Shown here: piece by piece, positions 1 to 64,000 of the stretch
How positions within the stretch are numbered: the stretch's first letter is position 1
Layout: every line of letters begins with the position of its first letter
IMG/VR virus record: IMGVR_UViG_3300036770_007539
Location: 1-64,000 of that record
Reading direction: 5' to 3' (one strand)
Length of the DNA stretch: 64,000 bases
Notes under the pieces: model-generated
Databases searched by the model: none
The model's input: only the letters and a program-made list of their open reading frames with translations
Told to the model about the DNA's origin: nothing
Made by a program: the position numbers and the translations under genes

Positions 1-5
1 TAAAA

Positions 6-992
6 TTGGAATTGAAGTTTAATATGGCACAAAAGATAATTCATGGAACAGTTTTAGATTATTTACTAGCTCTTAGAAATAAAACAGCTAAGTTTGGTAA
101 AGATGTTTTAGCGCCTTATGATGCCACTAAAATGCTATGTTTTGGCTTTCAATGTCCCGATGGGATACATTTAATTGGTGTAAATACAATTAGATATTAT
201 TATAATATTAGCCACGTATTGCCTGATATTCCAGGCGTAATTTGTATGAAAAATAATTCTTCAAATAGGAACGAAAATGGGGTAGATTCCTTTATTAAAA
301 GCTGTAAAGAAGCTATTGACAATGGTTTGTCAGATAGAATTCAATTATTGAATGAGCTACATTGAAGTTTAAATTAAAAGGAAAAAAATATGAAAGAATA
401 TCTTTTTGTTCTCGTTCCAAGCGAGAGTGGCGGTCATTTTGAAGCTATTTTTGAATCTGAAAAAAGCGTAGAAGCTTTTGATTATTTTCGCGATCAAAAA
501 GATAAAAAGAGATATCCAAGATTATATTTAGGATCTTGGTCAGGGGGAATGTTGCCATTAGCTTCTTCTCTTAAATTAATCGAATCTTGAGGAGCAATAA
601 TTAAAACCATGGAAACATTTCAAGCTACTTGGAATCAAAATTATGCCATTGATCGATTTGATCTTGAGGATAATTGCTACCGCTTAATTGGTTGGATTAC
701 CCGAAATAGAATCGATAACAATCCAGAACCAAGCCAAGTTTACATCATGCGAAACGAATTTGGCTATGTTACTCATTACCGCAACGATGGTCATCCAGAA
801 GCTAAATATATTTGGAGAGTTTGGTGGGCTGAGAGAGATGAAAAAGGATATTACAAAGGCGAAAGCTCTTCCGATGAAATTCAATATCTAACCATGGAAG
901 AAGCTAAACAAGCCTTGGAAAAAAGATTTCTCCCTCCAGAAGCTAAAGTTAAAACAGTTTCAGATCCAAGAAACTTTACCAATTACTCTTGA
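6..992 (+). other. Three hypothetical phage ORFs (6-365, 390-590, 609-992)
   Basis: Co-oriented, closely spaced ORFs with SD-like AAGGA/GAGGAG upstream, ending at a terminator; no recognisable motifs. Confidence 0.7.
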
Positions 993-995
993 AAT

Positions 996-1023
996 AAAAC
1001 CGGCAACCTAAATTGCCGGTTTT
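996..1023. terminator. Bidirectional intrinsic terminator
   Basis: AAAACCGGCAA-cctaaa-TTGCCGGTTTT perfect 11-bp stem with A/T tracts, between convergent genes. Confidence 0.85.
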
Positions 1024-1045
1024 CGTTTTAACATTTAGCTCTCTC

Positions 1046-2443
1046 TCATCCAGGACTTAATTGAATGGAATATGTTACCGTCACAATTCCATTCTCAGGC
1101 TGAGGGAATGATAACCCCCTAAATGCCCCCACAATACAATTAACAACTCCAGCATCAGGCAAATCCGAACCGCCATTTCCTGATTGTGCTACTGAGCCAT
1201 CTCTACCAATTACAAATCGAACAGCTACTCTGCCAGCTAAGCTTGGATTAGTTCTTAGTCCAGCCTCATAACATGCGCGATATCGTCCGAAATTTTGTCT
1301 AATAGTGCGCCTGATTATTTCCGGGGGAATTCTTCCAGATGCCACCGTCTCTCCTTGCCTCATCACGATTGACTTAGGTACATGCTTTCCAGGCAAAGGT
1401 CTGCTACTACTAAAACCCTGAAACATATTGTTACCTAGTCCGCCAATATTATTTCCTACTCCAATTCCTTCCCCTGGTCCTCCGCTACCTTCTCCAATTC
1501 CAGACAGCCCTAAACCATTACTTCCGAACCCTTCTCCAATTTCGGGAGCCCACATATTGCCATTGGCACTGGACAAATCATTTCCTAAAGAATCATCCCG
1601 TCCCCAAGGTGCCGTTGGAGAATTAGGATCTCCGCCCGCACCAGAACTAATTAATCCTATCATCCCGAATTCCATGGCATCTCTTAAAGCATTTTGTCTA
1701 GCTATATGAGGATCGAGATTATTTTGCGGACCTGCAACTCCATATCTTTTATTTGCAGTTGAGGAGTAATTACCCATTGTTCCTTCGCTACCTTTGGATT
1801 TAGCTCCTTGTTCTCCTCCAGAAATGGTTGGACTATTTTCCGTTAAAGTGTTTTCTTCTTGTTTGGTTTCTTTTTCTGCTGCGGCAGCTAAGTATTGTCG
1901 CAATAAAAATCTTTGCTCCATTGACATTTCCCCATCTTCAGAAGCACTTAAAGCGGGCATATAAAAGAAAAATGCTGCTAAAAAAAACAAGTGCATCATT
2001 AAAGATAATCCAAAAAAGCCAACAGATTCTTTATTGAGTTTTAATTTGCTTCCGATAACTTTGCCTGAATTTTGTACGAAAACCACAAAAGAAAATTCTA
2101 AAATTTTAATTTCGGTCGATTCGCCCAAAGATAGTTGAACAGGCTCTTGACTTGGTGGTTGGACGGTGATATGTTGTGAGCTTGGAGAAACTAGCTCTAG
2201 CTGCTCCAACCCTAACTGACTGGTTGGAAAATAATAATCACAGCCAAGATTTTCTCCTATAGTAAAAGATTTGTTAGAATTGATTTGAGCTAGATGAATT
2301 AAATTTTTACCCCAAAAGATCTTAACTTGGTAGGATGTGGAGTTAAGATTATCCGTTTCTTCTGGGGGAATGTCAGGAATAGCCTGAACAAAGCTGTAGT
2401 TAAATTCATCATTCTTAGAAACCGAAACATTATTTTGATTCAT
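1046..2443 (-). CDS. AgmX/PglI C-terminal (TonB_C-like) domain membrane protein, GltG-like, myxobacterial type
   Basis: N-terminal beta-rich (FHA-like) region, one TM helix (FFGLSLMMHLFFLAAFFFYM), Gly-rich linker, C-terminal IRRTIRQNFGRYRACYEAGLRTNPSLAGRVAVRFVIGRDG...FPQPENGIVTVTYSI; SD AGGAG. Confidence 0.85.
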   Translation of the reverse strand: MNQNNVSVSKNDEFNYSFVQAIPDIPPEETDNLNSTSYQVKIFWGKNLIHLAQINSNKSFTIGENLGCDYYFPTSQLGLEQLELVSPSSQHITVQPPSQEPVQLSLGESTEIKILEFSFVVFVQNSGKVIGSKLKLNKESVGFFGLSLMMHLFFLAAFFFYMPALSASEDGEMSMEQRFLLRQYLAAAAEKETKQEENTLTENSPTISGGEQGAKSKGSEGTMGNYSSTANKRYGVAGPQNNLDPHIARQNALRDAMEFGMIGLISSGAGGDPNSPTAPWGRDDSLGNDLSSANGNMWAPEIGEGFGSNGLGLSGIGEGSGGPGEGIGVGNNIGGLGNNMFQGFSSSRPLPGKHVPKSIVMRQGETVASGRIPPEIIRRTIRQNFGRYRACYEAGLRTNPSLAGRVAVRFVIGRDGSVAQSGNGGSDLPDAGVVNCIVGAFRGLSFPQPENGIVTVTYSIQLSPG

Positions 2444-2475
2444 TATTTATCTCCTAAGGGTTAAGGGATAAATGG

Positions 2476-2503
2476 ATAGAAACCCGCCGTTTCAAATAGT
2501 TCC
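2476..2503 (-). promoter_or_regulatory. Candidate ECF (sigmaE-type) promoter for the GltG-like gene
   Basis: Minus strand reads GGAACTa-N16-TCTAT, matching the GGAACTT-N16-TCnAA ECF consensus and spacing. Confidence 0.5.
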
Positions 2504-2528
2504 AAAAAAAATAATATTTTTTTGAGGC

Positions 2529-2557
2529 TTGACGGGAACGGTGGGGTGAGCTATGTT
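2529..2557 (+). promoter_or_regulatory. Sigma70-type early promoter
   Basis: TTGACG-N17-TATGTT followed by SD GAGGA and ATG at 2575. Confidence 0.75.
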
Positions 2558-2574
2558 AGGAGGGCGAGGATATT

Positions 2575-5500
2575 ATGGAAACGAAGCATCAATATCAAGT
2601 TGGAATGATTATTCGACCGGCTGACGGTAGCAATTATCGAGGGGAGATTGTTTATGTTTCCAAGGATGAGGATGTAATTCGTCATCGTTGCTTGAAGACT
2701 GGAAAAATTTACGAGAAAAGTTATTTTGGATTTTTCTGTCGATATTGCACTCTGGAAGAATATGATGAGGCTGAAAAGCGAATCAAAGAAGAGAATGACG
2801 GCTATGACTCTCTATCAGGATAAGCAACAAATGGAAACTTGGACTGATTTAGATGATCAGCCTCTTCCAATTAACAAATTAGTAACTCCATTTCTTTCAG
2901 AGGAAATTCAGGAAAAATATCCTTATCCCTGGAAGAATGGAGAGCCCGTTCTTTATTTGGGAGAAGTTGTTGGCATGAAAGGTCATGGAATTTTTGTTGG
3001 CAATGATGGATTAGTTCGATTCGGATATCATTTAGATTCTTTTAAAATCATTCCAGAAGAAGAGCTATGAGTCTAGAAATAAAAGATAAGTTTTTTGATT
3101 ATCTTACTAAAGATGGTTTCTTTGAAGAAGGAAATATTAAAGATTTTATTTTCTTTGCTTACGAAGATACCATTGGTATATTATACAGCAATCCAGCTTT
3201 AAGTTCAGCCCATAATTGCAACCAATGTCAAGATGAAATTTTGGCATTTGCTCTAAGGGGTCCGTCCAAAGATATTCCTCGTTATTTCTCTGTGGGAGTC
3301 GAGGCATCAATCTTTGCTAAGATTAAGTCTGGATGGCGAGACTCTAAAGGATTTAATTTAAAAAAGGTAATATGGCTTTGAAACATGAAACAATTAAAGA
3401 TTTAATAGAAACTGTTCATTCTAAAGTTTTAGAATTAGGCGTTGGTAATTGCAAAGTTATTTCAACGGATAATCCTTATACTTTGCAAGTAGGATTTACA
3501 ATAGCAAGTGATGCAGAGACAGAGGAACATAGCATCAAGCTTACTAAATTAAAACTTGAACCGCTTTGGCATAAACATTTTGACACTCCGATTAATCGTG
3601 GTAAGCTAGCCGAAGTTTTAGAATCTGGAACCATGCCAACCTGTTAAAAGTTTTTAACAATGATCAAATCTCAATCCGAAGAAAATATGCTAGTTAAAAT
3701 TGTTGAAGAAAACGTTGAGTTAAAATCAAAAGTCTCTTCTTTAGAAAAAGAAAACGAACAATTACGGGCTGCTTTGCTTTGGTACGTTGAAAACGACGAG
3801 ACTAATGAAACCGCTTATAACGAGCCTTGGTTAAAAGGTAAGCGAAAAGCAATGAAGCTACTTGGAATTTCAGAAGATGACGAGTAAAGATATTCAAATT
3901 TTAAAAAGCTGGCAACCATTTAAAATTATTCCAGCCAAGCAATTGGAGCCAAGTTTAGCTCCCGATCTTTATTATGTAGTGGCAGAGGCTCCAACTTTTG
4001 ATTCTTATATTGCTTTTGAGGGATATTTGAATCAATGTGAGCTAGCATGTTCTGCTTTAAATAACAGAGTTTCAACTTCGCTTGCTTATCATGTTCAAAA
4101 AAGTTTAACAGAAAGATTATCATGAGCGTATTAAACGGACCTTCCGAGGGAACTTGGTCAGTTATGGCTGGGAAATGGCTTGAAGAACGGGACCAAGCTA
4201 AGCAAGAATTATATGAAGCAAAGCTAGAAATTGATCGATTGAAATCTGTTATTAAAAATCTAGAAGATTCTTTGGCAGTTAGTTCAGGAAAGAATTATTG
4301 AAAATGGAAAACGAATGGACAACTTACGAATGTCGAGGCTGCGGTCGGCATGAAGAAGCTCATTATAGTTCATTGCCTTGCGATTGGTCACGAATCGAAA
4401 GAATTGATGGACCAAACGGCATTTGTCCTGCTTGCGTTCATGACTTACTAGATGATGTTCTTAATCGACTTCGTGAAGATGGTTATGAAAACGCACATGT
4501 TGTACAAGTCTCAGGCTCAAAGTGATAGGATAGAACCATGGAAACCAAGAAGAGTACTTACAAGGTATATATCGGAGACACCATTTCGGGCTCATCCGAT
4601 ATGCGGTACTATAAGACTCTGGCTGCGGCAGAGCGGAGATTTAACGATCTCAGCCGGAGTTTCCGCAGGAACGGTCATAACAACGTAATTATGGCTGAGA
4701 ACAACACGGTCATCCGATTCTCCTAAGTGCAAACTTCAGGTTCAAAGTGATAGTGTAGAATTATGGAAAACGAATGGATTACCAGCGAAACCGGAACCCG
4801 AACTTTCCGCCATGAGGGCTGGGAGCTAACGGTTTTTGCACATTGTTCTCATCAGATTGATATTTCTGCGCCAAATTCAGATGTAGAAATAGATGTAACG
4901 TCAGAAGGTATTAGTTGTTTTGGTGAGGAGTCAAGCTTCTACTCCTTTTCCGGAGTTCGGTTCACTATTCCTTGGAGAATTATTGAAGAAATTTTAAAAT
5001 TTAAGGCAAGCCAAAATGACGCCCGATGACATTGTAGATTTGAAATGTCGAATCAAAGAACTTGAAGAATTAAATAAAATAGAGAAAATTATGAATCGTT
5101 ACATTCTTAAAAAAGAAATTGTTAATCGTAATGGAATTGTTGTAACAACTTATTTTTGGAATGACGGCAGTAGAAGCGTTGATTCTTCTTGTCATTGTTT
5201 TGGAATTTCGTTTAGAACTCATTCAAATGATAACTGCCTTAATCGAAAATGACCTCCTCTAAAAAACTTTCAACCAGATCCGATGGCGAACGAGAAAGAG
5301 CCAAGCATATCATTTCTCGTTTACGAGGCTGTATTGATGGATTAGAAATAGGTTTGAGAGATTACTCTGCTCCTATCGGGCTTGAAGCGGGAGAAGCAAT
5401 CACTCAAACATCTATTGAACTAGATGCTTATATGCGAGCCGAACAAGATCAAAAGCAATTGCTAAAAATTAAACAAGCCTCAAAAGATTTTATAGAAGTT

Positions 5501-5581
5501 TACGAAAGAATTAGCGATGATAATAATTGGGGATCTTTAGGAGACGTTGAAGATCAATTGAAAGAAGAATTGATAAAATAA
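2575..5581 (+). other. Cluster of about 12 small hypothetical early ORFs, including a 59-aa ORF at 4122-4301 missing from the track
   Basis: Abutting or ATGA-overlapping ORFs of 59-114 aa; 4122-4301 translates MSVLNGPSEGTWSVMAGKWLEERDQAKQ... Confidence 0.7.
4502..4770 (+). repeat. Duplicated ~40-bp promoter/start cassette (4502-4545 and 4727-4770)
   Basis: GTACAAgtcTCAGGcTCAAAGTGATAGgaTAGAAccATGGAAA vs GTGCAAactTCAGGtTCAAAGTGATAGtgTAGAAttATGGAAA; extended -10 (TGnTAGgaT / TGnTAGtgT) lies 6 nt before ATG. Confidence 0.75.
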
Positions 5582-5606
5582 ACCATCAATTATCTGACAT
5601 AATTGC

Positions 5607-6368
5607 ATGTCATATATATATAGACTTGTCGCAGGACCAGATCCTATTAATGTTTCAGCAAGATTGCCTGCCGGATTTTCGTATACTGGCTTTTGGAGCA
5701 CCTCAAAAACCGAAACTGAAAATTTAATAAATGCACATTTGGAGTTTGTAAGTGATTATATGGGTGGCGGCGCATACCCGTGGTCTGATGAACTTACAGT
5801 TCTTACTACGGACTTATCAAATGTAGAAACGGTTGATGAATACGAAAAATATCGTACTGGACCATATCAGCCTGATTTTGATTCTTCTGAAATTTTTGTA
5901 ATAAAAATTAAGGATCTATCTAAAATTACAAAAGAGCCTTGGGATTTTTGGAAGTACGGTAGGAAATTTTATTTTCATCGAGATGATGATCCACAGACCG
6001 AAGCTAGATTAAAAACATATGAAAAAATAAAAGAACTTTCTTTAAAAGAAGATCTTTCTGAAAACGATATCAATTCACTGAACTTGTCCCTAAGAGAACT
6101 AAGGGCGCTCGAACAACAAAATCTGGATCTTGCAGTTGCTCATCCAGATAAGAATCAAAAAGAAAAATCTTTATATGTGGCAGAAGATAATAAGGAGAAC
6201 AATGATAGGCTTGAGCAGCTAATTAACAGATTAATACAAAATAAAAACAATATCTCAAAAGCTTTTTTGCATGAAAAATTTCAAAAAACGTTATCAGCTG
6301 AAGATATTGAAAAAAAAGCAATTTATTTTTATTTTCTTTGCAAAACGTCCTTCTTAAAAAGATCATGA
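5607..6368 (+). CDS. Hypothetical protein, leaderless-type start, C-terminal helix motif
   Basis: 253-aa ORF; AATTATCTGACAT-N6-ATG with no SD; ends IEKKAIYFYFLCKTS. Confidence 0.7.
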   Translation: MSYIYRLVAGPDPINVSARLPAGFSYTGFWSTSKTETENLINAHLEFVSDYMGGGAYPWSDELTVLTTDLSNVETVDEYEKYRTGPYQPDFDSSEIFVIKIKDLSKITKEPWDFWKYGRKFYFHRDDDPQTEARLKTYEKIKELSLKEDLSENDINSLNLSLRELRALEQQNLDLAVAHPDKNQKEKSLYVAEDNKENNDRLEQLINRLIQNKNNISKAFLHEKFQKTLSAEDIEKKAIYFYFLCKTSFLKRS

Positions 6369-6909
6369 AATTAAATATTGAAGAATTATCCCGTGATAAA
6401 AACAAATCATTAAGCTCTCAGCCAATAATTAAATCCGGCTCCAACAAAGGCTTTAGACAGATTGAGAAAAATGGAAACTGGATCTATTTAGATGGCTATG
6501 ATTACCATTGCCGTCAACAAGAAAAATCCATTCATTTTAATTACGTTAAAACATTAATTAATTTAGGCTTCCGAATCGGATCTTGTGATTTGGATGGCGT
6601 AAAATCTTTTTATATTTTCAAAAGTAAGGAAACAAATCCATGAGCGATAACGAAAAATATTGGCAAGAACGTCGAGCCGATTTACAATTCTGCCTAGATA
6701 ATAATCTAGTTTTTAAAATTACTCATCAAGACTTAGAACAAGAGAACATCTTTCTCAAAGAAGAAAGGCAAAGATTAATTAAAAAATTAGAAGAAATAGA
6801 AAATCTCTCTAAATATGCCTGGGAACAAGTGGATCGCAACCCAGAAGAAGCAAAAGAACTATTTAAAATGATTTTTACAAAAAGCAAATGAACCCAGGAG
6901 AAAATATAC

Positions 6910-7509
6910 ATGACTTGCATTGCCGCATTAGTTGAAAACAATACAGTTTATATGGGAGGCGATTCTGCTGGAATTGCCGGATTATCTATTACCGTTCGCT
7001 CTGATGAAAAAGTTTTTATTAATGGTCCATTTATCATTGGAATTACTGGATCGTTCAGAATGTCCGATCTCCTGAGGTATAAACTCGACCCACCAAAACA
7101 AACCGTTCATCGAGATGATCGAGCTTATCTTGTTACCGATTTTGTTGATAGTCTGAGAAAATGTTTCTCTGCCAATGGTTTTGGAGATAAAGATGCTACC
7201 GTTGGAGGGACTTTCCTCCTAGGATATAAAGGAACACTGTATTCCGTTCAAAAGGATTATCAAATTGGAATTCCCAGCACCCAATATGATGCCGCTGGTT
7301 GCGGAGCAGATTTAGCTCTAGGTTCTCTTCATTCTACAGCTAAACTTAATCTTAAGCCAGAACAGCGCATTACTATGGCTTTAGAAGCTGCTAGTACCTT
7401 TAGCGCAGGAGTTTCTCCGCCATTCTTGGTTATGAAACAAGAATATAAAGATCCGGAAGCACCAAAGAAAAAATCACAGCCTGCCGCCCCAAAGAAAAAG
7501 AAAAAATAA
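6910..7509 (+). CDS. HslV/proteasome beta-type N-terminal threonine protease, paralog 1, Lys-rich tail
   Basis: M-T(1)CIAA...GGDS...DEK(33)VF...GITGS...AGCGA; tail APKKKSQPAAPKKKKK. Confidence 0.8.
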   Translation: MTCIAALVENNTVYMGGDSAGIAGLSITVRSDEKVFINGPFIIGITGSFRMSDLLRYKLDPPKQTVHRDDRAYLVTDFVDSLRKCFSANGFGDKDATVGGTFLLGYKGTLYSVQKDYQIGIPSTQYDAAGCGADLALGSLHSTAKLNLKPEQRITMALEAASTFSAGVSPPFLVMKQEYKDPEAPKKKSQPAAPKKKKK

Positions 7510-7601
7510 ATAATTAACATAACCGCCAATATACATTGCAATTATTTTGCATATACTTACGGCGCAAGAGGTAAGTCAACAGCAAACCCAAAAGGAGCTT
7601 C

Positions 7602-8273
7602 ATGACTGCTATCTCCGGAGTATCGATAAATAACACAGTGTATATCGGCGGTGATTCCGCTGGAATTTCTGGTCTTTCTGTAACAATTCGATCTGATGAA
7701 AAGGTCTTTACAGTTGGACCATTTTTATTTGGAATCGCTGGCAGCTTTAGAATGGGAAACATTCTTCGTTACAAATTCAAAGCTCCCAAACAAAAACCAA
7801 ATCAAACCGATATGGCTTATTTGGTAACTGACTTCGTAGATTGTTTACGTGCATATTTTGCAGCCAATGGATTTGGAGACAAAGATGCTACCATTGGAGG
7901 AAACTTTTTGCTTGGGTACAAAGGCAATCTTTATAACATTGATGCTGATTTTCAAGTAGGAATTCCCAGCACTCAATACGATGCCATTGGTTGCGGAGCA
8001 GAATTAGCATTGGGATCTTTGCATACCACTTCGCAATTTGATATTACCCCAGAGGAAAGACTTCGTTTATCATTGGATGCGGCAAGCAAATTCAATGCAG
8101 GCGTAGCTCCTCCATTTGTTATTCTTTCTCAAAAATACGATCCTAAAAAAGAAAAACTAGAAGCTAAAGCAAAAGCCAAGGCAAAAAGCAAAGAACCCAA
8201 AGCCAAAGCAAAATCCAAAGCTAAAATTGAAGTAACAATGGAAAAACAAGCTTCGGCAAAAAAGAAAAAATAA
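7602..8273 (+). CDS. HslV/proteasome beta-type threonine protease, paralog 2, Lys/Ala-rich tail
   Basis: M-T(1)AISG...GGDS...DEKVF...GIAGS...IGCGA; highly similar to the preceding ORF; tail KAKAKAKAKSKEPKAKAKSKAK...AKKKK. Confidence 0.8.
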   Translation: MTAISGVSINNTVYIGGDSAGISGLSVTIRSDEKVFTVGPFLFGIAGSFRMGNILRYKFKAPKQKPNQTDMAYLVTDFVDCLRAYFAANGFGDKDATIGGNFLLGYKGNLYNIDADFQVGIPSTQYDAIGCGAELALGSLHTTSQFDITPEERLRLSLDAASKFNAGVAPPFVILSQKYDPKKEKLEAKAKAKAKSKEPKAKAKSKAKIEVTMEKQASAKKKK

Positions 8274-8296
8274 TTCGTTCTTAATTAAAAAGATTC

Positions 8297-8331
8297 AGCC
8301 CCTTGACAGGATTTGTTCGAGGGGCTATTCT
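8297..8331 (+). promoter_or_regulatory. Sigma70 promoter overlapping a terminator-like hairpin
   Basis: TTGACA(8303)-N17-TATTCT inside the AGCCCCT...AGGGGCT inverted repeat. Confidence 0.75.
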
Positions 8332-8547
8332 CTTTGTGGCGGCAGAGGATTGTGCTGCAAGGAGTTAAAAAATGACCTACGAAGATCATCAGAAATTTAA
8401 ATGGCTTTCTATTTATGGGGCATATGTCGCAGTTCAATGCCATCAAAGAATGATAGATGGTCATGGCGGCGATTTGTCAGATGTTATTGAAAGCATTAAA
8501 GCAGATGCAGAAGCTGTTGCCGATTGGGCACTTGAAGGAGAAGCAAA

Positions 8548-8997
8548 ATGACTTGGGTAATTAAAGAAACTTATTCCGATTCTAAAAAGAAAATTTCCAT
8601 TTACTGTTGCAATGTCCATTGTACCAAATGGAGCACGAGTCAATCGGAAGCCTTTAAATTCAAAGGTAAAGATTCTGCTTATAAAGCTTTGAATCGTTTA
8701 AAGAGTCTTGGTTCCAATGCAAAATTGGTTCGCCTCAAGCCAAAGCAAGAATTAGTTCATCCTGAGAATGGTACGGTGTTTCTGGACTTGACAATGCCAA
8801 CTCCAGAACCTAATATCGTGGTGTGCGTCTATGAGGAGCTTGGTGAAGATTTTGGAGAAGAAGCAGGAGATAATGTTTATTATGTCTGTACGGTAAACTC
8901 CATGTCTACCAAAAGCGAAGATATTTTCTGCGAGCTTTCCGAGTATCATCAATTTTTGCGAGAAGGCAAGATTCAAGTAATCTGGGAACCGACATGA
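8548..8997 (+). CDS. Hypothetical protein, MTW-family member 1
   Basis: MTWVIK...SQSEAFKF...; shares N- and C-terminal domains with 8994-9452. Confidence 0.7.
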   Translation: MTWVIKETYSDSKKKISIYCCNVHCTKWSTSQSEAFKFKGKDSAYKALNRLKSLGSNAKLVRLKPKQELVHPENGTVFLDLTMPTPEPNIVVCVYEELGEDFGEEAGDNVYYVCTVNSMSTKSEDIFCELSEYHQFLREGKIQVIWEPT

Positions 8998-9452
8998 CTT
9001 GGATATTAAAAAATAAAAACGGCTATTATTACAAATCAGGAATGGATATTATTCCTTTGAATTTTACCAATGTTAAATCTTCTGCATCACAAAAAGAAGC
9101 ATGTCGTTTCGAGCAAAAAACAAATGCCGAACTGACAAAAAATTGTCTTAATGCCAGCTTTGTTAAAGCAAACGCTGAGGAATACAAAGTTATCAAACTT
9201 AAATCGCCCGAAGATAGCGAGTCTTTGTTGCCGCAAGTAGATACTGTATTTTACGATGATGTTTTTGGAATTCCGCACCTTGTATGTAAGGTTAACAAAG
9301 ATCCTAAAAACTCTTCTGAGTATGAAATTTGGACGGCATGTTCTGCTAACAAAAATTATTATTGGGGCAGTGATAAAGATTGGCGCACCTTTTTAAATAA
9401 AGGCAGAATTAAAATTTTGTGGGAGCGGGATCAAAATGACTTGGATTGTTAA
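8994..9452 (+). CDS. Hypothetical protein, MTW-family member 2
   Basis: MTWILK...SQKEACRF...; ATGA overlap with the previous gene. Confidence 0.7.
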   Translation: MTWILKNKNGYYYKSGMDIIPLNFTNVKSSASQKEACRFEQKTNAELTKNCLNASFVKANAEEYKVIKLKSPEDSESLLPQVDTVFYDDVFGIPHLVCKVNKDPKNSSEYEIWTACSANKNYYWGSDKDWRTFLNKGRIKILWERDQNDLDC

Positions 9453-10137
9453 ATTAAGCGATGGAAGATATTACGTTAGGAAATATCTTGAAGCTCCGGG
9501 ATCTGTTCCTGAAATTAGCTTTACTTACCATCAAGCCGAGGCTTTCAAATTTCCTAGCGCAATAGATGCTCATTCTACTAAAGAATGGCTTGAATCTACT
9601 CATTCAAAAGCTGAAGTTATTAAATTTTCGGATAAAATTATGAACAAAAAAGAATTAAATCGAAAAGCTGCAATTGCCGTAATTAGTGACCTCATTGAAA
9701 AGATTTCTCTCTCATATAGAGATCAAGTCTCTCAAGCATTAGATGTTTTGGGAGCCACTACAGACGAAAGAGTTTCCGTTTTAGGCAAGCTAGATAGCGC
9801 AGTTGAAGGCGCTCACAAATTATTTAGGCGAACAACACATGTTGATTCTCAAACTCTTTTAGCGAAAATTGATAGCTGTCTTTTTGAGGATGACTGGGAC
9901 TTTGATAGCGTGATCATTAATCACGATGATTTCATTGAGTTGTTTGTAAAAAATCTTGACAAAGTTCGTAGCAGGTATAATGAAAACTCATCAGATGATG
10001 AGGTTCTAAAGCATCTAGAACCGATGAAAACTGGTCGTGGCGGAACCTTGAGGAATCGTCATGGAAATGTCAGTAAAACAATTTATTGGAGCTACGAAAT
10101 AGATCGTGGCGAAGTTCTTGGCTGTAAGAAATTTTGA
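9436..10137 (+). CDS. Hypothetical protein, MTW-family member 3 (different C-terminal domain)
   Basis: MTWIVK...HQAEAFKF...; unrelated C-terminal ~165 aa. Confidence 0.7.
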   Translation: MTWIVKLSDGRYYVRKYLEAPGSVPEISFTYHQAEAFKFPSAIDAHSTKEWLESTHSKAEVIKFSDKIMNKKELNRKAAIAVISDLIEKISLSYRDQVSQALDVLGATTDERVSVLGKLDSAVEGAHKLFRRTTHVDSQTLLAKIDSCLFEDDWDFDSVIINHDDFIELFVKNLDKVRSRYNENSSDDEVLKHLEPMKTGRGGTLRNRHGNVSKTIYWSYEIDRGEVLGCKKF

Positions 10138-10140
10138 ATC

Positions 10141-13100
10141 ATGAAGCAAAAACATATCTATATGTGGTTTGATGGCGATGTTAAGCGTCACTACTTTTCC
10201 AGCAAGCTAACTTATAACAAATGGTTAAGGGAGTTTGTTTCTGAATTAATGAGCGATCCAACATTTCCATCTTTCTACGGGAATCTAAAAAACAAATCAA
10301 GGAAAGATGTGATGAGTTATTTTTCTTCAAATCTTTACCTAGAAAAAATTAAATTAGATCAATGACCACCAGCACAAGGCAAGAAAATCATGAAAATCTC
10401 TACAGAAATTAATAAGATTAAAAAGCGAATCAAATCAAGAATTGACGATCATGTTAATTATTTAATGATTGGAATTGAATTCGTTAAAGAATCTAAAGAA
10501 TGGCATGTTACCCCTTGCTTTGAAGGGGGAGGGGATGGTCATACATCATATATCGCTTTGGATGACCCCGGAATTCTGAACCCCGGACCATTTCAAGGAG
10601 TTGGCGAAACGCTACCAAAAGCTATTGCTAATATTAAAAAAGCACTGGATAACGCTGAGCAAAAAGATTATTGTTTTTACCGTTGGTGATTAACCATGAG
10701 TTATTCCTGCAAAAATAGAGGTCCCCGCAGTTACGAATGGATTTGCCTCTGCCCCGACAAAGGCAAATCAGCTAAAGAAACCATTCCAAATCTTTGGAAT
10801 AGTTATGTTCAAAATTTAATCATCTCCCTTCAAAAGAAAGTCGATTCTCTAACCGAGGAACAAGCATTGAAAGAATTGACAAAAATAGAAGACGAAGCAA
10901 ATCTTCGATTCCAACTATGGAGAGATTCATGTTAAAAAGTAAATATGACGCAGAAATTAATGCCAGAGAACGACTTCAGCTTTGGAATTGGATTAACGAA
11001 TATGTTGTGGCTTGCGGAGGAGATCCTTCAGACGCTACAGTTAGCAATCGTCGAATGGAAGCAGTTTCTAGAATTGAAGGAACGATTTTTGAAATCGCCA
11101 ATCGTCATTACAAGGCTTGCCGATCATGATTCCTGGTAATAATAATTGGCTTGCTTCGCCAGGAAATTATAATCAATTAGATGCTATAGTTGGTCGCATG
11201 GTGCAAGATTTGTTTAAATTTGAAAGGCAGCCCTTTACATTTAAAACAAAGATGGCTATGCAAGCTATAGTTGACCGAGCCATATCAGATGCTCGTCAAT
11301 ATGGAATTGACCCTTCTCAAATAATGGAAGTAGCAAACAGAATTACAGTAATAGAAAGATAGTAGAATGATTAAAAACCGTTGCATGTTTGGTAATGGCT
11401 CTTGCCCTAAAGAACAAGAATGGCATTGTCATGTTTGGTTAAAAGATTGGTCAAGCGGCGACAGATCGCTTTGCGAAGAACATGCTGATAGCTATATGAA
11501 AGCCAATATTCGAGCAGGTCATGGAACTTTTGCAGTAAAGGTAAAAAAATGAGCATTGATTCTGAACTACAGCTAATTAAAGAACTATTCGATATTGAAT
11601 TTGGAGTTACCGTCAAAGGGGATGAAATCAAAGGCTATAATAATGGTAAAATCTATCTTGATTCTACCAATTGCATTGAACTATCTGAGGCTTTTCTCAA
11701 GATTTCTAATTTCTTAAAAAGCTCTCATCCTAATTACGATCCAGTAAAAGCTCAAAAGGATGATATGGAACGACTGTTTCCAAATCCAAAAGAGCTAGAA
11801 AGCCTCCTTGCTCCATTTATTCAAGAAAGCGATTATATCAGCGATCCTGCTCATGCGGAGCCCGTTTTTAATTATACAACTTGCATTAAACGAGTAGTTG
11901 CATCTCTCTTAAAACAACAAGAACTAAATCAAGAAATTGCTTGTGGTCATTCTAAAGGCGACCTTTGGACAGAACTTCACGCAAATGCCAAACCATATTG
12001 CACAATCTGTAGGCTCTACGAAGAAATTGAAGGAAATGCAGCTGCCGCAGTAAAATGGAGAGAAATTGTAGAATCAGCTTTAGGAATAGAGCCAGATCCA
12101 GAAAATCACACCCCAGAATGGGCGCATGAAGTTATTTTAAACATTAGGGAAATTGGAAACAAGAAATGAATAATCACGCCGGTTGGAGTCAAGATGGTCG
12201 CTGTGTTTGGTGCTTTTCCAATGATGCATCATCTCCTTGCATTGATCCTACTTCCGATGAGTTTAGAATGAAGGTTATTAATCTAGAGCAAGCCTTGAAA
12301 CAAGCTCAAGATGAATGTAAGTGGTGGCAGAAAAAACATTGGGAAGATGGTCTGACCATGCGTTATATCGGACGCAGAGAAGGTGCCCATGAAATGCAAA
12401 GGAAGATCCGAGATTTAGTTTGGGCGGCTCGGTTTGATGAATTTCTAGATTCTGAAATTGGTGCTATAGAATACAAAGAAGAACATGCAGTGAATTGCAA
12501 ATGGTGGCGAGATTGGCATGATTGCAGTTGCGGAGCTTTTGACAAACAACAAAAGGACTCTGAGAAAATTCAAACCGGATTTGACAAATATCTTGAAGAA
12601 CAACTTGAAGACCCAGAATTTGCAAAAGAATATCAAAAAGCCAAATTGAAAATAAGCCATGAGTGAACATTCTAAATTAGTTAACTCTCCAGAATGGCAA
12701 GAGATGCAAGAAAATGCTGACAAAGCTCAAAAAGCATTTGAAGCAGAATGTGATCGAGCCTGGAACTCTTTAGATCAAGAAACCAAGCTAAAACTATTCT
12801 GTGCTGTTTGTACTCGCCTTTATAAAGGAGAGCTAGAGGACAAGGGTAGTTATCGCCATGTTTTGTATGAGGTCTTTGGATTTGGTCCAGAGGCTTATGG
12901 AACTGCTCAAGCCGCAGGATTTCTGGCGCTTCACAATGCTATTATTGACGAAGATCAAGAACTGGCTACTGCTAAAAAACTAGCAGAGCTTGCCAAAGAA
13001 TATAATATTCCAAAAGAACAACTAGAAGGCTTGCTTGGCTGGAATCTTGTCAATCTTTATCTTTAACTATGACCCAATTTAAAAATATAAATATTTCTTG

Positions 13101-13749
13101 CATTGAAAATCTTATTTCCGAAGAGATAAATATCTCTTACGGAAATATTTCTATTGAATCTTCTGATGGACATTGGGTAATAGAATATGAATCATATTTT
13201 AACCCCCATGCCAAGCCTTACTCTTTAAAAGATAAAAAAGTTTTTGATAATGCATTAGATGCTGCTAAATTTTTCTGTTCTTATATTCAAGAACGTAACC
13301 AGGATTAGATTATGAATTTTAAACAAAACCAACTATCATCTCAAGAAGCGACCGATGGCGAAATTTACAACAGGGGTCGTTCAGAAGGTCATGCTGATAT
13401 TGCAGCTAAACTCAGAGCCATTCTTGATCCCGAAGATCAGCAGCATCTAAATCTTGATGGTATTTTAAAAGAAATCGAATGGCTGGTTAAATATAAAGAA
13501 CAAGCCGCAGAAGTTATTACTTATATCCGAGAAGCCGATGCCTTAAAAGAATTTGCTTATTCTAATGATGATGGTCCTTCTATTGCCGAACTACTGAGGG
13601 AATGTTATTATTTAGGCAAGGGATATAAGAATAACTTATCACTTAGCGATAGAAATGAGAATAGACAACAAAAATTAAAACAACTTGGCTTCGAGGATTT
13701 GACCGAAGACCAAAAAGCTAATATTCAACTTGGTCGCAACTTAACATAA
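10141..13749 (+). other. Cluster of small hypothetical ORFs
   Basis: About 11 abutting co-oriented ORFs; includes a HicB-like motif (10390-10689), an antitoxin-like C-terminal peptide (12166-12666) and a paralog of 15244-15576 (12659-13066). Confidence 0.7.
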
Positions 13750-13767
13750 TGCCTTAAGAGATTTAAA

Positions 13768-14649
13768 ATGAACCACGAAGAAAACGCATACTTAGACTTA
13801 TTGAAAAATATCCTAGATAATGGGACAACCAAACAAGACCGCACTGGAGTTGGTACGATTGGAATTTTTGGCTCCCAGTTAAAATTCTCATTGGAAAATA
13901 ATACTCTTCCCTTACTTACCACTAAGAAAATGTTTCTACGTGGAATTGTGGAAGAGCTATTGTTTTTTATTCGTGGCGAAACGGACACTAAAAAACTAGA
14001 AGCGAAAGGCGTTAATATCTGGAAAGGTAATACCAGTCGAGACTTTCTTGACAAGCGGGGTCTTGGATATTTGCCCGAAGGTGATATGGGTAAAGGATAT
14101 GGCTTTCAATGGCGCAATTTTGGCGGAACAGCCAAGTCTTATGATTATAAGAATCATCCCAGAGATGGTGTAGATCAGTTGTCTAGAGCATTGGAAATGA
14201 TTAGAAACGAACCGAATAGTAGGAGAATTATAGTATCGGCTTGGAATCCAGTACAGTTAGATGAAATGGCTTTGCCTCCCTGTCATTGGAACTTTCAAAT
14301 GCAGGTAGAAAATGGAAAATTGAATTTAATGTGGGTACAAAGAAGCTGGGATATTTTTCTTGCTGGCGGATTCAATATTTGCAGCTATGCAATTTTGACT
14401 ATGCTTTTAGCTAAAGCTGCTAATTTGCAACCAGGAAATCTTATTTGTTCAGTAGGCGATACTCACGTTTACCTCAACCATATTGATCAGGTAAAAGAGC
14501 AAATCACAAGAACTCCCTATCCATTTCCACAGCTATCAATAGATAAGCCAATCAATTCAATTGAAGACATGGAAAATCTTTCGTATGAAGATTTTGAACT
14601 TCACAATTATCAATGTCACCCAGCAATTAAAGCAGAAATGGCGGTTTAA
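13768..14649 (+). CDS. thyA: Thymidylate synthase
   Basis: DRTGVGT, PLLTTKK, EELLFF, YGFQWR, SRRIIVSAWNP, LPPCH, QRS.D, FN, GDTHVY motifs. Confidence 0.95.
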   Translation: MNHEENAYLDLLKNILDNGTTKQDRTGVGTIGIFGSQLKFSLENNTLPLLTTKKMFLRGIVEELLFFIRGETDTKKLEAKGVNIWKGNTSRDFLDKRGLGYLPEGDMGKGYGFQWRNFGGTAKSYDYKNHPRDGVDQLSRALEMIRNEPNSRRIIVSAWNPVQLDEMALPPCHWNFQMQVENGKLNLMWVQRSWDIFLAGGFNICSYAILTMLLAKAANLQPGNLICSVGDTHVYLNHIDQVKEQITRTPYPFPQLSIDKPINSIEDMENLSYEDFELHNYQCHPAIKAEMAV

Positions 14650-14651
14650 TT

Positions 14652-15257
14652 ATGAAACATCCACATATCGCATTTAACGATTGCAAAGTAAATAATATTT
14701 ATATCCTTCATTCTAGGAATTTAAAATTCGGAGTTTTTACTTCATCTGGAACTTTTATCGGCTTACGCACCAAGTTTGATAACGTTTTTCTTGACAAAGA
14801 ATTGCATATTGAACGAGGCGGAACAGCTACTCCAATGTATCGTTTTGGCAGCATACCTGATAACATTCCATTAGTTACTTCACTAGGCACTTATGATGAA
14901 ATGACTGGTAAAATAGTAGAATTTGATAAACCCATTGTGGATGGTGGTAAGGGCTGGTATTTTGCAGATACTGGGGCTTCATCTACTGAAATTAAACCAT
15001 ACAACAAAAACAATACTGCATTATTTGATTATTTAAAGAACCTTGAATTAACGGTTGAAATGATTGAGCAATATTCTAGTTTAACTAATTGGAAGAATGA
15101 TAATCTTGGTTTTGTTCCGGGCACTCTTAGCCCTGTAAGATTGATTGACTTGCCTGATAATCCAACAATTGTAATTGACGAAGAATCTTCCAAAGCAAGA
15201 AAAGCTGCCATTATTGAATGGATGACACGAGGAAACATGGATCATGGAAACAAATAG
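14652..15257 (+). CDS. Hypothetical protein
   Basis: 201-aa ORF in operon with thyA. Confidence 0.65.
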   Translation: MKHPHIAFNDCKVNNIYILHSRNLKFGVFTSSGTFIGLRTKFDNVFLDKELHIERGGTATPMYRFGSIPDNIPLVTSLGTYDEMTGKIVEFDKPIVDGGKGWYFADTGASSTEIKPYNKNNTALFDYLKNLELTVEMIEQYSSLTNWKNDNLGFVPGTLSPVRLIDLPDNPTIVIDEESSKARKAAIIEWMTRGNMDHGNK

Positions 15258-15576
15258 CAATTTAGAGATTGAAAAGAAATCTGAAGAAACTTGGAATTCT
15301 TTAACCCAAGAACAGCAGTTAGATGTTTTTTGCGCTGTTGCTCGAAGGTTATATCAAGGGGAGATAGTCGATAAAGGATCTTTCAGATATATTTTGTATG
15401 ATGTTTTTAAATTTGGTCCCGAAGCCTACACGCCAGCTTATGACGCTGGTTATATGATGATTCATAATGCTATTTGCGATCAACAAGATTATGATGATTT
15501 AATTATTAAAGTTAAAAAGTTTGCTGAAGAAAATAATCTTGACCAGAAAATCATAGAAAGTTATTTTAAATTTTAA
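15244..15576 (+). CDS. Hypothetical protein, paralog of 12659-13066
   Basis: WNSL.QE..L..FCAV..RLY.GE..DKGS.R..LY.VF.FGPEAY..A..AG....HNAI shared. Confidence 0.8.
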   Translation: METNSNLEIEKKSEETWNSLTQEQQLDVFCAVARRLYQGEIVDKGSFRYILYDVFKFGPEAYTPAYDAGYMMIHNAICDQQDYDDLIIKVKKFAEENNLDQKIIESYFKF

Positions 15577-15579
15577 AAA

Positions 15580-16563
15580 TTACCACAAAACTATAACCTT
15601 ACCAACTAACCAATCAAGATATTGCTTAATGTCTTTTTCAACTTCGCCAAATATTTTTACTAATTCTCTTCTTATATTTGGAATGTCTTCATTTCTAGGT
15701 TTTAATGTATAATTAAAACTGTCTTTTTCATATATAGAAAGCTTAGACAAAGCATTATTAGCATACAGAGTAACGCCTTTTAAATTAATATTTTCAAGAG
15801 ATTCCCCAGATTGATTGTACAAAACTAGCAAATCAGAAAGAAAATCAATCAAATTTTCATTTTTTAAATTCATCTCTGACACAGATCCCTTAATTATATT
15901 GCTATTTGCTATTATTGTAGTTAAAATAACAAACGCTGCTCTTTGATAATTATACAAGTAATCATCAAAAGGAACTGTTAAAATTTCTCCAAGATCAGAA
16001 ATTTTCTTTACTTCATAATCATCGTTAATGGCTTTGATAAAATTATCAGCTTTAAATAAATTTTCATATTTATCTAAAATTGCATGACCTAAATCATGAT
16101 CAATTCCTTTAGGTCCCGTTAAATCTGAAGATTCAAATTTGTTTGCAATAATGTTAATTGCATCTGGTTTGAATATATCATTAAAATTTTGTAATAAAAA
16201 TTTACCTTCTTTTACTGTATCTTCTTCAAGTTCTTTCGAGTTTATGATTGATTTAATTTTTTCTTCATACTCTGTAAGAGCGATAGGCTTTCCAGATTTT
16301 AATCCAAATATTTTTTCAGAGTAAATAATTCTATATTTTACGTTTGTATATTGATAATGGCTTTTGAACTCTTCAATTGAAGGAAGGCTCATTATATAAT
16401 CACTTTTTTTTCTACTTCTTCTAGAATCTGTTAATCTAGTTGTATCTGAACCATATTCAGAATAAGGAGTTATAATAACATCATCTAGCGGAGCCGCTCT
16501 TTTGATTAAAAAATCAAAATAATCGACTATACTAGCTATATTTTTAATTTTCTTTGAAGCCAT
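15580..16563 (-). CDS. Hypothetical protein (probable start 16563), N-terminal helix motif, degenerate HDxxH
   Basis: AATATTTTTACAT-N6-ATG; begins MASKKIKNIASIVDYFDFLIKRAA; internal HDLGH. Confidence 0.65.
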   Translation of the reverse strand: MASKKIKNIASIVDYFDFLIKRAAPLDDVIITPYSEYGSDTTRLTDSRRSRKKSDYIMSLPSIEEFKSHYQYTNVKYRIIYSEKIFGLKSGKPIALTEYEEKIKSIINSKELEEDTVKEGKFLLQNFNDIFKPDAINIIANKFESSDLTGPKGIDHDLGHAILDKYENLFKADNFIKAINDDYEVKKISDLGEILTVPFDDYLYNYQRAAFVILTTIIANSNIIKGSVSEMNLKNENLIDFLSDLLVLYNQSGESLENINLKGVTLYANNALSKLSIYEKDSFNYTLKPRNEDIPNIRRELVKIFGEVEKDIKQYLDWLVGKVIVLW

Positions 16564-16607
16564 GCGATTATGTAAAAATATTAGCATCAATATAGAAAGC
16601 AACAATA

Positions 16608-16994
16608 ATGATCAAGTCAAATCAAATAGAAATTAGCTCAAAAGAATTAACCATAGAAGAATTAAAAAAAAGATTAGCCTGGACAGAGGAATGGTACGCC
16701 GTTCGCTTTCAGCATTTCAGAAAGTTATGCGAAGATCATAATCTTTTAACAGAGTTTTGCAATATTGCCGCCAATGGGAGAGAAGATATAACTTCCCCTC
16801 CCACATTTCAAAATTTATTAAATCTAGCTAATCTTGAAAAAGAAAAGGCTATTAAAGCAGCTAAACAAACTGCCAAAAACATGGAAGAGATGGAGCGAGA
16901 TCTCTATCTTAAATTGAACGAAAAAGAAAAGGCAATTGAAGATCTAAAAGATCTATTGGTAGAACTATCAGAGAAAATTCAAAGATTTCTTTAA
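16608..16994 (+). CDS. Hypothetical coiled-coil protein
   Basis: Heptad-rich C-terminus. Confidence 0.6.
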   Translation: MIKSNQIEISSKELTIEELKKRLAWTEEWYAVRFQHFRKLCEDHNLLTEFCNIAANGREDITSPPTFQNLLNLANLEKEKAIKAAKQTAKNMEEMERDLYLKLNEKEKAIEDLKDLLVELSEKIQRFL

Positions 16995-17004
16995 ATCTAT
17001 ATTT

Positions 17005-17841
17005 TCATCTTTCTAAAGTTGACCTGACGACCCAGAAATCCATTGCATATTGAGTGTTTTTAATAAAGTCGTAAGGCATCCAGAAATAACCTTTCTGCCC
17101 CCAGCTTCTGCCCCAAGAGTTTCTAATTTTAAAAGCCCCTGTGGTAATTTCACCATTTCTATTTCTAAGTTTTCTAGAATCTTCATAACCAACCATGGTT
17201 AAAGCATGACCGCCTTCTGCAATATCTTTGGGTCCAGGTAAACCATAAACTGCACTCTTAGATGTTTCAGGGTCCATTAAATGAGTAAAAGCAATAGCTC
17301 CGAAAGCAATTAAATATCCCGTAGCCAAAGCTGCTTTCATAGTAGTAATGTCGCCATTGTTAATTCTATAATAGTCAACAATTTTATGGAGCTTAGCGTT
17401 ATCATAAACATTTTGAGAAGGTTTAACTAAAAATTTAGTTATGTCATAACCCCAAAATGATTCATCAACTGTCCCAAATGAGTTTAATGATTTGATGGCA
17501 TTTCTCATGGTAGCGCCAGAATCTTGATTAATAGTGCCTTCCATTTCACGAGTTACATAATATTGAAATAATCTTGAAAGGTTTTTGTATCCTTTCTTGA
17601 CGCCAAATCGATTATCGTTATATTCTAGAATGGCTGTAGTAACATGAGCGGTACAAGAGCCAATTGAACCTTGGTCGTCAATTGGAGAACAAAATTTGCT
17701 ATTGTCAATCATGACCGGGGCAGCATGTAAAATATCCGTTGGATTAGTTTTTAAAATAAAATCTCTTTCATCGGGCTGATCAACTTTCCAGCTTTTTAGA
17801 TGCACGGATTTATTTGACCCTAATAAAATATGAGTTGACAT
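17005..17841 (-). CDS. Papain-like cysteine peptidase (C1A family)
   Basis: DQGSIGSCTAH (Gln/Cys), GGHALTMVGY (His), IRNSWGRSWGQKGYFWMPY (Asn). Confidence 0.9.
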   Translation of the reverse strand: MSTHILLGSNKSVHLKSWKVDQPDERDFILKTNPTDILHAAPVMIDNSKFCSPIDDQGSIGSCTAHVTTAILEYNDNRFGVKKGYKNLSRLFQYYVTREMEGTINQDSGATMRNAIKSLNSFGTVDESFWGYDITKFLVKPSQNVYDNAKLHKIVDYYRINNGDITTMKAALATGYLIAFGAIAFTHLMDPETSKSAVYGLPGPKDIAEGGHALTMVGYEDSRKLRNRNGEITTGAFKIRNSWGRSWGQKGYFWMPYDFIKNTQYAMDFWVVRSTLER

Positions 17842-17891
17842 AGTTTGCTCCTATCTTAATGCGATATAGTTGATATATTTAAGGAGGTTTT

Positions 17892-19349
17892 ATGAGCCAC
17901 GTTAACATTCAAATTAATCAATTTTTTAAAGAATTAATCAAATATGGTCTAGGAGAAGAGGTTCATTTTTGGGGTGTCAGCAAAGATTTTGACCCTGAAC
18001 AATTAGAAATCCTCATCTCTAACATAGAGGAAATGGATCGAGTCATGTCGGATCTTAGACCTATTGTTATTAATGCATTAAAACAAATTGCCGAAGATTA
18101 CAAGAAAGAAAAATCTAAATAACTGTCAGACCCTAGAAGAATTAGGGGTTGACAGTATAAAATGACGAGCTAAGCTGTGGCTCAATGACTTCGCATGGAT
18201 CTACGGAAGAAAAATAATTTTGATTAGCTCCAAGGAGGAATTATGGATGATGTTAAATTTAGAGATGCACTAGAGGCAGTTCAAACGCTTGCTAAAATGT
18301 ATGTCGCTAAATCAGCTAATTTTTCGAAATATATAAATACATATCTTGATGAGCCAGTACCAGATAAGAAAAAAATCTTATGGTATAAGGTTGGTCACGA
18401 TAATAAAAATCATTTTTATCTAGGAGTAGACCCCAAAGGCAATATCTTTTTACGAACTTATCCTGAAAAAGGATGGGATATGGAAAAGAAAGAGCCTATT
18501 TATGGCAAGGGTAAAACTACCAAAGTTAAAGATAACGAACTAACTGGAGTATATTTCGGCAGCTGGTAAACAACATATAAAGGAGGAGCGATGAGATTAG
18601 ACAAGTGCCTTGTAGTAGAATCTGTATCTGTGGAAGAATTGAAGAATTCATATTCTACTTGCTCAAAAGCTTTTCCTCAATATGCGATTACTATGCAGTT
18701 TCCTTGCGAATTTATGGAAACTGTAGACAATCCAAGACCTATTGGGTTTCGAGATGCTGAAGAATCAAATCTGCAAAAAGCAGATTGCGGATTCTTATTT
18801 GAGCTTAAAAATTGCAACCATCAAAATTTTAATGTCAAGTTAATTCATTTTAATGGTAAAATTTATATTTTTAAAGGTGTTTACCAATACGCCAACTATG
18901 TTGCTGATCAAGTGGCAAACTTCTTGAATAGCTTAAAAAATTTATCTCCAGATCAAGTTTTTGTATCGGAGCCTTATAAATCTTGGTGTGATGAAGAGTT
19001 TAAAAAAGAAAGTTTAGTTCTTCATAATTATAAAGTTGATAAAGAAGATTTAAACAAACTTGGATTATCTGTTTAGGAGTAAGAAATAGTTATGACAACT
19101 TGGAAAGTTTCTTTTAGTCAGCCTGTTAATATTCATGTCGATGTAGATAATGTGGAAAAGTCACCTTCTAAAGAAAGTATTCTTAAAAAGTTAGAAGAGT
19201 CTAATTTGTCAAGGTATGATAAACTTCGTGCCAAAAATTGTCTGCACAGTTTAACTGTACCATGGATTGTTACGGAGAATTCTCCAGTTTATTTTCATTC
19301 CAGTCATCCTGATCTTGGAAATGTTTCCATTACTGTTAAAAAAGCATGA
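17892..19349 (+). other. Hypothetical ORFs 17892-18122, 18243-18569, 18591-19076, 19092-19349
   Basis: Strong SD sites (AAGGAGG, AGGAG). Confidence 0.7.
18122..18176 (+). promoter_or_regulatory. Sigma70 promoter with hairpin over the -35 element
   Basis: ACTGTCAGACCCTA-gaagaat-TAGGGGTTGACAGT stem; TTGACA(18149)-N16-TAAGCT. Confidence 0.65.
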
Positions 19350-19888
19350 TTTATCATCAGAAATCATCAGAGCGTGAAGTAATTATTACAAGAACTTCTG
19401 ACGGCAAGATTAAAAAAGAAGTTTATTGCTTTTCTCCTTATATGTTTGGTAAGTCTTTAAAGCTTAGACTTGCTGCCTTTTCTCATTTTTTGGACTGGAT
19501 CAAAGCCAATCCTGTGCCGGGATTGGTAACAATTTATGATAGCTCTACAAATTTGCCTGAGAACTATTACTCTTATATTATGGAAGAGCTTAAAGAACTC
19601 AATAGAAGCGAGGAGAATCTAGTAGATGATTATTATAAGTATCACAACGGAGATTTACCAAAGAAAGAAGAGCGAGAATATAATTCGCTTATTAAAAGGC
19701 ATTATAAGCTCTATTGTTTCTTAGAAGAAAATTCTGGACTATATGATGACATCCATGGTGGAAATATTGGAATTTCTAAAGATGGAAATTATAAATTCAT
19801 GGATCTGGAAGGATCTTCTTGGGATTTTGATGCCAAACAAGATTCTATTTGGGTAAAATTTAAAAATAAAATTATTTTTCAAGGTTAA
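19346..19888 (+). CDS. Protein-kinase-like (APH/ePK fold) protein
   Basis: YIMEEL hinge, DDIHGGNIG catalytic loop, FMDLE metal-binding motif. Confidence 0.6.
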   Translation: MIYHQKSSEREVIITRTSDGKIKKEVYCFSPYMFGKSLKLRLAAFSHFLDWIKANPVPGLVTIYDSSTNLPENYYSYIMEELKELNRSEENLVDDYYKYHNGDLPKKEEREYNSLIKRHYKLYCFLEENSGLYDDIHGGNIGISKDGNYKFMDLEGSSWDFDAKQDSIWVKFKNKIIFQG

Positions 19889-20084
19889 AATTATGAAAGC
19901 TTCAGTTGGGTTTGATGGCATTTCTTTGTTTACTCTTGAATCAAAGAAAACATTTGTTCATATAGGATTGTTCCATCCTTTTCAAGTTTGGGGTCGAGGA
20001 GAATATTGGCATAATGATTTAGTTTTTGATTTTGGATTGGGTCCATTTTTTAGAATTATTAAATTTGATATTAAGGAGTAGAAT

Positions 20085-20504
20085 ATGAATATTGGAGATA
20101 TTGTTGAAGTTCATTGTGATTTAGAAGGTCAGCCGGTCAATTACCCGCAAAATTATTCTTTTACAGTTAATAGAAAATTCAAAGTCGTTGGAAAATCTAA
20201 CAAAGAAGATCTTTATTTGCTAGATTTGCATTATGCCTCTCCTTTTGGAGTTAAAGCTTCTAGAATGGACTTGAATAATTTTGAACTAATGTCCGGAATT
20301 GATTCCACTAATCTTCCATTGATGAAATTTTTTCCTGTAACTTCCAATGCTTTTCTAAAAAAGGCAGAAGTTAAATCCTCTGGTGGAAATTGCATACATT
20401 GCGGAGAGCATTATCCTTATGCCGAAGTTAAGAGACAGGATAAGAAATTTCTTTGCTATTCTTGTCGAGCCTCGGTAGCAGGAAGATATCCTGAGTTTGC
20501 GTGA
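20085..20504 (+). CDS. Hypothetical protein with C-terminal zinc ribbon
   Basis: CIHC...FLCYSCR. Confidence 0.65.
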   Translation: MNIGDIVEVHCDLEGQPVNYPQNYSFTVNRKFKVVGKSNKEDLYLLDLHYASPFGVKASRMDLNNFELMSGIDSTNLPLMKFFPVTSNAFLKKAEVKSSGGNCIHCGEHYPYAEVKRQDKKFLCYSCRASVAGRYPEFA

Positions 20505-20525
20505 AAACTTTGATCTTTTACTCTC

Positions 20526-20553
20526 TTGACCTGCAATCTTGGATGGCTATGTT
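20526..20553 (+). promoter_or_regulatory. Sigma70-type early promoter
   Basis: TTGACC-N16-TATGTT. Confidence 0.65.
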
Positions 20554-20572
20554 GCTTCATGCCTGAGGAGAG

Positions 20573-20974
20573 GTGTATAACATGGACAAGAAGATTTTTC
20601 AGTATCTGCGTGTTGCGGCGAACATGGCTCGTAAGAAGAAGGACCAGCGAACCTTTTTCTTGGGAGCCGTTGGCATTCGTAAGGATGGCGCATTCGTTCA
20701 AAGTTTTAATGCCCCTTCTTTTCAGCCCGCCCCCTGTGGTCATGCCGAAGCTCGTTTGGCTCGAAAGCTAGACCGAGGAGCCGTAGTTTATGTGGCTCGT
20801 ATTCGGGCGGACGGATCTTTTGGTAGTGCCAAGCCTTGTGCTAATTGCGAGAAGGTTTTGCGCCAGAAGGGAGTGAAGAAGGTTTATTATAGTCTCGCAG
20901 ATGAAGAGTATGGCGTTCTTTGTGTGAATAAGAATTATGAACCTGTTTTGAAGCAAGCTCGTCACGTTCGCTGA
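20573..20974 (+). CDS. Zinc-dependent cytidine/dCMP deaminase-like protein
   Basis: GHAEA and KPCANC motifs, VYVARI, GVKKVYYS. Confidence 0.85.
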   Translation: MYNMDKKIFQYLRVAANMARKKKDQRTFFLGAVGIRKDGAFVQSFNAPSFQPAPCGHAEARLARKLDRGAVVYVARIRADGSFGSAKPCANCEKVLRQKGVKKVYYSLADEEYGVLCVNKNYEPVLKQARHVR

Positions 20975-21525
20975 GAGTAAGATATAGGAGATTACAATGG
21001 CTAAAAGAGCGGAAAAAGACCTTAAAGATTTTAATTATTCGCTGGATGAACTTGGAAATCTAAATTTGTCTTATATTGATTTGCGGGATGGCAATCGCAA
21101 AATGCAATACAAGTTGGCTGTAATTTTGCCTGATGGTATCAGGTTTGGAGCACATTTCTTTCATTGGGCAGAGTGGAACAAAGTTATTGCAGATGTTAAG
21201 AAAGGCAAAGCCAAACTAGAAGAAATTCAAGCTCATAAAGATGCAGTTGCGCTTTCGGTGAAAGTCCTTAATGATAAGGTAGAGGAGAAATGATTATGTC
21301 AGAACCCATGGTAACAATTTTTTTAAAACCCGAAGCTCTTAATGATATTTCTTATGCTTTAGTTAAATATCGAGATGGAGTTTCTCTTAAGCACAATGTT
21401 AATCTTTCAATTGGAGAGGATTGTTTAAAAGTTGAAGTTGAACCAAGTGCTTTGAGTCAGTCTCTTGCAATTGAACTTAATTTCTGCAACGATAGAGGCT
21501 GCTCTGTTTATAAGACGGCAATTTA

Positions 21526-21612
21526 ATGAGTCTTTTAACAACAATTTTTATCGGAACTATTGTTTTTGTTTTTTTATCATTTTATTTAATAAATAAGATG
21601 TTTGAAGATTAA
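21526..21612 (+). CDS. Small 28-aa membrane peptide (not in ORF track)
   Basis: MSLLTTIFIGTIVFVFLSFYLINKMFED*; TAATG coupling upstream and stop 1 nt before the ligase ATG. Confidence 0.5.
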   Translation: MSLLTTIFIGTIVFVFLSFYLINKMFED

Positions 21613-21613
21613 T

Positions 21614-22648
21614 ATGCAAGATTTGGCAAATATAAAACAAATATCTCAAATTATACCGCACCCTAACGCTGACGCTTTAGAAATTGCCATTATTGAAGGC
21701 TGGCAATGTGTAGTTAAAAAAGAGCAATTTAAGACCAATGATTTGGTAGTTTATATTGCTATTGATACGTTGCTTAATAGCAAACCTTCTTGGGCTAGCT
21801 TTCTTGAGCAACGCAATTGGAGAGTTAGACTAATTAAGTTGAGAGGCGAATTGTCTTATGGACTAATTTTGCCTCTTTCTGTTTTGCCAGAAAACACACC
21901 AATTGAATTAGACTCTGACGTTTCTAATCTACTAGGAGTAGTTAAATATCAGAAACCGGAATCAAATGCTGGCAAACATTCTCCAGGAAAAACTAAGCTT
22001 AATTCGTTTCCATCTTTTACTGGAATGCATGTTACTGATGAGGTTAATCTTCAGTCAAAGCTAAGAATGTTAAATGAGTTGCTTGGCAAGCCATATTATA
22101 TAACTACAAAGTGGGATGGAAGCAGCATGACAGCAATTTATACTGCTACCCCATCAAATCCTGATGGAGAATTTGTACTTGCCTCTAGAAATCGTTGGTT
22201 GGAATTTTCTGACGAAGCCACTGATAATTGGAGCAAAGCAGCTAAAAAATATAATCTTCCAGAGATTTTAAAGAATTCTAATTATGGATTTCAATGTGAG
22301 TTAGTAGCTCCTGGAATTCAATCAAACCGTGCAGGGCTATCAGAGGTAGAAATTAGAATTTTCAATTTATTTGATAAGACTACTAGAAAATATGCAAGCC
22401 TAAAAGAGTTGCAAGATTTTTGCAGTTCTACTGGATTGCCCATAGTAACTTTACTAGAATCTGGTGAGAGTTTTAATTACAGTTTAGAACAATTGCTACA
22501 ATTAGCCAAAACAGTTAAATATCCAAACAATTTTCCAGCAGAGGGCATTGTGTTGCGTCCTCAGGTTGGATTTTATAGTGAAACTTTAAAAGATAAATGG
22601 TCTTGTAAAGTTTTGAACAGTGATTATCTTTTAAAGTTTGAAGAGTGA
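21614..22648 (+). CDS. ATP-dependent RNA ligase (DRB0094/Rnl2-like with N-terminal OB domain)
   Basis: PHPNADALE N-domain; motif I TKWDGSS, III QCEL, IV AEGIVLR, V SCKVLNSDYL. Confidence 0.9.
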   Translation: MQDLANIKQISQIIPHPNADALEIAIIEGWQCVVKKEQFKTNDLVVYIAIDTLLNSKPSWASFLEQRNWRVRLIKLRGELSYGLILPLSVLPENTPIELDSDVSNLLGVVKYQKPESNAGKHSPGKTKLNSFPSFTGMHVTDEVNLQSKLRMLNELLGKPYYITTKWDGSSMTAIYTATPSNPDGEFVLASRNRWLEFSDEATDNWSKAAKKYNLPEILKNSNYGFQCELVAPGIQSNRAGLSEVEIRIFNLFDKTTRKYASLKELQDFCSSTGLPIVTLLESGESFNYSLEQLLQLAKTVKYPNNFPAEGIVLRPQVGFYSETLKDKWSCKVLNSDYLLKFEE

Positions 22649-22781
22649 CATTTTTGTTAAAAATTTAATGCTAATTAAAATTCAAACAATTAAATTGCAT
22701 ATAATTGATGATTAAAACGATTATATTATTTAGTATTTTGAATTTAGTCAGAGAGTGGGTAATTTATCAAGAAAATCGAGA

Positions 22782-22810
22782 TTGACAAGTAAAAGATCTT
22801 GCACTATGCT
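22782..22810 (+). promoter_or_regulatory. Sigma70-type early promoter
   Basis: TTGACA-N17-TATGCT. Confidence 0.8.
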
Positions 22811-22872
22811 AGTTGTGTAAGGGCTAGAAGCCCCATTAACTATTATTAACAACATTATTATTGGAGGAAGTT

Positions 22873-23187
22873 ATGAGCCACGTTAGAATCAAGTATGTTC
22901 GTGATATGAAGCGTAATCCCGTTGGTTGCATTGCATATATAGTTTCAGATAATCAAATTTCTATTGGAGTTGCTTCGTGCAATCCATGCGATCCTTTCAA
23001 GAAGGAAATTTCACGATCTCTGGCAATTGGTCGACTGGTAGCCTCGCCAGAAAAGGGAACGGCTCCAAATGAGCGCTCAGTCCGAGCACTTACCCGAGCA
23101 GTTCTAGAAATGGCAGCTTCTAGCGATCATGCTTCTAGCCGGGTTGTTCGACTAGCGAACCGAGAAGTTAAATCAACACAGGCATAA
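22873..23187 (+). CDS. Hypothetical phage protein (probable start 22873)
   Basis: GGAGG SD; GVASCNPCDPFKKEISRSLAIGR pattern typical of small phage proteins. Confidence 0.7.
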   Translation: MSHVRIKYVRDMKRNPVGCIAYIVSDNQISIGVASCNPCDPFKKEISRSLAIGRLVASPEKGTAPNERSVRALTRAVLEMAASSDHASSRVVRLANREVKSTQA

Positions 23188-23390
23188 TCTATGCATAAAA
23201 TCGATAAAGTATATGTTGTTTTTGATGAATTAGATGAACCATGCATGGTGGCTAATACTAAATCATCGGCACAATCTTATATTAATTGGTTTTTAGATAA
23301 AAGTAAAAAATATTATATTGATTATTTTTTAGTGGACACATTAAAAATGAATCAAGAAGAAATAACAAGAATGTTAAAGGAGTTTTCGCC

Positions 23391-23729
23391 ATGAAGCGTT
23401 ATATTATACTTTGTTTTTTAGCAGCCTGTTCAGATTCTGAACAACCATTGCCATCATGTCAACCTCATACTTGTGCCGAATTTCACCATGAAACGGTTCC
23501 AGTTTGTGGAAAAGTTTATGATGGCTGTGGAAAAGATCTAGATTGTGGACCTTGTGATACCTCTGATTTAGGGGGTGGAGGAGCCGAAGGAAATAGCTGT
23601 GTAGTATCTACATCTTCTGTATCTTCAAGTTCTTCTGCATCATCAAGTTCTACCACAGTTTCATCTGGATCTGGAGATCAAGGCGAAGGCGGAGCCAATA
23701 TGTGCGAAGACTTAACGTTTGATAAGTGA
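23391..23729 (+). CDS. Cys-rich lipoprotein of myxobacterial style
   Basis: Lipobox LAAC; CQPHTC...CGKVYDGCGKDLDCGPC module; Gly/Ser-rich linker. Confidence 0.7.
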   Translation: MKRYIILCFLAACSDSEQPLPSCQPHTCAEFHHETVPVCGKVYDGCGKDLDCGPCDTSDLGGGGAEGNSCVVSTSSVSSSSSASSSSTTVSSGSGDQGEGGANMCEDLTFDK

Positions 23730-23750
23730 AAATTAAATATTGATTATTTT

Positions 23751-23782
23751 AATGGCTGCACTATTACTTTAGTGCAGCCATT
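23751..23782. other. Perfect 13-bp hairpin immediately upstream of the SD of a 50-aa ORF (23791-23943)
   Basis: AATGGCTGCACTA-ttactt-TAGTGCAGCCATT then GGAG-ATG. Confidence 0.7.
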
Positions 23783-24669
23783 GGAGTTTTATGGATAATA
23801 AATTCATTCTTCTAGAAGAAAAATTAAAAGATTTAAAAAAATACAGAAAAGATAAAATTAAAGAAATAGAAATTTTAGATACAGAAATTAATTGGATTAA
23901 AATTCAATTAGAAAAATTAGCAGAGAAAAATATTAATTATTAATTATATATTCATGGTTCCCTTTTTGTTGGTTTTAATTGAATCCGACAAAATTTTCTA
24001 TTCTGCTATTAGATGTTATTTAAAACTTGACATTAAAGGCTATGATTATCATATGCGATTATATCGTTGTTTTTTAAATGCCTGCGGCTACACCGAGCGT
24101 GAGTTTGATTCTAAATTGTTAGAATGGGTAGACGAGCAGTGGCATATTATCGCATATAGTAGCCATGGACAAAATAGAATTTCATATTGGAATTGATTGT
24201 CCATTTTGCTTTCAACAAACCCATAATACCTTAATGGGTTCTAAAAATTTTTCATACAATCATATTTATTGCACTCACTGTAGATTAACAGATATTGACA
24301 GCGAATTATTTGATTCAAAATTTGAAATGTGGTTTTTGGATGAAAAACTAATTTCAGTTATTATTTCTGATAATATAGGAGATAAATATTATCATTCTGA
24401 ATTTTCTCCAATTCAACAAGAAGTCAATTTGTTTCAGGATGATGATGGCAGCAGACACGATGTTTCATTAAAAAAATGGAACTTAAGAGATCATATTGAT
24501 ATTCTTTATTCTCATATTGATTTTACGTCGCTGCCTATGAAGCCTGGAATTTCTTTAAAAATTAAAGAAATTTTAGATAATCCATATGTTGATTCAAATT
24601 TAAAATTTAAAATATTTAAAACTAATATTTAGAAATAATATTTAGAAATAATAAAAGCTAAAGGTCATT

Positions 24670-25152
24670 ATGGAAATAGTTCAACCTACTTATGAGGCAG
24701 CATATAAGTTTTTTGATAAATATAAAAAATATAGAAATGAGTATAAAAATTCTTTTTCTTTAGCAGAAAAAAAGAAGTCATTTAATGAACATTATGGACC
24801 TGATTCTATGCCTAGTCCAAAGATGTTTGGATCAAAAGAAACAATAGCTGAAGCTGAAAATTCTATTGATAATGAAAAAAAGCATTTTACAGAATTGTTA
24901 GACTACACTGAAAATGAAGCAAAAAACGCTCTTATGGAATCAGAATGGGAATATCTTAATGAGGTGGGAGATGTTCTTGGCGAATTTGTGCTAGATGATC
25001 ATGTAAATTACGTAATATCAGAGTTTAAACAAGAATTATACCAAGATTTAGAACATAGTAGCGCAGACTCATCTTCAACAAAGATAGCAAAATTAACAAA
25101 AATAGTAAATGCATTTCACAAAAGTTGTAAAAAATTAAAAAATAGCCCTTGA
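24670..25152 (+). CDS. Hypothetical acidic protein with C-terminal helix motif
   Basis: Ends LTKIVNAFHKSCKKL. Confidence 0.65.
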   Translation: MEIVQPTYEAAYKFFDKYKKYRNEYKNSFSLAEKKKSFNEHYGPDSMPSPKMFGSKETIAEAENSIDNEKKHFTELLDYTENEAKNALMESEWEYLNEVGDVLGEFVLDDHVNYVISEFKQELYQDLEHSSADSSSTKIAKLTKIVNAFHKSCKKLKNSP

Positions 25153-25176
25153 CATTTAATGTCAGAGCGTTATACT
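25149..25176 (+). promoter_or_regulatory. Sigma70 promoter with palindrome over the -35 element
   Basis: TTGACA-N16-TATACT; TGACATT-t-AATGTCA dyad. Confidence 0.75.
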
Positions 25177-25202
25177 TCTCTCAGGTTGAGAGGAGCGCCT
25201 TC

Positions 25203-25769
25203 ATGACTTTTGATATTGAAAAAGCAAGCCCAACGCTTACTAGTTGGATGTTTAACGTAAAGCCTCATCTCAAGGCTTTATCAACAGAGCAAATTAGAGA
25301 GCATTGTAAGAAAAATAGCAAGCCATATGCTGTCATGATGGCTCAAATTATGGGTGATTTTAATTTTGCCTCTGTAATTCGTTCTGCCAATGCTTTTGGT
25401 GCAGAAAAAGTTTTTTATTTTGGAAAAAAGCGTTTTGACCGTCGAGGAACATGCGGAACACATCTTTATATTGATGTGCAATATCTTTCCACTCAAGAAC
25501 AAATTCAAGAATTGAAACAAGAATATACTTTTGTTGCTCTTGAAAATGTCAATCGCACACACTATCTTAGCGATTTTACTTGGAACACTGACAAAAAGCC
25601 ACTGATCATTATTGGTGAGGAAGGGACTGGTATTCCTTCTGAAGTGTTGTCTTTGTGTGATGTTCAAGTAGAAATTGAGCAATTTGGAAGCGTACCATCG
25701 GTAAATGCAGCAATTGCTGGTTCAATTGCAATGAATGATTTTGTAACTAAATATAAGAAGGGGCTTTGA
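25203..25769 (+). CDS. SpoU/TrmH-family RNA 2'-O-methyltransferase (probable start 25203)
   Basis: NFASVIRSANAFG, IIIGEEGTGI, SVNAAIAGSI SPOUT motifs; SD GAGGAG. Confidence 0.9.
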   Translation: MTFDIEKASPTLTSWMFNVKPHLKALSTEQIREHCKKNSKPYAVMMAQIMGDFNFASVIRSANAFGAEKVFYFGKKRFDRRGTCGTHLYIDVQYLSTQEQIQELKQEYTFVALENVNRTHYLSDFTWNTDKKPLIIIGEEGTGIPSEVLSLCDVQVEIEQFGSVPSVNAAIAGSIAMNDFVTKYKKGL

Positions 25770-26218
25770 TTATGATTCACATTCATACATCGAAATATGA
25801 CATTGATTTTGATAAAATGAGTTTTCTTGGACCTTGTTTTAAATTTCCAGAGCATAAAGTTCATTGGACTAAGCAAGGCTCAATTGCTTCAGAAATTTTA
25901 AAACTGCATGAATCTGGAAAAGATGTTCATGTAATTACTTTATCTGGCTATGTATTTTGGTCAATTATTGAGCAGGGTCTTACAAGAAAAACTTTGCACC
26001 GCAATGATTTGAAGATTCATTATCACCGATCAGAAGATGTGATTAATATATCTGGAATTGGTCCCAATCTAGAGCTATCAGCAGAATTAAATTCTCACTG
26101 GGATGGCGGCGGACATCACATTGCCAATATTCGTAGTATGCTTGGTTTCTATAAAGGAGATCAAGTAAACAAATATACATTTGATGATTTTGTTTCCTTA
26201 AACAAAAATTGTGCATAA
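25766..26218 (+). CDS. Degenerate C-terminal fragment of an ABC/AAA_21-type ATPase (DUF3696-like)
   Basis: FKFPEHKVHWTKQGSIA resembles IEEPExHLHPxxQxxLA; VHVITLSGY resembles the IIETHSDY H-loop; no Walker A. Confidence 0.45.
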   Translation: MIMIHIHTSKYDIDFDKMSFLGPCFKFPEHKVHWTKQGSIASEILKLHESGKDVHVITLSGYVFWSIIEQGLTRKTLHRNDLKIHYHRSEDVINISGIGPNLELSAELNSHWDGGGHHIANIRSMLGFYKGDQVNKYTFDDFVSLNKNCA

Positions 26219-26239
26219 GGTCAGTTTAACCAATAATTT

Positions 26240-27223
26240 ATGGAAGAAATAAATACAGTACTTTCAAATCTAAATCTAGATGCGCAATGCATTGATTATC
26301 AATCAACTAACTCTTCGGAGTTTTATGATATCAAACTTGGCTATAAATGCTCAGTAAAGAAATTTTCAAATTCTCTCAAAGAGCTTGAATTTAGACTAGG
26401 TTCTCATAATTCATTGTTTTTAACTTTACTGCCTAAGAGCGGTTGTGTAAGAATTCAAAATTTGAAAAATAATCTTCAGATTAAATTTGAAGATGTATAT
26501 TCCAAAAAAGAAGGGCTTCTCCCAGTAATCCTAGGCAAGGATTACTATGACAATATTATTTTTTCAGATTTTTCTAATCATCCCCATACTTTAATTTCTG
26601 GAACAACTGGATCTGGAAAAAGTATGGCTCTGCATAACATTATTTGTAATTTATTACTAAAAAATAATACAGAACTATATTTATCTGATTCTAAAGGAGT
26701 AGAATTTATTCCTTATGAACGTTTTTCTAAAATTTCAGAAATAGCTAAAACATATGATGAAAATATATATATGCTTAAAAAAATCCATTATATTATGGAG
26801 AGTAGGTTTGCAATAATGCGCTCTAAAAATCAAAATAATTTCCAAAAATTATTTGGAATCAATCCAATTGCGATTATAATTGATGAACTTTCGGATTTAT
26901 TGATTCAAGATAAAGATTCTGAATTAAAAAATATTTTACTATCCATTGCTCAAAAATCTCGAGCTGCTGGAATTTTTTTAATTGCGGCAACACAGCGTCC
27001 GTCAGTTGATATTCTATCTGGGACCATCAAAGCCAATTTCCCGGCTAGAATAGCCCTTAAAGCAGCCTCCCCAGTTGATTCCAAAGTAATCCTAGACCAG
27101 ACCGGAGCTGAAATGCTGAAAGGATATGGTGATGCAATTATTAACAATGAAAAATATCAATTTCTTAGATTTAAATTTCCACTAATTAATCATCAATCAA
27201 TAATTCAAAAAATTAAAAAATAA
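26240..27223 (+). CDS. FtsK/SpoIIIE-family ATPase domain protein (no TM segment, no gamma domain)
   Basis: HPHTLISGTTGSGKS, IIIDELSDL, AQKSRAAGIFLIAATQRPS, KANFPARIA, GAEMLKGYGD. Confidence 0.9.
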   Translation: MEEINTVLSNLNLDAQCIDYQSTNSSEFYDIKLGYKCSVKKFSNSLKELEFRLGSHNSLFLTLLPKSGCVRIQNLKNNLQIKFEDVYSKKEGLLPVILGKDYYDNIIFSDFSNHPHTLISGTTGSGKSMALHNIICNLLLKNNTELYLSDSKGVEFIPYERFSKISEIAKTYDENIYMLKKIHYIMESRFAIMRSKNQNNFQKLFGINPIAIIIDELSDLLIQDKDSELKNILLSIAQKSRAAGIFLIAATQRPSVDILSGTIKANFPARIALKAASPVDSKVILDQTGAEMLKGYGDAIINNEKYQFLRFKFPLINHQSIIQKIKK

Positions 27224-27227
27224 AAAT

Positions 27228-27851
27228 ATGATTTTTCACGATAGTTTTGTAAATAAAACAAAAAATATTTTAAATTTAAAATGCTCGGGTTCAAAAACTC
27301 TCTTTAAAAGAGAGCTAGTAAAAGAGCTTGGATTTAATATTCTTGATAAAAAAGAATTAAATCTAGGCTTGAATATAGTGTCAAGCATGTTTAGTTTAAA
27401 TTATTTTCCAGAATGGGAAGTAATTACTGGAAAATTTGGCGGAATCAAACATAAATCAAATCTTAAAAAGAAAAATGTTAAAATTTTTCCAAACAATTTC
27501 TTAGAAATACTGTTTCAAGTTTTGAATACTCATTGTAATTCGGTTCCAATTTCCAAAAATAAAATTGTTCAATTATTGAATTTATCACTGCCCAATCAAG
27601 AAGTTAGCAATTTGATTAGTGTTGCTATTCAAAAAAAATATATTATTGGATTTCTTGGAAAGAGAGGCAAAAAAGGAGGAATTGTAAAAGATCCTCTTAT
27701 TACGCCTAGGATTATGATTGAAGGATTAGCCATAGATGGCACAGAAGATTTGCCTTTACCAGCTAGACAAGATAAAAAAGAGGCATTATACTGGTCAAGT
27801 GCAGATGACTTAGAGCATCTTAACTATCAAGCAGTTCCTAACCAACTTTAA
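27228..27851 (+). CDS. Putative tandem winged-helix DNA-binding protein
   Basis: Two units, each ending in an Rrf2-like wing (ITGKFGGIK; GKRGKKGGIVK). Confidence 0.45.
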   Translation: MIFHDSFVNKTKNILNLKCSGSKTLFKRELVKELGFNILDKKELNLGLNIVSSMFSLNYFPEWEVITGKFGGIKHKSNLKKKNVKIFPNNFLEILFQVLNTHCNSVPISKNKIVQLLNLSLPNQEVSNLISVAIQKKYIIGFLGKRGKKGGIVKDPLITPRIMIEGLAIDGTEDLPLPARQDKKEALYWSSADDLEHLNYQAVPNQL

Positions 27852-27856
27852 ACGCC

Positions 27857-28306
27857 ATGATATCCAAAGAAGAAAAAAAGATAATCTCTTCTTACTCCAA
27901 GGAGATTAAAAAAGCAATAATCACTTTAGTAGAAGAGAATGATTTTTTATATGACTATATTGATTTGACAGATTATTGCGGAGCTTGTGGAATTGCTTCT
28001 TTAGCTTTATATGAAAAACTAAAGAAAGATAAAGTAAAATGCAATTGGTTTTATGGATATCATCAAATTCAATACCCTCATCTTGGGGAGCGTCATTGCT
28101 GGGTAGAAGTTAATAATCAAATCGTAGATGTTACTTACAAACAAATATCTGAAAAAAGTAAAAACATTTATATCTCTCCAATAAAATATGTCAAACTAAA
28201 AACAAATCCGCCTCATCAAGTCTTTAATAGATATTGGAGATGGCAAAATCCTTTTAAATATCATTACGACTGGTCAAACAACAAACTAGAAATTATTATT
28301 AAATAA
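27857..28306 (+). CDS. Transglutaminase/papain-like fold protein
   Basis: GACGIAS (Cys), HCWVEV (His), IVDVT (Asp) triad pattern. Confidence 0.6.
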   Translation: MISKEEKKIISSYSKEIKKAIITLVEENDFLYDYIDLTDYCGACGIASLALYEKLKKDKVKCNWFYGYHQIQYPHLGERHCWVEVNNQIVDVTYKQISEKSKNIYISPIKYVKLKTNPPHQVFNRYWRWQNPFKYHYDWSNNKLEIIIK

Positions 28307-28536
28307 AGAAAAATATATGGAAGTTCAACCTGAAATTTTATTGTGCTCTTGTCAATCTCTAGAAGAAGCTCAATGGGTCCGAGGAGAGCTAATCTCTTTC
28401 AACCCCAGAGATTATTGGTTTTATGTATTTAATGACTTTACTATTAAAGTTGCTAATGATTTCGGAGGGAAGATCTCTCAAGATAAATTTGATAAGGTTA
28501 AAGTCAAATCAGAGGAATTAATTAAAACTTTTCGTT

Positions 28537-28941
28537 CTAAAAAGAAATAGCACTCTTGGCTTTTAGTTTCTTGATATTATCATAATAATCTTTCATAGCT
28601 TTAACGCACTTTCTGCATCTGCACTTATACTTTTTGTAGCGCCAGATGGTTCCATGCGATGAAAGTTTACCGTATTCTCTTTTTTCTAAAGTTTTTTCAT
28701 GATGACATGCTTTACATAGCAACTGACATTTATTAACTTCATCTAGTAAATTAACATCGGCTCGGTCAATAAACTTAGAAATAATAAATTTTTTTTGTTT
28801 TGGCTTCAAGTGATCAAATTCTAGATTTTTAGTCGAACCACAGCGCTCGCATTTTCCACCTAATAATTCTATCAGGCGCAATTTACGAGACTTTCTACGT
28901 TCTTTACGAGCAAGTGATTTTTCTGGAGTCCAAACTGACAT
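28537..28941 (-). CDS. HNH endonuclease
   Basis: GGKCERCG...LEFDH...CQLLCKACH; C-terminal HGT..Y...CRCRKC. Confidence 0.85.
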   Translation of the reverse strand: MSVWTPEKSLARKERRKSRKLRLIELLGGKCERCGSTKNLEFDHLKPKQKKFIISKFIDRADVNLLDEVNKCQLLCKACHHEKTLEKREYGKLSSHGTIWRYKKYKCRCRKCVKAMKDYYDNIKKLKAKSAISF

Positions 28942-30018
28942 AGCATATAAATATGAAATTATCCAATGATGACGAGTTAATTTCTAACATCTTTTTAACT
29001 ATCTTATTTTTTCTTGGAACTATAATCCTGTTAAAAATAGGTTTTATTTATTGGATTATTTGTTGTTCTATTGTTTATTTTTTCATAGTTTCTGACAATA
29101 AATTTATAAATTTCATCTCCCCTGCAGAAGAATTTCAAGATAATAGTTATTACATTTTGCTTTGGTTTTTGGCATTATTAATGCCAATTGCATTGTTTTT
29201 AATGTATATTTCTGCTCGAGCCAGTGGTTATAGTAAAGATAACCATGATTAATTTGCCAGAAGTAGGGGAAAAAATCGTAGTCAATAATATTAGATATGC
29301 AACCGCCATGGTTTCCGATGTCGTTTGGGATGAAAAACAATTTGATTTTGTAATTAATTTACAATGGACAAATACTAATGGCGAATATATAGGTACATCT
29401 AGAGTCTACTATCGAGATCAAAATAAATCTTGGTTCAGATTCTCCAACAACAATTAACAAATAATTAGGTGAAATATGAGCGAATCTTGTGTCAAAAAAG
29501 TAAAAAATGCATGGCATCGAGCTAGGAACTTTAATAAAAAGAAAAGTGCAGATGGCGTAGTAACAAAATCAAATAGCCCAGGAATGACTTTGAAAAAATG
29601 GGCAAAGCACCAGGTTGAGACCGGCAGCTCTTTAGCAGAAGAATGTAGCCAATGGCTAAAGAATAAAAAAACACTAGCTCAAAAGTCACGAACTAAGAAA
29701 TGAATTATATTTTAATATTGTTAGTCCTTATTTTTTTACTAGCATTTATGCTTTTGAAAATGATTAGGTCTGAACAATTTGTTAAATCTTATTGCTTGAA
29801 TATTTTTCAACAAAGGCAGAAAGTATTTTTACAAGAATTTAAGTCTCATTATAAAATATATGGCTCTGAAAATTCTAACAAAAAACAAGCCATGATTGAA
29901 GTTTTACAAGATTATCTGTGGTCTAAGTCCCAAGATTTGGACCGCAATATCTCCAATAAAGTTTTTAACTTAGATTTAATTCTTGATATTGCCCATATTG
30001 TTTGGTTAATTTATTTTA

Positions 30019-30387
30019 TTGAAAAAAACAATGATGTTAGTTGATGTAAAAAAATTAAAAGAAATTATCAATCCAATCGAGAATCCTCCATGGAAAGAAA
30101 TAAATTCAAAAATTTCTTACGAAGAAATATTAAACTCTAAAGAAATAGAAATCTCTAAAGAATATGACGCACTAAATCCAATAACAAGAGAACAGCACAT
30201 TGCAAAAATAGCGCATTTTGTAAAAAATGGATGGAATGATGAACCAATTACAATTGTCTTTAACAAGGATTTATACCCCATATACGATGGCAATCATAGA
30301 TTTTGTGCTGCCATTCTTCGTAATGATGATTACGTTTTTGCAAACGTAGAAGGAAGTCGAGAGATGATCAAAAAAATATCATATTAA
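30019..30387 (+). CDS. ParB/Srx-like domain protein
   Basis: GW.DEPITI...IYDGNHRFCAA. Confidence 0.7.
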   Translation: MKKTMMLVDVKKLKEIINPIENPPWKEINSKISYEEILNSKEIEISKEYDALNPITREQHIAKIAHFVKNGWNDEPITIVFNKDLYPIYDGNHRFCAAILRNDDYVFANVEGSREMIKKISY

Positions 30388-30412
30388 TTGATATAGTTAA
30401 TGTGATATTCGT

Positions 30413-30485
30413 TGGGGAGTCGCCTAGTGGTTATGGCAGCGGACTTTGAATCCGCCATTCGTGAGTTCGAATCTCACCTCCCCTG
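30413..30485 (+). tRNA. tRNA-Gln (anticodon TTG)
   Basis: Cloverleaf: anticodon arm GCGGA-CTTTGAA-TCCGC, T arm GTGAG-TTCGAAT-CTCAC; U1:U72 mismatch; CCA not encoded. Confidence 0.9.
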
Positions 30486-30507
30486 CTAACTTTCTGCAAT
30501 TAAAGCG

Positions 30508-30535
30508 TTGACACCTATAAGATCGTAGCTATGTT
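30508..30535 (+). promoter_or_regulatory. Sigma70 promoter for the sigma-factor gene
   Basis: TTGACA-N16-TATGTT; GCTATGTTGCTTCA is also found in the 20526 promoter. Confidence 0.7.
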
Positions 30536-30580
30536 GCTTCACATGCGGCGGGTAGTCCTGCCCAACAGAGAGGTAATATA

Positions 30581-31378
30581 ATGTCTACGTATCTTGATAA
30601 GATCAAAAACTGCGAGATTCTTTCCAATGATAAGCTTGTTGCTCTGTTTGCCCAATATTCTTTGACGGGTGACATTCAAGCTCGAAATAAAATCATCAAC
30701 TCTACGCTTAGGCTCGTTGTAAAAATTGCAAGCCAGTATAAGCATTATGGAAAGTTTGACGATCTCATCCAAGAAGGTAACTGTGGTCTTTTGAAGGCTA
30801 TTGACAAGTTTGATTTTACCCTTGGAGTTCCCTGGAGTAACTATTCTGCTCAGTGGATTCGAGCTTATATTCTTCGCTTCACATTTAACAATCAAACCAT
30901 GGTAAAGCGAGGAACCTCTCCCGAGGAGAGAAAGTATTACTGGAAACTTCTTCGACTGCGGTCGAAGCTGGAAGCCCAGGGCAAAGACGCCAATGCCGAG
31001 GCTTTGGCTACCGAAATGAACCTAACCAAAGAACAGGTTGAGTTCATTCTTAGCAGGTCTACGGTCGATTCTAGTCTTCAATCAATCTCCTGCAACAGTT
31101 TCGATGAAGATCCTTCTGAGGAAATTCTAGACCCCATCTCTTCAAACGCAGAAGATAATATTGTCGATGCTATGTCTAATTCTCTAATCGAAGAAAAAAT
31201 GAATCTATTTGCTGATAGCCTTACCCCTCAGAAGAGGCTAGTATTTATGAATCGCTTTATGTCTGATGAATACCAAACTTTTGCTCAGCTAGGCGAGCAA
31301 CTAGGAGTCACACGTCAGCGTGTCCAGCAAATTGAATCAGAGCTTAAGAAGCAATTTATTTCTAAAATCAAAATTTGA
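30581..31378 (+). CDS. RpoH/sigma32-like sigma factor
   Basis: LRLVVKIA, DDLIQEGNCGLLKAIDKFD, WIRAYILRF, degenerate RpoH box (GTSPEERKYYWKL), region 4.2 LGEQLGVTRQRVQQIE. Confidence 0.9.
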   Translation: MSTYLDKIKNCEILSNDKLVALFAQYSLTGDIQARNKIINSTLRLVVKIASQYKHYGKFDDLIQEGNCGLLKAIDKFDFTLGVPWSNYSAQWIRAYILRFTFNNQTMVKRGTSPEERKYYWKLLRLRSKLEAQGKDANAEALATEMNLTKEQVEFILSRSTVDSSLQSISCNSFDEDPSEEILDPISSNAEDNIVDAMSNSLIEEKMNLFADSLTPQKRLVFMNRFMSDEYQTFAQLGEQLGVTRQRVQQIESELKKQFISKIKI

Positions 31379-31567
31379 ACAGGAATGACTTTTAAATTAA
31401 TCTTTAATAAGATTATGAGTCAAGACCAGGCTCAAGTCTAAAAGCAATTAGAATCATAAATTTTATTTAAACACATTTAAATAATTGCCAACCTGCCCTT
31501 GCAGGATTCATCTTACCGCCAACTTGCCAAAACAATTTCAACGAAGATTTCACTTTAACTCCTTATA

Positions 31568-31650
31568 TTACGCGCGTAACGGGTGCGCGGGGGCGGGCGC
31601 GCGATATATATTTATAAATAATATATAATATATTATCCTATTTGGATAAC
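31568..31650. other. GC-rich repeat block next to a pure-AT tract in a long intergenic region; candidate origin or other cis site
   Basis: TTACGCGCGTAA palindrome, three YGCGCG at 31571/31584/31598, ~33-bp A/T-only tract. Confidence 0.4.
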
Positions 31651-31773
31651 TTTATTTCACTAACGTTCATAAAGTTATCGGGAAAATTTTTTTTCAATTT
31701 AAAAAATGTAGGCGACTATGCTACAAAATTAATATTCATTCTGTTTTTTAAACTATTTTTTTTGCATATAGTT

Positions 31774-32091
31774 ATGAAAACATTATCTGTGTTATTTCTC
31801 TTTTTAACCGGATGTATGGAAGTAAATAGCTGGGAGTCTCAAGAAGAGACAGAAGAAGACTCTTCTTTTGAAGAATCTCAATATTATGAAGATTTTGAAT
31901 TTGATGATTCTTATGAAAGAAATAATTGCCCAGTTTATTATCAAAAATTTGAATTTAAAAACAATCAATATGTAATTGAAATTCCTTCAGAATGTCATTT
32001 AAATTATTTTGAAACTGGTCGACCTACACCAGATAAACAATATAATCAAAATATTCTTTTAGAAAATTCAATTATTCATCAGGAATATTGA
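31774..32091 (+). CDS. Acidic lipoprotein (probable start 31774)
   Basis: MKTLSVLFLFLTGC lipobox; ATTTTTTTTGCAT-N6-ATG. Confidence 0.65.
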   Translation: MKTLSVLFLFLTGCMEVNSWESQEETEEDSSFEESQYYEDFEFDDSYERNNCPVYYQKFEFKNNQYVIEIPSECHLNYFETGRPTPDKQYNQNILLENSIIHQEY

Positions 32092-32351
32092 TGAATAATT
32101 CTTGGTTAAATTATGGCTGGATTGATGATGATGAAGACGTAGAGAATATTCAAACCGCCGATACTTTACGACCAGAAGATTTAGAAAGATTATTAAAAGA
32201 AAAATCCAAAGATCCAAAAGAAGATGGAATTAATTGCAAAATTTGCAAAGATTGGTTTCATCTATCTGAACCCAACGAATCTGATGGAACATTTATTTGC
32301 AGAGAATGTCGAATAAGACCTTGGAGAAATTCTCCAATTAATAATGATTAA
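32088..32351 (+). CDS. Small zinc-ribbon protein
   Basis: CKIC...FICRECR, similar to the C-terminus of 20085-20504. Confidence 0.65.
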   Translation: MMNNSWLNYGWIDDDEDVENIQTADTLRPEDLERLLKEKSKDPKEDGINCKICKDWFHLSEPNESDGTFICRECRIRPWRNSPINND

Positions 32352-32371
32352 TTTGATATAGATATTGAAAT

Positions 32372-32459
32372 AGAAGGGTGCCAGAGTGGTCGATCGGGCT
32401 TGATTGGAAATCAAGTGTACGTGAATAGCGTACCGGGGGTTCGAATCCCCCCTCTTCTG
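32372..32459 (+). tRNA. tRNA-Ser (anticodon GGA)
   Basis: CTTGA-TTGGAAA-TCAAG anticodon arm, long variable arm GTACG..CGTAC, GGGGG-TTCGAAT-CCCCC, G73; CCA not encoded. Confidence 0.92.
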
Positions 32460-33287
32460 CTAATTTTTAAGTAAATTATTAATTGTTACTGCATCAACAA
32501 AGAATGACATATTTGGAACTGCCGGTCTAAAAAAAGAACATATTCCAATTAATTTCCCATCTATGTCAAAAGCTCCGCCTCCAGAGTTGCCCATATAAAT
32601 CGGAGCTGTAATATGAACTAATTTTTGTTGATATCCTGTGGGATTTATTTCAGTTCTAAAACCTGAAATAATTCCAGTAAAATATGTAAATTCAACTCTT
32701 GCAGGATGCCCAACAATATGAACTTTTTCACCAATTTTTCCATTAGATCCAGATACTTCAACAAAACTATCTGAGCTGTAATCTAATGTTTTTAAAATCA
32801 TAATATCGTTATTATTGTCAAATTTTATTATTTTTGCTTTTTTAGTTGGTGGATTTTCTAAATTATAAGAATTTGATATTTCACCAAAAGTTTTAAATGA
32901 AACTTCTAACCCAAGCATATCATCAAGGTTAGGAGTGTAACTTAATGCTTTAATTATTTTAATTAAATCTTCTAATGTTTTTTCTTCTTTTTTAATAATT
33001 TCTTCGCTAATTTTAGCATCTTCTGGTTCTGGAATTAAGCTTTCTCCACAGTGCCTTGCGCTAATAATTATTTCTGGAGAAATAAAAACTCCTCCACAAA
33101 AAGTAGAATATTTTTTATTTTCTTCTGACGGGCGTAAAAACGCAACAGAGCTATTCTCTAATTTATAAACTAGATTTGTATTTTGCTGTTGCTCTATAGA
33201 TGCAACTTTTACATGCGACGGAATTGAACAACAACCAAGTAAGAAAAACAAACAAAAAAGAAAAGATATCTTGTTTTTCAAAGCCAC
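32460..33287 (-). CDS. Trypsin-like (S1) serine protease, probable lipoprotein
   Basis: Lipobox LLGC; CGGVFI, SARHC, NDIMIL, GNSGG; start may be TTG at 33281 after AGGAG. Confidence 0.85.
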   Translation of the reverse strand: MALKNKISFLFCLFFLLGCCSIPSHVKVASIEQQQNTNLVYKLENSSVAFLRPSEENKKYSTFCGGVFISPEIIISARHCGESLIPEPEDAKISEEIIKKEEKTLEDLIKIIKALSYTPNLDDMLGLEVSFKTFGEISNSYNLENPPTKKAKIIKFDNNNDIMILKTLDYSSDSFVEVSGSNGKIGEKVHIVGHPARVEFTYFTGIISGFRTEINPTGYQQKLVHITAPIYMGNSGGGAFDIDGKLIGICSFFRPAVPNMSFFVDAVTINNLLKN

Positions 33288-33417
33288 TCCTATGTTCGTC
33301 GCTTACACGCCTAATGATATACGTTATATATGCTTATATTCTTTGTGCAGTATCAAAAATAGTAAAAATATGTAAGTTGATGTATTACAAAAAAAGCATA
33401 TAATTTAGCATATGAAT

Positions 33418-33738
33418 ATGGAGATCGTATATCAAACAGAGTTTGAAACTTTAGCAACAGATATCGCTTCAATTTACAATCTGTTATACGACACTCCTAA
33501 TTATTATAAATCTTCTCATGTTCAAATTTTAATATCTTTATCAGACTATGGAGATGGATTTCATAGATTAATTAGTCGAGCCTGTATCAAAAACCCTCAA
33601 GAAGAAATCTATGACATGGTTGTAGATATTCAAGGTCAACCCATTGACGCGCTAAGAAAAATGCACGAAGATCTATTAAACCTTTTAGAGGAAGAGCTTC
33701 CTGACGAAGCTAAAAGAAGACAGTATCGTTACAATTAA
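33418..33738 (+). CDS. Hypothetical protein, leaderless-type start
   Basis: TATAATTTAGCAT-N6-ATG(33418). Confidence 0.6.
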   Translation: MEIVYQTEFETLATDIASIYNLLYDTPNYYKSSHVQILISLSDYGDGFHRLISRACIKNPQEEIYDMVVDIQGQPIDALRKMHEDLLNLLEEELPDEAKRRQYRYN

Positions 33739-33798
33739 TGATTTTTCAAATTATTATTTTAATAATTCAAATTATTTGTTTAATTAAAGGAAAAGAAT

Positions 33799-34827
33799 AT
33801 GATTAAGACCGATGTAGTTACCGATCTGCTATGGGGAGATAATGGTAAAGGAAAAATTACTCATTCGCTAATGAAAAATAATAAATATGATTATTGTCTG
33901 AAATTAGCAGGTTCTGCTAACGCAGGACATACCATTTATCATAATGGTGATAAATTTGTCACTCATTTGCTTCCAGCTGGAATATTTTTTAATATTCCCT
34001 CGATTATTGGCAGAAACTGCTTGGTTCATCCAGAAACTTTGTTTGCAGAAATTGAACAGCTGCAAAATCAATTTAATAAACATGAAGATCTGAAATCTAT
34101 TGATATTCAATCTTTAGTGAAGATTGATAAAAATACTTGTATTATTACAGACGATCATATTTACGAAGATTCTAAAGATACTATTATTGGATCAACTAAA
34201 CGTGGGGTCGGTCCTGCTGCTCGTGATAAATATGCTAGAACGGCAGTTCAAGTTCAAAATGTTGATTCATTAAAGGGATTCGTTGTAGATTTTCCAGAAA
34301 TAATCTATCAAGAACAAAATGCTTCTATCCTCGGAGAAGGAGCTCAAGGTTTTTATTTGGATGTTAATTTTGGTGATTATCCTTATGTAACTAGCACTCA
34401 CTGCTCTTTAGCAGCTGTTCCGTTGAGCGGAATTCCAATTCGATCAATTGACCGAATTTTTGGAGCAATTAAAATTTATGCTACTTATGTTGGAAAAAAA
34501 TCCTTTCAAGGAGAAGATTCTAGATTCGACATGATTGCTGAGGCAGGGTCTGAGTTTGGTTCTACTACTGGAAGAAAAAGACAAGTCAACTGGTTAGACT
34601 TAGACAAGTTAATTTATGCTATTAAGGCTAATGATGTAACTGATTTGATTATTTCTAAAATTGATATTTTTAGAAAATTAAATATCTTTGTCTTAGTTAA
34701 AGATAATAAAATCATTGAGTTTAATAACGAAAAAAATATGAAAACATACATTCATGATGTCTTGTACGATTCAAGATGTAATTCCATTAAGAATATAGTG
34801 TTTTCAGAATCTCCACATGACATCTGA
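33799..34827 (+). CDS. purA: Adenylosuccinate synthetase (short form)
   Basis: WGDNGKGK, NAGHT, IGSTKRGVGP, GEGAQG, YPYVTS, EFGSTTGRKR, SKID. Confidence 0.9.
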   Translation: MIKTDVVTDLLWGDNGKGKITHSLMKNNKYDYCLKLAGSANAGHTIYHNGDKFVTHLLPAGIFFNIPSIIGRNCLVHPETLFAEIEQLQNQFNKHEDLKSIDIQSLVKIDKNTCIITDDHIYEDSKDTIIGSTKRGVGPAARDKYARTAVQVQNVDSLKGFVVDFPEIIYQEQNASILGEGAQGFYLDVNFGDYPYVTSTHCSLAAVPLSGIPIRSIDRIFGAIKIYATYVGKKSFQGEDSRFDMIAEAGSEFGSTTGRKRQVNWLDLDKLIYAIKANDVTDLIISKIDIFRKLNIFVLVKDNKIIEFNNEKNMKTYIHDVLYDSRCNSIKNIVFSESPHDI

Positions 34828-34841
34828 CAAGGTAACGATCT

Positions 34842-34882
34842 GCAATAACCCTGCTTGACATTGTTTCTTTCGGGGTTATTGT
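34842..34882 (+). promoter_or_regulatory. Sigma70 promoter enclosed in an inverted repeat
   Basis: GCAATAACCCTG...CGGGGTTATTGT stem; TTGACA(34855)-N16-TATTGT. Confidence 0.7.
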
Positions 34883-34928
34883 ATGGGGGATGCCTCTAGG
34901 TGGGGCTAGTTGTTTAGAGAGGAAAAAA

Positions 34929-37106
34929 ATGTCAAAGCTAATTGTTCAAAAAGTTCAGACTCAGACGGACGGATCAATTAAGGATCACCAATATGGGATT
35001 GGTGATGTGGGTCTTGTTTTGGAAATTCTTCGAAATAAGCTTTATAAAGATCCTATTCTCGCTGTAGTTCGTGAGTATATCACCAATGCTCGTGATGCTC
35101 ATGTGGAAGTAGGAAAAGCAGATGTTCCAATTGTGGTTCATTTGCCTTCTTATGAATCCATGTATTTCAAAGTCCAAGATTTCGGTCCTGGTCTTTCACC
35201 TGAGCGAATTGAAAAGATTTTTTGCAATTATGCATCTTCTACTAAGCGCAATTCTGAAGACCAAGTAGGTTATTTCGGAATTGGCAGCAAGAGTGCATTT
35301 GCTTATTCTGACTCTTTTACCATTACATCAGTGGTAGATGGTAAGATTCGAACTTATTCATCTTATATTGATGAGTCTCGGCGTGGCAAGATTTCTTGTC
35401 TTTATGAAGCTGATACCGATCAGCCCAATGGAACAACTATTATTATTCCTGTAAAAAAATACGACCAAGATCGTTTTCTAGACAAGCTTCGATTTATTAC
35501 GGAATTTTGGAGTGTTCGTCCCAGCGTTTTTAAGGATGATTCGGAGTTTAAGATTTCATATGTAAATGAAAAGACGGTTTTTTCTGGCGATAATTGGAAA
35601 CTTGCTCGCAATCCCGATTATGATTTTCGAGGAACCTATGCAATCATGGGCGGAATTCCCTATGCTATTGATATGAATACTCATTTCGAGTCGCATCCTG
35701 CCCGTAATTTCTTCAATTATTCTTGCGTCCGAATTAATTTTAATAATTCTGATCTTAGCCTTGCCGCTTCTAGAGATTCACTTCACTATGATGCTAGAAC
35801 GATCAGGAACATTAATGATAAGCTTGATTCAATCATCAGCGAAATTAACATCAGGATTTCGGAGCAAATCTCACAGGAACCATCTTATAAAGATGCCCTC
35901 ATCAAATACAATGAAGCCTTGGACGCATTTCCTGAACTAAATAGAATCATTGGAAATGTAATCTACGATTCAAAACCAGTTCATAGGAATCCCAAGATTT
36001 CTATGTTTGGGAACAATTCTAGACTTACTTGGTATTCAAAAGTTGTAATGTCCAATGGCTTCAAAGACATTAAAGTCAAAACTGTTAATTATAAAAATCC
36101 AGGCGCAGACGCAGATTTTGCTAATATCTTGTCTAGAAAAGATACGGTAATCATTTTTAATGACCTAGCCGTTACTGACCTGAAAAAGTATGCAACAACA
36201 TTGTTCAATGATTCTAACGCATTGAACAATGTTGTTGTCCTGAGCATCGCAGAAACCAAAGATGATGTATCTAAGCACAAACATCTTTGGTTTGCAGAAG
36301 ATATTTGCTATGCAAAAATCTCAGAAATTACTCCAGGCAAGACGGTTCGACAAAGCAATCGCAGGTCTCTAACTCATAAACAAAATCTATTTCTTTATAG
36401 CTTTGATCCCTCATCTTCCAGGGTAGATTGTGGTCGTCATCTTGTGGAAGTTTCTCCAAATGAAACAATTGCATATTTTCTTTATGACCTAAAGACAAAT
36501 GCGCCTGTTAATCTAAGCAAAAATATTCTATCTTGTATTAAAAGTCTTGAATCCGCTTTGGGAATGAGGGTTTTTGCAGTGGCGACATCAAAGTCTGAAA
36601 AGATTCCATCAAATTGGAAATATATTGATGATGTTGTGACTGAGAAATTCAATTCCATCATGGAGCAATACGGTCTTTCTTCCCTTCAAGATTACTTGAA
36701 TTGCATGGCTATTAGGGAAAAAGTAGAACATTACAATGTTAATATCTTTAAGTCTCTTTTTAAAGACCAAATGAATAATAATAATTTTATTTCCTCATAC
36801 CTGAATAAGGTTCAATTTGCCCAAGACAAGTTCTCTTATGTCTGGGATAATTGCAATCTTAAAACTTTGGCAAAGCATATTAATAAATACCATTACCTTG
36901 AAACGGCTTCTATTCCAGCCTCAGAGGATTATGACTTTAATATTTTTTTCAATTCAGCAATTCAACAATATCCTATGCTTAAATTCTGTCCAGTAAGTTC
37001 ATATACTTCTGAAAAAGACATTAAAAGCGTCAATGATTACATTGAAATGGTCGATCGTCTTAACAAAGACGCGCATGTGTGTATTCATATGCCTTTGTGC
37101 GCTTGA
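34929..37106 (+). CDS. rIIA: rIIA-like protein (GHKL ATPase N-terminus; probable start 34929)
   Basis: LYKDPILAVVREYITNARDAH, VQDFGPGL, ASSTKR, GYFGIGSKSAFAY, GTTIII, SRDSL.Y; followed by rIIB. Confidence 0.9.
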   Translation: MSKLIVQKVQTQTDGSIKDHQYGIGDVGLVLEILRNKLYKDPILAVVREYITNARDAHVEVGKADVPIVVHLPSYESMYFKVQDFGPGLSPERIEKIFCNYASSTKRNSEDQVGYFGIGSKSAFAYSDSFTITSVVDGKIRTYSSYIDESRRGKISCLYEADTDQPNGTTIIIPVKKYDQDRFLDKLRFITEFWSVRPSVFKDDSEFKISYVNEKTVFSGDNWKLARNPDYDFRGTYAIMGGIPYAIDMNTHFESHPARNFFNYSCVRINFNNSDLSLAASRDSLHYDARTIRNINDKLDSIISEINIRISEQISQEPSYKDALIKYNEALDAFPELNRIIGNVIYDSKPVHRNPKISMFGNNSRLTWYSKVVMSNGFKDIKVKTVNYKNPGADADFANILSRKDTVIIFNDLAVTDLKKYATTLFNDSNALNNVVVLSIAETKDDVSKHKHLWFAEDICYAKISEITPGKTVRQSNRRSLTHKQNLFLYSFDPSSSRVDCGRHLVEVSPNETIAYFLYDLKTNAPVNLSKNILSCIKSLESALGMRVFAVATSKSEKIPSNWKYIDDVVTEKFNSIMEQYGLSSLQDYLNCMAIREKVEHYNVNIFKSLFKDQMNNNNFISSYLNKVQFAQDKFSYVWDNCNLKTLAKHINKYHYLETASIPASEDYDFNIFFNSAIQQYPMLKFCPVSSYTSEKDIKSVNDYIEMVDRLNKDAHVCIHMPLCA

Positions 37107-37132
37107 CATGTTATTATTCTGAGTTATATATT
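37103..37132 (+). promoter_or_regulatory. Possible sigma70 promoter for rIIB
   Basis: TTGACA with TATATA/TATATT at N16/N18. Confidence 0.5.
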
Positions 37133-37168
37133 CACTGTTGGGTTCCAAAAAAACAAGGAGTTTACTAT

Positions 37169-38053
37169 ATGAAAATGCCATACACAATTACAAACAATTC
37201 TGTTACACTCGTTCGCAACGGTATGCCAGTTACTGTTTTGCGAGAGCATCCTTCTTTTGATTTTATTCTTGAAGCCATTAAAGCAGATGATTGGAATCAG
37301 GTAATTGATGCACTTGATCGCAAAACAACTGTAAAAGTTATTACAGAAGGAGAAATGGAAGAGAGGAATGGAAGCCTTTTTGTAAAGCTTGATAATGATT
37401 CTTGGTGGCAAGTTCCTGTCGACCTTGGCAAACACATTCTTGATTTTTATTATAAGAAGCTTCCGTATCAGCCCTGGGTAGCTTTTGCCAAAAAGCTTCA
37501 ACAAAATCCATCATATCGATCAGTTCAAGAACTTTTTCGATTCTTGAATGCAAATCAATTTACGCTTTCTGATAATGGCAACTTTATTGCCTATAAAAGG
37601 GTAAAAGAAGACTTTAAAGACATCCATTCTGGAACATTTGATAATTCTGTTGGTACTACAGTTTCAATGTCCAGAAACGAGGTTGATGAAGACTCTGATA
37701 GAACTTGCTCTAATGGATTGCATGTAGCTGCGTTTGATTATGCTTGCAACCATTTTGGAAGCAGCAATAACACTACGGATAAGCTTCTTTATGTGGAAGT
37801 AAATCCCAAAGATGTAGTTGCAGTTCCCAAAGATTATAATAACCAGAAAATGAGGGTATGCGAATACACGGTGCTTGGAGTTTGTGATTATGAATTCAAG
37901 GCTCCACTATATTCTCACTCTGATGGTTTTTATGATCCGTCGGAAAGGTATAATGAGGAATATGAAGATTGGGGATCATATCACAGTGAATGCGAAGAAT
38001 GTGATGGATGCGATGAGTGCGATGATTGTGATGATTGTGACTGTCAGTATTGA
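37169..38053 (+). CDS. rIIB: rIIB-like protein (probable start 37169) with Cys/acidic C-terminal tail
   Basis: NPSYRSVQELFRFL, GNFIAYKRV, TCSNGLHV, VNPKDVVAVPKDYNNQKMRVCEY; SD AAGGAG. Confidence 0.9.
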   Translation: MKMPYTITNNSVTLVRNGMPVTVLREHPSFDFILEAIKADDWNQVIDALDRKTTVKVITEGEMEERNGSLFVKLDNDSWWQVPVDLGKHILDFYYKKLPYQPWVAFAKKLQQNPSYRSVQELFRFLNANQFTLSDNGNFIAYKRVKEDFKDIHSGTFDNSVGTTVSMSRNEVDEDSDRTCSNGLHVAAFDYACNHFGSSNNTTDKLLYVEVNPKDVVAVPKDYNNQKMRVCEYTVLGVCDYEFKAPLYSHSDGFYDPSERYNEEYEDWGSYHSECEECDGCDECDDCDDCDCQY

Positions 38054-38075
38054 TCGAGGGTTTTAAGGTCTAACT

Positions 38076-38522
38076 ATGAAAAAAATTTCAGCCTCTTTAG
38101 CTGTGGCATTTATTGGAATGATGGGATTGTTGCCATCTGTGGAGTCTAAGGAGATTCCATGTCCCGAATGGAGACCGACTGGAGAATTGAAGAAAATTCC
38201 GTTCTATTATGATTGCTCTATGACAAATGGCGATATTGGAGTAGCTAGGAGTGATGGAATTTATTGGTGTAAAGAGGTTGAGGATAGGGTGGAAAGAAAA
38301 TTTCCAGGAGCTTCTCACTTTTATTTTGTACATGAGTATGGTCATTACGTAAAAGGATCGGACGAGGGCGAGACAGATTGCTGGGCTGCCCAACAGTTAG
38401 CAGGAACTTGTTATATTAATATCGCCGTTAATCATCTCATGACTTACGCAGACGAGTATAAGCCCAGGCACGGATATATGCGTGACCGTGCCATTCGCAT
38501 CAGAAAATGCGCAGGACAATAG
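38076..38522 (+). CDS. Secreted HExxH zinc metallopeptidase-like protein
   Basis: Signal peptide; HEYGH...EGETDCWA. Confidence 0.65.
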   Translation: MKKISASLAVAFIGMMGLLPSVESKEIPCPEWRPTGELKKIPFYYDCSMTNGDIGVARSDGIYWCKEVEDRVERKFPGASHFYFVHEYGHYVKGSDEGETDCWAAQQLAGTCYINIAVNHLMTYADEYKPRHGYMRDRAIRIRKCAGQ

Positions 38523-38529
38523 GAAATTT

Positions 38530-38901
38530 ATGTTTAAATGTTTGAACAGATCTGTTGTAAAAAAAATATCAAAATGGTCAAAGCCATGTGAAGCAGTTTT
38601 TGAATTTCTTTCCTTGGAAGATCCAAAATCTCTTGCAAAGATTATCCAAGAAGAACCTTTGGAAGCATCAGATCTAACTTTTGCAGCTGAGCATATGGGC
38701 AATTGTGAAGATACTGCTCTTGTAAAGAAAACATTGATTCCGCTCTTGAATCATAATGAAGCTGTAGTAAGAGAAGGAGCGATCTATGGGCTAGCAAATC
38801 ATTTAGATTCGGTTGTAAAATATAAATTATTTAAGATTTCTAAGATTGACAAATCTACGGCTGTCAGAGAAGCTGCATCTAATATTGTTTTTAGAAAATA
38901 A
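38530..38901 (+). CDS. HEAT-repeat protein
   Basis: LIPLLNHNEAVVREGAIYGL and DKSTAVREAA repeats. Confidence 0.7.
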   Translation: MFKCLNRSVVKKISKWSKPCEAVFEFLSLEDPKSLAKIIQEEPLEASDLTFAAEHMGNCEDTALVKKTLIPLLNHNEAVVREGAIYGLANHLDSVVKYKLFKISKIDKSTAVREAASNIVFRK

Positions 38902-38994
38902 AACAGGTAATAATTAGATATATATTTTACAAAGAAAATTATTTATCCGTTAAAAATTTTTAAATATTCGGGTAAATATAATATTAAAACGATA

Positions 38995-39041
38995 TATCAC
39001 TTGCAAAAAGTAATGTTTTGTGTTACTTTCTGCAAGTGATA
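38995..39041. promoter_or_regulatory. Long inverted repeat containing a sigma70-like promoter upstream of tRNA-Thr
   Basis: TATCACTTGCAaAAAGTAA...TTACTTTcTGCAAGTGATA; TTGCAA-N17-TACTTT with a TG extension. Confidence 0.6.
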
Positions 39042-39052
39042 CATCACTATTT

Positions 39053-39125
39053 GTCGTTTTAGCTCAGCTAGCAGAGCACCTCATTGGTAATGAGGAGGTC
39101 ATGGGTGCAACTCCCATAAACGGCT
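39053..39125 (+). tRNA. tRNA-Thr (anticodon GGT), non-canonical D and T loops
   Basis: GTCGTTT/AAACGGC acceptor stem, CCTCA-TTGGTAA-TGAGG, T loop TGCAACT, D loop AGCTAGCA. Confidence 0.85.
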
Positions 39126-39877
39126 CAAAGTTCTAGTTCTTCTTCTAGTTTCATTAAAACTAGCCTAGACATTCCAAGATTGCTTTTTTCTTTGTCTAGA
39201 ACGACATAGATAAATAGATTATCTTGTTTTAATACGAAGGTAACTATGTGATAGTTGTTATTTAAGTTAATAACAATATCTTCAATTTTATCTTTAATGT
39301 TTAAGTTAGTTAAGAACTTCTTGTGAGATTTAACTACTTCAACCATGTAAGCGCAATATAATTCAAATTCAGAGGATTTATCTGAGTTTTGAATTATAGG
39401 CATTCCAGTTGTTATGTCTACAATGGAAGCGGCTAGTACGCCATCAAGCTCCATAATGGTGTTAAATTTTTCTTTTATGCTTTTAAAATAAGAAGAGCTT
39501 GGTTTTCTTGATGTAGAGCCTGATGAAGATTGTTCAGCTTCTGGCTCTAAGGCATAATTTTTAATTTTTCCCTCATCTAACAAGACGTAATATTCTAGAA
39601 TAAGTTCGGTCCATAATTTGTTAATTGACTCTACTTCTGGTAAAACATTGGGAGAAACTTTAAAAGTTCCATCCTCCCAAGTTAACATTTCATAAAAAGC
39701 ATCAATTCCAAAATTATTGGTAGTGGTAGCGTGAAGAACTCTTCCAGTAGAAACCCAAACTTCACCAGAAAATTTCTTATGAGTTATAGTTATATGAGCA
39801 GATGCTTGACTTAGTATGTAGAATTGAATTATATCTACCAGTGTCTCGGTAGAAATCTCGCCTTGAAATTTATTCAT
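39125..39877 (-). CDS. DUF4388 (PatA_N-like) domain fused to a roadblock/LC7-like domain
   Basis: FQGEI...LVDIIQ...GEVWVSTGRVLHA...AFYEMLTWEDGTF; C-terminal LDGVLAASIVDITTGM...IEDIVI...LFIYVVLDKEKSNLGMSRL. Confidence 0.8.
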   Translation of the reverse strand: MNKFQGEISTETLVDIIQFYILSQASAHITITHKKFSGEVWVSTGRVLHATTTNNFGIDAFYEMLTWEDGTFKVSPNVLPEVESINKLWTELILEYYVLLDEGKIKNYALEPEAEQSSSGSTSRKPSSSYFKSIKEKFNTIMELDGVLAASIVDITTGMPIIQNSDKSSEFELYCAYMVEVVKSHKKFLTNLNIKDKIEDIVINLNNNYHIVTFVLKQDNLFIYVVLDKEKSNLGMSRLVLMKLEEELEL

Positions 39878-40316
39878 TTTAGCCTTGTTAAGAGTGATTT
39901 CCGCAACTTACTCTTACTATAATATGTAATTTTATTCGGAGAAATTTATGAACAATAATTATCAAATCGTTAAAAATGAAGTAGTTAATGCATACTCTGA
40001 TTGCAATGAAATCAGTAATTCTTCAAGAAACTTAGATTTTTTAGCCTCTAGACCTGTTTCGGTAAAAGAAGCTGAGGAAATTATGTCTCTTGCCGTTGAA
40101 GGGGGGTATAATAATTTTTCATCAGAGCTAATTTCCTTGCTCCCTCAAGATGCTAAAGTTTGGATTGCAAGAGAAGGGAGCGTCTGTGTTTACTTAGATA
40201 AACCATTAGATGAAGAAGCTTTAAGCGAATTAGGATGCGATGAATACGATCAGGTATCATCGGACAATGATACCGCTTGTGGAAATTACCGAATCTGGTG
40301 GGATTGAGGAGCAAAT

Positions 40317-41030
40317 ATGACTTTTCCTGTAGACCTATCATCTAGAAATAAATATATTCTAGATTCAATAAAGATTAAACAATATGACGCTGAATGGATT
40401 CCGCTCAGAACTTCCAATGGCAAACACGATGCTACGTTTTATGTTAGCGGTGACGCTATTAAAGTAAAGGGTGTTCGTGTTAATGTATCTGCAGCAATGC
40501 AGCAGCAAATCGCTGATATGTTAGATTGTATGTTGCTAACTCCCAAGTTAGCAGATTTGAGGTTTGCTCAGGCAGATATTCAATTAGAACCATTGCCTAG
40601 GCAAATTACTAGCAGCACTCAAGCAATGGTAGAGCAATCAGAAAAGATAGATAATCTTTTGAAAGGCAAAGATACCAAGGGAAAGATTATTGATTCCGTT
40701 GGAAAACATTGGTGCATAGGTAATAAGCTAAAAAATTCTATCAAGTCTATGAATTACGGTTGGCATTTTAAATCAAAAACAGGATCCTTTAAGGGAATTA
40801 AAGGTTATCTTTCAGATTCTAAAATTACAGAAACTTATGTTATTCAACCCTCTGCGCTAGCCCATGATAAAAATCATACTGATTATTCTCAGGTTTGCGT
40901 CTTAGTTAAACAAGATTGTTTGGTTAATTGTAATAAAATGAGTCTAAAAGATGTTTTGTCAGATCCGGAGTATGCAGATTTAGCTTCACATGAGGGTGTT
41001 GTATCTGTTTTGCGTCAGCCTGGAACTTAA
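40317..41030 (+). CDS. Conserved-looking hypothetical protein (YGWH...IQP...H..DYSQ), possible enzyme
   Basis: QQIADML...TPKL.D, GKHW, NYGWH, VIQP, HDKNHTDYSQ. Confidence 0.55.
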   Translation: MTFPVDLSSRNKYILDSIKIKQYDAEWIPLRTSNGKHDATFYVSGDAIKVKGVRVNVSAAMQQQIADMLDCMLLTPKLADLRFAQADIQLEPLPRQITSSTQAMVEQSEKIDNLLKGKDTKGKIIDSVGKHWCIGNKLKNSIKSMNYGWHFKSKTGSFKGIKGYLSDSKITETYVIQPSALAHDKNHTDYSQVCVLVKQDCLVNCNKMSLKDVLSDPEYADLASHEGVVSVLRQPGT

Positions 41031-41548
41031 ATATGACAGAAGATAAAAAGAAAGAATTTTTGTCACAAGTAAAATCGAAGGCATTGTTAGCAGTTTGGAG
41101 TTTACCAAACAAGCCTACAAAACCAGAGCCACCATCACCATTTCAAGAATTTCACTGTTCATTAGATGAATTAATAAATAAATTCATTGAAGAAAATGAT
41201 TTTGCAGAGATTAAAAATGGAAAATTCCTCCATGCAGAAGAATTCTTCTTATGGTTAAGCAAGCTAGCAGCTTCTGATAAGTTAGTCTTAAGATGTTTTA
41301 ATGATCCAGGTCAAAATCAAGTAGAGGATTGCGACCTTTACATGAATATGGATTCATCTCAATTTGCTTTTCAGCAGACAGAATATGAAAAAAATCTTTT
41401 AAAATACGAAAAAGATTTATCTGAATACGATGAAAAGTGCTTAACAATTATTGATGAAAATATTAATAATTTGCAAAAACATATTAATTCTATGCTTGAG
41501 GCTAAAGAAGCTTTATTAAAAAAATAAAGAATAATTTCACATGATTAT

Positions 41549-42031
41549 GTGATGCTTAAATTCTCTAAAATAAGCCTTGATAAAGGTGAAAGTTCTCACT
41601 ATTCGTCCAAAGTGGCAAATATCTTGCTCTATTGCGAAGATGACGAGACTGTTTTTTTAATCAAAAGGTCTGATAATGTTAGTCATCCTGGTCGATGGTG
41701 TGCTCCGGGCGGGCATGTAGAAAATGATGAGTCTTTTGCAGAGGCTGCTATTCGCGAATCTAATGAAGAAGTAGGTGGGCTTCCAAAGATACAAAAGAAG
41801 TTAGATCAAAATATCATCATTGATGATAATAAGAAAATTGTTACTTATGTTTGCTTGGTACCTTTAAAATATAAAGAAAAATGGACACCAGTTCTAAACG
41901 ATGAATCTGAAGAGTGCAAATGGTTTCATGTTAATGAAATTCCAGAGAAGGCATTTGATACTATTAAAAATATAATTTCCGACTTGCCTTCTTTGCTTAG
42001 GAAAGCAAAATACGCATCTTATCTTAAATAA
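41549..42031 (+). CDS. NUDIX hydrolase
   Basis: Nudix box GGHVENDESFAEAAIRESNEEVG; AATAATTTCACAT-N6-GTG start. Confidence 0.9.
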   Translation: MMLKFSKISLDKGESSHYSSKVANILLYCEDDETVFLIKRSDNVSHPGRWCAPGGHVENDESFAEAAIRESNEEVGGLPKIQKKLDQNIIIDDNKKIVTYVCLVPLKYKEKWTPVLNDESEECKWFHVNEIPEKAFDTIKNIISDLPSLLRKAKYASYLK

Positions 42032-42567
42032 GATAGAACGCTTCTGATTAATCTTACTCTTTCTTGCATAGATTCGCTGTTAATTTGAATGTAGTTCAAA
42101 TTAAATAACTCAAACATGAATTTAATATTGGCATCAATGGCTACCATTTGGTCCCAGTTAACAGATTCTCTGACTCCATCGTTTTTCATTGTGGCTTTGC
42201 TGGGCTTGACTAAGAAGATGACTACATCTTTATCTTTTAAGGATTTAATGTAATTTTGGCACTTCTCATCATTGATTAATTTATGGAGTTGAGTGCCATG
42301 CTGAGCCATGTAAGCTAAATTATCGAAGCTTCTATCTGAAACAAATGATAAATGTTTTGATTCTTCATTAATTTGGCGATAGAAAACTTCTGTTTGATAT
42401 TGGTCAATGGCTTCTAAATTGACTCTTAAGGTTTCTAAGGATATTTCTTTCTCAGCTAAAACAGTTCTAGCTACTTCACTGAGGAATGGAAGATTATATT
42501 CTTTAGAAGTAAGCCTAGCTAAGGTAGATTTTCCTGAAGCGTGGCAACCGGTGAAATAAATTCTCAT
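42019..42567 (-). CDS. P-loop nucleotide kinase-like protein (AAA_28/NadR-type)
   Basis: IYFTGCHASGKST, EVAR, FVSDRS.DNLAY. Confidence 0.75.
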   Translation of the reverse strand: MRIYFTGCHASGKSTLARLTSKEYNLPFLSEVARTVLAEKEISLETLRVNLEAIDQYQTEVFYRQINEESKHLSFVSDRSFDNLAYMAQHGTQLHKLINDEKCQNYIKSLKDKDVVIFLVKPSKATMKNDGVRESVNWDQMVAIDANIKFMFELFNLNYIQINSESMQERVRLIRSVLSYLR

Positions 42568-42615
42568 GTTTCTCCTAATATTTTTTCATATTAATTGAAC
42601 TAGTCTGGCTTAACT

Positions 42616-43365
42616 ATGAAAAAATTAATTATCTTTGATTTGGACGGCACACTTGCCGAATCTAAATCTCCTATAACTAAATCTATGAGCATTGCTCTAA
42701 AGAAATTACTGCAAAATTATTCAGTTGCAATAATTTCAGGTGGAGCATTTCTTCAATTTGAAAAGCAATTTTTAAATAATTTATCTGTACCCGAAGATTT
42801 ATTATATAATTTATACTTGTTTCCCACTTGCGCCACATCATTCTTTAAATTTAAAGACAAACAATGGCAAAAAGTTTATTCTGAAGAGCTTTCAATTGAA
42901 GAAAAAGAAAAAATACTACAATCTTTTAAATTTACTTTTGAAAAAGTAGGTTTTGAAATTCCTAAAAAATTACTTTATGGAAACATTATTGAAGATCGAG
43001 GAACTCAAATTACTTTTTCTGCTCTAGGGCAAGATGCCCCTGTAGATCTTAAAAAGACTTGGGATCCATCGCATTTAAAAAGATTAAAGATGATTGAAAT
43101 ATTACAAGAGTATTTGCCTGATTTTGAAATTAGATCGGGCGGCTCAACTTCTATTGATATTACTAAAAAAGGAATCGATAAAGCTTATGGAATTGCTAAA
43201 ATTCAAGAATATTTAAAATTTTCTATTGACGAGATGCTCTTTATAGGTGATGCTATATTTCCAGGCGGCAATGATTATGCTGTAGTTTCAACGGGGGTGG
43301 AGTGCATTTCAACTCCAAGCCCAGAAGAAACGCAATTCATAATTTTAGAGCTATTAAAGAATTGA
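42616..43365 (+). CDS. HAD-IIB phosphomannomutase-like protein
   Basis: FDLDGTL, ISGG, IEDRGTQITFS, GGSTSIDIT..GIDK, FIGDAIFPGGND. Confidence 0.85.
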   Translation: MKKLIIFDLDGTLAESKSPITKSMSIALKKLLQNYSVAIISGGAFLQFEKQFLNNLSVPEDLLYNLYLFPTCATSFFKFKDKQWQKVYSEELSIEEKEKILQSFKFTFEKVGFEIPKKLLYGNIIEDRGTQITFSALGQDAPVDLKKTWDPSHLKRLKMIEILQEYLPDFEIRSGGSTSIDITKKGIDKAYGIAKIQEYLKFSIDEMLFIGDAIFPGGNDYAVVSTGVECISTPSPEETQFIILELLKN

Positions 43366-43390
43366 CGCCAGCTCTCATCGGGGCTATGCT
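43362..43390 (+). promoter_or_regulatory. Sigma70-type promoter
   Basis: TTGACG-N17-TATGCT inside an imperfect TTGAC...GTCAA inverted repeat. Confidence 0.7.
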
Positions 43391-43421
43391 GTCAACTAAT
43401 GTTCCTACTAACAGGGGATTT

Positions 43422-44876
43422 ATGATTAAAACTTGGTCAAAATATCAATCAGATATTTTTAATTTTATTAAAAATAATTCAGACAATTTAATTGTTGAAG
43501 CTTTGGCAGGCAGTGGAAAAACTTCTACAGCTGTTGAAGCATTAAAATATGTTTCTCCAGGCGAGAAAAGTATTTTCGTAGCATTTAATAAGAAGATTGC
43601 TGACGAATTACGAACTAGGGTTCCTGATTATGTCTCTACAGGAACGCTTCATTCTGTCGGATTAAAACATATTTCTAAGACTTATAAATCTGCTGTCGTG
43701 GCAGATAAGATGACTTTAATTTACAAGAAAGTCCTAGGAGAAGATAAAGAAAAAAACGAATTAATTTATCTTTTAACCAAAGCCGTTTCACTTTGTAAGT
43801 CATCTTTGGTTGATAAATATGAAGATATTGATGATTTGTTAGATCGTTTTGACATTGAACCTCCACACGACGTTGAACGTGCAACTTTTATTAATCATAT
43901 TATTTTCGGGTTAGATGCCTGTTTAAGGAAAACATCGTCTATTGATTTTGATGATATGATTTATTTTCCAGTAAAATTGAATATTCCAATTGATCAATAT
44001 GATAATGTCTTTGTAGATGAGGCGCAGGACTTAAATCCTGCGCAAATTGAATTCGTGCTTAAATTAGTTAAGCAACCAATTCCATCAAAAAGAAAATCTA
44101 AGAAAAATGATGGCAGTAAAGGTCGTTGCGTTGTCTTTATGGACCGCAACCAAGCAATTTATGCCTGGAGAGGAGCTGATTCAAATTCCTATGACAAGTT
44201 CAAGGAAAGACTCAGTGCGAAGGCGCTCCCGCTGTCGATCACATACCGATGCCCCCACAGCGTAGTAAGAGAGGCACAGAAGCTTGTACCCCATTTAGAA
44301 GCTGCTCCAGGAGCATCAGAAGGCTCCGTAGACTGGCAAGAGTATGACAAGCTAATTTCTAACGCTCCAATCGGCTCTTATATTATTTCTAGGACTAATG
44401 CTCCTTTGATTAGGACTGCTTTAAAGTTGATTAGGCAGAAAACTCCTTGCGCAATTCTAGGCAGGGACATTGGTGATAACATTAATAATTTAATTAAGGC
44501 TTCAAAAGCTAAAAAAGTAGATAAGCTACACGCTTATATTGAGAAATGGAAAAATAAAGAGATGTCGAGACTGCTAAGTGTAGGCAAAGATATTAATCAT
44601 ATTTTAGATAAGTATGAATGTCTGGAGGCTTTGATGGAGGGTTGCGACACAGTAGATCAAGTTAAACAAAATATCGCCTCTCTCTTTATAACCAAAGACC
44701 CTAATCGCATTGTTACTCTGGGATCTACCCATCAAATGAAGGGTTTGGAATCAAAAGAAGTGTATATGTTCATTAATACATATAATGAATCTTCTCAGGA
44801 AGAAAAAAATCTTAAATATGTAGCAATTACTAGATCAAAAAACAATTTACATTACGTTAAATATCCTAAAAAATGA
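43422..44876 (+). CDS. UvrD/REP-family SF1 helicase (probable start 43422)
   Basis: ALAGSGKT, AFNKKIA, VDEAQD, DRNQAIY.WRGA, TYRCP, THQMKGLE, YVAITRSK. Confidence 0.9.
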   Translation: MIKTWSKYQSDIFNFIKNNSDNLIVEALAGSGKTSTAVEALKYVSPGEKSIFVAFNKKIADELRTRVPDYVSTGTLHSVGLKHISKTYKSAVVADKMTLIYKKVLGEDKEKNELIYLLTKAVSLCKSSLVDKYEDIDDLLDRFDIEPPHDVERATFINHIIFGLDACLRKTSSIDFDDMIYFPVKLNIPIDQYDNVFVDEAQDLNPAQIEFVLKLVKQPIPSKRKSKKNDGSKGRCVVFMDRNQAIYAWRGADSNSYDKFKERLSAKALPLSITYRCPHSVVREAQKLVPHLEAAPGASEGSVDWQEYDKLISNAPIGSYIISRTNAPLIRTALKLIRQKTPCAILGRDIGDNINNLIKASKAKKVDKLHAYIEKWKNKEMSRLLSVGKDINHILDKYECLEALMEGCDTVDQVKQNIASLFITKDPNRIVTLGSTHQMKGLESKEVYMFINTYNESSQEEKNLKYVAITRSKNNLHYVKYPKK

Positions 44877-45847
44877 ATAAAAAAATACTTATATTGGGCA
44901 ATGGATTTATAGCTTCTGAGTTTTCTAGGAGCTATTCTCCTTATTTATATAATTTCGATCCTGATTCCTTGGTGAAGGCAAGTGATTCTTCTCCTCCTGA
45001 ATATATTGGAGCCCTGATACAGGTTCCTTTATTATCATCAACGGATGATAAAGTGGCTCAGTACTTTGATAAAATTCCAGTAAACCACGATTCTATCATG
45101 GAGATTGTTAGCAGATATCAGCCCAATGTAATTATTAATTGTATTGGTAAAACTGGAAAGCCAAATGTAGACTGGTGTGAAACTCATCAAGATGAAACAG
45201 TTGAAGCTAATTTAATATTTCCTACATTATTAGCTCAGATTTGTAATAAGCAGTCTATTCATTTAGTTCACATTGGTAGCGGCTGTATAAATTACGGAGC
45301 ATCGCCTCGCAGCATTGGATGCATGTATGAGCCTGGATGGAGGGAGACGGATTTTTCAAATCCTAAATCTTTTTATTCAAAAGTTAAATATGCGGCTGAT
45401 TTGGCTTTATCAGGTTATGATAATGTCACCATTTTCAGAATTAGAATGCCAATTTCACCAATGCCCAACCCTAGAAACTTGATTACTAAGTTATTGGGCT
45501 ATAAGAAAATCATTCAAGAGCCTAACTCAATGACTTTTACAGTAGACGTTTTAAGAGCTTGCAAATGGGCAATTGACAATAATAAATTTGGTATTTATAA
45601 TTTGGCTCACAAGAATCCTTTGACGGCTTATAATATTGTAAAAGAATATTGTAAATATAATCCTTCCCATCAATTTGAGTCTTTGAGTTTGTCAGGGCTA
45701 AGTTCTTTGACTACGGCTACAAGATCTAATTGCATCTTAGACCTGTCTAAGATTGAAAATGACGGATTTATATTTTCAGATCTAACCTTGGAATCTTGTA
45801 TACGTCAATATTTTAACAATGAAAACATTCAAAGAGGTAATTCATGA
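44873..45847 (+). CDS. NDP-4-keto-6-deoxyglucose epimerase/reductase (RmlD/NRS-ER-like)
   Basis: ILILGNGFIA, NCIGKTGKPNVDWCE, SGCI, SFYSKVK, RIRMPI, PRNLITKL. Confidence 0.85.
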   Translation: MNKKILILGNGFIASEFSRSYSPYLYNFDPDSLVKASDSSPPEYIGALIQVPLLSSTDDKVAQYFDKIPVNHDSIMEIVSRYQPNVIINCIGKTGKPNVDWCETHQDETVEANLIFPTLLAQICNKQSIHLVHIGSGCINYGASPRSIGCMYEPGWRETDFSNPKSFYSKVKYAADLALSGYDNVTIFRIRMPISPMPNPRNLITKLLGYKKIIQEPNSMTFTVDVLRACKWAIDNNKFGIYNLAHKNPLTAYNIVKEYCKYNPSHQFESLSLSGLSSLTTATRSNCILDLSKIENDGFIFSDLTLESCIRQYFNNENIQRGNS

Positions 45848-46960
45848 CTTACATTCCTAAATATACAGAAGATTTTGTAAAAACCCCATCAAGTCATTTA
45901 CTTAATAAACAAGAAAATCGTATTTTGACCTCGGTAATTGTTTCTACAATTCAAAAGCCTGGAAAAATGGAATCAACTCCATATGCTTTTGATCTTAGTG
46001 TCTTTTCAATGCCTCAAGATATGCAGAAGTGGTGCTTTGTTTTGACATTTGACGAGGATTCAAATATTATTGCTGGTTCATGGTTCTCTGAATATGAAAT
46101 AACAAAAATTTCTCCAATCTCAAATGATTCAAATGAGAAATTCGTTTTTGATAAATGCCTTGAAAGATATGAGACTTTTATGGAAAAATTAAAAATAGAA
46201 TCAGATTACGAGATTTAAAATGAAAGATAGCATCCTTAAAAATATTAAAAAGGGTATCTTTTCAGATTTTAAAGAAGAAAAAAGTAAACCTAAGAAAAAA
46301 CAACTTTCTTTTGATAAAGAAATTAAATTTTTAGATTGGGATGATAGAAATCATATATCTAGAATTATTCTTCTTCAAAAAGAAGTCACTATAGTTACTC
46401 CTCAAAAAGATTTAGCTACTTCAAAAGACGCTAGACATATTGTTTATGTGACAATTGATAATCATAATGCATGGATAGAGGTTGATTTTGGATGTCTAAC
46501 TATGCTAAATGATATTCCATCGCTTCAAGTTTCTGTTTGGAACAAATCAAACTTATCTTATTTGAAGCATTGGTTAAGCAAGGTATTTGATGAAATTTAT
46601 ATTCAGCAAGCTGATAGGATTGTTGTTAGGGCGAGAGGCAACTGGAGATCTAAAATTGAAGAAAAATGATACAAGTAAATATAAGGTTGGAGATTTTTTA
46701 AAAATAAAAACTGCAGTAATAGATAATTTTGAAAGAATAGTTGTTAAAGACTATGAGGAAGAACATCAATTAAAGCTTTTTGAAATTATTGCTGTTTATT
46801 TTGTCCATAAAGAATCTCCTCCTTCTTATATGATTTTAATAGAGCCTAATATGATAGGATGGAATGTAAGCAAATCTCATCAGTTGTATTATGATTTGAA
46901 TGAAGGGTTGCTGGGTCGTAAATTCTATGATGTGACTGATGATTTTATAGTTGAATAAAT

Positions 46961-47761
46961 ATGCAATCTTTAAGTGAAAGACAGGAACATTATAAATCTC
47001 CTTATGATTACGAGATCATGAGGAGATTGCCTATTATCATCAGCATTGATGGTAGAAATTTTTCTAAACTATCAAAGAATTTATCAAAGCCTCATTCTAC
47101 TCATTTAAGCAAAGTGATGTCAGATGCCTTGCTATATACGATTACAGAGGTCCAAGGTGCTGTTTTTGGATTTACTTTTGCAGATGAAGTTTCTATTATT
47201 GTAAGAAACGATCAAAATTTTGAAACTGAGCCATGGTTGAATAATAAAATACAGCAAATAGCATCTTCTGCTTCTTCTATTTTTACGCTGGCTTTTTACA
47301 AACTAGCTTTGTCTTTAGAGCTGGAACTACTGGGAGATTCAATTTTTAAATCTCATGTTTGGGCAGTGCCAACTCTGGTAGAAGCCTCCAATTATATTAT
47401 ATACAGACAGCAAGAATGTTATAAGTCTGCTTTGAGATTAGCTGCTAATCATGAAATATCTAAAAAAATAGGTCCAAAAAAAGCTTTTGATTTAATTCAG
47501 GGAAAGTCTATTGAAGACAAGATTGATTTGTTATTAAAATATGCAGGTATAAATTTTCATGAATACTATCCATCTTATTTTTATAATGGAATTGCGGCTT
47601 ATCGAGCACCCATTTTAATAGAAAGCTCAGAAGAAACTTTTGCCAGGAACAAATGGATAATAAACTCTGAAATACCTTATTTTTTAAATAATAAAGATTT
47701 CTTATTTAATATTCTTTTAAATGGCAAAGATATTATTAGAGTTTCAGGCTCTGATGATTAA
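46961..47761 (+). CDS. tRNA(His) guanylyltransferase Thg1-like protein
   Basis: IIISIDGRNFSKL, FTFADEVSII, W.NNKIQQI.S. Confidence 0.85.
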   Translation: MQSLSERQEHYKSPYDYEIMRRLPIIISIDGRNFSKLSKNLSKPHSTHLSKVMSDALLYTITEVQGAVFGFTFADEVSIIVRNDQNFETEPWLNNKIQQIASSASSIFTLAFYKLALSLELELLGDSIFKSHVWAVPTLVEASNYIIYRQQECYKSALRLAANHEISKKIGPKKAFDLIQGKSIEDKIDLLLKYAGINFHEYYPSYFYNGIAAYRAPILIESSEETFARNKWIINSEIPYFLNNKDFLFNILLNGKDIIRVSGSDD

Positions 47762-47862
47762 ATTATTGTCGATAGATATATCTGTCTGATATAGTTTAAA
47801 CGTGACTTGGGTTATTCAAGTTGCATTTCAGTTAAAATAATTTATTATAAATTGGAGAAAAT

Positions 47863-48342
47863 ATGTCAAATTTTAAAATTGAACTAGACCCTAGAGAAGA
47901 TAAAGATAGCCAGATTTATTATCTGAGTAAAAAATCTGGTCCACTTATTCTAAATTTAAGAAAAGGAGTTGCTTTTTTAATTTTTACCTCAGAAGACGGT
48001 AACGAGGAACTGCAAATTGCCAATTTAGACAATGATAATGGTCATTATTCTACCTTCTACAGGAAAGATGACCGTCTTAAAATTCGTTTAGATAAACGCC
48101 AAGATTCTTATGGTAAAAGCTTTTACGTTGCTAAAATGAAAGCAAATTTTAATATTGACTGTTCAGATGTAAGTTTTTTGGCTTTCCTATCAAAGGACGG
48201 TAAAGAAGAACTTCAAATAGTTGGTAAGCTTGATAATTCTTCTCGCCAAGAAAGAGTTTCTAAAAAAAGAAAAATGGTACCAGTAGCCACAGCTACGGTA
48301 TCGGTTAATTCTGAGTCAGAACCAGTTTCAGCAGCCAGTTGA
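47863..48342 (+). CDS. Hypothetical protein made of two ~55-aa repeats
   Basis: KI.LD.R.D....(Y/F)Y..K...V.FL.F.S.DG.EELQI occurs twice. Confidence 0.75.
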   Translation: MSNFKIELDPREDKDSQIYYLSKKSGPLILNLRKGVAFLIFTSEDGNEELQIANLDNDNGHYSTFYRKDDRLKIRLDKRQDSYGKSFYVAKMKANFNIDCSDVSFLAFLSKDGKEELQIVGKLDNSSRQERVSKKRKMVPVATATVSVNSESEPVSAAS

Positions 48343-48649
48343 TATAAATAATGAAATTTTTTAAGTTTGAAGATTTGTGGAATTATTCTGAAAAAATATC
48401 ATCTAATGATCAAATCTCATTGGATGATTCAGAATCTAAAATTTTAGAATCTTTAAAATCAGGAAAGTATGGAGAGGTATTATATTATCTTTCTAATATT
48501 TCCAGAGACAAAAATATTAATATTTTTGTCGAGTTGCAGAAGGCTGTGACCGATCATTTCGTTGCACAGCAGGAAGACGATTAAGTCAAAATTTTTTGAA
48601 TTGACAAGATCGATGCCAGGTATTACCACCCTATAGGAGGTGAATCGCA

Positions 48650-49210
48650 ATGTGGAATACCTGGTTCTTCTTTTTTTTACTATTCAATCCTGAGCCGCCT
48701 GCTACTTCAATTTTGGATTTAATTAATCCAATCCCTTTAGAGGGGTCTTGTAAAGGGTCTGCCATTATTGAATGGCAAGGAGACTCTAAAAAAGAGTCTA
48801 TTCAAATTGTTAACGAAACATGCAATAATGCAGTTTTAAATTTTAAAAAGTTTTTAGATTATAAAAAAATTTCTTATGATGAAAATTTAAATTTATCAGT
48901 AAATATATCCGTTTTAGATTCTGGATTTAAAAATAAAGCGTTAAACGATCCTAAAAGATTTACAAATGGTATTGTTCCAAGGGATAGTGAAGGATATGTT
49001 TTAATTGCACATGGCTATTATAGCTTAAAATTAAAGCAGATTTTTATATTTAATAAAATATTTATCAATAATAAGTCTAATAAATTTTTTAAAAACGCAT
49101 TATCTCATGAAGTATTTCATGCTTTAATACATCAAAATAATATTAAACTTCCCTCTGAGCAAGAGGAAGTTTTAGCTATTCAATTTTCTAAATTTTTAGG
49201 ATTGTGGTAA
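48650..49210 (+). CDS. HExxH metallopeptidase-like protein with hydrophobic N-terminus
   Basis: GYY...IFI...LSHEVFHAL...EEVLA. Confidence 0.6.
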   Translation: MWNTWFFFFLLFNPEPPATSILDLINPIPLEGSCKGSAIIEWQGDSKKESIQIVNETCNNAVLNFKKFLDYKKISYDENLNLSVNISVLDSGFKNKALNDPKRFTNGIVPRDSEGYVLIAHGYYSLKLKQIFIFNKIFINNKSNKFFKNALSHEVFHALIHQNNIKLPSEQEEVLAIQFSKFLGLW

Positions 49211-49648
49211 AGAGGATTTTAATAAATACAATCTCTCTTCAGAAGAATTTGCCTGCGCTGCAAGCAAATCATCTATACCCAAAGATAATTTATCTTCTTC
49301 ATCCAACACAGTTCTTAACTTTTTAGAAAGTTTTAAGAAAGATTCCTCTGCTCGAACTGCATTTTTAAAACAATTAATTGGAATAGAAGCATCTAATTTG
49401 ACATTTTCTGAGATGTGATTTATAATTTCACATTGCTTTTCAAAGCTTACTAATTTAGTATCAAATACTCCTATAATTTTTTCTGCGGTAGCATCTACGT
49501 CTTCTACTATTCCTTCATACAGTCTTTGAAATAGCAAATGGTCTTGATAAAATGAAAGACCAGCGCATTGCCAATGACAATTCTGATACATCAGATATAG
49601 AAATCTTAGGTGCCCTAAATACCATGGTAATAATTTTTCACTATTCAT
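49196..49648 (-). CDS. Dps/ferritin-like protein
   Basis: HWQCAGLSFYQDHLLFQRLYE...D..AEK; CATAATTGAACAT-N6-ATG. Confidence 0.8.
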   Translation of the reverse strand: MNSEKLLPWYLGHLRFLYLMYQNCHWQCAGLSFYQDHLLFQRLYEGIVEDVDATAEKIIGVFDTKLVSFEKQCEIINHISENVKLDASIPINCFKNAVRAEESFLKLSKKLRTVLDEEDKLSLGIDDLLAAQANSSEERLYLLKSSLPQS

Positions 49649-49664
49649 ACTAAAATGTTCAATT

Positions 49665-50411
49665 ATGGATAAAACGCTAAATATAAAATTAGATCTGGAC
49701 GTTAAATTGTTGTGTGTTAGCGATATACACGAGCATCCAGACCAATTTTTTGAAATTGTTAATAAATTTCCAATCTCAGAAAAAATGAGATTAGTTGTTT
49801 GTGGTGATATTTTTGATAAAGGATATGGCTTTTCTGCAGCAGAAAAAATTATTAATAAATTAAAATATCACATGGATCTAGGTCAAGCCTACTTTATTAA
49901 AGGCAATCATGAGCTAAAAAATATTAAAAAAAGCAGACAGGCTGGTTCACTATCTCCATTAATGAAATGGGTAGATAATCAGCCTATTTCTTTGTCTTTT
50001 ATTTATAATAATTCATCTAGATATACCGTTGTTCATGGGGGAGTTGATGGTTATATGGGATGGGATGATTTAGTTTATGATCTGAGCGTTTGTTATATTC
50101 GATACTTATCTAATAGTCATAAAAAAATGATACCCATTAAAAAAGAGCAAAAAGATGGACTTATTGTCTATACTCCAAAAGATCCGGAAAATTCTTTGTG
50201 GCATGAAGTATATGATGGTAGATTTGGTTATATTATTTCAGGTCATAATAGCAATCCTTCTGGTCCAAATTTTTATAAATATTCTTGTAATATTGATACG
50301 GGAGTATTTGACTCTGGCAAATTAACAGCTGCAATCTTTTCTTCTAAAGGGCGAGAAGAAATTTATCAAGCAATAGGGAAGGCTTATAAAGATGAGCAAG
50401 TTATTACCTGA
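49665..50411 (+). CDS. Calcineurin-like metallophosphoesterase
   Basis: SDIH, GDIFDKG, GNHE, VHGG, SGH, IDTG. Confidence 0.9.
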   Translation: MDKTLNIKLDLDVKLLCVSDIHEHPDQFFEIVNKFPISEKMRLVVCGDIFDKGYGFSAAEKIINKLKYHMDLGQAYFIKGNHELKNIKKSRQAGSLSPLMKWVDNQPISLSFIYNNSSRYTVVHGGVDGYMGWDDLVYDLSVCYIRYLSNSHKKMIPIKKEQKDGLIVYTPKDPENSLWHEVYDGRFGYIISGHNSNPSGPNFYKYSCNIDTGVFDSGKLTAAIFSSKGREEIYQAIGKAYKDEQVIT

Positions 50412-51808
50412 TATTTATTCTTATCTCAAGAATGTAAGAAGAATTGTTGACGTATCAGGATCCGAGGAGTTAGTTTATAGAGTCTCCGCTTATACGGGAA
50501 AAGAATATATAATTTCAAAAGAAATATTAGAAATTACTTTTGAAGAGCTTATTAATACAATGTTAGACGATTACGGTCTTTTATTTAGTTTTGGAATTTT
50601 AGTTATAAATACTGAAACCTCTAAATACACTTGTAAAACTCATTCAAAATTTAAAAGGTTCTATGGATCTAGAAGAAAAAATAAAACTAATACCTGAAAT
50701 GTCTGTACAAGCCTTGGCATCTCACATAGTATTGTATAAATCTCTTGGTTTATTTAGAGATTTTGCAATTAAATGTATGGAAGAGCTGGCTAAGAGAAAA
50801 GCTAATGGAGAAACTTTTGACTATGATTCTTTTATAAAAGAAGAATTGAATAAAATTCCAAAGCTTAAAGAAGGCACGGGGGCGATGGATGCTTTTTCAA
50901 TGATTAAATCTATTTCCAATGACGCTTCTATCTTGGGTAAGAAACAATGAAATTAATTGAAGGATTTTGTGAATATTTCTATGAGACATTTAAACCTGCA
51001 ATGGACGCAGATTTTGAGAGGGGAAAATTTCCAATTGAATATGAAAACTCGAAAGTAATTGAGCATAAAATTTATAGTGCAGAATGGTCATTGCTACTTC
51101 AGCCTATAAAGATAAATGCTTTATTTATTGACCTGTCATATGAAGAGTTAAATTGGATATTGTTATTAGAAAATAATAATTTTTCTTTTTTGTTTAAGTT
51201 TGTTGATGGAGAATATTCTATTTTAGACAAGTCAGGAAAATTAATGCCAGTAGAATATACCGCCTCCTTAGTTTCTAATTTTGAAAAAATGATCAATCTT
51301 GGATTTGGTTGGACCCCTCAAGAAAAATCTAATGAATTAATTAAAATTATTATTAACAATATTTGAAAGGGCAGAAAATGAATTATTTAAACGATTTTAT
51401 GAATGAATGTATTTCTTCTGGTAGATCGTCCGTTCAAGACATTACAGAAGCAGCAAAGCAAAAAATTAAATATATTGAAATTGAAATTGAAAAAATAGAT
51501 TCTTTAAAAAAAGAAGAAAAGGCTCTTAAATCTTTGTTGAAGCAATTGGGAGGTGATACAGATAAAAACTTCGTAGAAAGAATTATCTTGTCTCAAGATT
51601 TTAACTTATTAAATTCTGATATAAAAAATATAAGTCATTCAATTATTGAATTTGTAAGTGAACATAATGATGTTTCTGTTCAGAATATTATTGAAGCAAC
51701 TTCTGGTTTAGAAAATTCTAGACTGGTTTTAACTGCTTTAAAATGGTTAATTGATAATAAAATAATTTCCAGAAATGAAAAATCTAGAAAAATATCTAGG
51801 GGCGAACA

Positions 51809-52177
51809 ATGGGATTTAAAAGAAAAAAAACTCAATCTCATAAATTTAAAAAGTTAAGAACTAAAAAAAAGAAAAAACCAATATATTCTTTCTTAAGAAA
51901 AGAATATACAATTAATCCAGAAATAATTATGAATAATGTTTGGGCAAGGATGGGAAAGTCTTTAGACCAAAGAATGCTTCATGATATTTATAAAATTATA
52001 GATGAATTTTTATTTGAAAAATTAGCATATGAAAAAAAATGCACTGTACAAGGATTCGGGTCTTTACAGCTAGTGGAAGAGCCTTATATTAAGGCTAATG
52101 GCGATCCAGAGATCAGAATTGATTTTATTCCAGATTTAAAATTAAAAGAAAAAATTAAATTATTAAAAAGGAGATAG
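51809..52177 (+). CDS. HU/IHF-like DNA-binding protein
   Basis: Helices followed by VQGFGSL and IDFIPDLKLKEKI; basic N-terminus. Confidence 0.65.
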   Translation: MGFKRKKTQSHKFKKLRTKKKKKPIYSFLRKEYTINPEIIMNNVWARMGKSLDQRMLHDIYKIIDEFLFEKLAYEKKCTVQGFGSLQLVEEPYIKANGDPEIRIDFIPDLKLKEKIKLLKRR

Positions 52178-52696
52178 TTATGTCGCGAGGAAGAAAAGAA
52201 GGATCTGTTTCAGGTAAACGACCTATATTTTGGGTATGTATTTCTAATTCTAGTGAATTAATTGTAGAAAAAATTTATTCTCCATCAGATGCTTCCGATG
52301 AAGATATTAAAAATTTTACAGACGAAATGGCTGCTAAAATATATTTTAATCTTCACGGAGAAGAGCCAGAGCGCATCATTGGTCCATGTTATGATGTTAA
52401 ATCATTGAAAATATCTTCTAACAATGAAGAAAAAGAAGAAGTTTTTAACTTGAAAAAGCTAAAAATATCTTCGACATTGGGTCCCGCGACATATAATGGT
52501 TGGAAGGGAACGGTTTTTGAAATAGCTGGAAAATCGGACGAAGTTTTATTTATAGCCTCTGAAAGAGCGGATTCTAATATGAATAAAATTTTACCAAGTG
52601 CAACTCCTGTTAAAAAAGAATTAATTAAATTTTTAATGTAATAGTTAAATATTAATCAAAGAATAATAATATTAACAAAACTAAGGTATTAGGATT

Positions 52697-53059
52697 ATGA
52701 TGAGTCTTTCAAAAGAAAAGTTAATTAAATTTAAAGAGTTTTTTATGATTGAGCATGAAAAAATTGTAAAGAATTCGGCAGCAAGATCTTTGGACGAAAC
52801 AGACGTTGGAGGAGATGAAGCCGATATAGTTTCTTTAGGTCAAATTAAAAATTTGGCTGAATCTCTTTCTGCAAGAGATAAGGCTGCGCTTAATCGCATT
52901 GAAAACTCTCTAATAAAGATTGCTAAAGGTACTTTTGGTCAATGTGAAGAATGCGAAGAGCTTATTTCGGAAGCAAGATTAAAAGCAATTCCTGATTGTT
53001 CTTTTTGCATTTCTTGTGCAGAGCAATATGAATTAAATGTAAAAAGGGGAATGGCTTGA
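52697..53059 (+). CDS. dksA: DksA/TraR C4 zinc-finger protein
   Basis: GDEADI coiled-coil tip, IENSL.KI..GTFGQCEEC.E.I...RLKAIP....CISC. Confidence 0.85.
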   Translation: MMSLSKEKLIKFKEFFMIEHEKIVKNSAARSLDETDVGGDEADIVSLGQIKNLAESLSARDKAALNRIENSLIKIAKGTFGQCEECEELISEARLKAIPDCSFCISCAEQYELNVKRGMA

Positions 53060-53073
53060 GCTAGGAGCCTGTT

Positions 53074-53670
53074 ATGGACGATGAATTTCAATTGGGACCT
53101 CATAGGTTAGACGCTGAAATATATAAAAATTTATTTGAAAGCCGTTCAATTTTCCTATTAGGAGATATTCACGTTCAATCCGCTGCTAATCTAGCGGCTC
53201 AATTGTTATGGCTCAATGCAATCAAGCAAGATGAGATTACTGTTTATATCAATTCTCAAGGAGGTGATATTGATAGTGGTCTTTTTACAATTTACGATAC
53301 TATTCAATGGATAACCTCTCCAGTATCTACCGTTTGTATTGGAGAGGCTTATTCTAGTGCAGGCTACATATTAGCCTCTGGTTCTAGAGGAAAGAGATAC
53401 GCCTATCCTCATTCTAAAATTATGATTCATGGGGTACAAACTTCTGAGCTATCTGGAACTCAAGAGGAAATTGAGGCTGAAAGCAAAAGAATAAAATTAT
53501 TAAATCAATCTTTAATGGAAGTGATGGCAAGGCATTCAAAGCAATCTTTTTCCAAAGTTAAAAGAGATTTTAAAAAAGATAAATATTTTACAGCAGAAGA
53601 AGCTTTAAAATACGGTCTAATTGATGAAGTTATTGAGCCTACAAAAAAGATTCCACCTCTAAAAAGATAG
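53074..53670 (+). CDS. clpP: ATP-dependent Clp protease proteolytic subunit
   Basis: YINSQGG, CIGEAYSSA (Ser), IMIH (His), KDKYFTAEEALKYGLID (Asp). Confidence 0.9.
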   Translation: MDDEFQLGPHRLDAEIYKNLFESRSIFLLGDIHVQSAANLAAQLLWLNAIKQDEITVYINSQGGDIDSGLFTIYDTIQWITSPVSTVCIGEAYSSAGYILASGSRGKRYAYPHSKIMIHGVQTSELSGTQEEIEAESKRIKLLNQSLMEVMARHSKQSFSKVKRDFKKDKYFTAEEALKYGLIDEVIEPTKKIPPLKR

Positions 53671-53689
53671 AATATTTTGCTATAATGAC

Positions 53690-55339
53690 ATGGATAAATT
53701 AGCCAGAAAAAAATCATCCGATCCAAAGCAAGAAGCTTTGCGTCAAGAAAAACAGGATTGGAATGAGCAAACAAGTGAATTAATTAGCGAGCTTATTTCT
53801 TTAAAGCGTGGATTAAATGGAAAAGGAGACTCTTCAGAGGGGTTGCCTCCTTCTTCTATTAAAGACCCAATTCCGCCTCAAATAGGAGCTTATTTAAATG
53901 AGGTAGCCTCTAGCGCAGCCAAAGTAATAGAAGAGGCTCGCAACATTATTAACAAGCAAGAAAACTACTCTTCTTCTAGAAAAAAAAGAAGCATGTCAAA
54001 GGAAGAAGAGGAAATAATTAAATTGGCGGGATTTATTTCTGAGGCTTCGTGGGCAGGCTCTCGCCTTCTGGCTAGATATTGGACATTGAGAAATTTACCA
54101 GAAAAACAAAAAGCCTTTGTTTTGGATTTAATGTATTCATTAACAGATATTAATGATAAATTAAAAATTTTTGAAGAAAAATTAATAGAGCCCAATCAAA
54201 AAAGCTTAGCAAAAGCTTTTATAGATAGCTTGGCAGTATTATCCTTGTATAGGAATAATATTCTTAACAAAACCAATTATTTTTTAGGTAGACCTGCATT
54301 ACCAAATATTAGTCACAGTGAGAGACCAGAAAAACCAGAAAAACCAGAAAAACCAGAAAAACCAGCTCGGCAGCAAGCACTTACAGATGAATCTAAAAGA
54401 AGTGTAGAAGAAAATCTATCAGCTGCGCAGCAGAAGGAAAAGGATGAGGCAAAACAAACTTTTCTTAAAATGGATGCGGATTTGGGATATGCAGAAAGAT
54501 TAAATAAATTTACAAAAGAAATAAAAGGTAAGACAATACTAGTTTCAAAAAAAGGAACTCCTGATGATTTCAATAAAAAATTGCAAGCAATAATTGCTGA
54601 AAGAGACAAAATTAAATCAAGTATTTCTAGGCGACAACCCATGTATAATATAATTCTTTCTATTGGGTCATTTAAAAACCAATATGAGTCATTAATTAGT
54701 TATTTTATACAAGATTTTTCTATTAATGGAACCGAAGAAGACGCATGGGACTCTTTAGGCAAAGACACATCAAAAACTCCATTTAACGAAATGGAATATG
54801 AAATTGATCCTGTTTTGAATTCAACTACATTTGCTAATATTTATATGAAGCTTCCACTTTCTTCTGATGCGTTTGCTACGATTAACATGGATATTGATGA
54901 AGAAGAAGGTGCGCCAGAAAGTAATGAGTCAAATAAAAATACAGAAGATAGTCGGCAATTGAGTCTTTTCGTTAGCGATGGCTCATCTTTTGTTAAAGAC
55001 GCGGGTTTCTTCAGAAGATTTATTAGAGAAAAAATTTTACAATTTAAAACACCAACAGCAACAGAAATTGAACAAAAAAGAGCACTTCAAGCATCAAAAG
55101 ACTTGAGAGTTTCAATAGATTCTTTTTTAGATTTATTAGAAAATTCAAATACGTCTATAAATTCTATTATAGAAGAATTAAATCAATTAACTAAAAATTT
55201 TAAACTTCTTGGTTCTATTATGAGGAATCTCGGAGAATCATTTAGAATCCTATCTTGGGGAGAAGGTGTTAAAGAAATTTCAAAAGAAGAAATGACCGCC
55301 TATGATAGAGTTTTGAACTCCATACCGGATAAAATTTAA
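53690..55339 (+). CDS. Large helical hypothetical protein, possibly virion-associated
   Basis: AATATTTTGCTAT-N6-ATG; K-x-A motifs (MDKLA, IIKLAG, FVKDAG); PEK repeats. Confidence 0.65.
   Translation: MDKLARKKSSDPKQEALRQEKQDWNEQTSELISELISLKRGLNGKGDSSEGLPPSSIKDPIPPQIGAYLNEVASSAAKVIEEARNIINKQENYSSSRKKRSMSKEEEEIIKLAGFISEASWAGSRLLARYWTLRNLPEKQKAFVLDLMYSLTDINDKLKIFEEKLIEPNQKSLAKAFIDSLAVLSLYRNNILNKTNYFLGRPALPNISHSERPEKPEKPEKPEKPARQQALTDESKRSVEENLSAAQQKEKDEAKQTFLKMDADLGYAERLNKFTKEIKGKTILVSKKGTPDDFNKKLQAIIAERDKIKSSISRRQPMYNIILSIGSFKNQYESLISYFIQDFSINGTEEDAWDSLGKDTSKTPFNEMEYEIDPVLNSTTFANIYMKLPLSSDAFATINMDIDEEEGAPESNESNKNTEDSRQLSLFVSDGSSFVKDAGFFRRFIREKILQFKTPTATEIEQKRALQASKDLRVSIDSFLDLLENSNTSINSIIEELNQLTKNFKLLGSIMRNLGESFRILSWGEGVKEISKEEMTAYDRVLNSIPDKI
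54326..54365 (+). repeat. 9-bp tandem repeat (CCAGAAAAA)x4 encoding PEK
   Basis: Directly visible in the sequence. Confidence 0.9.
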
Positions 55340-55341
55340 TT

Positions 55342-55734
55342 ATGGATTTAATTATTATAGGTAAATATAAGTTCCCAGTGGAGATAGCATTATCTGCCGA
55401 GGAGCAATCTAGGGGATTAATGAATTGTTATGAGCCTAAAATTATGGCTTTTCCAGGAAAGAAATCAATTAAAAGCTTTTGGATGAAGAATACTCCTATG
55501 CCTTTGGACTTGATCTTTGCCTGCGATGGAGCTATAGTAGATCGCAAAAAGGGATCGCCTTTTTCTCTTGGAAATATTTCATCCGATTATGAATCTGACT
55601 TAATAGTAGAGTTTCCAAGAGGAGTATTAGACCATTTTCCAATTAACATTGGCGATGATATTTGCTTAAATTATTCTATAAAAACTATTGCTAAAAAATT
55701 CAATTTTACCCTAAACAAATTAGGAGATTTATGA
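55342..55734 (+). CDS. DUF192-family protein
   Basis: VEIA.S.EEQSRGLM, SFWMKNTPMPLDLIF, IVEFPRG, INIGD. Confidence 0.85.
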   Translation: MDLIIIGKYKFPVEIALSAEEQSRGLMNCYEPKIMAFPGKKSIKSFWMKNTPMPLDLIFACDGAIVDRKKGSPFSLGNISSDYESDLIVEFPRGVLDHFPINIGDDICLNYSIKTIAKKFNFTLNKLGDL

Positions 55735-55737
55735 TTT

Positions 55738-57129
55738 ATGGATGTCATTCAAGAAATTTCTCAAAATGCCGACAATTTATCTGAAAAAGATTTATCTTGG
55801 ATAATTCCCAAAATAAATGATAAATATAATTATGTTATAAAAAATTTCTCTGTTGCCGCCAAACAGAATAATGAGATCTCCAAGGCAGCTTTTCAAGCTG
55901 CCGCACACCAGGCTTTAGAGAAAGCAATTAACACTTTTCTTTTTAAAAAGCAGCACTGGAAGAAAAAATATAATTTACATTATTATCTTATTAAGACTTT
56001 ATCAAATTTAAAATCAGAAAAATTAATTGAAAATTCAGGAACGGAAAATGTTAATCTGCCTATCTGCCCGCTTTGCAAGAGCGAGGGATATAAAGAATTT
56101 TTAGAGAGCAATGATAATTTTTATCATTGTAAAAGATGCTCTAACCTTCTTGAAAATATGGAGCATTCAAATCTTAAATATGAATTAAGAAAAATATTTA
56201 GCAGTCACTCTAAAAAAGGAGTTAGATGCCCGGACTGTAAAGGTTGGGCTCCAGATTCTGCATTTGACGGTGGAATCTTTCCCTGTCTATATAATTGTGG
56301 TTTTATTGGAAATTATAATGAATATTATTCAGGAGCACATCCTGTATCTTTAACTTTTCGAAAAATTAAATCATTGAATGAAAATCTTGACGATGATTTT
56401 TCTTTAGAAAAAGTTTTAAACTCCTCGTCAATTACAGAACAAGAAGAACTAATCTTCAATGAAGATCTTGAAAATCAATATAAGTTAGTCAAAGAAGTAT
56501 TATTTCAACAACAAAAATCTCTTAATAATACCGCTACATCTGCCACTATTATTCAAAAGCAATTAATGTACCAAGCATTCATTAATTGCTTAGAGATGTT
56601 TCCATATGAAATGACTCTCTATTTGGCTCATCAAAAAAATGTTTCTAAAGAACCTCTCCAATGTAAAATATTTCAAGAATATGCAGATTTAATGTTAAAC
56701 TATATGCCATTTAGTATTGTTAAAGGAAAAAATAAATTTGAAATTTTAGATCCTTGCGATCCCAAAGCTTCTTTGTTTCTTGGAATTTCTGAATATTCTT
56801 CTGTGGTTAGCAGAGATGGCTGCATCCCGAATGAGACTAAAGAAAATTATATTGGCGGTAAACAGGTTAAAGATTATGGTCCCTGTTTTCTTGGTAAATT
56901 AATTTCTGTTACGTCAGATGGTATAGATGTTACAGAATCTGTTAAATATTATACTTTTAATGAAATTAAAACTTCCCTACCTGAAAACACGGAAGTTGAA
57001 GTAAAACACTTTAGAATCGCTTCCCATTACGAAATGCACTCTTTGGTCTTTCTTCAAAGAATTCGAAGGTCTGTAGTGGATAAGGTTTATTTTGTCTTAA
57101 ATAAAGAAAAAAGAAAGGTTAGATCATGA
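55738..57129 (+). CDS. Zinc-ribbon protein with sigma70-like region 2 and 3 segments (candidate phage sigma factor)
   Basis: AFQAAAHQALEKAINTF...YYL (region 2-like); CPLC/CKRC/CPDC/CLYNC; IKSLNENLDDDFSLEKVL...EEL (region 3.2-like). Confidence 0.4.
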   Translation: MDVIQEISQNADNLSEKDLSWIIPKINDKYNYVIKNFSVAAKQNNEISKAAFQAAAHQALEKAINTFLFKKQHWKKKYNLHYYLIKTLSNLKSEKLIENSGTENVNLPICPLCKSEGYKEFLESNDNFYHCKRCSNLLENMEHSNLKYELRKIFSSHSKKGVRCPDCKGWAPDSAFDGGIFPCLYNCGFIGNYNEYYSGAHPVSLTFRKIKSLNENLDDDFSLEKVLNSSSITEQEELIFNEDLENQYKLVKEVLFQQQKSLNNTATSATIIQKQLMYQAFINCLEMFPYEMTLYLAHQKNVSKEPLQCKIFQEYADLMLNYMPFSIVKGKNKFEILDPCDPKASLFLGISEYSSVVSRDGCIPNETKENYIGGKQVKDYGPCFLGKLISVTSDGIDVTESVKYYTFNEIKTSLPENTEVEVKHFRIASHYEMHSLVFLQRIRRSVVDKVYFVLNKEKRKVRS

Positions 57130-57559
57130 AAAATTTTGATTTAAATGAATTATTAAGTTCTTCTATGAAGAACATGGCTGCTAATTATAAAACAGAGGCT
57201 CCAACTTGGTTTATGCCAGGTCAGCTTTCTTTTAATGCATCAGAAAGCTTATCTCTTTTTCATTGTTTAGAATCTCAGATGATTCAGTTTGCCATTTTTC
57301 ATGGAAAAACTGTGCATAGATTTTATATTTATTTACCAGAAGATAAATACGAATTATCTAATTTAGATGACGTAGTTAAAGTTATTAATGCTGAAGAAAA
57401 ATCTTTGAAGCTTGTATATAGAGGAGAATCTTGTTTATTGTTCATCTCCCAAGATAATATGTTATTTTTTGATTCAAATCTAGATAAAATTGAAGTAGCT
57501 TCTTTTACTGGTACAAAATTAGCCTCTTTAAAAAACAATTTAAAATCTTTGAGTAAAAA

Positions 57560-58390
57560 ATGAGTAAGTGGAGACCTTCCGACAATTGCATTTATGTCAT
57601 ACCAGACATTCACGGCGCCGTTGATTTGTTAGAAAAGTGTTTAGTTAGAATTTTGCCACTAAGAAATAAGAATGGAAAAAAAGATAAAATAATTTTTTTA
57701 GGAGATTATATAGACCGGCACGAAGATTCTTGCTTGGTTATTGATGTTTTAATTGAATTAAAGAAAAAATACCCAGACCAAGTAATATGTTTAAAGGGAA
57801 ATCATGAACATATGCTATTGATGGGTTTAGAAATGTATCCTAATTATTTACCATTTGAATACTCTTCACAGTGGAAGATGTGGCTGCATAATGGTGGTGA
57901 CGATACTCTTAGAGGATATTTAAAAAATAATAAAAACAATTTAATGTTATCAAGTGTAAATTCTCTGGCAGTTAGAAAATTTAATATTATTCCTGATGAG
58001 CACTTAGAGTTTATGATGAACTGTCTTGATTTTTATGAAACAGAAAACTTTTCTTTTATTCATGGAGGTGGAAATCCGCAACTGCCATGGAGCAAGCACT
58101 CTCCGGAAGTTATTTATTGGGACAGGAAACTTTTTGAATTCGTTAAGCATTCAATGGCGTATAACGAGCCTGTCCCATGGAATAAAACTATAATAACCGG
58201 TCATAATGGACCGGTTCCACTATTTCATGATAAATTTATGATGCTTGATGCGGGAAGCCCTAAAAGACTTTTAATTTTAGAAGCTAATTCAAGGGAAGCA
58301 TTTATAGCAGAAAATGACAAATCAAAATTATTAAAATTTTCTACTTCCAATAGCATTGTAAAAAGAAGCCCTTTTCGCAGAAACTCTTAG
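57560..58390 (+). CDS. Ser/Thr protein phosphatase-like metallophosphoesterase
   Basis: PDIHG, GDYIDR, GNHE, WLHNGG, IHGG, TGH, LDAG. Confidence 0.9.
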   Translation: MSKWRPSDNCIYVIPDIHGAVDLLEKCLVRILPLRNKNGKKDKIIFLGDYIDRHEDSCLVIDVLIELKKKYPDQVICLKGNHEHMLLMGLEMYPNYLPFEYSSQWKMWLHNGGDDTLRGYLKNNKNNLMLSSVNSLAVRKFNIIPDEHLEFMMNCLDFYETENFSFIHGGGNPQLPWSKHSPEVIYWDRKLFEFVKHSMAYNEPVPWNKTIITGHNGPVPLFHDKFMMLDAGSPKRLLILEANSREAFIAENDKSKLLKFSTSNSIVKRSPFRRNS

Positions 58391-58753
58391 GTCTTTTACT
58401 ACTGAGGGATAAAGATCGGCAAGCTCTTCAAATAATTTCCATTGCTTCTTAAGTAAAATATAGCAAGAATAGTAAGAGTTTTGAGCTAAAGCATTGTAAT
58501 ATTTGTCTTCAGCTCCTTTTAGATGCCCAGGCATATAAACTTGGCAAAATAAAATCCAATCTCCCAATGATTGATATAAATGAAAATTATAATTATTTTG
58601 AGCTTCAATATATTTTAAAGTTAAACTATTATTAGAATAATTTTCTAGTTTGTTAGAATTTATTAATAGATTTAATAGATAAGAATTCAACTCATTGCTA
58701 TAAGCAAGTTTGTCGATCGTTGGCTTGAAATATTTCATTAATATTTCATCCAT
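58331..58753 (-). CDS. Hypothetical helical protein
   Basis: YQSLGDWILF...YY...Y...LFEELAD pattern; exact start uncertain. Confidence 0.55.
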   Translation of the reverse strand: MDEILMKYFKPTIDKLAYSNELNSYLLNLLINSNKLENYSNNSLTLKYIEAQNNYNFHLYQSLGDWILFCQVYMPGHLKGAEDKYYNALAQNSYYSCYILLKKQWKLFEELADLYPSVVKDLRVSAKRASFYNAIGSRKF

Positions 58754-58777
58754 ATAATAATATAGGAAAAAATTCAT

Positions 58778-60742
58778 ATGTCCAGCATACTTCTAATTGT
58801 AGAATCTCCAACAAAAGCAAAAACTCTTTCTAAATATTTAGGAAAAGAATATAAAATACTTTCTAGTTTTGGTCACATGTTTGACTTGGATACTAAAAAA
58901 GCAATGTGGGGAATTGATGTTAAAAATAATTTTGAAACTTATTATTCTTTGTTGCAAGACAAGAAGAATCAATTAGAAAATATTAATAAAGCTGCTAAAG
59001 AAGCCGATCTAATATTATTAGCCTCCGACCCTGATCGAGAGGGGGAGGCAATTTCTTGGCACCTGTCAGAAGAATTAAAAAAATTTAAAAAACCAATTAA
59101 AAGAGTCTTATTTAAAGAATATACTAAAAAAGCAATTCTTGAATCTATTAAATCATCTAGAGAGTTGGATGAACAGCTTTACAATGCACAGCAAGCAAGA
59201 AGAGTTATTGATCGAATTGTTGGATTTGGTGTTTCTGGCTATCTTAGAAAAGTTGAAGATTCTAAGACTTCTTTGTCGGCAGGGAGAACTCAATCTGTTG
59301 CCCTTAAATTAATTGTAGAAAGAGAAAAAGAGATAGAAGAATTTAAACCAGAAACTTATTATACGGTCACAGCTTCGGGTACAAAAGATAAAATTGAATT
59401 TGAAATTAAATACTCTGACAAGATTACAAATTCTAAAAAAGCTGAAAAAGTTTTAGAATCTTTAAAATCTGGTGTTAAAGTTTCAAAATTAGACAAATCT
59501 CAAAAAAATAAAAGCCCACTTCCACCTTTTGACACAGCTTCTTTGATGGGTACGTCTTCATCTATGCTTGGCTTTGGCAGTGCCAAGACTATGCAGCTAG
59601 CTCAAGCATTGTATGAAAAGGGTATGATTACTTACATGAGGACTGACTCTTTTAGAGTTTCTTCGGAATCAATCACCCAGGCTAGAGATTATTTGTCTGC
59701 TCAGCATTATGCATTACCTACCAAGCCTAATTTATATGGCGCATCTGCCGAGGCTCAAGATGCACACGAAGCAATTAGACCAACAGATATAAACGCCACT
59801 CCAGATGTATCTAATCTTCCTCAAGATGAAGAAAAATTATATGATTTAATTTGGAAAAGATTTCTAGCTTCCCAATTGAAGCCTGCTATTTATGATGCTA
59901 CCGTTGTAACATTTAAATCTTCAGACGGTACTGAATTTAAATCTCATGGAAGGATATTAACATCCGAAGGATGGCTATCTCTTTTTAAAGACACAGAGGA
60001 TAAATCATCAGATAGTATACTTCCAAGTTTAGAAGTTGGAGACTGCCCAAAACTTAAAAATGAAAAATTTACAGAAAAACAAACCAAACCACCTTCCAGA
60101 TATTCTGAAAAGGCAATTCTAGAAGAACTTAAAAAAAGAGGAATTGGTCGACCCAGTACTTATTCAGCTATAGTTTCTAAAATCCAAGAAAGAAATTATG
60201 TTGAAAATAAAGGAAAGGTTCTAGCTCCAACTTCGCTTGGGTTTGAAGTTTTCAATCATTTAAATTCAAAATTTAGCTTCATGAACTATGATTATACTGC
60301 CAGTATGGAGCAGTCTTTGGATAAAATTGAATCGGGCTCATTATCTTATGTTGATTTTTTAAATAATTTTTATAAAGATTTTTCTATAGAATTAGTTAAA
60401 ACAGAAAAAGAAATTAATAAATCAGCAATAGATAAATGCCCTAAATGCAGCTCTGATAATAAAGAATATATATTTGGCTCAACTCATTATGTATATTGTA
60501 GTACATTTCCAAAATGTGGATATAAATCGAGTTATTCTAAGCAAAATACTGATATAGTAGCTAGTGAAGATAAATTTACTGCGTTTCAAAGTTGCCCAAA
60601 ATGTAGTGGGTATCTGAGAGCGTACCACTCAAACAGTCAGTGGTCACTTTCATGTGTAAGGAAAGAATGTGATGGTAAATTATCTCCAACAGAAAAACAA
60701 GTAAATTTCTATAATAATTTATTAAAATTTAAGAAAGGTTAA
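58778..60742 (+). CDS. topA: DNA topoisomerase I (type IA)
   Basis: IVESPTKAKT, SDPDREGEAI, SAGRTQS, ITYMRTDS, DAHEAIRPT, GIGRPSTY, C-terminal Zn ribbons. Confidence 0.95.
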   Translation: MSSILLIVESPTKAKTLSKYLGKEYKILSSFGHMFDLDTKKAMWGIDVKNNFETYYSLLQDKKNQLENINKAAKEADLILLASDPDREGEAISWHLSEELKKFKKPIKRVLFKEYTKKAILESIKSSRELDEQLYNAQQARRVIDRIVGFGVSGYLRKVEDSKTSLSAGRTQSVALKLIVEREKEIEEFKPETYYTVTASGTKDKIEFEIKYSDKITNSKKAEKVLESLKSGVKVSKLDKSQKNKSPLPPFDTASLMGTSSSMLGFGSAKTMQLAQALYEKGMITYMRTDSFRVSSESITQARDYLSAQHYALPTKPNLYGASAEAQDAHEAIRPTDINATPDVSNLPQDEEKLYDLIWKRFLASQLKPAIYDATVVTFKSSDGTEFKSHGRILTSEGWLSLFKDTEDKSSDSILPSLEVGDCPKLKNEKFTEKQTKPPSRYSEKAILEELKKRGIGRPSTYSAIVSKIQERNYVENKGKVLAPTSLGFEVFNHLNSKFSFMNYDYTASMEQSLDKIESGSLSYVDFLNNFYKDFSIELVKTEKEINKSAIDKCPKCSSDNKEYIFGSTHYVYCSTFPKCGYKSSYSKQNTDIVASEDKFTAFQSCPKCSGYLRAYHSNSQWSLSCVRKECDGKLSPTEKQVNFYNNLLKFKKG

Positions 60743-60752
60743 GGGTACGATT

Positions 60753-61088
60753 ATGGCAGCTCCAGGAGACCTCCTTCATTTTAGAGGATTAGAAGTTAAA
60801 GTTCACGATAATGATTTTGAAGATGCTTTCAGAAAATTTAAATCATTAGTTCAAAAAGAAAAAATCATTTCAGAATATAAAGAAAAACAAAGATATGAAA
60901 AACCTTCTGATAAAAAAAGAAGAAAGCATCGAGAAGCAATACAAAAACTTATGCTAGCTAAATTACGAGAACAGCAAGTTTTAAGTGGAGAGTGGGATAA
61001 AATTCAAGCTAGAAAAGAAGCTCGCAAAAGTAAAAAGATGGAAGAGCGCAAACGAAAAACATCAGATGGCTCCAGCGAGTCCCAATGA
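60753..61088 (+). CDS. rpsU: Ribosomal protein bS21 with C-terminal extension
   Basis: VKVHDNDFEDAFRKFK..V..E.II.EYK....YEKPSDKKRRK. Confidence 0.85.
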   Translation: MAAPGDLLHFRGLEVKVHDNDFEDAFRKFKSLVQKEKIISEYKEKQRYEKPSDKKRRKHREAIQKLMLAKLREQQVLSGEWDKIQARKEARKSKKMEERKRKTSDGSSESQ

Positions 61089-61710
61089 ATAATAAAAAAG
61101 AAGTCTTTATAAGAAATCCAGCCAGACATATTCAAGCGCAAAGCGTTCAAGAAAATTATATTCCCGAATATGTACGTCTTATGGCAGAAGGCAAGCTTAA
61201 AGGTTTACCTCAAGCAGATGAATTGCCAGAGCATCAGGCAAAAATAAGAAATCAAGCTATTAAAGATTTGCAAATGGCTCCTAAAATTACAGTTCCATCT
61301 GTAGGTCAGCAAGATTTGGGTTGGAACAAAAGAGCTTCTTTTTATGATGAGGCATTATCCGATCAGCCTGTATATGATCATAATGTGGTTAGAAATGACT
61401 TAACATCGGAAGAGCTAGAAGCATTGCATGATCAAATTTCTAAAGAAAGAATTGATTTTGCAAATAAAAATGCAAATAAAGAAGCGTATCAATCTTTAAA
61501 AGAAGAAAAAATATACAATCCTCCTAGCTCCTTAGACCAAGTAAGCAACAATGAAATTGTTGTTATTTCTCAGGGAAAAGTAGTCTTTTCTTCCTTAAAA
61601 GAAGAAGAGGTTAAAGAAAAATTGGCTCATTTAATTTTTGAACAAAATATTAACCCTGATGATGTTGTAGTAATTAAACGACTTCCAATATCTATTTCAA
61701 TTAACTTAGG

Positions 61711-62259
61711 TTGAGTATGGAAAGAAAAGCTACAGACATTTTATTAGAATTAGAAGAAAAACTTGAAAAAGTTTTATCCTATGTTGTAAATATGGATAAT
61801 AATTATAAAATAATTATTTCAAGGTTAGATTCTATTAAAAATAATAATTTGCCTGTAGCTAATCTTAGCGTTAATACTTCGGAAAACATAAAATCTATAG
61901 AGAAAAATACATCATTAAATGACACTTTTGTAGAGGTCAATTCTATTGATGAAAAATCTAAGCATGAAAAAGTAAGAGTGAGTCAAGTTGTTAAGTATCC
62001 TAAAAGTAAAAATGTCAAACAAAACAATGTTGTTTTAGCTCTGGTAAAAATATACGATTCAAAAGGCTTAGACGCCGGGACAGTTGTCGCAGAGAACAGA
62101 ACAGATCAAAACGGAAGATGGAAAGTTGATTTATCTCCAGGTCAGTATCATGTTCACATTACAAAGCCAGCTTCTACTCAAAAGCCCCAAATAGATCATT
62201 ATTTTCCCATCTCAGTAGATGGAGAAAAATCTTCTTTAGACTTAGAACCTATTGGATGA
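61711..62259 (+). CDS. Coiled-coil plus carboxypeptidase-regulatory/transthyretin-like beta domain protein
   Basis: ALVKIYD...TDQNGRW..DLSPGQYHV. Confidence 0.55.
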   Translation: MSMERKATDILLELEEKLEKVLSYVVNMDNNYKIIISRLDSIKNNNLPVANLSVNTSENIKSIEKNTSLNDTFVEVNSIDEKSKHEKVRVSQVVKYPKSKNVKQNNVVLALVKIYDSKGLDAGTVVAENRTDQNGRWKVDLSPGQYHVHITKPASTQKPQIDHYFPISVDGEKSSLDLEPIG

Positions 62260-62635
62260 TTGGACATTATGAAGAAGAATACAAAATGGAAATCTTCTAA
62301 AGAAGTTTTAAATAAAAAAAAAGCTCTAAATAAACTCTTAGATGATAAGAAAAAAATAGAATTAGAAATTAAAAAAACATCTTCAACATTAGAAGAGATT
62401 GAAAATAAAAAATTCTCAGAAGATGCAATGAATAAATTACCAATAGAGTCATTGCAAGACTTGTATCATAAAAATGAATCGCCAACTGAGGTCATTGAGA
62501 ATCATTCTAAAGAAAGAAAAAAACAATTAAAGTTTTTTGATGAAATCTCAAGCTTAGAGCATGAAATTTATCAAGCAAAAATTGATTTAACTATTGAAAA
62601 AATTAATAATTTACTAGAAAAAATAAATTAAAATT

Positions 62636-63325
62636 ATGAATAAATATAATATAATTTGTATTGATTGTCCCTGGAGCTTTTCTGATAAGCTAGAGATGTC
62701 AGACGTAGCTCGCAGCTCTGAATCTCAATATCCAGTATTAAATATTGAAGAATTAAAAAAATTAAGAATTAATGACATAGCAGCAGAAGATGCTTTAATA
62801 GTATCATGGACGCCATCTTCTTTATTACAAGAGGGGCTAGACTGCTTAAAAAGTTGGAATTTTAGACAGACCCAAATGGTCGTTTGGAATAAAACAAATA
62901 AAGATCCTTTTAAAAGTATTAAAAATAAGTTGAAGAAAATAGATTTAAACGATAAATCTAATATTGATAAAATTTTTAATGATTTTAATTACAATGATTT
63001 AATGGGATTTGGGATGGGTAGGATGTGGAGGAATTGTCATGAAATTGCTCTAGTAGGCGTTAGAGGTAAAATTTATAAGCACTTAAAAAACAAATCTCAA
63101 AGAACTGTTCATTTTGGAATTAATGAAAAACATTCTAAGAAACCAGAACATATCCAAGATCAATTAGATTTAATGTTTCCAGATCCATCTCTAAAAAAGA
63201 TAGAGGTTTTTGCAAGAAGATTAAAAGAAGGTTGGACATGTATTGGAAATGAAGTATGCTCTGGCAAAGATATACGAGAATCTATAAATGAACTATTATT
63301 TGATAAGGTTTGCGATAGCATATGA
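62636..63325 (+). CDS. MT-A70-family adenine methyltransferase
   Basis: YNIICIDCPW (DPPW-like), GMGRMWRNCHEIAL.G.RG, HSKKP, IEVFARR...GW...GNE. Confidence 0.88.
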   Translation: MNKYNIICIDCPWSFSDKLEMSDVARSSESQYPVLNIEELKKLRINDIAAEDALIVSWTPSSLLQEGLDCLKSWNFRQTQMVVWNKTNKDPFKSIKNKLKKIDLNDKSNIDKIFNDFNYNDLMGFGMGRMWRNCHEIALVGVRGKIYKHLKNKSQRTVHFGINEKHSKKPEHIQDQLDLMFPDPSLKKIEVFARRLKEGWTCIGNEVCSGKDIRESINELLFDKVCDSI

Positions 63326-63822
63326 ATGCTTTGTTGTTAAGTTATTCATATGAGCCAATTTCTTTTATTTCCGAAAGAAAAGCATTAAAAATGCTTTGTT
63401 TGGGAAAAATTGAAATTTTATCTTCATGGGAAGATCAAACTATCATTTCTAATAACAAATTAAATTATCCATCAGTGGTTAGATTGGTTTATAAAAATAG
63501 ATGGATGCCAAAAATTGCAAAATTTAATAGAAAAGCAATCTTAAAAAGAGATTATTATATTTGTCAATATTGTGGATATGCAGGGACTTCAGCTCAATTA
63601 AGCATAGATCACATTGTTCCACGTTCTTGTGGAGGTCCCAACTCTTTTGATAATTGTGTAACTTCTTGTCACCCGTGTAATTCAAGAAAAAAAAATAGAA
63701 CACCAGAGCAAGCAGGAATGAAATTATTAAATAAGCCAGAGGCTCCTAAACGTTTTATTGTAAACGAATATAGGAGCCTCTCTATTGTGCATCCAGATTG
63801 GAAATTTTATTTAGGAGCCTAA
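63322..63822 (+). CDS. HNH endonuclease (McrA-like)
   Basis: RDYYICQYCG, SIDHIVPRSCGG, NCVTSCHPCNSRK. Confidence 0.9.
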   Translation: MNALLLSYSYEPISFISERKALKMLCLGKIEILSSWEDQTIISNNKLNYPSVVRLVYKNRWMPKIAKFNRKAILKRDYYICQYCGYAGTSAQLSIDHIVPRSCGGPNSFDNCVTSCHPCNSRKKNRTPEQAGMKLLNKPEAPKRFIVNEYRSLSIVHPDWKFYLGA

Positions 63823-64000
63823 ATTTCAGATGGCTTCCACCTATATCCTGAAGGCGCAGATGGATAGCCTTCTACCCATTCAGGACCGCCCGATTCACCA
63901 GCGTCAGTAGCAGATTCTCCAGCCCCCGTGTTTCCAGTTCCTGTTAAACTTTCCACCCTTTGTACTTTTTCAGATAGCGATTGTTCTTTCCGGAAATCAT
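63819..64000 (-). CDS. 3' end of a minus-strand CDS running out of the window
   Basis: Open frame ...DFRKEQSLSEKVQRVESLTGTGNTGAGESATDAGESGGPEWVEGYPSAPSGYRWKPSEI*. Confidence 0.5.
   Translation of the reverse strand, partial: DFRKEQSLSEKVQRVESLTGTGNTGAGESATDAGESGGPEWVEGYPSAPSGYRWKPSEI

Follow-up and report, generated by a model that had tools for sequence, protein, structure and literature searches.

A jumbo-phage gene for a short, FHA-less GltG homologue belonging to the Polyangiaceae GltG lineage

The window, that is, the whole stretch of 64,000 nucleotides that was analysed, carries on its minus strand a gene whose product is an FHA-less homologue of the gliding protein GltG, encoded by a bacteriophage and here called short GltG. 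An initial annotation, made from the sequence alone, had placed the open reading frame at exactly these limits. The features of the locus and of the encoded protein, whose architecture was derived from an AlphaFold model with fold matches by Foldseek, are as follows:

996..1023, minus strand: probable intrinsic, possibly bidirectional terminator, a 12-bp stem-loop followed by A-U-U-U (from fold energy)
1046..2443, minus strand: phage short-GltG coding sequence, a complete ORF of 465 aa with an ATG start
2451-2455, minus strand: Shine-Dalgarno sequence AGGAG, 7 nt 5' of the ATG, read off the sequence
2476..2503, minus strand: bipartite promoter-like motif GGAAC (2499-2503)-N17-TTCTAT (2476-2481), preceded by a T run
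2342..2443, minus strand: disordered N-terminal tail, aa 1-34 (pLDDT <50)
2066..2341, minus strand: cytoplasmic FHA-like beta-sandwich, aa 35-126 (pLDDT 86-93; Foldseek)
1961..2032, minus strand: transmembrane helix, aa 138-161, N-in/C-out (AlphaFold model; flanking charges)
2003-2005 and 1991-1993, minus strand: codons of S147 and H151, the S147-x3-H151 motif within the transmembrane helix, with P163 just past the helix
1853..1921, minus strand: first periplasmic helix, aa 175-197 (Q-Y-L-A-A-A-A-E-K-E; AlphaFold model)
1454..1738, minus strand: most conserved periplasmic stretch, aa 236-330, with an invariant T-A-P-W-G-R-D motif
1337..1453, minus strand: Gly-rich variable linker, aa 331-369 (pLDDT <50; 41% identity to cellular GltG)
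1049..1336, minus strand: TonB-CTD-like AgmX/PglI C-terminal domain, aa 370-465 (profile and fold match)

The gene has a GC content of 40.6% and a GC3 of 0.28, against 54-74% GC in Polyangiaceae loci and a GC3 of about 0.95 in the paralog of Sorangium cellulosum So ce56. On a contig which overlaps and extends the window (L005), it is the sole ORF on its own strand amid more than 10 kb of ORFs on the opposite strand. The AT-rich codons and the stand-alone reverse cassette described in the initial annotation were thus both confirmed, and the terminator that it had also proposed can be upheld as probable. The hairpin at 996-1023, which separates the convergent genes 609-992 (+) and 1046-2443 (-), has a fold energy of -17.4 kcal/mol (z -3.27), unmatched in 200 shuffles; it is kept in L150, and in L002 the homologue is followed by a separate, GC-rich hairpin and a T run. 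A stricter scan for consensus terminators did not call it.

The claim that the cassette has its own promoter held only in part, since sigma-70-like sites occur at chance level (6 found versus 6.8 expected in the promoter scan) and what is conserved instead is the bipartite element GGAAC-N17-TTCTAT. The GGAAC and T-TCT columns are invariant upstream of the homologous gene at 7 phage loci, from at least three divergent lineages. Only 2 copies of the motif are present in the 374 kb of the phage, with about 1.9 expected, so that it is not a general phage promoter. Reading of the motif by the phage's own sigma factors was also considered and is unlikely, the sigma factor in the window being RpoH/RpoS-like and the motif occurring only twice in the genome. 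In its design, the motif resembles the ECF (sigma-E-type) promoters.

As regards the protein, the transmembrane segment, Gly-rich linker and TonB_C-like domain recognised in the initial annotation were confirmed by AlphaFold, Foldseek and the NCBIfam model NF033768, while the cytoplasmic FHA-like domain and the absence of an N-terminal FHA domain had been missed. The disordered tail includes a Y-x-F/L-V..P-D/E-V-P..E motif, which in the alignments precedes the central domain of cellular GltG. The domain that follows matches the FHA domains 2lc1, 3po8 and Rad53 (Foldseek probability 0.98-1.0) and is homologous to the central, membrane-proximal FHA domain of GltG in a degenerate form: it is about 35 aa shorter in the phage than in cells according to the alignment, and shows G-E where the canonical phosphopeptide-binding G-R would be expected. 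Its identity to cellular GltG is 25%, yet its dN/dS is 0.14-0.17. The transmembrane helix (38% identity to cellular GltG) is flanked by a K-rich N side and an acidic C side; its S-x3-H motif is shared by all 15 phage-clade sequences and by the majority of cellular GltGs, the His being absent from some of the latter and hence not universal.

On the periplasmic side, Q183, L185 and E190 of the first helix are invariant. The stretch of aa 236-330, disordered if modelled alone, is 76% identical to cellular GltG, with an 82% consensus match, and is homologous to the GltG segment threaded into a crevice of GltD in a published model (PMC11761067). The C-terminal alpha/beta domain (aa 374-462, pLDDT about 90, 72% identity to cellular GltG) is matched by NF033768, the AgmX/PglI C-terminal domain, with 77.4 bits over a cut-off of 40 (81.3 bits in the genome scan), and in fold by the C-terminal domains of TonB, FusB and TolA (best Foldseek E 5.6e-4). 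No meaningful Pfam match was obtained for the protein, and the Pfam models TonB_C (PF03544) and TonB_2 gave zero matches at E <= 1; its resemblance to TonB is therefore one of fold only.

The GltG model NF033760 matches the phage protein with an E value of 6.3e-41 over profile positions 332-642 of 650. The score of 140.7 bits misses the equivalog cut-off of 650 bits, but the GltG proteins of the glt clusters of Sorangium and Chondromyces miss it too (320 and 302 bits), which indicates that the cut-off is tuned to closer relatives of Myxococcus xanthus. The nearest cellular relatives are the GltG proteins of Polyangiaceae, with 41-49% identity over 97% of the length and E values around 1e-132; aa 186-680 of Sorangium GltG, for instance, align to aa 14-465 of the query at 45% identity. 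All 80 best loci among the GTDB species genomes belong to Polyangiaceae or unclassified myxobacteria. The matched GltG orthologues, from Sorangium, Polyangium, Chondromyces and Minicystis, are encoded in gltD-E-F-G-H-I clusters, downstream of gltD, gltE and gltF. The possibility that the best matches would be generic TonB proteins of non-gliding taxa, raised with the first assignment as a GltG/AgmX/PglI-like homologue, was not borne out, these being GltG orthologues of gliding Polyangiaceae in glt clusters. The assignment itself stands with a correction: the protein is not a full GltG, as it lacks about 35 aa of the central domain and the N-terminal FHA domain (PF00498), for which neither the Pfam nor the NCBIfam FHA models found a match. 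Nor does the phage gene have the cluster setting of its cellular counterparts: it is a lone one, with no GltD, E, F, H or I homologue in 374 kb.

In a maximum-likelihood (ML) tree rooted on more distant Myxococcota homologues, about 15 short, AT-rich phage-clade genes form a single clade (support 100/99), placed within a group (95/96) with the GltG of Sorangium and Polyangium and, with only moderate support (88/86), sister to the FHA-less cellular paralogs L107-L109. Short GltG is thus a phage-borne member of the Polyangiaceae (Sorangium/Polyangium group) GltG lineage, and the resemblance to Sorangium/Polyangium proteins noted in the initial annotation is supported. When descent from full-length GltG was compared with descent from an FHA-less paralog, the AU test did not exclude full-length GltG (p 0.32), and a single origin of all phage copies, including a variant (L008), was neither shown nor rejected (p-AU 0.16). 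Two other identities were rejected: an NfsG-like one, since NfsG retains its FHA domain (682 aa; PMC2875238), and a GltJ-like one, since the match to the GltJ model is weak (E 0.017, 14 bits). In two independent pairs of phage genes, dN/dS was 0.107 (the window gene versus a 95%-identical relative) and 0.078, with every region below 0.2. Capture of the gene was an ancient event; its codons have since been adapted to the composition of the phage, and purifying selection has maintained it across a clade of jumbo phages.

The truncated form is also found in cells. Polyangiaceae hold many FHA-less GltG paralogs outside their glt clusters, as stand-alone genes, such as those of S. cellulosum So ce56 (L107, 539 aa) and P. 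jinanense (L109); among the best 150 matches, about 120 were GC-type representatives of these short paralogs, with a median length of 504 aa. In two unrelated sources they adjoin a second protein with an AgmX/PglI C-terminal domain and an asparaginase. Like the phage protein, they comprise the central FHA-like domain, the transmembrane helix, the periplasmic segment and the C-terminal domain without the N-terminal FHA; they differ from it in their full-length central domain, their high GC content and the frequent proximity of the second AgmX/PglI-CTD protein. Upstream of them, the element GGAAC-N16/17-[TC]GTC is present in 7 of 11 cases and in one new test case, with a background of 0.019 per 450 nt. 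The phage motif has TTC where the cellular one has GTC; phage gene and cellular paralogs carry a promoter-like element of the same design, GGAAC-N16/17-T(G/T)TC. The phage gene, which starts just before the central domain, stands alone and has a GGAAC-type motif upstream, fits the short-paralog pattern. Since FHA-less paralogs are common in cells, the FHA truncation is no invention of the phage; moreover, as cells keep so many of them, loss of this domain need not amount to a dominant negative, and the short form may have a positive role. The FHA-less paralogs are the probable donors of the phage gene, the choice between them and full-length GltG being unresolved by the AU test. The short GltG paralogs of cells thus emerge as a large family with ECF-type promoter motifs that has not been studied.

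The element that bears the gene is a jumbo tailed phage, with a portal, tail sheath, tail fibres, RIIA and PhoH, and the gene lies within a map of 374,420 bp that closes into a circle. Clade members are present on several phage contigs of 180-374 kb; homologues were also found on other viral contigs, 184-231 kb long, and in phage-like contexts. No MotA/ExbB/TolQ protein, no FHA gene and no other Glt homologue was found anywhere in the phage. A tblastn search against 50,697 isolated phage genomes returned zero homologues, and neither the protein nor any of ten flanking ORFs could be assigned to a PHROGs family. The region of the gene was recovered from independent runs, both freshwater and soil; the sole RNA (metatranscriptome) contig found covers a neighbouring ORF and not the short-GltG gene.

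With respect to the host, the capture of a GltG gene points to Sorangium/Polyangium-type myxobacteria, a possibility that remains unproven. The best isolate match of the portal protein, in Bacillus phage G (34% identity), is uninformative on this point, and a GC-rich 20-kb island of the phage gave only short low-complexity matches against 101 Polyangiaceae genomes. The phage has a GC content of 35% versus 54-74% in Polyangiaceae; phage-host gaps this wide do occur, as with phiKZ on Pseudomonas. No cultured lytic phage for Polyangiaceae is known to us, and the present data provide a concrete Polyangiaceae host hypothesis for phages of 180-374 kb from groundwater, freshwater and soil.

In the Agl-Glt gliding machine, GltG serves as a transducer of the TolA/TonB type, located in the inner membrane and linking the proton-driven motor to the rest of the apparatus. 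Its interaction with AglR has been detected by two-hybrid assay (PMC3169522), and an AlphaFold-based model (PMC11761067) assigns partners to its parts: GltI, at six sites, to the N-terminal FHA domain; AglR5QS to the central FHA domain and the transmembrane helix; GltD to aa 428-543, which wrap it; and GltD and GltF to the C-terminal domain. This partner map is a model of the M. xanthus machine, without experiment save for the AglR two-hybrid. Prediction of a complex between phage aa 240-465, Sorangium GltD (90-790) and GltF gave scores of 0.00, 0.58 and 0.01 (median 0.01), which is no answer either way.

Based on this map, a mechanism can be proposed, the most likely of those considered, which is inferred and has no functional or expression data behind it. 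In an infected Polyangiaceae-like host, short GltG, probably expressed via a host ECF-type sigma factor, would insert N-in into the inner membrane, where its S-x3-H helix and membrane-proximal FHA-like domain would dock on the AglR5QS proton channel of the host; a motor gene is absent from the phage itself. The conserved periplasmic segment and the TonB-CTD-like domain would engage the GltD and GltF proteins of the host, the same contacts that the published model gives to GltG. Motor-transducer units loaded with the phage protein could then not gather into focal adhesions, because the FHA domain which in that model tethers GltG to the GltI scaffold is missing. Competition of the phage protein with host GltG would leave the gliding machine uncoupled or re-routed. 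Gliding would then probably stop and/or the outer-membrane Glt platform change its state, and superinfection could be blocked as well. That short GltG engages the Agl-Glt machine of the host in this manner is as open to doubt as to belief; docking on AglR in particular is not assured, because the cytoplasmic domain and the transmembrane helix have strongly diverged and the central domain has lost its 35 or so residues. The earlier suggestions of altered gliding, envelope energisation or a blocked receptor likewise remain plausible only, functional data being absent.

Several other explanations deserve consideration. The phage might supply a working transducer so that the Agl-powered machine runs on after the shutdown of host expression, infected cells continuing to glide and spread the phage, or the envelope staying energised, while loss of the FHA domain frees the protein from the spatial control of the host. 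Every part required to couple to the motor and to bind GltD/GltF is indeed retained under purifying selection, and phages often carry trimmed host genes which sustain a host process, such as psbA in cyanophages. However, the missing domain is the one that recruits GltG to the GltI scaffold in the published model, which makes productive, directional gliding without it hard to picture, and GltG is one of at least 17 parts, of which the phage has no other; such maintenance or substitution is considered unlikely. A further possibility, also considered rather unlikely, is that the phage protein does the same job as the cellular short paralogs, perhaps not in gliding at all but, for example, in an ECF-sigma-induced, Agl- or Tol-like envelope-stress or transport role, which the phage would exploit to keep the envelope stable or to remodel it while the jumbo phage completes its long infection. 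This is favoured by the sister position of the phage clade to the short paralogs (88/86), by the upstream motif of the same design, and by the paralogs being numerous, diverse and outside glt clusters, with a second AgmX/PglI-CTD protein and an asparaginase as their neighbours in two unrelated sources. Against it, the segments assigned to the GltD/GltF contacts are the best conserved, which argues for the partners of GltG; the AU test leaves descent from full-length GltG open (p 0.32), and the function of the paralogs is itself unknown.

Superinfection exclusion or receptor masking can be put forward only by analogy and is very unlikely. The phage protein would be a decoy transducer locking an outer-membrane Glt part used for adsorption or injection in a form of no use to later phages, or the energy delivered by GltG would be needed for entry. 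Pseudomonas phages do block type IV pili through Tip and Aqs1, excluding rivals, and phages and colicins enter cells by way of TonB and TolA; one of the Foldseek fold matches is the TolA-g3p complex 2x9a. Nevertheless, no receptor is known and direct evidence is lacking, and masking could coexist with uncoupling as its consequence. Finally, the gene could be an artefact, namely cellular DNA placed in a viral contig through an error of assembly or binning, or else a pseudogene in decay, as it lies 1 kb from the record end and region 1-3352 is a separate assembly unit. This can practically be dismissed: the composition is phage-like and not Polyangiaceae-like (GC3 0.28), phage-type ORFs lie on both flanks, the contigs close to a circle, the same region recurs in independent freshwater and soil runs, homologues exist on at least five other large viral contigs, and the ORF is intact with a dN/dS of about 0.1.

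Returning to the uncoupling mechanism, a bolder version of it may be advanced, towards which we lean less than towards the mechanism itself and which is rather more probably wrong than right. According to it, the short GltG of Polyangiaceae would be an undescribed brake or re-router under ECF-sigma control, competing with GltG for AglRQS and GltD/GltF, and jumbo phages would have captured both brake and promoter to immobilise or rewire infected cells. If true, this would be the first phage manipulation of Agl-Glt gliding and the first host link of huge phages to Sorangium/Polyangium-type myxobacteria. No report of a phage-encoded Glt/Agl component was found in the literature searched.

Among known systems, the closest is GltG itself (PglI, MXAN_4867) of M. 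xanthus and its orthologues of about 680 aa in Polyangiaceae, which are homologous to the phage protein from the central FHA-like domain to the C-terminus and have in common with it the S-x3-H transmembrane helix, the T-A-P-W-G-R-D segment and the AgmX/PglI TonB-CTD-like domain. Some 35 aa of the central domain are missing from the phage form, as are the roughly 185 aa that make up the N-terminal FHA domain and a Pro/Ala-rich linker; its gene lies in a phage, away from any glt/agl gene, and is written in AT-rich codons. This natural FHA deletion represents a ready-made separation-of-function allele for the published, unverified model, in which the N-terminal FHA domain ties motors to the GltI scaffold and the remainder couples AglRQS to GltD/GltF. 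NfsG, the sporulation paralog of GltG, and GltJ (AgmX) also possess the AgmX/PglI C-terminal domain and are served by the same AglRQS motor family. For GltJ, ZnR and GYF domains have been reported (PMC11761067), neither of which gave a Pfam match in the phage protein.

With TonB and TolA, which work with ExbBD and TolQR, respectively, the phage protein has in common an N-in single-pass anchor with S-x3-H, a long flexible periplasmic spacer and a C-terminal TonB-CTD fold, and it likely acts as a transducer of this type, a function inferred from architecture and motif. Its spacer, however, is Gly-rich instead of Pro-rich, a cytoplasmic FHA-like domain is added, and AglRQS and GltD/GltF are expected to take the place of ExbBD or TonB-box receptors as its partners. 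Phage factors against surface motility, possibly serving to exclude rivals, are represented by Tip and Aqs1 of Pseudomonas phages, directed against type IV pili; a structural part of the myxobacterial focal-adhesion motor, if carried by a phage, would add gliding to pili and flagella among the host machines that phages take over. Tip and Aqs1 are small inhibitors unrelated to their targets, whereas the phage short GltG is a captured structural component of a machine.

The product of the phage gene under study is very probably a transducer of the GltG lineage, the inner-membrane TolA/TonB-like component of the myxobacterial Agl-Glt gliding machine, in a short form devoid of FHA domain, and the carriage of such a form by a phage is what is new here. 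The gene is real, as the initial annotation had claimed, and is accompanied by the following signals:

1046-2443 of the window, minus strand: phage short-GltG ORF, 465 aa, ATG start, intact
7 nt upstream of the ATG, same strand: Shine-Dalgarno sequence AGGAG
Between this ORF and the convergent ORF 609-992: hairpin with a 12-bp stem, then U-rich sequence (-17.4 kcal/mol, z -3.3)

No other sizeable minus-strand gene lies near the gene, and in L005, a locus of contig G154 which overlaps the window and extends it leftward, it is the sole ORF on its own strand, every other ORF over more than 10 kb lying on the opposite one; the stand-alone reverse cassette that had been proposed has thus held. The terminator and promoter ascribed to it held only in part: the hairpin and U-rich sequence are present, but a stricter consensus scan returned no terminator, while sigma-70-like promoter sites were at chance level only and a GGAAC-type promoter-like element was found instead. 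In a freshwater variant (run X5), 248 nt at window 2554-2803 are replaced by 29 other letters and most of ORF 2575-2823 is gone, so that the left flank of the cassette differs between strains.

Pfam and PHROGs searches of the protein returned nothing. The NCBIfam AgmX/PglI C-terminal domain was recognized at 77.4 bits (cut-off 40), and the NCBIfam GltG equivalog was matched over profile positions 332-642 of 650 (E 6.3e-41), with a score under its 650-bit cut-off. In a search of 5.8 billion proteins, the nearest matches were short proteins (420-491 aa, 50-95% identity), the next tier, which runs into the hundreds, being proteins of about 680 aa from Sorangium and Polyangium, the genera whose resemblance had been noted from sequence alone and is now upheld, and from Chondromyces and Minicystis. 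These cellular proteins contain FHA and AgmX/PglI domains and are 41-49% identical over 97% of the query (E about 1e-132); by BLASTP, query residues 14-465 align to residues 186-680 of an S. cellulosum protein. This protein and its relatives are encoded directly 3' of gltD-, gltE- and gltF-like genes, with a giant gltI-like gene after them (among the Polyangiaceae loci, gltD was upstream in 41 and gltF in 43), and this placement identifies the 680-aa Polyangiaceae proteins as GltG orthologues. Among one-genome-per-species prokaryotes, the best 80 loci all belonged to Polyangiaceae or unclassified myxobacteria (80/80), and across 151 evenly sampled Myxococcota genomes 48-59% identity was reached by a small top tier only. 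A Polyangiaceae-like host is moderately favoured.

In a Polyangiaceae-like MAG (GCA_964269635.1), gene calling divides the gltG of the glt cluster (L003 9402-11476) into two genes that share 4 nt, one for an FHA protein of 200 aa and the other for the remaining 491 aa, which may reflect a natural split or a frameshift.

The element carrying the gene is a jumbo phage. The window is bases 1-64000 of its parent IMG/VR record (G000, 301,007 bp), which encodes RIIA, a helicase, a tail sheath, collagen-like tail fibres, PhoH, ribonucleotide reductase and a portal whose top match among isolated phages is that of Bacillus phage G (34% identity). That the gene could be a contig-end artefact was rejected, since a second IMG/VR contig (G154, 76,892 bp) overlaps both ends of the record with 100% identity, its final bases being record 1-3352 and its start the last 127 bases (G000 300,881-301,007). 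Once joined, they make a circular map that closes at 374,420 bp (35.4% GC; 8 tRNA genes), and the gene is therefore inside the genome and not at its end. Moreover, the gene region was found in independent freshwater and soil runs, with differences that are mostly transitions. No transcript evidence for the gene was obtained. Other features of the phage are:

Window 30581-31378, plus strand: sigma-70-family protein, 265 aa, RpoH/RpoS-like
G000 211,196-211,837, plus strand: divergent sigma-70-family protein, 213 aa
Window 34890-37106, plus strand: RIIA-like protein
Window 43302-44876, plus strand: DNA helicase
Window 58778-60742, plus strand: phrog_13226, a large phage protein, conserved but without known function
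Window 30413-30486, 32372-32460 and 39053-39126: tRNA genes for Gln, Ser and Thr, respectively

Elsewhere in the record, a group I intron (Rfam RF00028, 59.9 bits) lies at about G000 296,138-296,343 (8138-8343 of the stretch L102), near tRNA-Lys and tRNA-Leu genes. Outside the window, at about G000 270,000-290,000 (1000-20000 of the stretch L101), this 35% GC phage has an unexplained 20-kb island of 50-64% GC. The translations of its ORFs are Arg/Pro/Ser-rich, with no Pfam matches and no Rfam family, the single credible ORF being metallophosphoesterase-like (L101 5421-6134), and comparison with 101 Polyangiaceae genomes gave no real DNA match. At the island's edge there is an 11/22-nt tandem array, GATAGAATAGG, in about 24 copies (L101 691-991, G000 about 269,691-269,991).

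An AlphaFold model of the protein, built on an 87-sequence alignment, comprises:

aa 36-125: beta-sandwich, confident
aa 138-161: transmembrane (TM) helix
aa 175-197 and aa 247-258: helices
Reaching aa 369: disordered Gly-rich stretch
aa 374-462: alpha/beta domain, confident

Foldseek related the C-terminal domain to those of TonB, FusB and TolA, and the N-terminal one to FHA domains; the TM, Gly-rich linker and TonB_C-like layout of the initial annotation was thereby confirmed. Two parts of cellular GltG, the N-terminal FHA domain and its Pro/Ala-rich linker, have no counterpart in the phage protein, whose central FHA-like domain is also shorter by about 35 aa. The TM helix bears an S147-x3-H151 motif, present in 15/15 phage-clade sequences and in most cellular GltGs, but not all; the anchors of TonB and TolA have this same spacing. 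Identity between phage and cell is very uneven, being 25% in the FHA-like domain and 38% in the TM helix, as against 76% in the periplasmic segment aa 236-330, with an invariant T-A-P-W-G-R-D inside, and 72% in the C-terminal domain.

The FHA-less short form was not invented by the phage. Polyangiaceae genomes harbour extra GltG paralogs which start just before the central domain, without FHA match (the So ce56 one has 539 aa and that of P. jinanense 581 aa), are located outside the glt clusters and often, as seen in two unrelated sources, have an asparaginase gene and another gene for an AgmX/PglI-CTD protein beside them. As far as could be found, these cellular paralogs are undescribed. A library of 50%-identity representatives yielded 785 proteins at E <= 1e-30, the best 150 of which included about 120 of GC-type (median 504 aa) and 5-6 with phage-like composition. 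Short paralogs, of which the Polyangiaceae loci L107-L109, L140-L149 and L169 are examples, were also seen to be very numerous and diverse in metagenomes.

Of the 16 phage-type sequences placed in a maximum-likelihood tree (59 sequences, 494 columns), 15, all but L008, formed one clade (support 100/99) within a group (95/96) holding Sorangium and Polyangium GltG. One group of short paralogs was sister to the phage clade (88/86); the alternative, derivation of the clade from full-length GltG, was not rejected (p-AU 0.32), and a single origin for 16/16 was neither supported nor rejected (p-AU 0.16). Homologues were found on large viral contigs of 213, 200 and 184 kb, on a 231-kb contig also bearing terminase and PhoH, and on phage-like contigs of 22 and 28 kb, all with further genes in common with this phage and with GC from 32% to 48%. 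The family is under selection, with dN/dS of 0.107 between the window and a 95%-identical relative, 0.078 between the phage loci L006 and L007, and below 0.2 in all regions of the gene, whose GC3 of 0.28 indicates that it has been wholly recoded to phage composition. A second phage form (L008 9803-10960, on the 184-kb IMGVR_UViG_3300037067_011302) adjoins a PhoH-like gene and encodes a 385-aa protein that lacks the S-x3-H motif, begins with an unrelated N-terminus and matches Sorangium GltG aa 363-680 at 70% identity; it may have been acquired separately and more recently.

Upstream of the gene, GGAAC-N17-TTCTA(T/A), preceded by a T run, is shared by three groups of phage loci (the window and L150; L006, L007 and L158; L157) whose proteins share only about 50% identity between groups. 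The phage locus L002 has a variant (N18, TCTTA), and L008 has no GGAAC motif. The two copies in the 374 kb of this phage are chance level, so the motif belongs to the GltG gene specifically and does not serve as a general phage promoter. Furthermore, GGAAC-N16/17-[TC]GTC occurs <=450 nt upstream of 7/11 cellular short paralogs, where the background rate is 0.019 per 450 nt, and a new metagenomic paralog tested later has this motif as well, again with a T run (8/12 in total); the -10-like part is TTC in phage and GTC in cells. The GGAAC-N16/17 design resembles ECF (sigma-E-type) promoters. Since the phage sigma in the window is RpoH/RpoS-like, it is inferred that the motif is likely read by a host ECF sigma factor rather than by a phage one.

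No MotA/ExbB/TolQ-family gene, FHA gene or other Glt homologue was found in the whole phage, and an energised function would therefore need the host motor and partners. It is proposed that the phage protein would take the place of GltG on the AglRQS motor and on GltD/GltF and, without the scaffold-binding FHA, could not be gathered on GltI, the gliding machine being uncoupled or re-routed as a result. This competitive uncoupling is inferred, not shown, and its chances of being right are put at even or slightly less; modelling of a complex with Sorangium GltD and GltF spoke neither for nor against it.

Other explanations remain possible: the protein might maintain the host machine, it might have an envelope role unrelated to gliding and inherited from the cellular short paralogs, or its main selected effect might be the exclusion of other phages. 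A GltG-replacing transducer is the best explanation of the retention pattern, in which the periplasmic contact segments (the best conserved), the S-x3-H anchor and the membrane-proximal domain are kept and the scaffold-binding FHA is absent. Neither a phage-encoded Glt component nor jumbo phages of Polyangiaceae are reported in the literature searched.

Finally, the protein can be compared with GltG as it appears in a model of the M. xanthus machine that rests on AlphaFold (PMC11761067). There, the cytoplasmic scaffold GltI is contacted at six sites by the N-terminal FHA, the central FHA and TM helix dock on AglR5QS, a long disordered linker crosses the periplasm, residues 428-543 occupy a crevice of GltD, and the TonB-CTD sits on the GltD N-terminal domain, with a strand paired with GltF. 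Relative to that GltG, the phage protein retains all contact elements but the GltI-binding FHA.

What the first reader, a model, noticed from the sequence alone, without database searches (positions are those of the whole stretch)
5588..58774. Dispersed phage-specific promoter motif AATWWTTTNRCAT-N6-start defining a leaderless, probably late, regulon
Seen: a 13-bp motif ends exactly 6 nt before the start codon of seven genes with no obvious SD. These are 5588 AATTATCTGACAT (ATG 5607), minus 16582-16570 AATATTTTTACAT (16563), 31755 ATTTTTTTTGCAT (31774), 33399 TATAATTTAGCAT (33418), 41530 AATAATTTCACAT (GTG 41549), minus 49667-49655 CATAATTGAACAT (49648) and 53671 AATATTTTGCTAT (53690). The motif also precedes genes with short leaders: 7540 (second HslV), minus 17871 (papain), minus 39936 (DUF4388-roadblock), and more weakly minus 33342, 28963 and 58774. 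It marks most of the reverse-oriented singleton genes, and no -35 box accompanies it. Inference: a single-element promoter read by a phage-encoded sigma factor or RNAP (analogous to T4 gp55 late promoters), often starting transcription on the start codon.
Basis: partly seen in the sequence, partly recalled or inferred. Interest (0 to 1): 0.85.

Follow-up and report, generated by a model that had tools for sequence, protein, structure and literature searches.

The report
Phage promoter fixed to start codons
A short conserved DNA signal in an uncultured 301-kb phage and its relatives sits a fixed six bases before the start codon of many genes, so it is most likely a phage-specific promoter that makes messenger RNAs with no leader.

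Summary
All 13 listed sites exist; 28963 and 58774 are on the minus strand. The motif is not over-represented genome-wide, but it is concentrated in intergenic DNA: 12 hits against 3.2 expected, with 0 of 300 shuffles reaching 12. It always points at the downstream gene. It is conserved upstream of orthologous genes in related phages whose proteins are only 30-56% identical. A long ORF starts exactly 6 nt after the 13-mer in 6 window hits and 18 hits in relatives; every other offset has 4 or fewer. The six bases themselves drift. The refined motif is bAATWWTTTnR(C/T)ATa at -20 to -6, with a pyrimidine at -1, a purine at +1 and no -35 box.

Best reading: a single-element promoter that starts transcription 7 nt after (C/T)AT. 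That gives leaderless mRNAs, mRNAs with 2-4 nt leaders, or mRNAs that begin at the Shine-Dalgarno sequence. The window encodes a full-length sigma factor (30581-31378) behind a host-type TTGACA-N16-TATGTT promoter, which makes it a plausible reader of the motif.

"Late" is unsupported. The driven genes are accessory: proteases, NUDIX, a Dps-like protein and tRNA-Ser. The next 30 kb, a replication module, has only one site. The main rival puts the start at the A of CAT, giving an 8-nt leader. No RNA data were available to decide between the two.

The parts
5588..5600 (+). Motif AATTATCTGACAT; N6 then ATG 5607 (253-aa gene 5607-6368)
   Evidence: The gene is a variable cassette, absent from the 93%-identical relative L018 and replaced by other genes in the relative L019, so no orthologue test was possible. 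Extended-matrix score 16.2.
7540..7552 (+). Motif AATTATTTTGCAT; predicted start 7559; 43-nt leader with SD before HslV-like gene 7602-8273
   Evidence: Top hit of both matrices. Kept as AATATATTTGCAT in L019 while the flanks differ.
16570..16582 (-). Motif AATATTTTTACAT; N6 then ATG 16563 (327-aa gene 15580-16563)
   Evidence: Orthologues L015 and L016 keep motif, N6 and ATG with different N6 letters. Orthologue lengths of 324-329 aa support this start.
17859..17871 (-). Motif AACTATATCGCAT; N6 then AGGAG (SD) of papain-like peptidase 17005-17841
   Evidence: L015 has AATTTTTTTGCAT, N6, then AGGAG. Peptidase_C1 assignment comes from the orthologue.
22688..22700 (+). Motif AATTAAATTGCAT in the 212-nt gap before 22861
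   Evidence: score 16.1. No orthologue data.
28951..28963 (-). Weak motif GATAATTTCATAT; start codon 9 nt downstream (gene 28537-28941)
   Evidence: It overlaps the first codons of the divergent gene 28953, so its conservation is confounded by coding.
31755..31767 (+). Motif ATTTTTTTTGCAT; N6 then ATG 31774 (105-aa lipoprotein-like gene)
   Evidence: Four of four orthologues keep motif, N6 and ATG. For L007 this holds only if the ATG 6 nt upstream of the called start is used.
32347..32359 (+). Motif variant ATTAATTTGATAT 12 nt before tRNA-Ser (32372-32460)
   Evidence: Kept in L006 and L008. A tRNA gene needs a promoter but no translation signal.
33399..33411 (+). Motif TATAATTTAGCAT; N6 then ATG 33418 (106-aa gene)
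   Evidence: Four of four orthologues keep motif, N6 and ATG. The N6 letters are atgaat, atcatt, actatt and atagat.
33319..33331 (-). Motif variant ending TAT; N6 then the conserved leader AGG(C/T)G of trypsin-like gene 32460-33287
Evidence: The same arrangement occurs in L006 and L008.
39924..39936 (-). Motif AATAAAATTACAT before DUF4388 gene 39125-39877 (40-nt leader)
   Evidence: Kept in L013 as AATAAATTGGCAT; L007 has a weaker version.
41530..41542 (+). Motif AATAATTTCACAT; N6 then GTG 41549, with ATG at 41552 (NUDIX gene)
   Evidence: L013 has AATAATATCACAT, N6, then AGG ATG. The leader is therefore 0 or 3 nt.
42577..42589 (+). Motif AATATTTTTTCAT, 26 nt before gene 42616-43365
   Evidence: The L013 orthologue also has a motif upstream, at a different distance.
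49655..49667 (-). Motif CATAATTGAACAT; N6 then ATG 49648 (Dps/ferritin-like gene 49196-49648)
   Evidence: L003 and L013 keep motif, N6 and ATG; the N6 letters are tttagt, tatagt and cctgat.
53671..53683 (+). Motif AATATTTTGCTAT; N6 then ATG 53690 (549-aa gene)
   Evidence: Kept in L003, L004 and L005. Also kept in L031, whose protein is 30% identical and whose start codon is GTG. The protein N-terminus is conserved from residue 1.
58762..58774 (-). Motif AATTTTTTCCTAT; ATG 58753 lies 8 nt downstream (N6 in L003)
   Evidence: The orthologue length of 141 aa supports the start at 58753.
30581..31378 (+). Phage sigma-70-family sigma factor (265 aa), candidate reader of the motif
   Evidence: Pfam r2 and r4, with weak r3. 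RpoH/RpoS/RpoD-like but below NCBIfam cut-offs. Aligns to SigA residues 104-354. Conserved in L006-L008.
30508..30535 (+). Host-type promoter TTGACA-N16-TATGTT in front of the sigma gene
   Evidence: The same architecture sits before the sigma gene in L006-L008.

Best explanation
The motif is a promoter specific to this phage clade. It is a single element of about 15 bp, bAATWWTTTnR(C/T)ATa, with no -35 partner. Transcription most likely starts at the purine 7 nt after the (C/T)AT. In about half of the cases that purine is the A or G of the start codon, so the mRNA is leaderless. In others the RNA begins 2-4 nt before the AUG, directly at the Shine-Dalgarno sequence, or at a longer leader or a tRNA precursor. 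The likely reader is host core RNA polymerase carrying the phage sigma factor encoded at 30581-31378. That gene sits behind a host-type promoter, which suggests an early-to-next-class cascade. What is shown: conservation of the motif, fixed spacing to the start codon, orientation toward genes, concentration in intergenic DNA, and the presence of the sigma gene. What is inferred: the transcription start position, which sigma reads the motif, and the timing.
For: (1) Hits are concentrated in intergenic DNA: 12 against 3.2, with 0 of 300 shuffles reaching 12. Eight of the top ten genome-wide hits are intergenic, although intergenic DNA is only 4.8% of the window.
(2) There is a phylogenetic footprint. 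Mean identity between orthologous sites is 78% in the motif, 62% in the N6 and 55% in the 20 nt upstream.
(3) ORF starts pile up at offset 6: 6 in the window and 18 in 234 kb of relatives, against 0-4 at every other offset from 0 to 30. Offsets below 6 stay at chance level, so there is a hard lower bound with the mode sitting on it. Independent gene families also show this in L014, L020 and L032.
(4) Position -1 is a pyrimidine in 14.5 of 15 weighted families and +1 is a purine in 13 of 15. This includes leadered genes.
(5) In leadered genes the N6 boundary coincides with the first base of the SD (papain-like gene in the window and L015) or with the start of a conserved leader (trypsin-like gene in three phages).
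(6) The motif precedes tRNA-Ser in three phages, which argues against a purely translational signal.
(7) Five to seven of nine reverse-oriented genes, each of which needs its own promoter, carry the motif.
(8) A second, distinct promoter class also exists. TTGACA-N16-18-TAnnnT occurs 29 times against 9.3 expected, with 8 in intergenic DNA, one of them before the sigma gene.
(9) The geometry matches the single-element promoter tAATGTAtA read by phiEco32 gp36, where transcription starts 6-8 bp downstream (PMC8948821).
Against: No RNA 5' ends were available, so the start site is inferred. If transcription starts at the ATG, the -12 to -7 hexamer is T-n-R-C-A-T and position -11 is not conserved. 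That is unusual for a sigma factor with an intact region 2. The upstream half AATWWT looks more like a canonical -10 element, with A at its second position and T at its sixth. The motif is not enriched genome-wide. It is nearly absent from the next 30 kb of the same genome. The sigma factor keeps region 4, yet no -35 element was found. My own simple de novo motif finder did not recover the motif from all upstream regions.
Confidence: 0.6

Rival explanations
1. It is the same promoter, but AATWWT is the -10 hexamer and transcription starts at the A of (C/T)AT. The N6 genes then have a constant 8-nt leader with no SD and are not leaderless.
For: AATWWT has A at its second position and T at its sixth in about 13 of 15 families, as sigma-70-family -10 elements do. 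CAT is the classical bacterial start-site triplet (my own knowledge). In the phage sigma, the residues aligned with those that read -12 in primary sigmas are changed (IRAYILR against IRQAITR). That fits an A instead of a T at the first hexamer position. The generic scan pairs the TATAAT at 33399 with a weak -35.
Against: It does not explain why the start codon sits exactly 8 nt from the RNA end in ten or more gene families, with no shorter spacings. It does not explain the pyrimidine at the last N6 position. The most conserved positions, C/T-A-T, would lie at the start site rather than in the -10 region. Short SD-less leaders are generally poor substrates for translation (my own knowledge).
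Confidence: 0.2
2. The motif is read by host RNA polymerase with a host sigma factor (housekeeping or alternative), not by the phage sigma. It is therefore not a phage-specific regulon.
For: Nothing here links the phage sigma to the motif except that both are present. The host is unknown. Variants such as TGATATAGT before the tRNAs and TGCTATAAT at 53671 resemble extended -10 promoters.
Against: The clear host-type promoters in the same genome have a different architecture, TTGACA-N16-18-TAnnnT. The L013 site, with N6 cctgat, has no -10-like hexamer after CAT. If TATAAT-like N6 sequences were the -10 element, transcription would start inside ORFs whose N-termini are conserved from residue 1.
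Confidence: 0.12
3. The motif acts in the mRNA as an SD-independent ribosome-loading signal at a fixed distance from the AUG, perhaps used by ribosomes carrying the phage bS21.
For: The spacing to the start codon is fixed. The N6 genes have no SD. The motif is U/A-rich. The phage encodes bS21 at 60753-61088 and a trigger factor.
Against: The motif also precedes tRNA-Ser and genes with their own strong SD at variable distances. Reverse-oriented genes with intergenic gaps of 16-50 nt still need a promoter exactly there.
Confidence: 0.05
4. It is chance similarity of AT-rich intergenic DNA, plus shared ancestry of orthologous regions.
For: There is no genome-wide excess of hits, and the strict consensus is only marginally enriched.
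Against: Intergenic shuffles never reach the observed count. The offset-6 peak appears in independent gene families and in phages down to 30% protein identity. The motif is better conserved than its flanks.
Confidence: 0.03

Closest known systems
phiEco32 gp36-dependent middle/late promoters (tAATGTAtA)
   Same: A single conserved element without a -35 box. It is read by host core polymerase with a phage-encoded sigma-70-family factor. Transcription starts 6-8 bp downstream (PMC8948821). The core TG(T/C)ATA is shared, and some sites here read AATGTATA.
   Different: gp36 lacks region 4, whereas the sigma here has it. The element here extends further upstream (AATWW). No leaderless arrangement is reported for phiEco32 in that paper. 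The link between sigma and promoter is untested here.
Thermus phage phiYS40 middle/late transcripts
   Same: A large phage whose post-early transcripts mostly lack a leader, made from promoters placed directly before the start codon (review PMC3594737).
   Different: phiYS40 uses the host holoenzyme, and it shifts host IF2/IF3 levels rather than encoding a sigma (the review, plus my own knowledge). Its host phylum is already rich in leaderless genes. Here only a subset of genes is affected and the host is unknown.
-10 element adjacent to the ORF in Deinococcus-Thermus and Actinobacteria (TANNNT a few nt before ATG)
   Same: A promoter element at a fixed short distance from the start codon, giving leaderless mRNA (PMC12340547, PMC4007540).
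   Different: The hexamer at the equivalent position here is T-n-R-C-A-T, not TANNNT. The motif is longer and specific to this phage clade.
T4 late promoters (gp55, TATAAATA)
   Same: A -10-region-only promoter read with a phage-encoded specificity factor (my own knowledge).
   Different: The sequence differs. gp55 is a minimal region-2-only protein that depends on the sliding clamp and gp33. T4 late mRNAs have leaders with an SD.
Lambda cI mRNA from PRM
   Same: A leaderless phage mRNA whose 5' end is the AUG (PMC10491246 abstract).
   Different: It is a single gene expressed from a host sigma-70 promoter, not a motif-defined set of genes.

Membership tests
Phage sigma-dependent single-element promoter (phiEco32 gp36 type) | One conserved element near -10 with no conserved -35 element | tested here: met
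   In the information profile of 15 site families, the signal is confined to -20 to -6, plus -1 and +1. Positions -40 to -25 carry 0.42 bit or less.
Phage sigma-dependent single-element promoter (phiEco32 gp36 type) | A phage-encoded sigma-70-family factor is present | tested here: met
   Gene 30581-31378 has Sigma70 r2 and r4 and aligns to SigA. Orthologues are present in L006-L008.
Phage sigma-dependent single-element promoter (phiEco32 gp36 type) | The phage sigma holoenzyme initiates at these sites, 6-8 bp downstream of the element | not testable with these tools
   This needs in vitro transcription or 5'-end mapping.
Phage sigma-dependent single-element promoter (phiEco32 gp36 type) | The sigma lacks region 4, which explains the missing -35 element | tested here: not met
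   Region 4 is present at 40 bits. The helix-turn-helix aligns with SigA, but with VTRQRVQQ in place of VTRERIRQ.
Leaderless mRNA genes | The transcription start coincides with the first base of the start codon | not testable with these tools
   There are no RNA data. The proxies are met: a fixed offset of 6, a pyrimidine at -1 and no SD in the N6.
Leaderless mRNA genes | The annotated ATG is the true start codon | tested here: met
   The N-terminus of the 549-aa family is conserved from M1. Orthologue lengths fit for the 327-aa, 105-aa and 106-aa genes. The start at 41549 or 41552 is ambiguous.
Host housekeeping sigma-70 promoter (-35 TTGACA / -10 TATAAT) | A -35 hexamer lies 16-18 bp upstream of the -10 hexamer | tested here: not met
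   No -35 signal is seen at motif sites. A separate class with TTGACA-N16-18-TAnnnT exists elsewhere in the window.
T4-type late promoter | TATAAATA at -10 | tested here: not met
   The consensus is AATWWTTTnR(C/T)ATa.
T4-type late promoter | It precedes late (structural or lysis) genes | tested here: not met
   The driven genes are peptidases, NUDIX, a Dps-like protein, DUF4388, a tRNA and unknowns. No structural gene was recognised among the proteins I annotated in the 94 kb read, which were mainly the larger ones.
Bacteroidota promoter (-33 TTTG / -7 TAnnTTTG) | TAnnTTTG together with an upstream TTTG, in a genome without SD sequences | tested here: not met
   Positions -17 to -10 partly resemble TAnnTTTG, but G is nearly absent around -33. 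AGGAG is the strongest positional signal before genes, and TTGACA-type promoters are present.
Jumbo-phage multisubunit RNAP late promoters (AR9 AACA-N6-TW, phiKZ TATG) | The consensus sequence, plus phage beta/beta'-like polymerase genes | tested here: inconclusive
   The consensus does not match. Among the larger window proteins scanned there were no polymerase-like Pfam hits, although several have no hit at all. About 207 kb of the genome was not read.

The most novel reading that the evidence does not exclude
This phage clade may carry a self-contained expression system. Its own sigma factor would read a promoter that is hard-wired to the start codon. The resulting leaderless or minimal-leader mRNAs would then be translated preferentially because the phage also supplies ribosome-associated proteins (bS21 at 60753-61088 and a trigger factor at contig 76.7-78.0 kb). 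Under the rival start site, the same components would point to a so far undescribed initiation mode that needs an exact 8-nt leader.
Probability: 0.12. Interest if true: 0.8.

Novelty: new variant of a known kind. Interest (0 to 1): 0.55.

Why it matters
If the start site is confirmed, this gives a promoter rule for an uncultured clade of freshwater jumbo phages. The rule would allow transcription units and true start codons to be annotated from sequence alone. Gene callers mis-set several of these starts: 16563, 31774, 33418 and 58753. It would also show a phage sigma regulon in which promoter geometry enforces leaderless translation. That would be a compact way to express independently acquired accessory genes, including swappable cassettes such as 5607-6368. 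It offers a testable link between phage-encoded sigma factors and phage-encoded ribosomal proteins.

Tried and rejected
(1) Reading the first N6 bases as the -10 hexamer (CATAAT or TATAGT), with transcription starting inside the ORF. Rejected because the 549-aa family is conserved from M1, the 105-aa protein needs its N-terminal lipoprotein signal, and L013 has N6 = cctgat.

(2) A Bacteroidota host and a -7/-33 promoter, suggested by the bS21 phage paper PMC9723584. Rejected because of the SD signal, the TTGACA promoters and the different genomic context of bS21.

(3) Megablast and tblastn against cultured phages found no close relative.

(4) Rfam found only the three tRNAs.

(5) My own ZOOPS-EM motif finder, run on -40 to -1 of all genes, converged on purine-rich/SD signals or on composition, not on the motif.

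(6) The generic promoter and terminator scans were close to shuffle expectation and did not define transcription units.

(7) The site before 24165 (offset 9) lies inside a coding region and its spacing is not kept in L008, so I discarded it.

(8) The ESM Atlas gave no usable lead for the 549-aa protein.

(9) I walked the contig to 93.6 kb looking for structural genes. It yielded a replication module only.
Full report
WHAT THE WINDOW IS

The window is the first 64 kb of the 301-kb contig IMGVR_UViG_3300036770_007539. It has 33% G+C, uses the standard genetic code and carries three tRNAs. It has no close cultured relative. The gene content is that of a jumbo phage. It includes a UvrD-like helicase, topoisomerase, RNA ligase, a PurA-like enzyme, an FtsK-like ATPase, ClpP, a DksA/TraR-like protein and bS21. 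The next 30 kb encodes a primase zinc ribbon, SbcCD-like proteins, a dNMP kinase, a trigger factor and DnaE.

THE OBSERVATION

All 13 sites exist; 28963 and 58774 are on the minus strand. The strict consensus is only weakly enriched, with 4 matches against 1.2 expected.

To avoid circularity I built a 13-column weight matrix only from sites found in related phages and scanned the window with it. The total number of hits is not above shuffle expectation (33 against 41.6). The hits are concentrated in the 5% of the window that is intergenic: 12 against 3.2, and 6 against 0.5 at a higher cut-off, with 0 of 300 shuffles reaching either value.

The decisive statistic is the spacing to the next ORF start. 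I took every hit, regardless of annotation, and recorded where an ORF of at least 80 aa begins. Offset 6 has 6 cases in the window and 18 cases in 234 kb of related phages. Each other offset from 0 to 30 has 0-4 cases, and offsets below 6 stay at chance level.

RELATED PHAGES

Homologues of three window proteins led to syntenic contigs. The results by gene are:

- 549-aa gene: all four close orthologues have AATATTTTGC(C/T)AT, then 6 nt, then ATG. A relative with only 30% protein identity has AATAATTCTGCAT, then 6 nt, then GTG.
- 106-aa and 105-aa genes: four of four orthologues keep the motif and the six-base spacing, while the six bases differ.
- 327-aa gene: three of four orthologues do so.
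- Dps-like gene: three of three do so, with N6 = tttagt, tatagt and cctgat.
- Independent cases occur before other genes in L014, L020 and L032.

Across orthologous sets, the motif is 78% identical, the N6 62% and the upstream 20 nt 55%.

Some spacings differ: N8 for 58753(-), which is N6 in L003; N9 for the NUDIX ATG in both the window and L013; and N7 in L032.

ANATOMY OF THE MOTIF

An information profile over 15 site families shows signal from -20 to -6: not-A, A, A, T, W, W, T, T, T, n, R, C/T, A, T, A. Position -1 is a pyrimidine in 14.5 of 15 families and +1 is a purine in 13 of 15. There is no -35-like element.

In leadered genes the N6 boundary is again meaningful. It is followed directly by AGGAG in the papain-like gene of two phages. 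In the trypsin-like gene of three phages it is followed by the conserved leader AGG(C/T)G.

The motif, in a GATAT variant, also precedes tRNA-Ser in three phages. Five of the nine reverse-oriented genes carry it clearly, and two more carry it weakly.

A SECOND PROMOTER CLASS AND THE SIGMA FACTOR

TTGACA-N16-18-TAnnnT occurs 29 times against 9.3 expected. Eight of these are in intergenic DNA. One sits before the gene at 30581-31378, and the same arrangement holds in three relatives.

That gene encodes a 265-aa sigma-70-family protein with regions 2, 3 (weak) and 4. It aligns with B. subtilis SigA residues 104-354. It differs at positions that, in primary sigmas, contact -12 and the -35 hexamer (the residue roles are from my own knowledge).

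A host-type promoter driving a phage sigma, together with a distinct promoter class, is the classic layout of a temporal cascade. The link between this sigma and this motif remains an inference.

MECHANISM

The start codon cannot lie upstream of the RNA 5' end. A distribution with a hard lower bound at offset 6, and its mode on that bound, is what leaderless transcription predicts. The pyrimidine/purine step at that junction, and the SD or conserved leader beginning exactly there, point the same way. The geometry also matches phiEco32 gp36 promoters, which have a single element tAATGTAtA and start transcription 6-8 bp downstream (PMC8948821).

The main rival reads AATWWT as the -10 hexamer and the A of CAT as the start. 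That fits canonical sigma chemistry better, with A at the second hexamer position and T at the sixth. It leaves the exact 8-nt leader unexplained. I put leaderless at about 0.6 and the rival at about 0.2.

A purely translational signal is unlikely because of the tRNA sites and the SD-bearing genes.

WHAT IS NOT SUPPORTED

"Late" is not supported. The genes behind the motif are peptidases (HslV-like, papain-like and trypsin-like), NUDIX, a Dps-like protein, DUF4388, a small lipoprotein-like protein, tRNA-Ser and several unknowns.

One of these genes, 5607-6368, is a cassette missing from the 93%-identical relative L018 and replaced by other genes in L019.

In the unseen 64-93.6 kb of the same contig there is one intergenic site, which is leadered (about contig position 85.8 kb), and no N6 case. 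So the motif marks accessory, often independently oriented genes. It does not mark the replication module. Structural genes were out of reach.

Absence of an SD is also not distinctive, since only 39 of 121 genes have an SD core.

COMPARISON AND NOVELTY

The closest known systems are single-element promoters read by phage sigma factors (phiEco32), leaderless middle/late transcripts of phiYS40 (PMC3594737), and -10 elements adjacent to ORFs in leaderless-rich bacteria (PMC12340547).

This case combines those features with a new consensus, in an uncultured clade that also encodes bS21 and a trigger factor. I rate it a new variant of a known kind and moderately interesting. The key claim, the position of the transcription start, awaits RNA data.

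Noticed in passing
window 2529-2557, 8303-8331, 18149-18176, 20526-20553, 22782-22810, 30508-30535, 34855-34882: There is a clear host-type promoter class, TTGACA-N16/17-TAnnnT. It often continues as TATGTTGCTTCA (at 20545 and 30527, and also in L006). These are probably the early promoters.
   Followed up: partly
window 34855-34892: The host-type -10 hexamer TATTGT ends 7 nt before ATG 34890 of the 738-aa GHKL-ATPase gene, which could make it another leaderless mRNA. In L007 the equivalent ATG opens only a short upstream ORF.
   Followed up: no
window 33799-34827: A short (342-aa) adenylosuccinate-synthetase-like gene. The PurA models score best but below their cut-offs. The PurZ model scores 106 bits against a cut-off of 300, so this is not evidence for a 2-aminoadenine genome.
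   Followed up: partly
window 60753-61088; contig 76753-77994 (L036 13206-14447): The phage encodes ribosomal protein bS21, and further along the contig a trigger factor. There is also a DksA/TraR-like zinc finger (52697-53059), ClpP (53074-53670) and two HslV-like genes (6910-7509 and 7602-8273).
   Followed up: partly
window 5582-6365: Gene 5607-6368, together with its motif, is a swappable cassette. L018 (93% identical flanks) lacks it, and L019 has two other genes in its place.
   Followed up: partly
window 38998-39046: A long conserved inverted repeat (CACTTGCAaAAAGTAAT ... gTTACTTTCTGCAAGTG) lies just upstream of tRNA-Thr. It is kept in L006 and L013.
   Followed up: no
window 31583-31603: An isolated G+C-rich hairpin (GCGCGGGGGCGGGCGCGC) sits in an otherwise AT-rich 390-nt gap between the sigma gene and the 31755 promoter. 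It may be a terminator or a processing site.
   Followed up: no
window 28941/28953, 49648/49665, 58753/58778, 42567/42616: These divergent gene pairs are separated by only 11-48 nt. In three pairs (28941/28953, 49648/49665, 42567/42616) the start codon of one gene, read as CAT on the other strand, forms part of the motif or of a motif-like run.
   Followed up: partly
window 1046-2443 (-): A 465-aa protein is similar to the C-terminal part of the myxobacterial gliding protein GltG and to the AgmX/PglI C-terminal domain. This may be a hint about the host or a surface function. No motif lies upstream.
   Followed up: no
L007 1-707 and 17742-18365: A related phage carries a TnpB/Cas12f-like gene and a serine resolvase at positions where the window has neither.
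   Followed up: no

What the first reader, a model, noticed from the sequence alone, without database searches (positions are those of the whole stretch)
6910..8273. Tandem HslV/proteasome-beta paralogs with histone-like basic tails and apparently different promoters
Seen: two near-duplicate Thr proteases, both keeping Thr1/Asp17/Lys33. Each ends in a different Lys-rich tail (APKKKSQPAAPKKKKK; KAKAKAKAKSKEPKAKAKSKAK...AKKKK). The second has its own copy of the putative late motif (7540). No HslU AAA+ partner occurs in the window. Inference: DNA- or nucleoid-tethered proteasome-like rings, possibly heteromeric or temporally switched, that degrade DNA-bound host proteins.
Basis: partly seen in the sequence, partly recalled or inferred. 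Interest (0 to 1): 0.6.

Follow-up and report, generated by a model that had tools for sequence, protein, structure and literature searches.

The report
Tandem lysine-tailed phage proteasome-like proteases
A roughly 300-kb bacteriophage carries two adjacent, diverged copies of a proteasome-like threonine protease, each ending in a lysine-rich tail; such tails occur throughout its phage relatives but in none of 80 bacterial relatives read, and their function is still untested.

Summary
ORFs 6910-7509 (199 aa) and 7602-8273 (223 aa) are 65% identical paralogs. They hit PHROG phrog_1040 ("peptidase HslV family"). The paralog 2 model matches BPH (Z 21.4) and HslV (Z 19-20), with residue 2 on the mature Thr1. 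Thr2, Asp18 and Lys34 are invariant in 68 relatives.

- **Tails are clade-wide.** Of 185 metagenomic relatives, 131 have tails of at least 10 aa, 125 of these with net charge +4 or more, none negative. Composition is conserved, sequence is not. None of 80 bacterial homologs (39-51% identity) has such a tail.
- **The pair is conserved.** It recurs in two other phage contigs. Both copies are under purifying selection. Paralog 2 sits on a long branch and has changed family-conserved residues (C3A, T46A, C85Y).
- **No unfoldase on the contig.** No HslU/Clp-type unfoldase was found in the 301-kb contig (about 71% complete), although it carries ClpP.

The "late motif" is not supported. The spacer holds a conserved sigma-70-like element, no terminator separates the genes, and a conserved terminator follows the second.

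DNA tethering, heteromeric rings and temporal switching remain untested. This is a new variant (polybasic-tailed, duplicated) of a known but functionally uncharacterised phage proteasome-homolog family, probably AAH.

The parts
2529..2557 (+). Candidate sigma-70-type promoter (TTGACG-17-TATGTT). It sits at the head of the + strand run of small genes that ends with the protease pair.
   Evidence: Read in the 2444-2761 intergenic sequence. All called genes from 2762 to 8273 are on the + strand. Consensus match only; not tested.
6896..6900 (+). Ribosome-binding site (AGGAG) of paralog 1, 9 nt before the ATG.
   Evidence: Sequence read directly.
6910..7509 (+). Paralog 1 (P0001, 199 aa): proteasome-like N-terminal-Thr protease with a short tail. 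The core is roughly residues 1-176.
   Evidence: phrog_1040 E 6.5e-24. It carries T2, D18 and K34. It is 91-98% aa identical to orthologs in L006 and L007, while 4-fold sites are 41-62% identical.
7438..7506 (+). Polybasic tail of paralog 1 (23 aa, 9 Lys, net +6).
7510..7601 (+). Conserved 92-nt spacer. It holds a promoter-like block at 7530-7557 (TATACA-16-TATACT), the conserved word GGTAAGTCAA at 7570-7579, and the RBS AAGGAG at 7592-7597.
   Evidence: Three-phage alignment, 81% mean column identity with fully conserved blocks. No significant RNA fold, z -0.73. Sigma-70 scan match 9 of 12.
7602..8273 (+). Paralog 2 (P0002, 223 aa): a diverged copy with a long tail. It keeps T2, D18 and K34 but has C3A, T46A, C85Y and A157S at sites conserved in the rest of the family.
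   Evidence: phrog_1040 E 2.2e-25. AF2 model pLDDT 87.8. BPH Z 21.4, HslV Z 19-20. Long branch in the tree. Site changes.
8130..8270 (+). Polybasic tail of paralog 2 (47 aa, 19 Lys, net +13). It has an AK-repeat stretch predicted helical (residues 181-196), a short conserved K(I/V)E(V/I)T..KQ patch, and a terminal KKKK.
8297..8337 (+). Hairpin plus T-rich run, an intrinsic-terminator-like site that closes the unit. The stem also contains a TTGACA with TATTCT 17 nt downstream (8303-8331).
   Evidence: Hairpin conserved after paralog 2 in all three phages. Fold z-scores are -1.8 (window), -4.6 (L006) and -3.5 (L007). Promoter scan 10 of 12.

Best explanation
These are two paralogous subunits of a phage-encoded, self-compartmentalising N-terminal-threonine protease of the proteasome/HslV/BPH superfamily. 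Most likely they belong to the 'AAH' group of proteasome homologs, which phages spread.

How it most likely works:
- Methionine removal exposes Thr1 as the nucleophile (inferred).
- By homology, the subunits assemble into stacked rings (inferred, not shown).
- The C-termini carry disordered Lys/Ala/Pro-rich tails. By homology these point away from the ring, so each particle would carry a dozen or more polycationic arms.
- I take the tails to be polyanion anchors. They would concentrate the protease on nucleic acid (host nucleoid, phage DNA or RNA) or on polyphosphate. There it would cleave host or phage proteins during the early, host-takeover phase.

How the genes are arranged and expressed:
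- The genes sit at the 3' end of an early-looking + strand operon of small genes.
- They are probably co-transcribed. Paralog 2 has an extra conserved internal sigma-70-like promoter, and a shared terminator follows it.
- The duplication is specific to this phage lineage. Paralog 2 has diverged at residues next to the active-site loops and has a tail twice as long. That suggests a second cleavage specificity or a second target, either in separate rings or in mixed ones.

No phage unfoldase is present on the contig. The particle therefore either works without one, as is thought for BPH, or borrows a host AAA+ partner.
For: Shown:
- Family and fold: phrog_1040 E about 1e-24. AF2 pLDDT 87.8. Foldseek best hit BPH 5ovs at E 3.5e-12, then HslV, then 20S beta. 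VIA-align gives BPH Z 21.4 (rmsd 2.4 A over 172 residues) and HslV Z 19.4-19.7, with model residue 2 on chain residue 1.
- Catalytic residues: M1, T2, D18 and K34 are invariant in 68 sequences.
- Tails: K+R is 42% in tails against 7.5% in cores. Pooled tail composition is K 36%, A 10%, P 10%. 125 of 131 tails of 10 aa or more carry net +4 or more, and none of 185 is net negative. None of 80 bacterial homologs has a basic tail. The tail of the Ochrobactrum jumbo phage vB_OspM_OC homolog is also K/P/A-rich.
- Selection: aa identity 88-98% against 4-fold-site identity 41-64% among three phages, for both copies.
- Pair, spacer and terminator are conserved in L006 and L007.
- Lineage-specific duplication with a long paralog 2 branch, and changed conserved sites.
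- No AAA_2 unfoldase in 301 kb.

Context:
- Single-copy tailed relatives in a 491-kb and a 74-kb contig sit next to NAD-dependent DNA ligase, UvrD helicase and tRNA-repair genes.

From the literature:
- C-termini of proteasome homologs face away from the rings and are proposed interaction sites. AAH and PPH are spread by phages (PMC8665760).
- Lys-rich low-complexity tails bind DNA in Ku, TopA and HupB, and AlgP associates with polyphosphate granules.
Against: - No activity, oligomer, DNA-binding or expression data exist for any member. No RNA run was listed.
- Sequence models of HslV and the proteasome do not reach their cut-offs: Pfam PF00227 scores 15.4 bits against 22.4, and NCBIfam has nothing near its cut-offs. 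HMMER against PDB sequences finds nothing convincing.
- The polycation target could as well be RNA or ribosomes, polyphosphate, anionic membrane or acidic proteins.
- Vibrio-phage relatives carry acidic C-terminal extensions instead. The C-terminus is therefore a generally variable appendage, not necessarily a DNA anchor.
- The contig is about 71% complete, so an unfoldase could lie in the missing part. A relative (L019) has a classical AAA gene 3.7 kb away.
- 'Early' timing rests only on consensus-like promoters and on the character of neighbouring genes.
Confidence: 0.45

Rival explanations
1. Host-unfoldase-dependent protease. The phage rings dock onto the host's HslU or another host AAA+ unfoldase and redirect ATP-dependent degradation. 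The basic tails would serve docking, activation or substrate capture rather than nucleic-acid binding.
For: - The fold is nearly as close to HslV as to BPH (Z 19-20 against 21.4).
- The contig also encodes ClpP (53074-53670, E 4.7e-54) with no Clp ATPase. This suggests a general strategy of supplying protease cores to host unfoldases.
- Jumbo phages are known to carry ClpP or ClpS for this purpose (PMC7824862).
Against: - In HslUV it is HslU's C-terminal tail that inserts into HslV, not the reverse (established knowledge). Nothing lysine-rich is known to be involved.
- The closest solved structure, BPH, has no known ATPase partner.
- The host is unknown, so the presence of a host HslU cannot be checked.
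Confidence: 0.2
2. The tails are non-specific 'entropic bristles' or charge compensators. They would keep an acidic ring particle soluble or prevent premature ring stacking, with no targeting role. The duplicate would be a simple dosage or backup copy.
For: - Cores are mildly acidic (median net -3) and tails basic (median +7).
- The tail sequence is not conserved, only its composition.
- Tail length varies continuously from 2 to 66 residues.
Against: - 80 bacterial homologs with similar cores manage without tails.
- The paralog 2 tail has a conserved internal patch and a predicted helix.
- Paralog 2 changed residues that are invariant elsewhere, near the active-site loops, and both copies are under purifying selection. 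Neither fits a plain backup copy.
Confidence: 0.15
3. The tailed proteases are packaged with DNA into the capsid (basic tail as DNA-affinity tag) and injected, acting on host defence proteins at entry. Alternatively they act in head maturation.
For: Basic internal proteins that travel with DNA are known in T4-like phages (established knowledge). This contig has T4-like genes such as rIIA.
Against: - The genes lie in an operon of small unknown genes headed by a sigma-70-like promoter, far from any structural module, and next to nucleotide-metabolism and replication genes.
- Relatives sit beside DNA ligase and helicase, not head genes.
- A ring of roughly 250 kDa could not pass through a tail tube.
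Confidence: 0.07
4. Paralog 2 is a catalytically altered or regulatory subunit, like an inactive beta or an alpha-like subunit. It would co-assemble with paralog 1 into an obligate heteromeric ring. The separate promoter would then set stoichiometry, not timing.
For: - The pair is conserved in all three lineages where context is readable.
- Paralog 2 is on a long branch with changes at C3, T46 and C85.
- The paralogous beta subunits of eukaryotic 20S proteasomes are a precedent (established knowledge).
Against: - Paralog 2 keeps T2, D18 and K34.
- MTA N-termini also occur in many single-copy actinobacterial homologs, so C3A is not in itself disabling.
- The complex job gave no verdict and counts neither way.
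Confidence: 0.13

Closest known systems
BPH (betaproteobacterial proteasome homolog; PDB 5ovs, 5ovt, 5ovu)
   Same: Best structural match: Z 21.4, rmsd 2.4 A over 172 residues, about 20% identity. It is compact, has an N-terminal Thr and no propeptide, and no cognate ATPase is known.
   Different: Only about 20% identity. BPH is a cellular protein without a polybasic tail. Its heptameric double ring has not been shown for the phage proteins.
HslV (ClpQ) of the HslUV protease
   Same: Same fold (Z 19-20). Same Thr1/Asp17/Lys33 pattern, exposed by Met removal as in E. coli HslV. PHROG and JGI annotations call the family 'HslV'.
   Different: No HslU gene on the contig. The HslV and proteasome sequence models stay below their cut-offs. 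The GSG motif reads GCG here. A polybasic C-terminal tail is added.
AAH / PPH / CPH: proteasome homologs of phages and their hosts (Fuchs, Alva, Lupas 2021, PMC8665760)
   Same: - A group I compact homolog found in phages.
- The bacterial relatives I found (Frankia, Streptomyces, Actinoplanes, Mesorhizobium and other Alphaproteobacteria, Paenibacillus and other Firmicutes) match the distribution reported for AAH.
- The function of this group is unknown.
   Different: - The paper does not describe lysine-rich tails: 'lysine' and 'basic' each occur 0 times in its text.
- PPH is only about 140 aa, while these cores are about 176 aa.
Two-copy HslV-family genes in other large phages (Aeromonas phage 2L372X, Salmonella phage pSal-SNUABM-04)
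   Same: Two 'peptidase HslV family' genes are adjacent in 2L372X. Two copies without HslU are reported in pSal-SNUABM-04 (PMC7823757).
   Different: Those belong to other branches of the family. The homologs of cultured phages that I read for tails (Moorella MTATph1, Geobacillus E3, Ecwhy_1) have none. Tails in the 2L372X pair and in pSal-SNUABM-04 were not examined.
Lys/Ala/Pro-rich low-complexity tails of bacterial DNA-binding proteins (mycobacterial Ku PAKKA repeats, actinobacterial TopA, HupB, AlgP)
   Same: Same composition class (K 36%, A 10%, P 10%) and same C-terminal position. Those tails bind DNA or associate with polyphosphate granules (PMC3553676, PMC7398561, PMC5676037, PMC9239181).
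   Different: There they are attached to DNA enzymes or nucleoid proteins, not to a protease. Binding has not been tested for these tails.

Membership tests
Proteasome/HslV/BPH superfamily (Ntn-hydrolase, proteasome-beta fold) | Proteasome-beta-type alpha-beta-beta-alpha sandwich fold | tested here: met
   AF2 pLDDT 87.8. Foldseek gives at least 500 PDB matches at E<=0.001, led by BPH, HslV and 20S beta. VIA-align Z 18-21 over about 170 residues.
Proteasome/HslV/BPH superfamily | N-terminal Thr nucleophile with Asp17 and Lys33 | tested here: met
   M1, T2, D18 and K34 are invariant in 68 sequences. Both paralogs and their orthologs keep them. Model residue 2 aligns to mature residue 1 of solved chains. 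Catalysis itself was not tested.
HslV proper (HslUV / ClpQY) | Match to curated HslV or proteasome sequence models above cut-off | tested here: not met
   PF00227 scores 15.4 bits against a cut-off of 22.4 for P0002, and gives no hit for P0001. NCBIfam has no HslV model hit, only 12-15 bits to proteasome-beta equivalogs with cut-offs of 192-224.
HslV proper (HslUV / ClpQY) | Cognate HslU AAA+ partner encoded alongside | tested here: not met
   No PF07724 match in 301 kb, while the control search found the family in 14 of 14 control genomes. The PF00004 hits are FtsK-like and IstB-like. The contig is about 71% complete, so absence from the full genome is not proven.
HslV proper / BPH | Double-ring oligomer (2x6 for HslV, 2x7 for BPH) | tested here: inconclusive
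   The only complex job (P0001 core with P0002 core) returned no verdict: score 0.30, mark 0.34.
PHROG phrog_1040 'peptidase HslV family' | Profile match | tested here: met
   E 6.5e-24 (P0001) and 2.2e-25 (P0002).
[quoted passage not shown] | Cluster membership by sequence; distribution in Actinobacteria, Alphaproteobacteria, Firmicutes and phages; compact group I architecture | tested here: inconclusive
   The distribution of bacterial relatives fits, and the compact fold ends after the last strand. The AAH representative sequence was not on hand for a direct comparison.
Histone-H1-like / PAKKA-type polybasic DNA-binding tails | Lys/Ala/Pro-rich, low-complexity, disordered composition | tested here: met
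   K 36%, A 10%, P 10% in tails. pLDDT falls to 49-65 over residues 201-223.
Histone-H1-like / PAKKA-type polybasic DNA-binding tails | Binds nucleic acid | not testable with these tools
   Needs EMSA or in-cell localisation.

The most novel reading that the evidence does not exclude
A whole clade of jumbo- and mega-phage proteasome homologs would have evolved histone-H1-like polycationic arms. These arms would park an unfoldase-independent protease ring on DNA, acting as a 'chromatin-clearing' protease that strips nucleoid or defence proteins off the host or phage genome. In this lineage the ring would have become heteromeric, with two active-site types. That would be a viral parallel to the subunit diversification of the eukaryotic proteasome.
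Probability: 0.1. Interest if true: 0.8.

Novelty: new variant of a known kind. Interest (0 to 1): 0.45.

Why it matters
- **The family is large and unexplained.** Proteasome homologs are widespread in large phages: more than 5,000 relatives in one metagenome search and 203 phage records. None has a known function.
- **The tails give a testable handle.** A polybasic tail marks the phage clade: 125 of 131 tails of 10 aa or more are strongly basic, against 0 of 80 bacterial homologs. That points to what the phage versions do differently, namely being brought to a polyanion.
- **A culturable test system exists.** Ochrobactrum phage vB_OspM_OC carries a K/P/A-rich tailed homolog.
- **The pair is a natural experiment.** The conserved, diverged tandem copies could show how specificity diversifies in a minimal proteasome.
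- **Caveat.** Without experiments this remains a well-documented sequence feature of unknown function.

Tried and rejected
- **Complex prediction.** P0001(1-180) with P0002(1-180) scored 0.30 against a mark of 0.34, so the tool gave no verdict. I do not use it as evidence either way.
- **RNA evidence for co-transcription.** No run was listed.
- **DNA similarity to known phages.** No match for 6000-9000.
- **HMMER against PDB sequences.** A single sequence gave only E 0.02-1 hits to 20S subunits. The family profile gave none at E<=0.01.
- **NCBIfam.** Nothing near the cut-offs.
- **Neighbouring genes.** PHROG and Pfam scans of ten neighbouring ORFs (5249-12666) found no family, so the neighbours say nothing about function.
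- **Atlas look-alike search with the tail alone.** Scores of 0.76 or less, uninformative. The same search for the 549-aa ORF after ClpP gave no usable hit (an earlier attempt did not complete).
No word of the 7510-7601 spacer recurs upstream of other genes. T4-type TATAAATA is absent from the spacer.
- **RNA structure in the spacer.** z -0.73, not significant.
- **T4 Gp23 Pfam search of the contig.** The control search also found nothing, so the result is uninformative.
- **Literature.** No paper pairs 'HslV-like' with phage. None was found on lysine-rich tails of phage proteasome homologs.
- **Not run.** The large representative-protein search was left out, because the word searches and family scans already placed the protein.
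- **Genetic code.** No code other than table 11 was needed.
Full report
**What the window is.** The window is the first 64 kb of a 301,007-bp IMG/VR viral contig, which CheckV estimates at about 71% complete. It has about 92% coding density and is mostly + strand. It has no DNA-level match among deposited phages. Genes in the window include rIIA, thymidylate synthase, RNA ligase, a helicase, an FtsK-like ATPase, a PurZ-like adenylosuccinate synthetase, topoisomerase IA and ClpP. It is therefore a large, uncultured tailed phage.

**The observation.**
- ORFs 6910-7509 (199 aa, P0001) and 7602-8273 (223 aa, P0002) exist as described. They are 65% identical over 182 residues. Each has a good ribosome-binding site.
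- Both match PHROG phrog_1040, 'peptidase HslV family', at E about 1e-24. Curated HslV and proteasome models stay below their cut-offs, and HMMER against PDB sequences is uninformative.
- Structure settles the fold. An AlphaFold2 model of P0002, built on 68 relatives, has mean pLDDT 87.8.
- Foldseek ranks BPH first (5ovs, E 3.5e-12), then HslV, then 20S beta subunits. VIA-align gives BPH Z 21.4 (rmsd 2.4 A, 172 residues) and E. coli HslV Z 19.4-19.7. In both, model residue 2 lies on residue 1 of the mature chains.
- M1, T2, D18 and K34 are invariant in the family alignment. The Thr1/Asp17/Lys33 claim is therefore correct at the sequence and model level. The nucleophile would be exposed by ordinary methionine removal (established knowledge). 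No propeptide is present.

**The tails are a property of the phage clade.**
- The first word search returned 1,046 relatives. Of the 121 read, 100 have at least 10 residues beyond the core, with a median of 20. K+R is 42% in tails against 7.5% in cores. Pooled tail composition is K 36%, A 10%, P 10%.
- A second search, seeded from a basal tail-less member, found 5,491 relatives. In the pooled 185 sequences, 131 have tails of 10 aa or more. Of these, 125 carry net +4 or more, and no tail is net negative. Even the shortest mostly end in xKxK.
- Sequence is not conserved; composition is.
- In the tree, basal members are short (175-182 aa) and derived ones longer.
- In contrast, none of 80 bacterial-genome homologs has a basic tail. 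These are 39-51% identical and come from Frankia, Streptomyces, Actinoplanes, Mesorhizobium, Paenibacillus, Dehalococcoidia and others.
- Among cultured phages, the Ochrobactrum jumbo phage vB_OspM_OC homolog has a K/P/A-rich tail. The Moorella, Geobacillus and Asteriusvirus homologs have none. Two Vibrio-phage homologs carry long acidic extensions.
- Within this contig the two proteins rank 3rd and about 5th of 366 ORFs for positive charge in the last 20 residues. The tails are therefore not a by-product of A-rich DNA.

**The pair.**
- The same arrangement occurs in two other metagenomic phage contigs, L006 and L007. A short-tailed copy starting MTC is followed, about 100 nt later, by a long-tailed copy starting MTA.
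- Among the three phages, core amino-acid identity is 88-98% while 4-fold-degenerate sites are only 41-64% identical. Both copies are therefore under purifying selection.
- In a core tree the paralog 2 sequences form one long-branched clade. It is nested in the same sub-clade as paralog 1, so the duplication is lineage-specific and paralog 2 evolved fast.
- Paralog 2 differs from the rest of the family at otherwise conserved positions: C3A (97% Cys elsewhere), T46A (100% Thr), C85Y (96% Cys), A157S, P61A and T65K.
- Position 3 is next to the nucleophile. Position 46 lies in the invariant G44-x-T46-G47-S48 loop. By my recollection of HslV and 20S motifs, this corresponds to the oxyanion and S1-pocket loop. 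That mapping is an inference and was not verified with a tool.
- C3A alone is not disabling, because many single-copy actinobacterial homologs also start MTA.
- The paralog 2 tail also has a predicted helix (residues 181-196, pLDDT 84-89) and a small conserved patch before the terminal KKKK.
- Two-copy HslV-family arrangements exist in other large phages, so duplication as such has precedent.

**Transcription.**
No word of the 7510-7601 spacer recurs before other genes. The intergenic word that is enriched before starts elsewhere in the contig (TGATATAG) is absent here.
- The spacer is nevertheless conserved in blocks across the three phages, with 81% mean column identity. It contains a -35-like (T/A)TAACA/TATACA, a -10-like TATACT/TATAAT/TATCAT after a conserved TTTGCA, a conserved GGTAAGTCAA, and the RBS.
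- The window's copy scores 9 of 12 to the sigma-70 consensus. On its own that is no better than chance in this AT-rich DNA.
- There is no terminator-like fold in the spacer, z -0.73. Right after paralog 2, however, all three phages have a strong hairpin plus T-run. In the window it lies at 8297-8337. The z-scores are -1.8, -4.6 and -3.5.
- Upstream, every called gene from 2762 to the pair is on the + strand, and a TTGACG-17-TATGTT match lies at 2529-2557.
- The simplest reading is one early-type operon ending in the pair, with an optional internal promoter for the second gene. That is not a temporal switch. No RNA data could be found.

**Partners.**
- No AAA_2 (HslU/Clp) domain occurs in the 301 kb. 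The two weak classical-AAA hits are an FtsK/SpoIIIE-like protein and an IstB/DnaC-like loader.
- The tailed Ochrobactrum phage also lacks AAA_2, as do the Moorella and Geobacillus phages. The Asteriusvirus phage has a 775-aa Clp-like ATPase.
- The window does encode ClpP (53074-53670, E 4.7e-54), again without a Clp ATPase.
- The phage thus supplies protease cores but no unfoldase on this contig. The closest solved relative, BPH, has no known ATPase either.
- Single-copy tailed relatives in a 491-kb and a 74-kb contig lie immediately upstream of NAD-dependent DNA ligase, near UvrD, PTH2 and Thg1. That is a nucleic-acid-metabolism neighbourhood, which is weak contextual support for a nucleic-acid-related site of action.

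**Comparison with what is known.**
- Fuchs, Alva and Lupas (PMC8665760) catalogued group I proteasome homologs (BPH, HslV, AAH, CPH, PPH). They showed that AAH and PPH are spread by phages, and noted that C-termini face away from the rings and could be interaction sites.
- The bacterial distribution I found fits AAH, but I could not compare directly with their representative.
- That paper does not mention lysine-rich or basic tails, and my literature searches found no description of them.
- Lys/Ala/Pro-rich tails are DNA-binding appendages in mycobacterial Ku, actinobacterial TopA and HupB. In AlgP they are linked to polyphosphate granules.

**Verdict.**
- The protease identity is well supported at the fold and active-site level. 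Membership of HslV proper is not supported: the sequence models fail and there is no HslU.
- The polybasic tail is a genuine, selected, phage-clade-specific feature, and the tandem diverged pair is conserved.
- The proposed mechanism (a polyanion-tethered ring protease acting early) is inference. I give the overall explanation 0.45.
- Heteromeric assembly and temporal switching are open. The only complex test gave no verdict.
- Novelty: a new variant of a known, functionally uncharacterised family. Interest is moderate at 0.45.
- No step needed referral.

Noticed in passing
window 33799-34827 (+): PurZ-like adenylosuccinate synthetase (phrog_1211 '2-aminooxy adenylosuccinate synthetase' E 1e-58; PF00709 E 2e-68). 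The phage may make 2-aminoadenine (Z) DNA. I did not look for companion genes such as DatZ or MazZ.
   Followed up: no
window 53074-53670 (+) and 53690-55339 (+): A ClpP serine protease (PF00574 E 4.7e-54) is followed 20 nt later by a 549-aa ORF. That ORF has no family, fold or look-alike hit and no Walker A motif that I could see by eye. There is no Clp ATPase in the contig.
   Followed up: partly
window 8548-8997, 8994-9452, 9436-10137 (+): Three tandem small ORFs lie directly after the protease pair. All start MTW(V/I)(I/L)K. The first two are 27% identical (E 7e-10). None has a family hit.
   Followed up: partly
window 8297-8337; L006 about 5696-5735; L007 about 3200-3240: The terminator-like hairpin has a stem that contains a TTGACA, with a -10-like hexamer in its T-rich tail. 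This looks like an overlapping terminator and promoter module. It is conserved in three phages with compensatory stem changes.
   Followed up: partly
contig (G000:C1) 100-200 kb; in window 30389, 32354, 47787: TGATATAG(T/A) is enriched in intergenic DNA. It lies 17-48 nt before many gene starts and just before tRNA-Gln and tRNA-Ser. It is a candidate phage promoter resembling an extended -10 element.
   Followed up: partly
contig G000:C1 about 270,000-293,000 (outside the window): A GC-richer block carries repeated TTGACAAG-N17-TAGTATG promoter-like units and GGGCGAGCC...GGCTCGCTCC hairpins. It is unlike the rest of the contig. It may be a special region or an assembly chimera.
   Followed up: no
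window 30413-30486, 32372-32460, 39053-39126 (+): Three tRNA genes: Gln(ttg), Ser(gga) and Thr(ggt).
   Followed up: no
L019 12312-13502 (+): In a 74-kb relative, a 396-aa classical AAA protein (PF00004) lies 3.7 kb downstream of the single-copy lysine-tailed homolog. It could be an unfoldase partner. No equivalent was found in this contig.
   Followed up: no
L018 and L019 (relatives, 491-kb and 74-kb contigs): The order UvrD helicase, PTH2, Thg1, HNH, tailed proteasome homolog, NAD-dependent DNA ligase is conserved. L018 also carries a PARP-domain protein, a SET-domain protein and a tRNA-synthetase-like gene nearby.
   Followed up: no
L015 1201-2064; L017 1201-2181 (Vibrio phages): Homologs of the same protease family carry 110-150-aa strongly acidic C-terminal extensions, the opposite charge to the tails studied here.
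   Followed up: partly

What the first reader, a model, noticed from the sequence alone, without database searches (positions are those of the whole stretch)
25766..26218. Catalytically dead fragment of a defence-type ABC ATPase: candidate decoy inhibitor
Seen: FKFPEHKVHWTKQGSIASEI...GKDVHVITLSGYVF...DLKIHY...W.GG follows the Walker B/D-loop (EEPExHLHPxxQ), H-loop (ETHS) and DUF3696-like tail of AAA_21/ABC ATPases. The catalytic acidic residues and the His are replaced, and Walker A is missing. Established: such ATPases are the sensor cores of PARIS, Septu, Gabija-like and some retron systems. Inference: a dominant-negative mimic that poisons a defence oligomer.
Basis: inference. Interest (0 to 1): 0.6.

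Follow-up and report, generated by a model that had tools for sequence, protein, structure and literature searches.

The report
Dead mini ABC-ATPase in a jumbo phage
A 148-residue protein of an uncultured jumbo phage is a stripped-down, catalytically dead copy of the core of the OLD/AAA_21-type ABC ATPases that bacteria use as sensors in antiphage systems; the resemblance is real, but the idea that it works as a decoy against such systems is still untested.

Summary
The ORF is real. Its likely start is the ATG at 25772, not the TTG at 25766. It is conserved under strong purifying selection (dN/dS 0.07). It belongs to a tiny family of about 14 sequence clusters, found only on uncultured phage contigs.

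No Pfam, PHROG, PADLOC, NCBIfam or PDB-sequence match exists.
- **Fold.** A confident AlphaFold model (pLDDT 87) matches ABC-type ATPases in 49 of the 50 best rows of an unbiased search of 48,161 PDB chains (Z 5.5-7.4).
- **Atlas neighbours.** Every named ESM Atlas shape neighbour is an AAA_15/AAA_21/DUF3696 cluster.
- **Profile comparison.** hhalign places residues 22-80 on the Walker B / D-loop / H-loop stretch of the P2 Old family (P 5.6e-4; 0 of 200 column shuffles reach the score).
- **Catalytic residues.** Walker B Asp-Glu is Lys24-Phe25 and the H-loop His is Leu57. Walker A and the signature motif are absent in every family member.

The 'DUF3696-like tail' is not supported by sequence.

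The gene follows a SpoU RNA methylase in 7 of 9 contexts, near an RNA ligase and phage tRNAs. The decoy function is plausible (about 0.3) but nothing here tests it.

The parts
25772..26218 (+). Gene for the 148-aa dead mini ABC-ATPase (P0001), stop codon included.
   Evidence: All homologues start M-I-x-x-H. dN/dS is 0.07 against the closest relative.
25757..25763 (+). Shine-Dalgarno-like GAAGGGG, 8 nt before the ATG and inside the 3' end of the SpoU gene. This suggests translational coupling.
   Evidence: Read directly from the sequence.
25772..25792 (+). Residues 1-7 (MIHIHTS), beta-strand 1. It superposes on the strand that leads into the P-loop of ABC ATPases, but no P-loop follows. His5 is invariant.
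   Evidence: Model. VIA alignments start at model residue 1 and chain residue ~25-35. Alignment.
25832..25876 (+). Residues 21-35, PCFKFPEHKVHWTKQ: the Walker B / D-loop equivalent. Lys24 takes the place of the Walker B Asp and Phe25 that of the catalytic Glu. Pro26-Glu27 and His31 match the PE..LHP of OLD-type ATPases.
   Evidence: hhalign. Family table.
25925..25960 (+). Residues 52-63, VHVITLSGYVFW: the H-loop strand equivalent. Thr56, Ser58 and Gly59 are invariant. The His of T-H-S is Leu57; only P0010 keeps His.
26060..26191 (+). Residues 97-140: conserved C-terminal tail (GPNLELSAE..HWDGGG..GFYKGDQV..FDDF), with Lys128 nearly invariant and Asp130 invariant. It matches no known family and its role is unknown.
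   Evidence: No PF12476 match. Model pLDDT is 76-86 here.
25203..25769 (+). SpoU/TrmH-type RNA 2'-O-methyltransferase (188 aa from the ATG at 25203). It lies directly upstream, with its stop 2 nt before the target's ATG.
   Evidence: PF00588, E 2.2e-23. Relatives are 186-192 aa. The adjacency is kept in 7 of 9 contexts.
25149..25176 (+). Best sigma-70-like promoter match of the 8-kb region (TTGACA-16-TATACT, 11 of 12), just before the SpoU ATG. It may mark the start of the SpoU-target transcription unit.
   Evidence: This is a consensus match only, in AT-rich DNA.
26240..27223 (+). FtsK/SpoIIIE-like ATPase (327 aa), the next gene downstream. It is syntenic in relatives, which often carry a ~97-100 aa ORF in between that is absent here.
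   Evidence: PF01580, E 1.6e-27; phrog_1358, E 9e-70. Synteny.
21602..22648 (+). RNA ligase (PHA02142 OB fold plus RNA_ligase) in the same + strand gene block. Listed for context: an RNA repair theme.
   Evidence: Syntenic in relatives.

Best explanation
**What it is** (identity confidence about 0.75). The gene encodes a stand-alone pseudo-ATPase. It is a compact alpha/beta domain descended from, or at least built like, the RecA-like core of OLD-type (AAA_15/AAA_21) ABC ATPases.

It keeps:
- the strand that normally leads into the P-loop;
- the Walker B strand, the D-loop segment and the helix after it;
- the H-loop strand;
- the following helix and beta-hairpin.

It has lost the P-loop, the helical/signature subdomain and every catalytic side chain (Asp-Glu to Lys-Phe, His to Leu). 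It therefore cannot bind or hydrolyse ATP in the ABC manner and must act by binding something.

**How it most likely works** (inferred, not shown). During infection it is made together with a phage RNA 2'-O-methylase, in a block that also holds an RNA ligase and phage tRNAs. There it interferes with a host ABC-ATPase-based antiphage system of the OLD / Gabija / PARIS / Septu / retron type, many of which are tRNases.

It would offer a look-alike of the D-loop / H-loop face, which sits at the ATPase dimer interface. Pairing with a host protomer, or with the partner that docks on that lobe, would then give a complex without a composite ATP site, which cannot switch on the nuclease.

**Status of each step.**
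- Shown: fold, register of motifs, loss of catalytic residues, selection, phage-only distribution, gene neighbourhood.
- Inferred: any binding partner and any anti-defence effect.
For: **Fold.**
- Model pLDDT 87.3, pTM 0.85.
- 49 of the top 50 of 48,161 PDB chains are ABC ATPases, Z 5.5-7.4, about 90-100 residues at 2.5-3.0 A.
- The first, weaker model gave the same picture.
- All of the Foldseek top 50 are ABC ATPases, led by retron Eco8, Septu PtuA, GajA and AriA.
- ESM Atlas: every named shape neighbour is AAA_15/AAA_21 with or without DUF3696/DUF2813, with TM by query 0.52-0.70.

**Sequence.**
- hhalign against the Old family: P 5.6e-4, and 0 of 200 shuffles reach the score.
- The register is reproduced by two disjoint halves of the family and by two other ABC families.
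- Old scores higher than transporter NBDs and the phage's own SbcC-like protein, so the nearest kin are OLD-type.
- Motif skeleton residues are invariant (Pro26, Thr56, Ser58, Gly59), while catalytic ones are replaced in all 14 members.

**Real gene.** dN/dS is 0.07.

**Phage-only.** No relative was found in 185,579 prokaryote genomes. There are 5 true representatives among 1.84 billion proteins.

**A recurrent viral design.** Four virus-only Atlas clusters of 123-160 aa share the fold, one of them carrying DUF3696 in 29% of members. The best BFVD matches are small proteins of jumbo phages such as AR9, phiRSL1, CBB and GAP32.

**Thematic fit.**
- OLD, PARIS, Septu and retron PtuAB are ABC-ATPase-plus-nuclease tRNases countered by phage tRNAs and RNA repair (papers read).
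- The D-loop residue Tyr304 of P2 OLD is part of its inter-dimer 'lock'. It aligns with target residue 29.
Against: - No binding or anti-defence evidence of any kind exists. The host is unknown.
- Every single structural match is below Z 8, and the best Foldseek E is 0.1. hhalign probability is only 30%. Homology is therefore likely, not proven.
- The protein lacks Walker A and the signature motif, which carry most of the canonical ATP-sandwich dimer contacts. A head-to-head 'poison' dimer would have a small interface.
- It evolves slowly (omega 0.07, like the RNA ligase at 0.06 and unlike the FtsK-like gene at 0.24). That is not what fast arms-race inhibitors usually show.
- It is tightly and persistently linked to a SpoU methylase, which suggests a role inside the phage's own RNA module.
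- Known inhibitors of this ATPase class (Gad1, Gad2, Oad2) are not ABC mimics.
Confidence: 0.3

Rival explanations
1. It is a non-catalytic partner of the phage's own RNA module. The dead ABC core serves as an accessory or specificity subunit of the adjacent minimal SpoU 2'-O-methylase, or of the SpoU / RNA-ligase repair set. It would help to mark or protect tRNA or rRNA, for instance against host anticodon nucleases.
For: - SpoU lies directly upstream with stop/start coupling in the window and in relatives down to 36% identity, and one gene away at 29%.
- The pair stays together even where an IS200/IS605 element has landed just upstream.
- A promoter-like site precedes SpoU.
- The target's selective constraint resembles that of the enzymes around it.
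- SpoU and RNA ligase are also neighbours in the unrelated Rhodococcus phage NiceHouse.
Against: - SpoU homologues at 36-40% identity in LR756508.1 and NiceHouse have no family member anywhere in their genomes.
- The two most distant family members (P0012, P0013) have no SpoU upstream.
- The protein is near neutral (pI 6.0-6.9 in most members, 7.9 in P0010) and not basic as RNA binders tend to be.
- All contexts come from one phage lineage, so the synteny may be inherited rather than functional.
- No precedent is known to me for an ABC-like partner of a SPOUT enzyme.
Confidence: 0.2
2. It is a small ligand-binding protein. The former nucleotide-site face carries the invariant residues: His5, Pro26, Thr56, Ser58 and Gly59, perhaps joined by Lys128 and Asp130 of the tail. 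That face would bind a nucleotide or signalling molecule, so the protein would act as a sponge or sensor rather than as a protein mimic.
For: - The invariant residues sit at the C-terminal edge of the parallel sheet, where ABC ATPases bind ATP.
- The tail motif K-[GT]-D is conserved, and reads G-K-T-D in P0010 and P0013.
- The protein is unusually rich in histidine, 6-12 per chain.
- Many phage anti-defence proteins are small sponges (review read).
Against: - There is no P-loop, and no canonical [AG]xxxxGK[ST] in any member.
- No structural neighbour is a known sponge.
- Whether the tail lies over the old site could not be checked, because no coordinates were available to me.
Confidence: 0.1
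3. The ABC likeness is convergence. The protein would be a generic three-layer alpha/beta domain of unrelated origin and unknown role, and the motif matches are chance.
For: - All Z scores are under 8, and the tool warns that such values can reflect a common arrangement.
- De novo designed P-loop-like folds also appear in the lists.
- hhalign probability is only 30%.
- HMMER finds nothing in Pfam, PDB or 1.84 billion proteins that links it to ATPases.
Against: - The hit lists are uniform: 49 of 50 and 50 of 50 are ABC ATPases, and all named Atlas neighbours are AAA_15/AAA_21.
- The sequence alignment falls in exactly the register that the fold demands.
- It beats all 200 shuffles and repeats in disjoint subsets.
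- One member keeps T-H-S and another keeps I-H-P.
Confidence: 0.15
4. It is a decaying remnant of a phage-borne OLD/AAA_21 gene and has no function of its own.
For: It is short, lacks all catalytic motifs, and bacterial Atlas clusters of 108-196 aa with AAA_21 hits look like truncated genes.
Against: - dN/dS is 0.07-0.2 across the family.
- Start, length and several motifs are conserved from 88% down to 25% identity.
- There are no stops or frameshifts.
- There is no upstream N-terminal half; the upstream gene is a complete SpoU.
Confidence: 0.02

Closest known systems
OLD-family / AAA_15-AAA_21 ABC ATPases (P2 Old, Gabija GajA, Septu and retron PtuA, PARIS AriA, retron Eco8 effector, Menshen NsnB)
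   Same: - Same core fold over about 90-110 residues.
- Same order and spacing of the Walker B strand, PE..(L)HP D-loop segment, helix, T-x-S H-loop strand, helix and hairpin.
- These are the best profile match (Old family, P 5.6e-4) and the only named Atlas neighbours.
   Different: - 148 aa instead of 350-750.
- No Walker A, no Q-loop/helical subdomain, no signature motif, no dimerisation insert and no nuclease or effector-docking domain.
- Walker B Asp-Glu is Lys-Phe and the H-loop His is Leu.
- It is below every Pfam threshold and is encoded by a phage rather than a defence island.
Virus-only ESM Atlas clusters of 123-160 aa and small BFVD proteins of jumbo phages (AR9, phiRSL1, pf16, CBB, GAP32)
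   Same: Similar size and predicted shape (TM 0.5-0.7; BFVD E 1e-3 to 1e-2, probability about 1.0). All are from phages and all are uncharacterised. One cluster carries DUF3696 in 29% of its members.
   Different: - No detectable sequence similarity to this family: tblastn against 50,697 phage records finds nothing.
Known phage inhibitors of OLD-class defence ATPases: Gad1, Gad2 (anti-Gabija), Oad2 (anti-OLD)
   Same: They would share the proposed target class, and Oad2 shares the principle of direct binding that blocks activation.
   Different: Gad1 is a ~300-aa octamer-forming shell, Gad2 is a nucleotidyltransferase, and Oad2 is related to P22 EaE. None is described as an ABC-ATPase look-alike. 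No similarity to them was tested here, because their sequences were not in hand.
DUF3696 (PF12476), the helical tail after the ATPase of AAA_21 proteins
   Same: In Menshen, Septu and PARIS this C-terminal part docks the effector, which would suit a decoy.
   Different: No PF12476 match in the protein or in the phage record. The conserved tail of this family (GFYKGDQV..FDDF) aligns with nothing known.

Membership tests
ABC ATPase superfamily, AAA_21 / AAA_15 (OLD-type) | Match to the family HMM above the curated threshold (PF13304 27 bits, PF13175 32.1 bits) | tested here: not met
   No Pfam match at E <= 1 or 10 for any of 13 members. No PF13304 or PF13175 match in the phage record.
ABC ATPase superfamily, AAA_21 / AAA_15 (OLD-type) | Walker A P-loop GxxxxGK[ST] | tested here: not met
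   Absent in all 14 members.
ABC ATPase superfamily, AAA_21 / AAA_15 (OLD-type) | ABC signature motif (LSGGQ-like) and helical subdomain | tested here: not met
   No LSGG. The model has no helical subdomain. 'TLSG' at residues 56-59 aligns with the H-loop, not the signature.
ABC ATPase superfamily, AAA_21 / AAA_15 (OLD-type) | Walker B hhhhDE with catalytic Glu | tested here: not met
   The aligned positions are Lys24-Phe25, and K/R/A plus F/Y/H across the family.
ABC ATPase superfamily, AAA_21 / AAA_15 (OLD-type) | H-loop histidine | tested here: not met
   Leu57. Across the family it is L, F, W or R, and His only in P0010.
ABC ATPase superfamily, AAA_21 / AAA_15 (OLD-type) | RecA-like core fold with ABC strand order | tested here: met
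   49 of the top 50 of 48,161 chains are ABC ATPases, Z 5.5-7.4. Atlas TM by query is 0.52-0.70 to AAA_15/21 clusters. Each single score is moderate.
ABC ATPase superfamily, AAA_21 / AAA_15 (OLD-type) | Significant profile-profile similarity (common descent) | tested here: inconclusive
   hhalign P 5.6e-4, probability 30%, correct register, 0 of 200 shuffles. This is suggestive but below the usual 90% line.
DUF3696 (PF12476) | Match to the family HMM (22 bits) | tested here: not met
Anti-defence protein (decoy of a defence ATPase) | Binds a defence protein and relieves defence when expressed | not testable with these tools
   The host and target are unknown. The only complex job went to the SpoU pair and gave no answer.
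RNase H-like fold | Fold and the DEDD catalytic set | tested here: not met
   There is only a noise-level HMM match (E 0.9) to the HIV RNase H helix-strand segment. No RNase H appears in any fold list.
2H phosphoesterase (two H-x-T/S motifs about 80 residues apart) | Two strictly conserved HxT/S motifs and the 2H fold | tested here: not met
   H5-T6 and H83/H85 are 80 residues apart, but Thr6, His83 and His85 vary across the family. No 2H enzyme appears in the fold lists.

The most novel reading that the evidence does not exclude
Jumbo phages carry a previously undescribed class of anti-defence proteins: catalytically dead mini ABC-ATPase cores that copy the dimer-interface / effector-docking lobe of OLD-type sensors. 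Such a protein would jam tRNA-cleaving systems such as OLD, PARIS, Septu and retron PtuAB. Here it would be deployed as one arm of an anti-tRNase island, together with an RNA ligase, a 2'-O-methylase and phage tRNAs. The structurally similar virus-only clusters (AR9, phiRSL1, CBB, GAP32 and others) would be further members.
Probability: 0.2. Interest if true: 0.8.

Novelty: new variant of a known kind. Interest (0 to 1): 0.5.

Why it matters
ABC ATPases of the AAA_15/AAA_21 type are the sensor cores of some of the commonest antiphage systems: Gabija, Septu, PARIS, OLD, several retrons and Menshen. Very few phage inhibitors of them are known, and none works by mimicry.

A phage-encoded dead copy of the sensor's core lobe would be the bacterial-virus counterpart of the domain decoys that eukaryotic viruses use against host immune assemblies. 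It would also give a simple sequence/structure rule for finding more of them.

Even if the decoy idea fails, the family is a clean example of a pseudo-enzyme cut down to about 40% of its parent domain and kept under strong selection. It also flags a conserved SpoU methylase / RNA ligase module in huge phages that deserves study.

The idea is directly testable with standard co-expression and pull-down assays.

Tried and rejected
1. **Family scans.** Pfam, PHROGs, PADLOC, NCBIfam and PDB-sequence scans of the protein and of all members found nothing. The only hits were phrog_12026 at E 0.016 and noise-level RNase H / DegV matches at E 0.7-1.6.
2. **Search for relatives.**
   - The word search and the exhaustive 1.84-billion-protein search gave only about 14 clusters. 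P0014 is a spurious repeat protein.
   - Nothing was found in 50,697 phage records or in 185,579 prokaryote genomes.
   - IMG/VR held one identical copy.
3. **Complex prediction of the SpoU methylase with the target.** The tool gave no verdict (score 0.00). By its own rule this is no evidence either way.
4. **Split ABC ATPase idea.** No Walker A occurs in any small ORF next to the gene in relatives, and none of those ORFs has a homologue in the window. The upstream gene is a complete SpoU. Rejected.
5. **Origin from the phage's own SbcC/Rad50-like ATPase (G000 71.4-73.6 kb).** The register is the same but the score is only 17.4 (P 0.15), against 28.3 for a single P2 Old sequence. Not favoured.
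6. **2H phosphoesterase and RNase H readings.** Rejected; see the membership test.
7. **P-loop remnant in the tail** (G-K-T-D in two distant members). It is not canonical and not conserved. Left as unexplained.
9. **Host inference.**
   - A genome-contig scan with the FtsK-like protein found nothing.
   - The nearest phage records by SpoU and RNA ligase are uncultured huge phages LR756508 and LR756501/03.
Full report
**What is there**

The window is the first 64 kb of a 301-kb IMG/VR virus record, judged 71% complete. It is an AT-rich (33% GC) jumbo or huge phage.

Its nearest database kin, by SpoU and RNA ligase, are uncultured huge phages LR756508 and LR756501/03.

The finding lies in a long + strand gene block:
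- RNA ligase (21602-22648);
- several small ORFs;
- a SpoU-type RNA 2'-O-methylase (25203-25769);
- the target (25772-26218);
- an FtsK/SpoIIIE-like ATPase (26240-27223);
- further small genes.

All homologues begin M-I-x-x-H, which corresponds to the ATG at 25772, and a GAAGGGG run lies 8 nt upstream.

**A real, rare gene**

Word-index and exhaustive searches find only about 14 sequence clusters, with 25-88% identity to the target. All come from metagenomic phage-like contigs. None is in cultured phage records or in 185,579 prokaryote genomes.

Against the closest relative dN/dS is 0.07. That compares with 0.06 for the RNA ligase, 0.03 for SpoU and 0.24 for the FtsK-like gene. It is not a decaying fragment.

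**The observation**

No family library and no PDB sequence recognises the protein. The resemblance had to be tested by fold and by profile-profile comparison.

*Models.* A first model from 9 sequences was mediocre (pLDDT 66). Adding four distant members gave pLDDT 87.3 and pTM 0.85.

*Fold searches.*
- In an unbiased alignment to 48,161 PDB representatives, 49 of the 50 best rows are ABC-type ATPases: transporter NBDs, Rad50, SMC, UvrA, MutS2 and GajA.
- These rows align 88-102 residues at 2.5-3.0 A, with Z 5.5-7.4. They run from the strand before the P-loop to the C-terminal hairpin.
- Foldseek's top 50 are all ABC ATPases. They are led by defence proteins (retron Eco8, PtuA, GajA, AriA), but E is only 0.1-0.7.
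- In the ESM Atlas, every named shape neighbour is an AAA_15/AAA_21 cluster, often with DUF3696 or DUF2813. TM by query is 0.52-0.60 for the whole protein and 0.56-0.70 for residues 20-100.
- No single score is strong and the tool's caution about Z below 8 applies. The uniformity of three independent lists is the argument.

*Sequence.*
- hhalign of the family profile against one P2 Old sequence aligns residues 24-80 with Old 298-360 (P 0.0026).
- Against a profile of 116 Old relatives the score is 33.8 (P 5.6e-4, probability 30%).
- 200 column shuffles of the query gave mean 15.6, sd 3.0, max 27.5.
- The nine close members alone (P 0.0054) and the four distant members alone (P 6.4e-4) hit the same Old columns.
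- A profile of E. coli transporter NBDs (P 0.013) and the phage's own SbcC-like protein (P 0.15) do the same, with lower scores. The nearest kin are therefore OLD-type.

*Register.*
- Lys24 corresponds to the Walker B Asp and Phe25 to the catalytic Glu.
- Pro26-Glu27 and His31 correspond to the PE..LHP segment.
- Thr56-Leu57-Ser58 correspond to T-H-S of the H-loop.
- Pro26, Thr56, Ser58 and Gly59 are invariant, while the catalytic positions are replaced in every member.
- P0010 still has T-H-S and P0011 still has I-H-P.
- No member has a Walker A, an LSGG motif or hhhhDE.

*What fails.*
- The 'DUF3696-like tail' has no sequence support.
- The conserved tail (GFYKGDQV..FDDF; Lys128, Asp130) matches nothing.
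- The word 'fragment' is imprecise. Strand 1 takes the place of the P-loop strand, so this is a closed mini-core with an internal deletion, not a C-terminal piece.

**Surroundings**

*SpoU linkage.*
- SpoU is directly upstream, often with a 4-nt overlap, in the window and in relatives at 88, 70, 60, 51 and 36% identity. It is one gene away at 29%.
- The pair survives an IS200/IS605 insertion just upstream.
- The two most distant members have other upstream genes.
- SpoU homologues in LR756508.1 and Rhodococcus phage NiceHouse have no family member in their genomes.
- In NiceHouse the SpoU gene again sits near an RNA ligase.

*Other context.*
- Relatives' neighbourhoods add RlaP, HAD_SAK_2, R2K and CYTH genes. 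At least RlaP belongs to the RNA-repair genes described for jumbo phages (PMC7824862).
- The window also carries tRNA-Gln, tRNA-Ser and tRNA-Thr genes.
- The phage record has no AAA_21/AAA_15 gene. Its only ABC ATPase is the usual SbcC-like one.

**How it may work**

Without a P-loop and catalytic residues, the protein can only bind.

*Literature read here.*
- OLD, PARIS, Septu and retron PtuAB are ABC-ATPase sensors coupled to nucleases that cleave tRNAs. Phages answer with tRNAs and RNA repair.
- The C-terminal part of such ATPases docks the effector (PMC12065111).
- In P2 OLD the D-loop residue Tyr304 is part of the inter-dimer lock. That residue aligns with target residue 29.

*Reading I rank first (about 0.3).* A mimic of this lobe, made together with an RNA methylase and ligase, would fit an anti-tRNase island.

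*Arguments against it.*
- There is no direct evidence.
- The gene evolves slowly.
- The signature and P-loop contacts that make ABC dimers are missing.
- The SpoU linkage points to an in-house role (rival, 0.2).

*Other rivals.*
- A ligand-binding role of the conserved ex-nucleotide face (0.1).
- Pure convergence (0.15).

The complex prediction for SpoU plus target gave no verdict and counts for nothing.

**Comparison and novelty**

The protein fails every catalytic membership criterion of the ABC ATPases and every HMM threshold. It is not a member in the functional sense. It is best described as a degenerate, miniaturised derivative of the OLD-type core.

Known inhibitors of this ATPase class (Gad1, Gad2, Oad2) are unrelated in design. 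I found no paper describing such mini-ABC proteins.

Several virus-only Atlas clusters and small proteins of cultured jumbo phages share the predicted shape. The design may therefore be widespread and unstudied.

I rate it a new variant of a known kind, with interest 0.5. The descriptive claim is solid enough to act on, and the functional claim is open and cheaply testable.

**Limits**

- The host is unknown.
- Model coordinates could not be inspected, so the position of the tail relative to the old active site is unknown.
- No sequences of the structurally similar viral clusters were available.

Noticed in passing
window 21602-22648, 25203-25769; tRNAs at 30413-30486, 32372-32460, 39053-39126: An RNA ligase (PHA02142 OB fold plus RNA_ligase), a SpoU 2'-O-methylase and three phage tRNA genes (Gln-TTG, Ser-GGA, Thr-GGT) lie within 18 kb. 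This looks like an RNA repair/protection theme. SpoU and RNA ligase are also neighbours in the unrelated Rhodococcus phage NiceHouse (L052).
   Followed up: partly
window 26219-26239, versus L002 3068-3370, L049 5437-5730, L048 5425-5718: Relatives carry a conserved ~97-100 aa ORF between the target and the FtsK-like gene. In this window it is absent (22-nt gap) and has no homologue elsewhere in the 64 kb.
   Followed up: partly
window 26240-27223: A short (327 aa) FtsK/SpoIIIE-like ATPase without membrane or gamma domains. Its best PADLOC matches are the C-terminal ATPase parts of SspH and mad8, and it evolves much faster (58% identity, omega 0.24) than its neighbours.
   Followed up: no
window 23391-23729: A 112-aa ORF with a lipoprotein-like signal (…LAAC), a Cys-rich middle and a Ser-rich low-complexity tail. 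Its local GC is 42% against 33% for the window. It may be a phage-encoded surface lipoprotein.
   Followed up: no
window 28537-28941 (- strand): The only minus-strand gene in the + block: a 134-aa Cys/His-rich HNH-like endonuclease, probably a homing endonuclease. A syntenic minus-strand gene in a relative has a faint HNH hit.
   Followed up: no
L048 2624-4235; L051 4595-5917: IS200/IS605-type elements (Y1 transposase plus TnpB/Cas12f-like) are inserted next to the SpoU gene in two different huge-phage contigs. This suggests a recurrent insertion site or hotspot beside SpoU.
   Followed up: no
window 33799-34827, 34890-37106, 43302-44876, 44873-45847, 58778-60742: Other annotated genes: a short adenylosuccinate synthetase (342 aa), a 738-aa GHKL (HATPase_c_3) protein, a UvrD-like helicase, an RmlD/epimerase-like protein and a type IA topoisomerase. 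Several ORFs of 460-550 aa have no Pfam match.
   Followed up: no
P0001 residues 123-132 (window 26138-26167): The tail motif G-F-Y-K-G-D reads G-I-G-K-T-D or E-I-G-K-T-D in two distant members. That looks P-loop-like but is not canonical. Lys128 is nearly invariant and Asp130 invariant, and their role is unexplained.
   Followed up: partly
G000 contig positions ~71383-73600 (outside the window; L045): An SbcC/Rad50-like ABC ATPase (AAA_23, E 1.3e-22, 726-aa frame) preceded by a 396-aa ORF, presumably the usual SbcCD-type pair of jumbo phages.
   Followed up: partly
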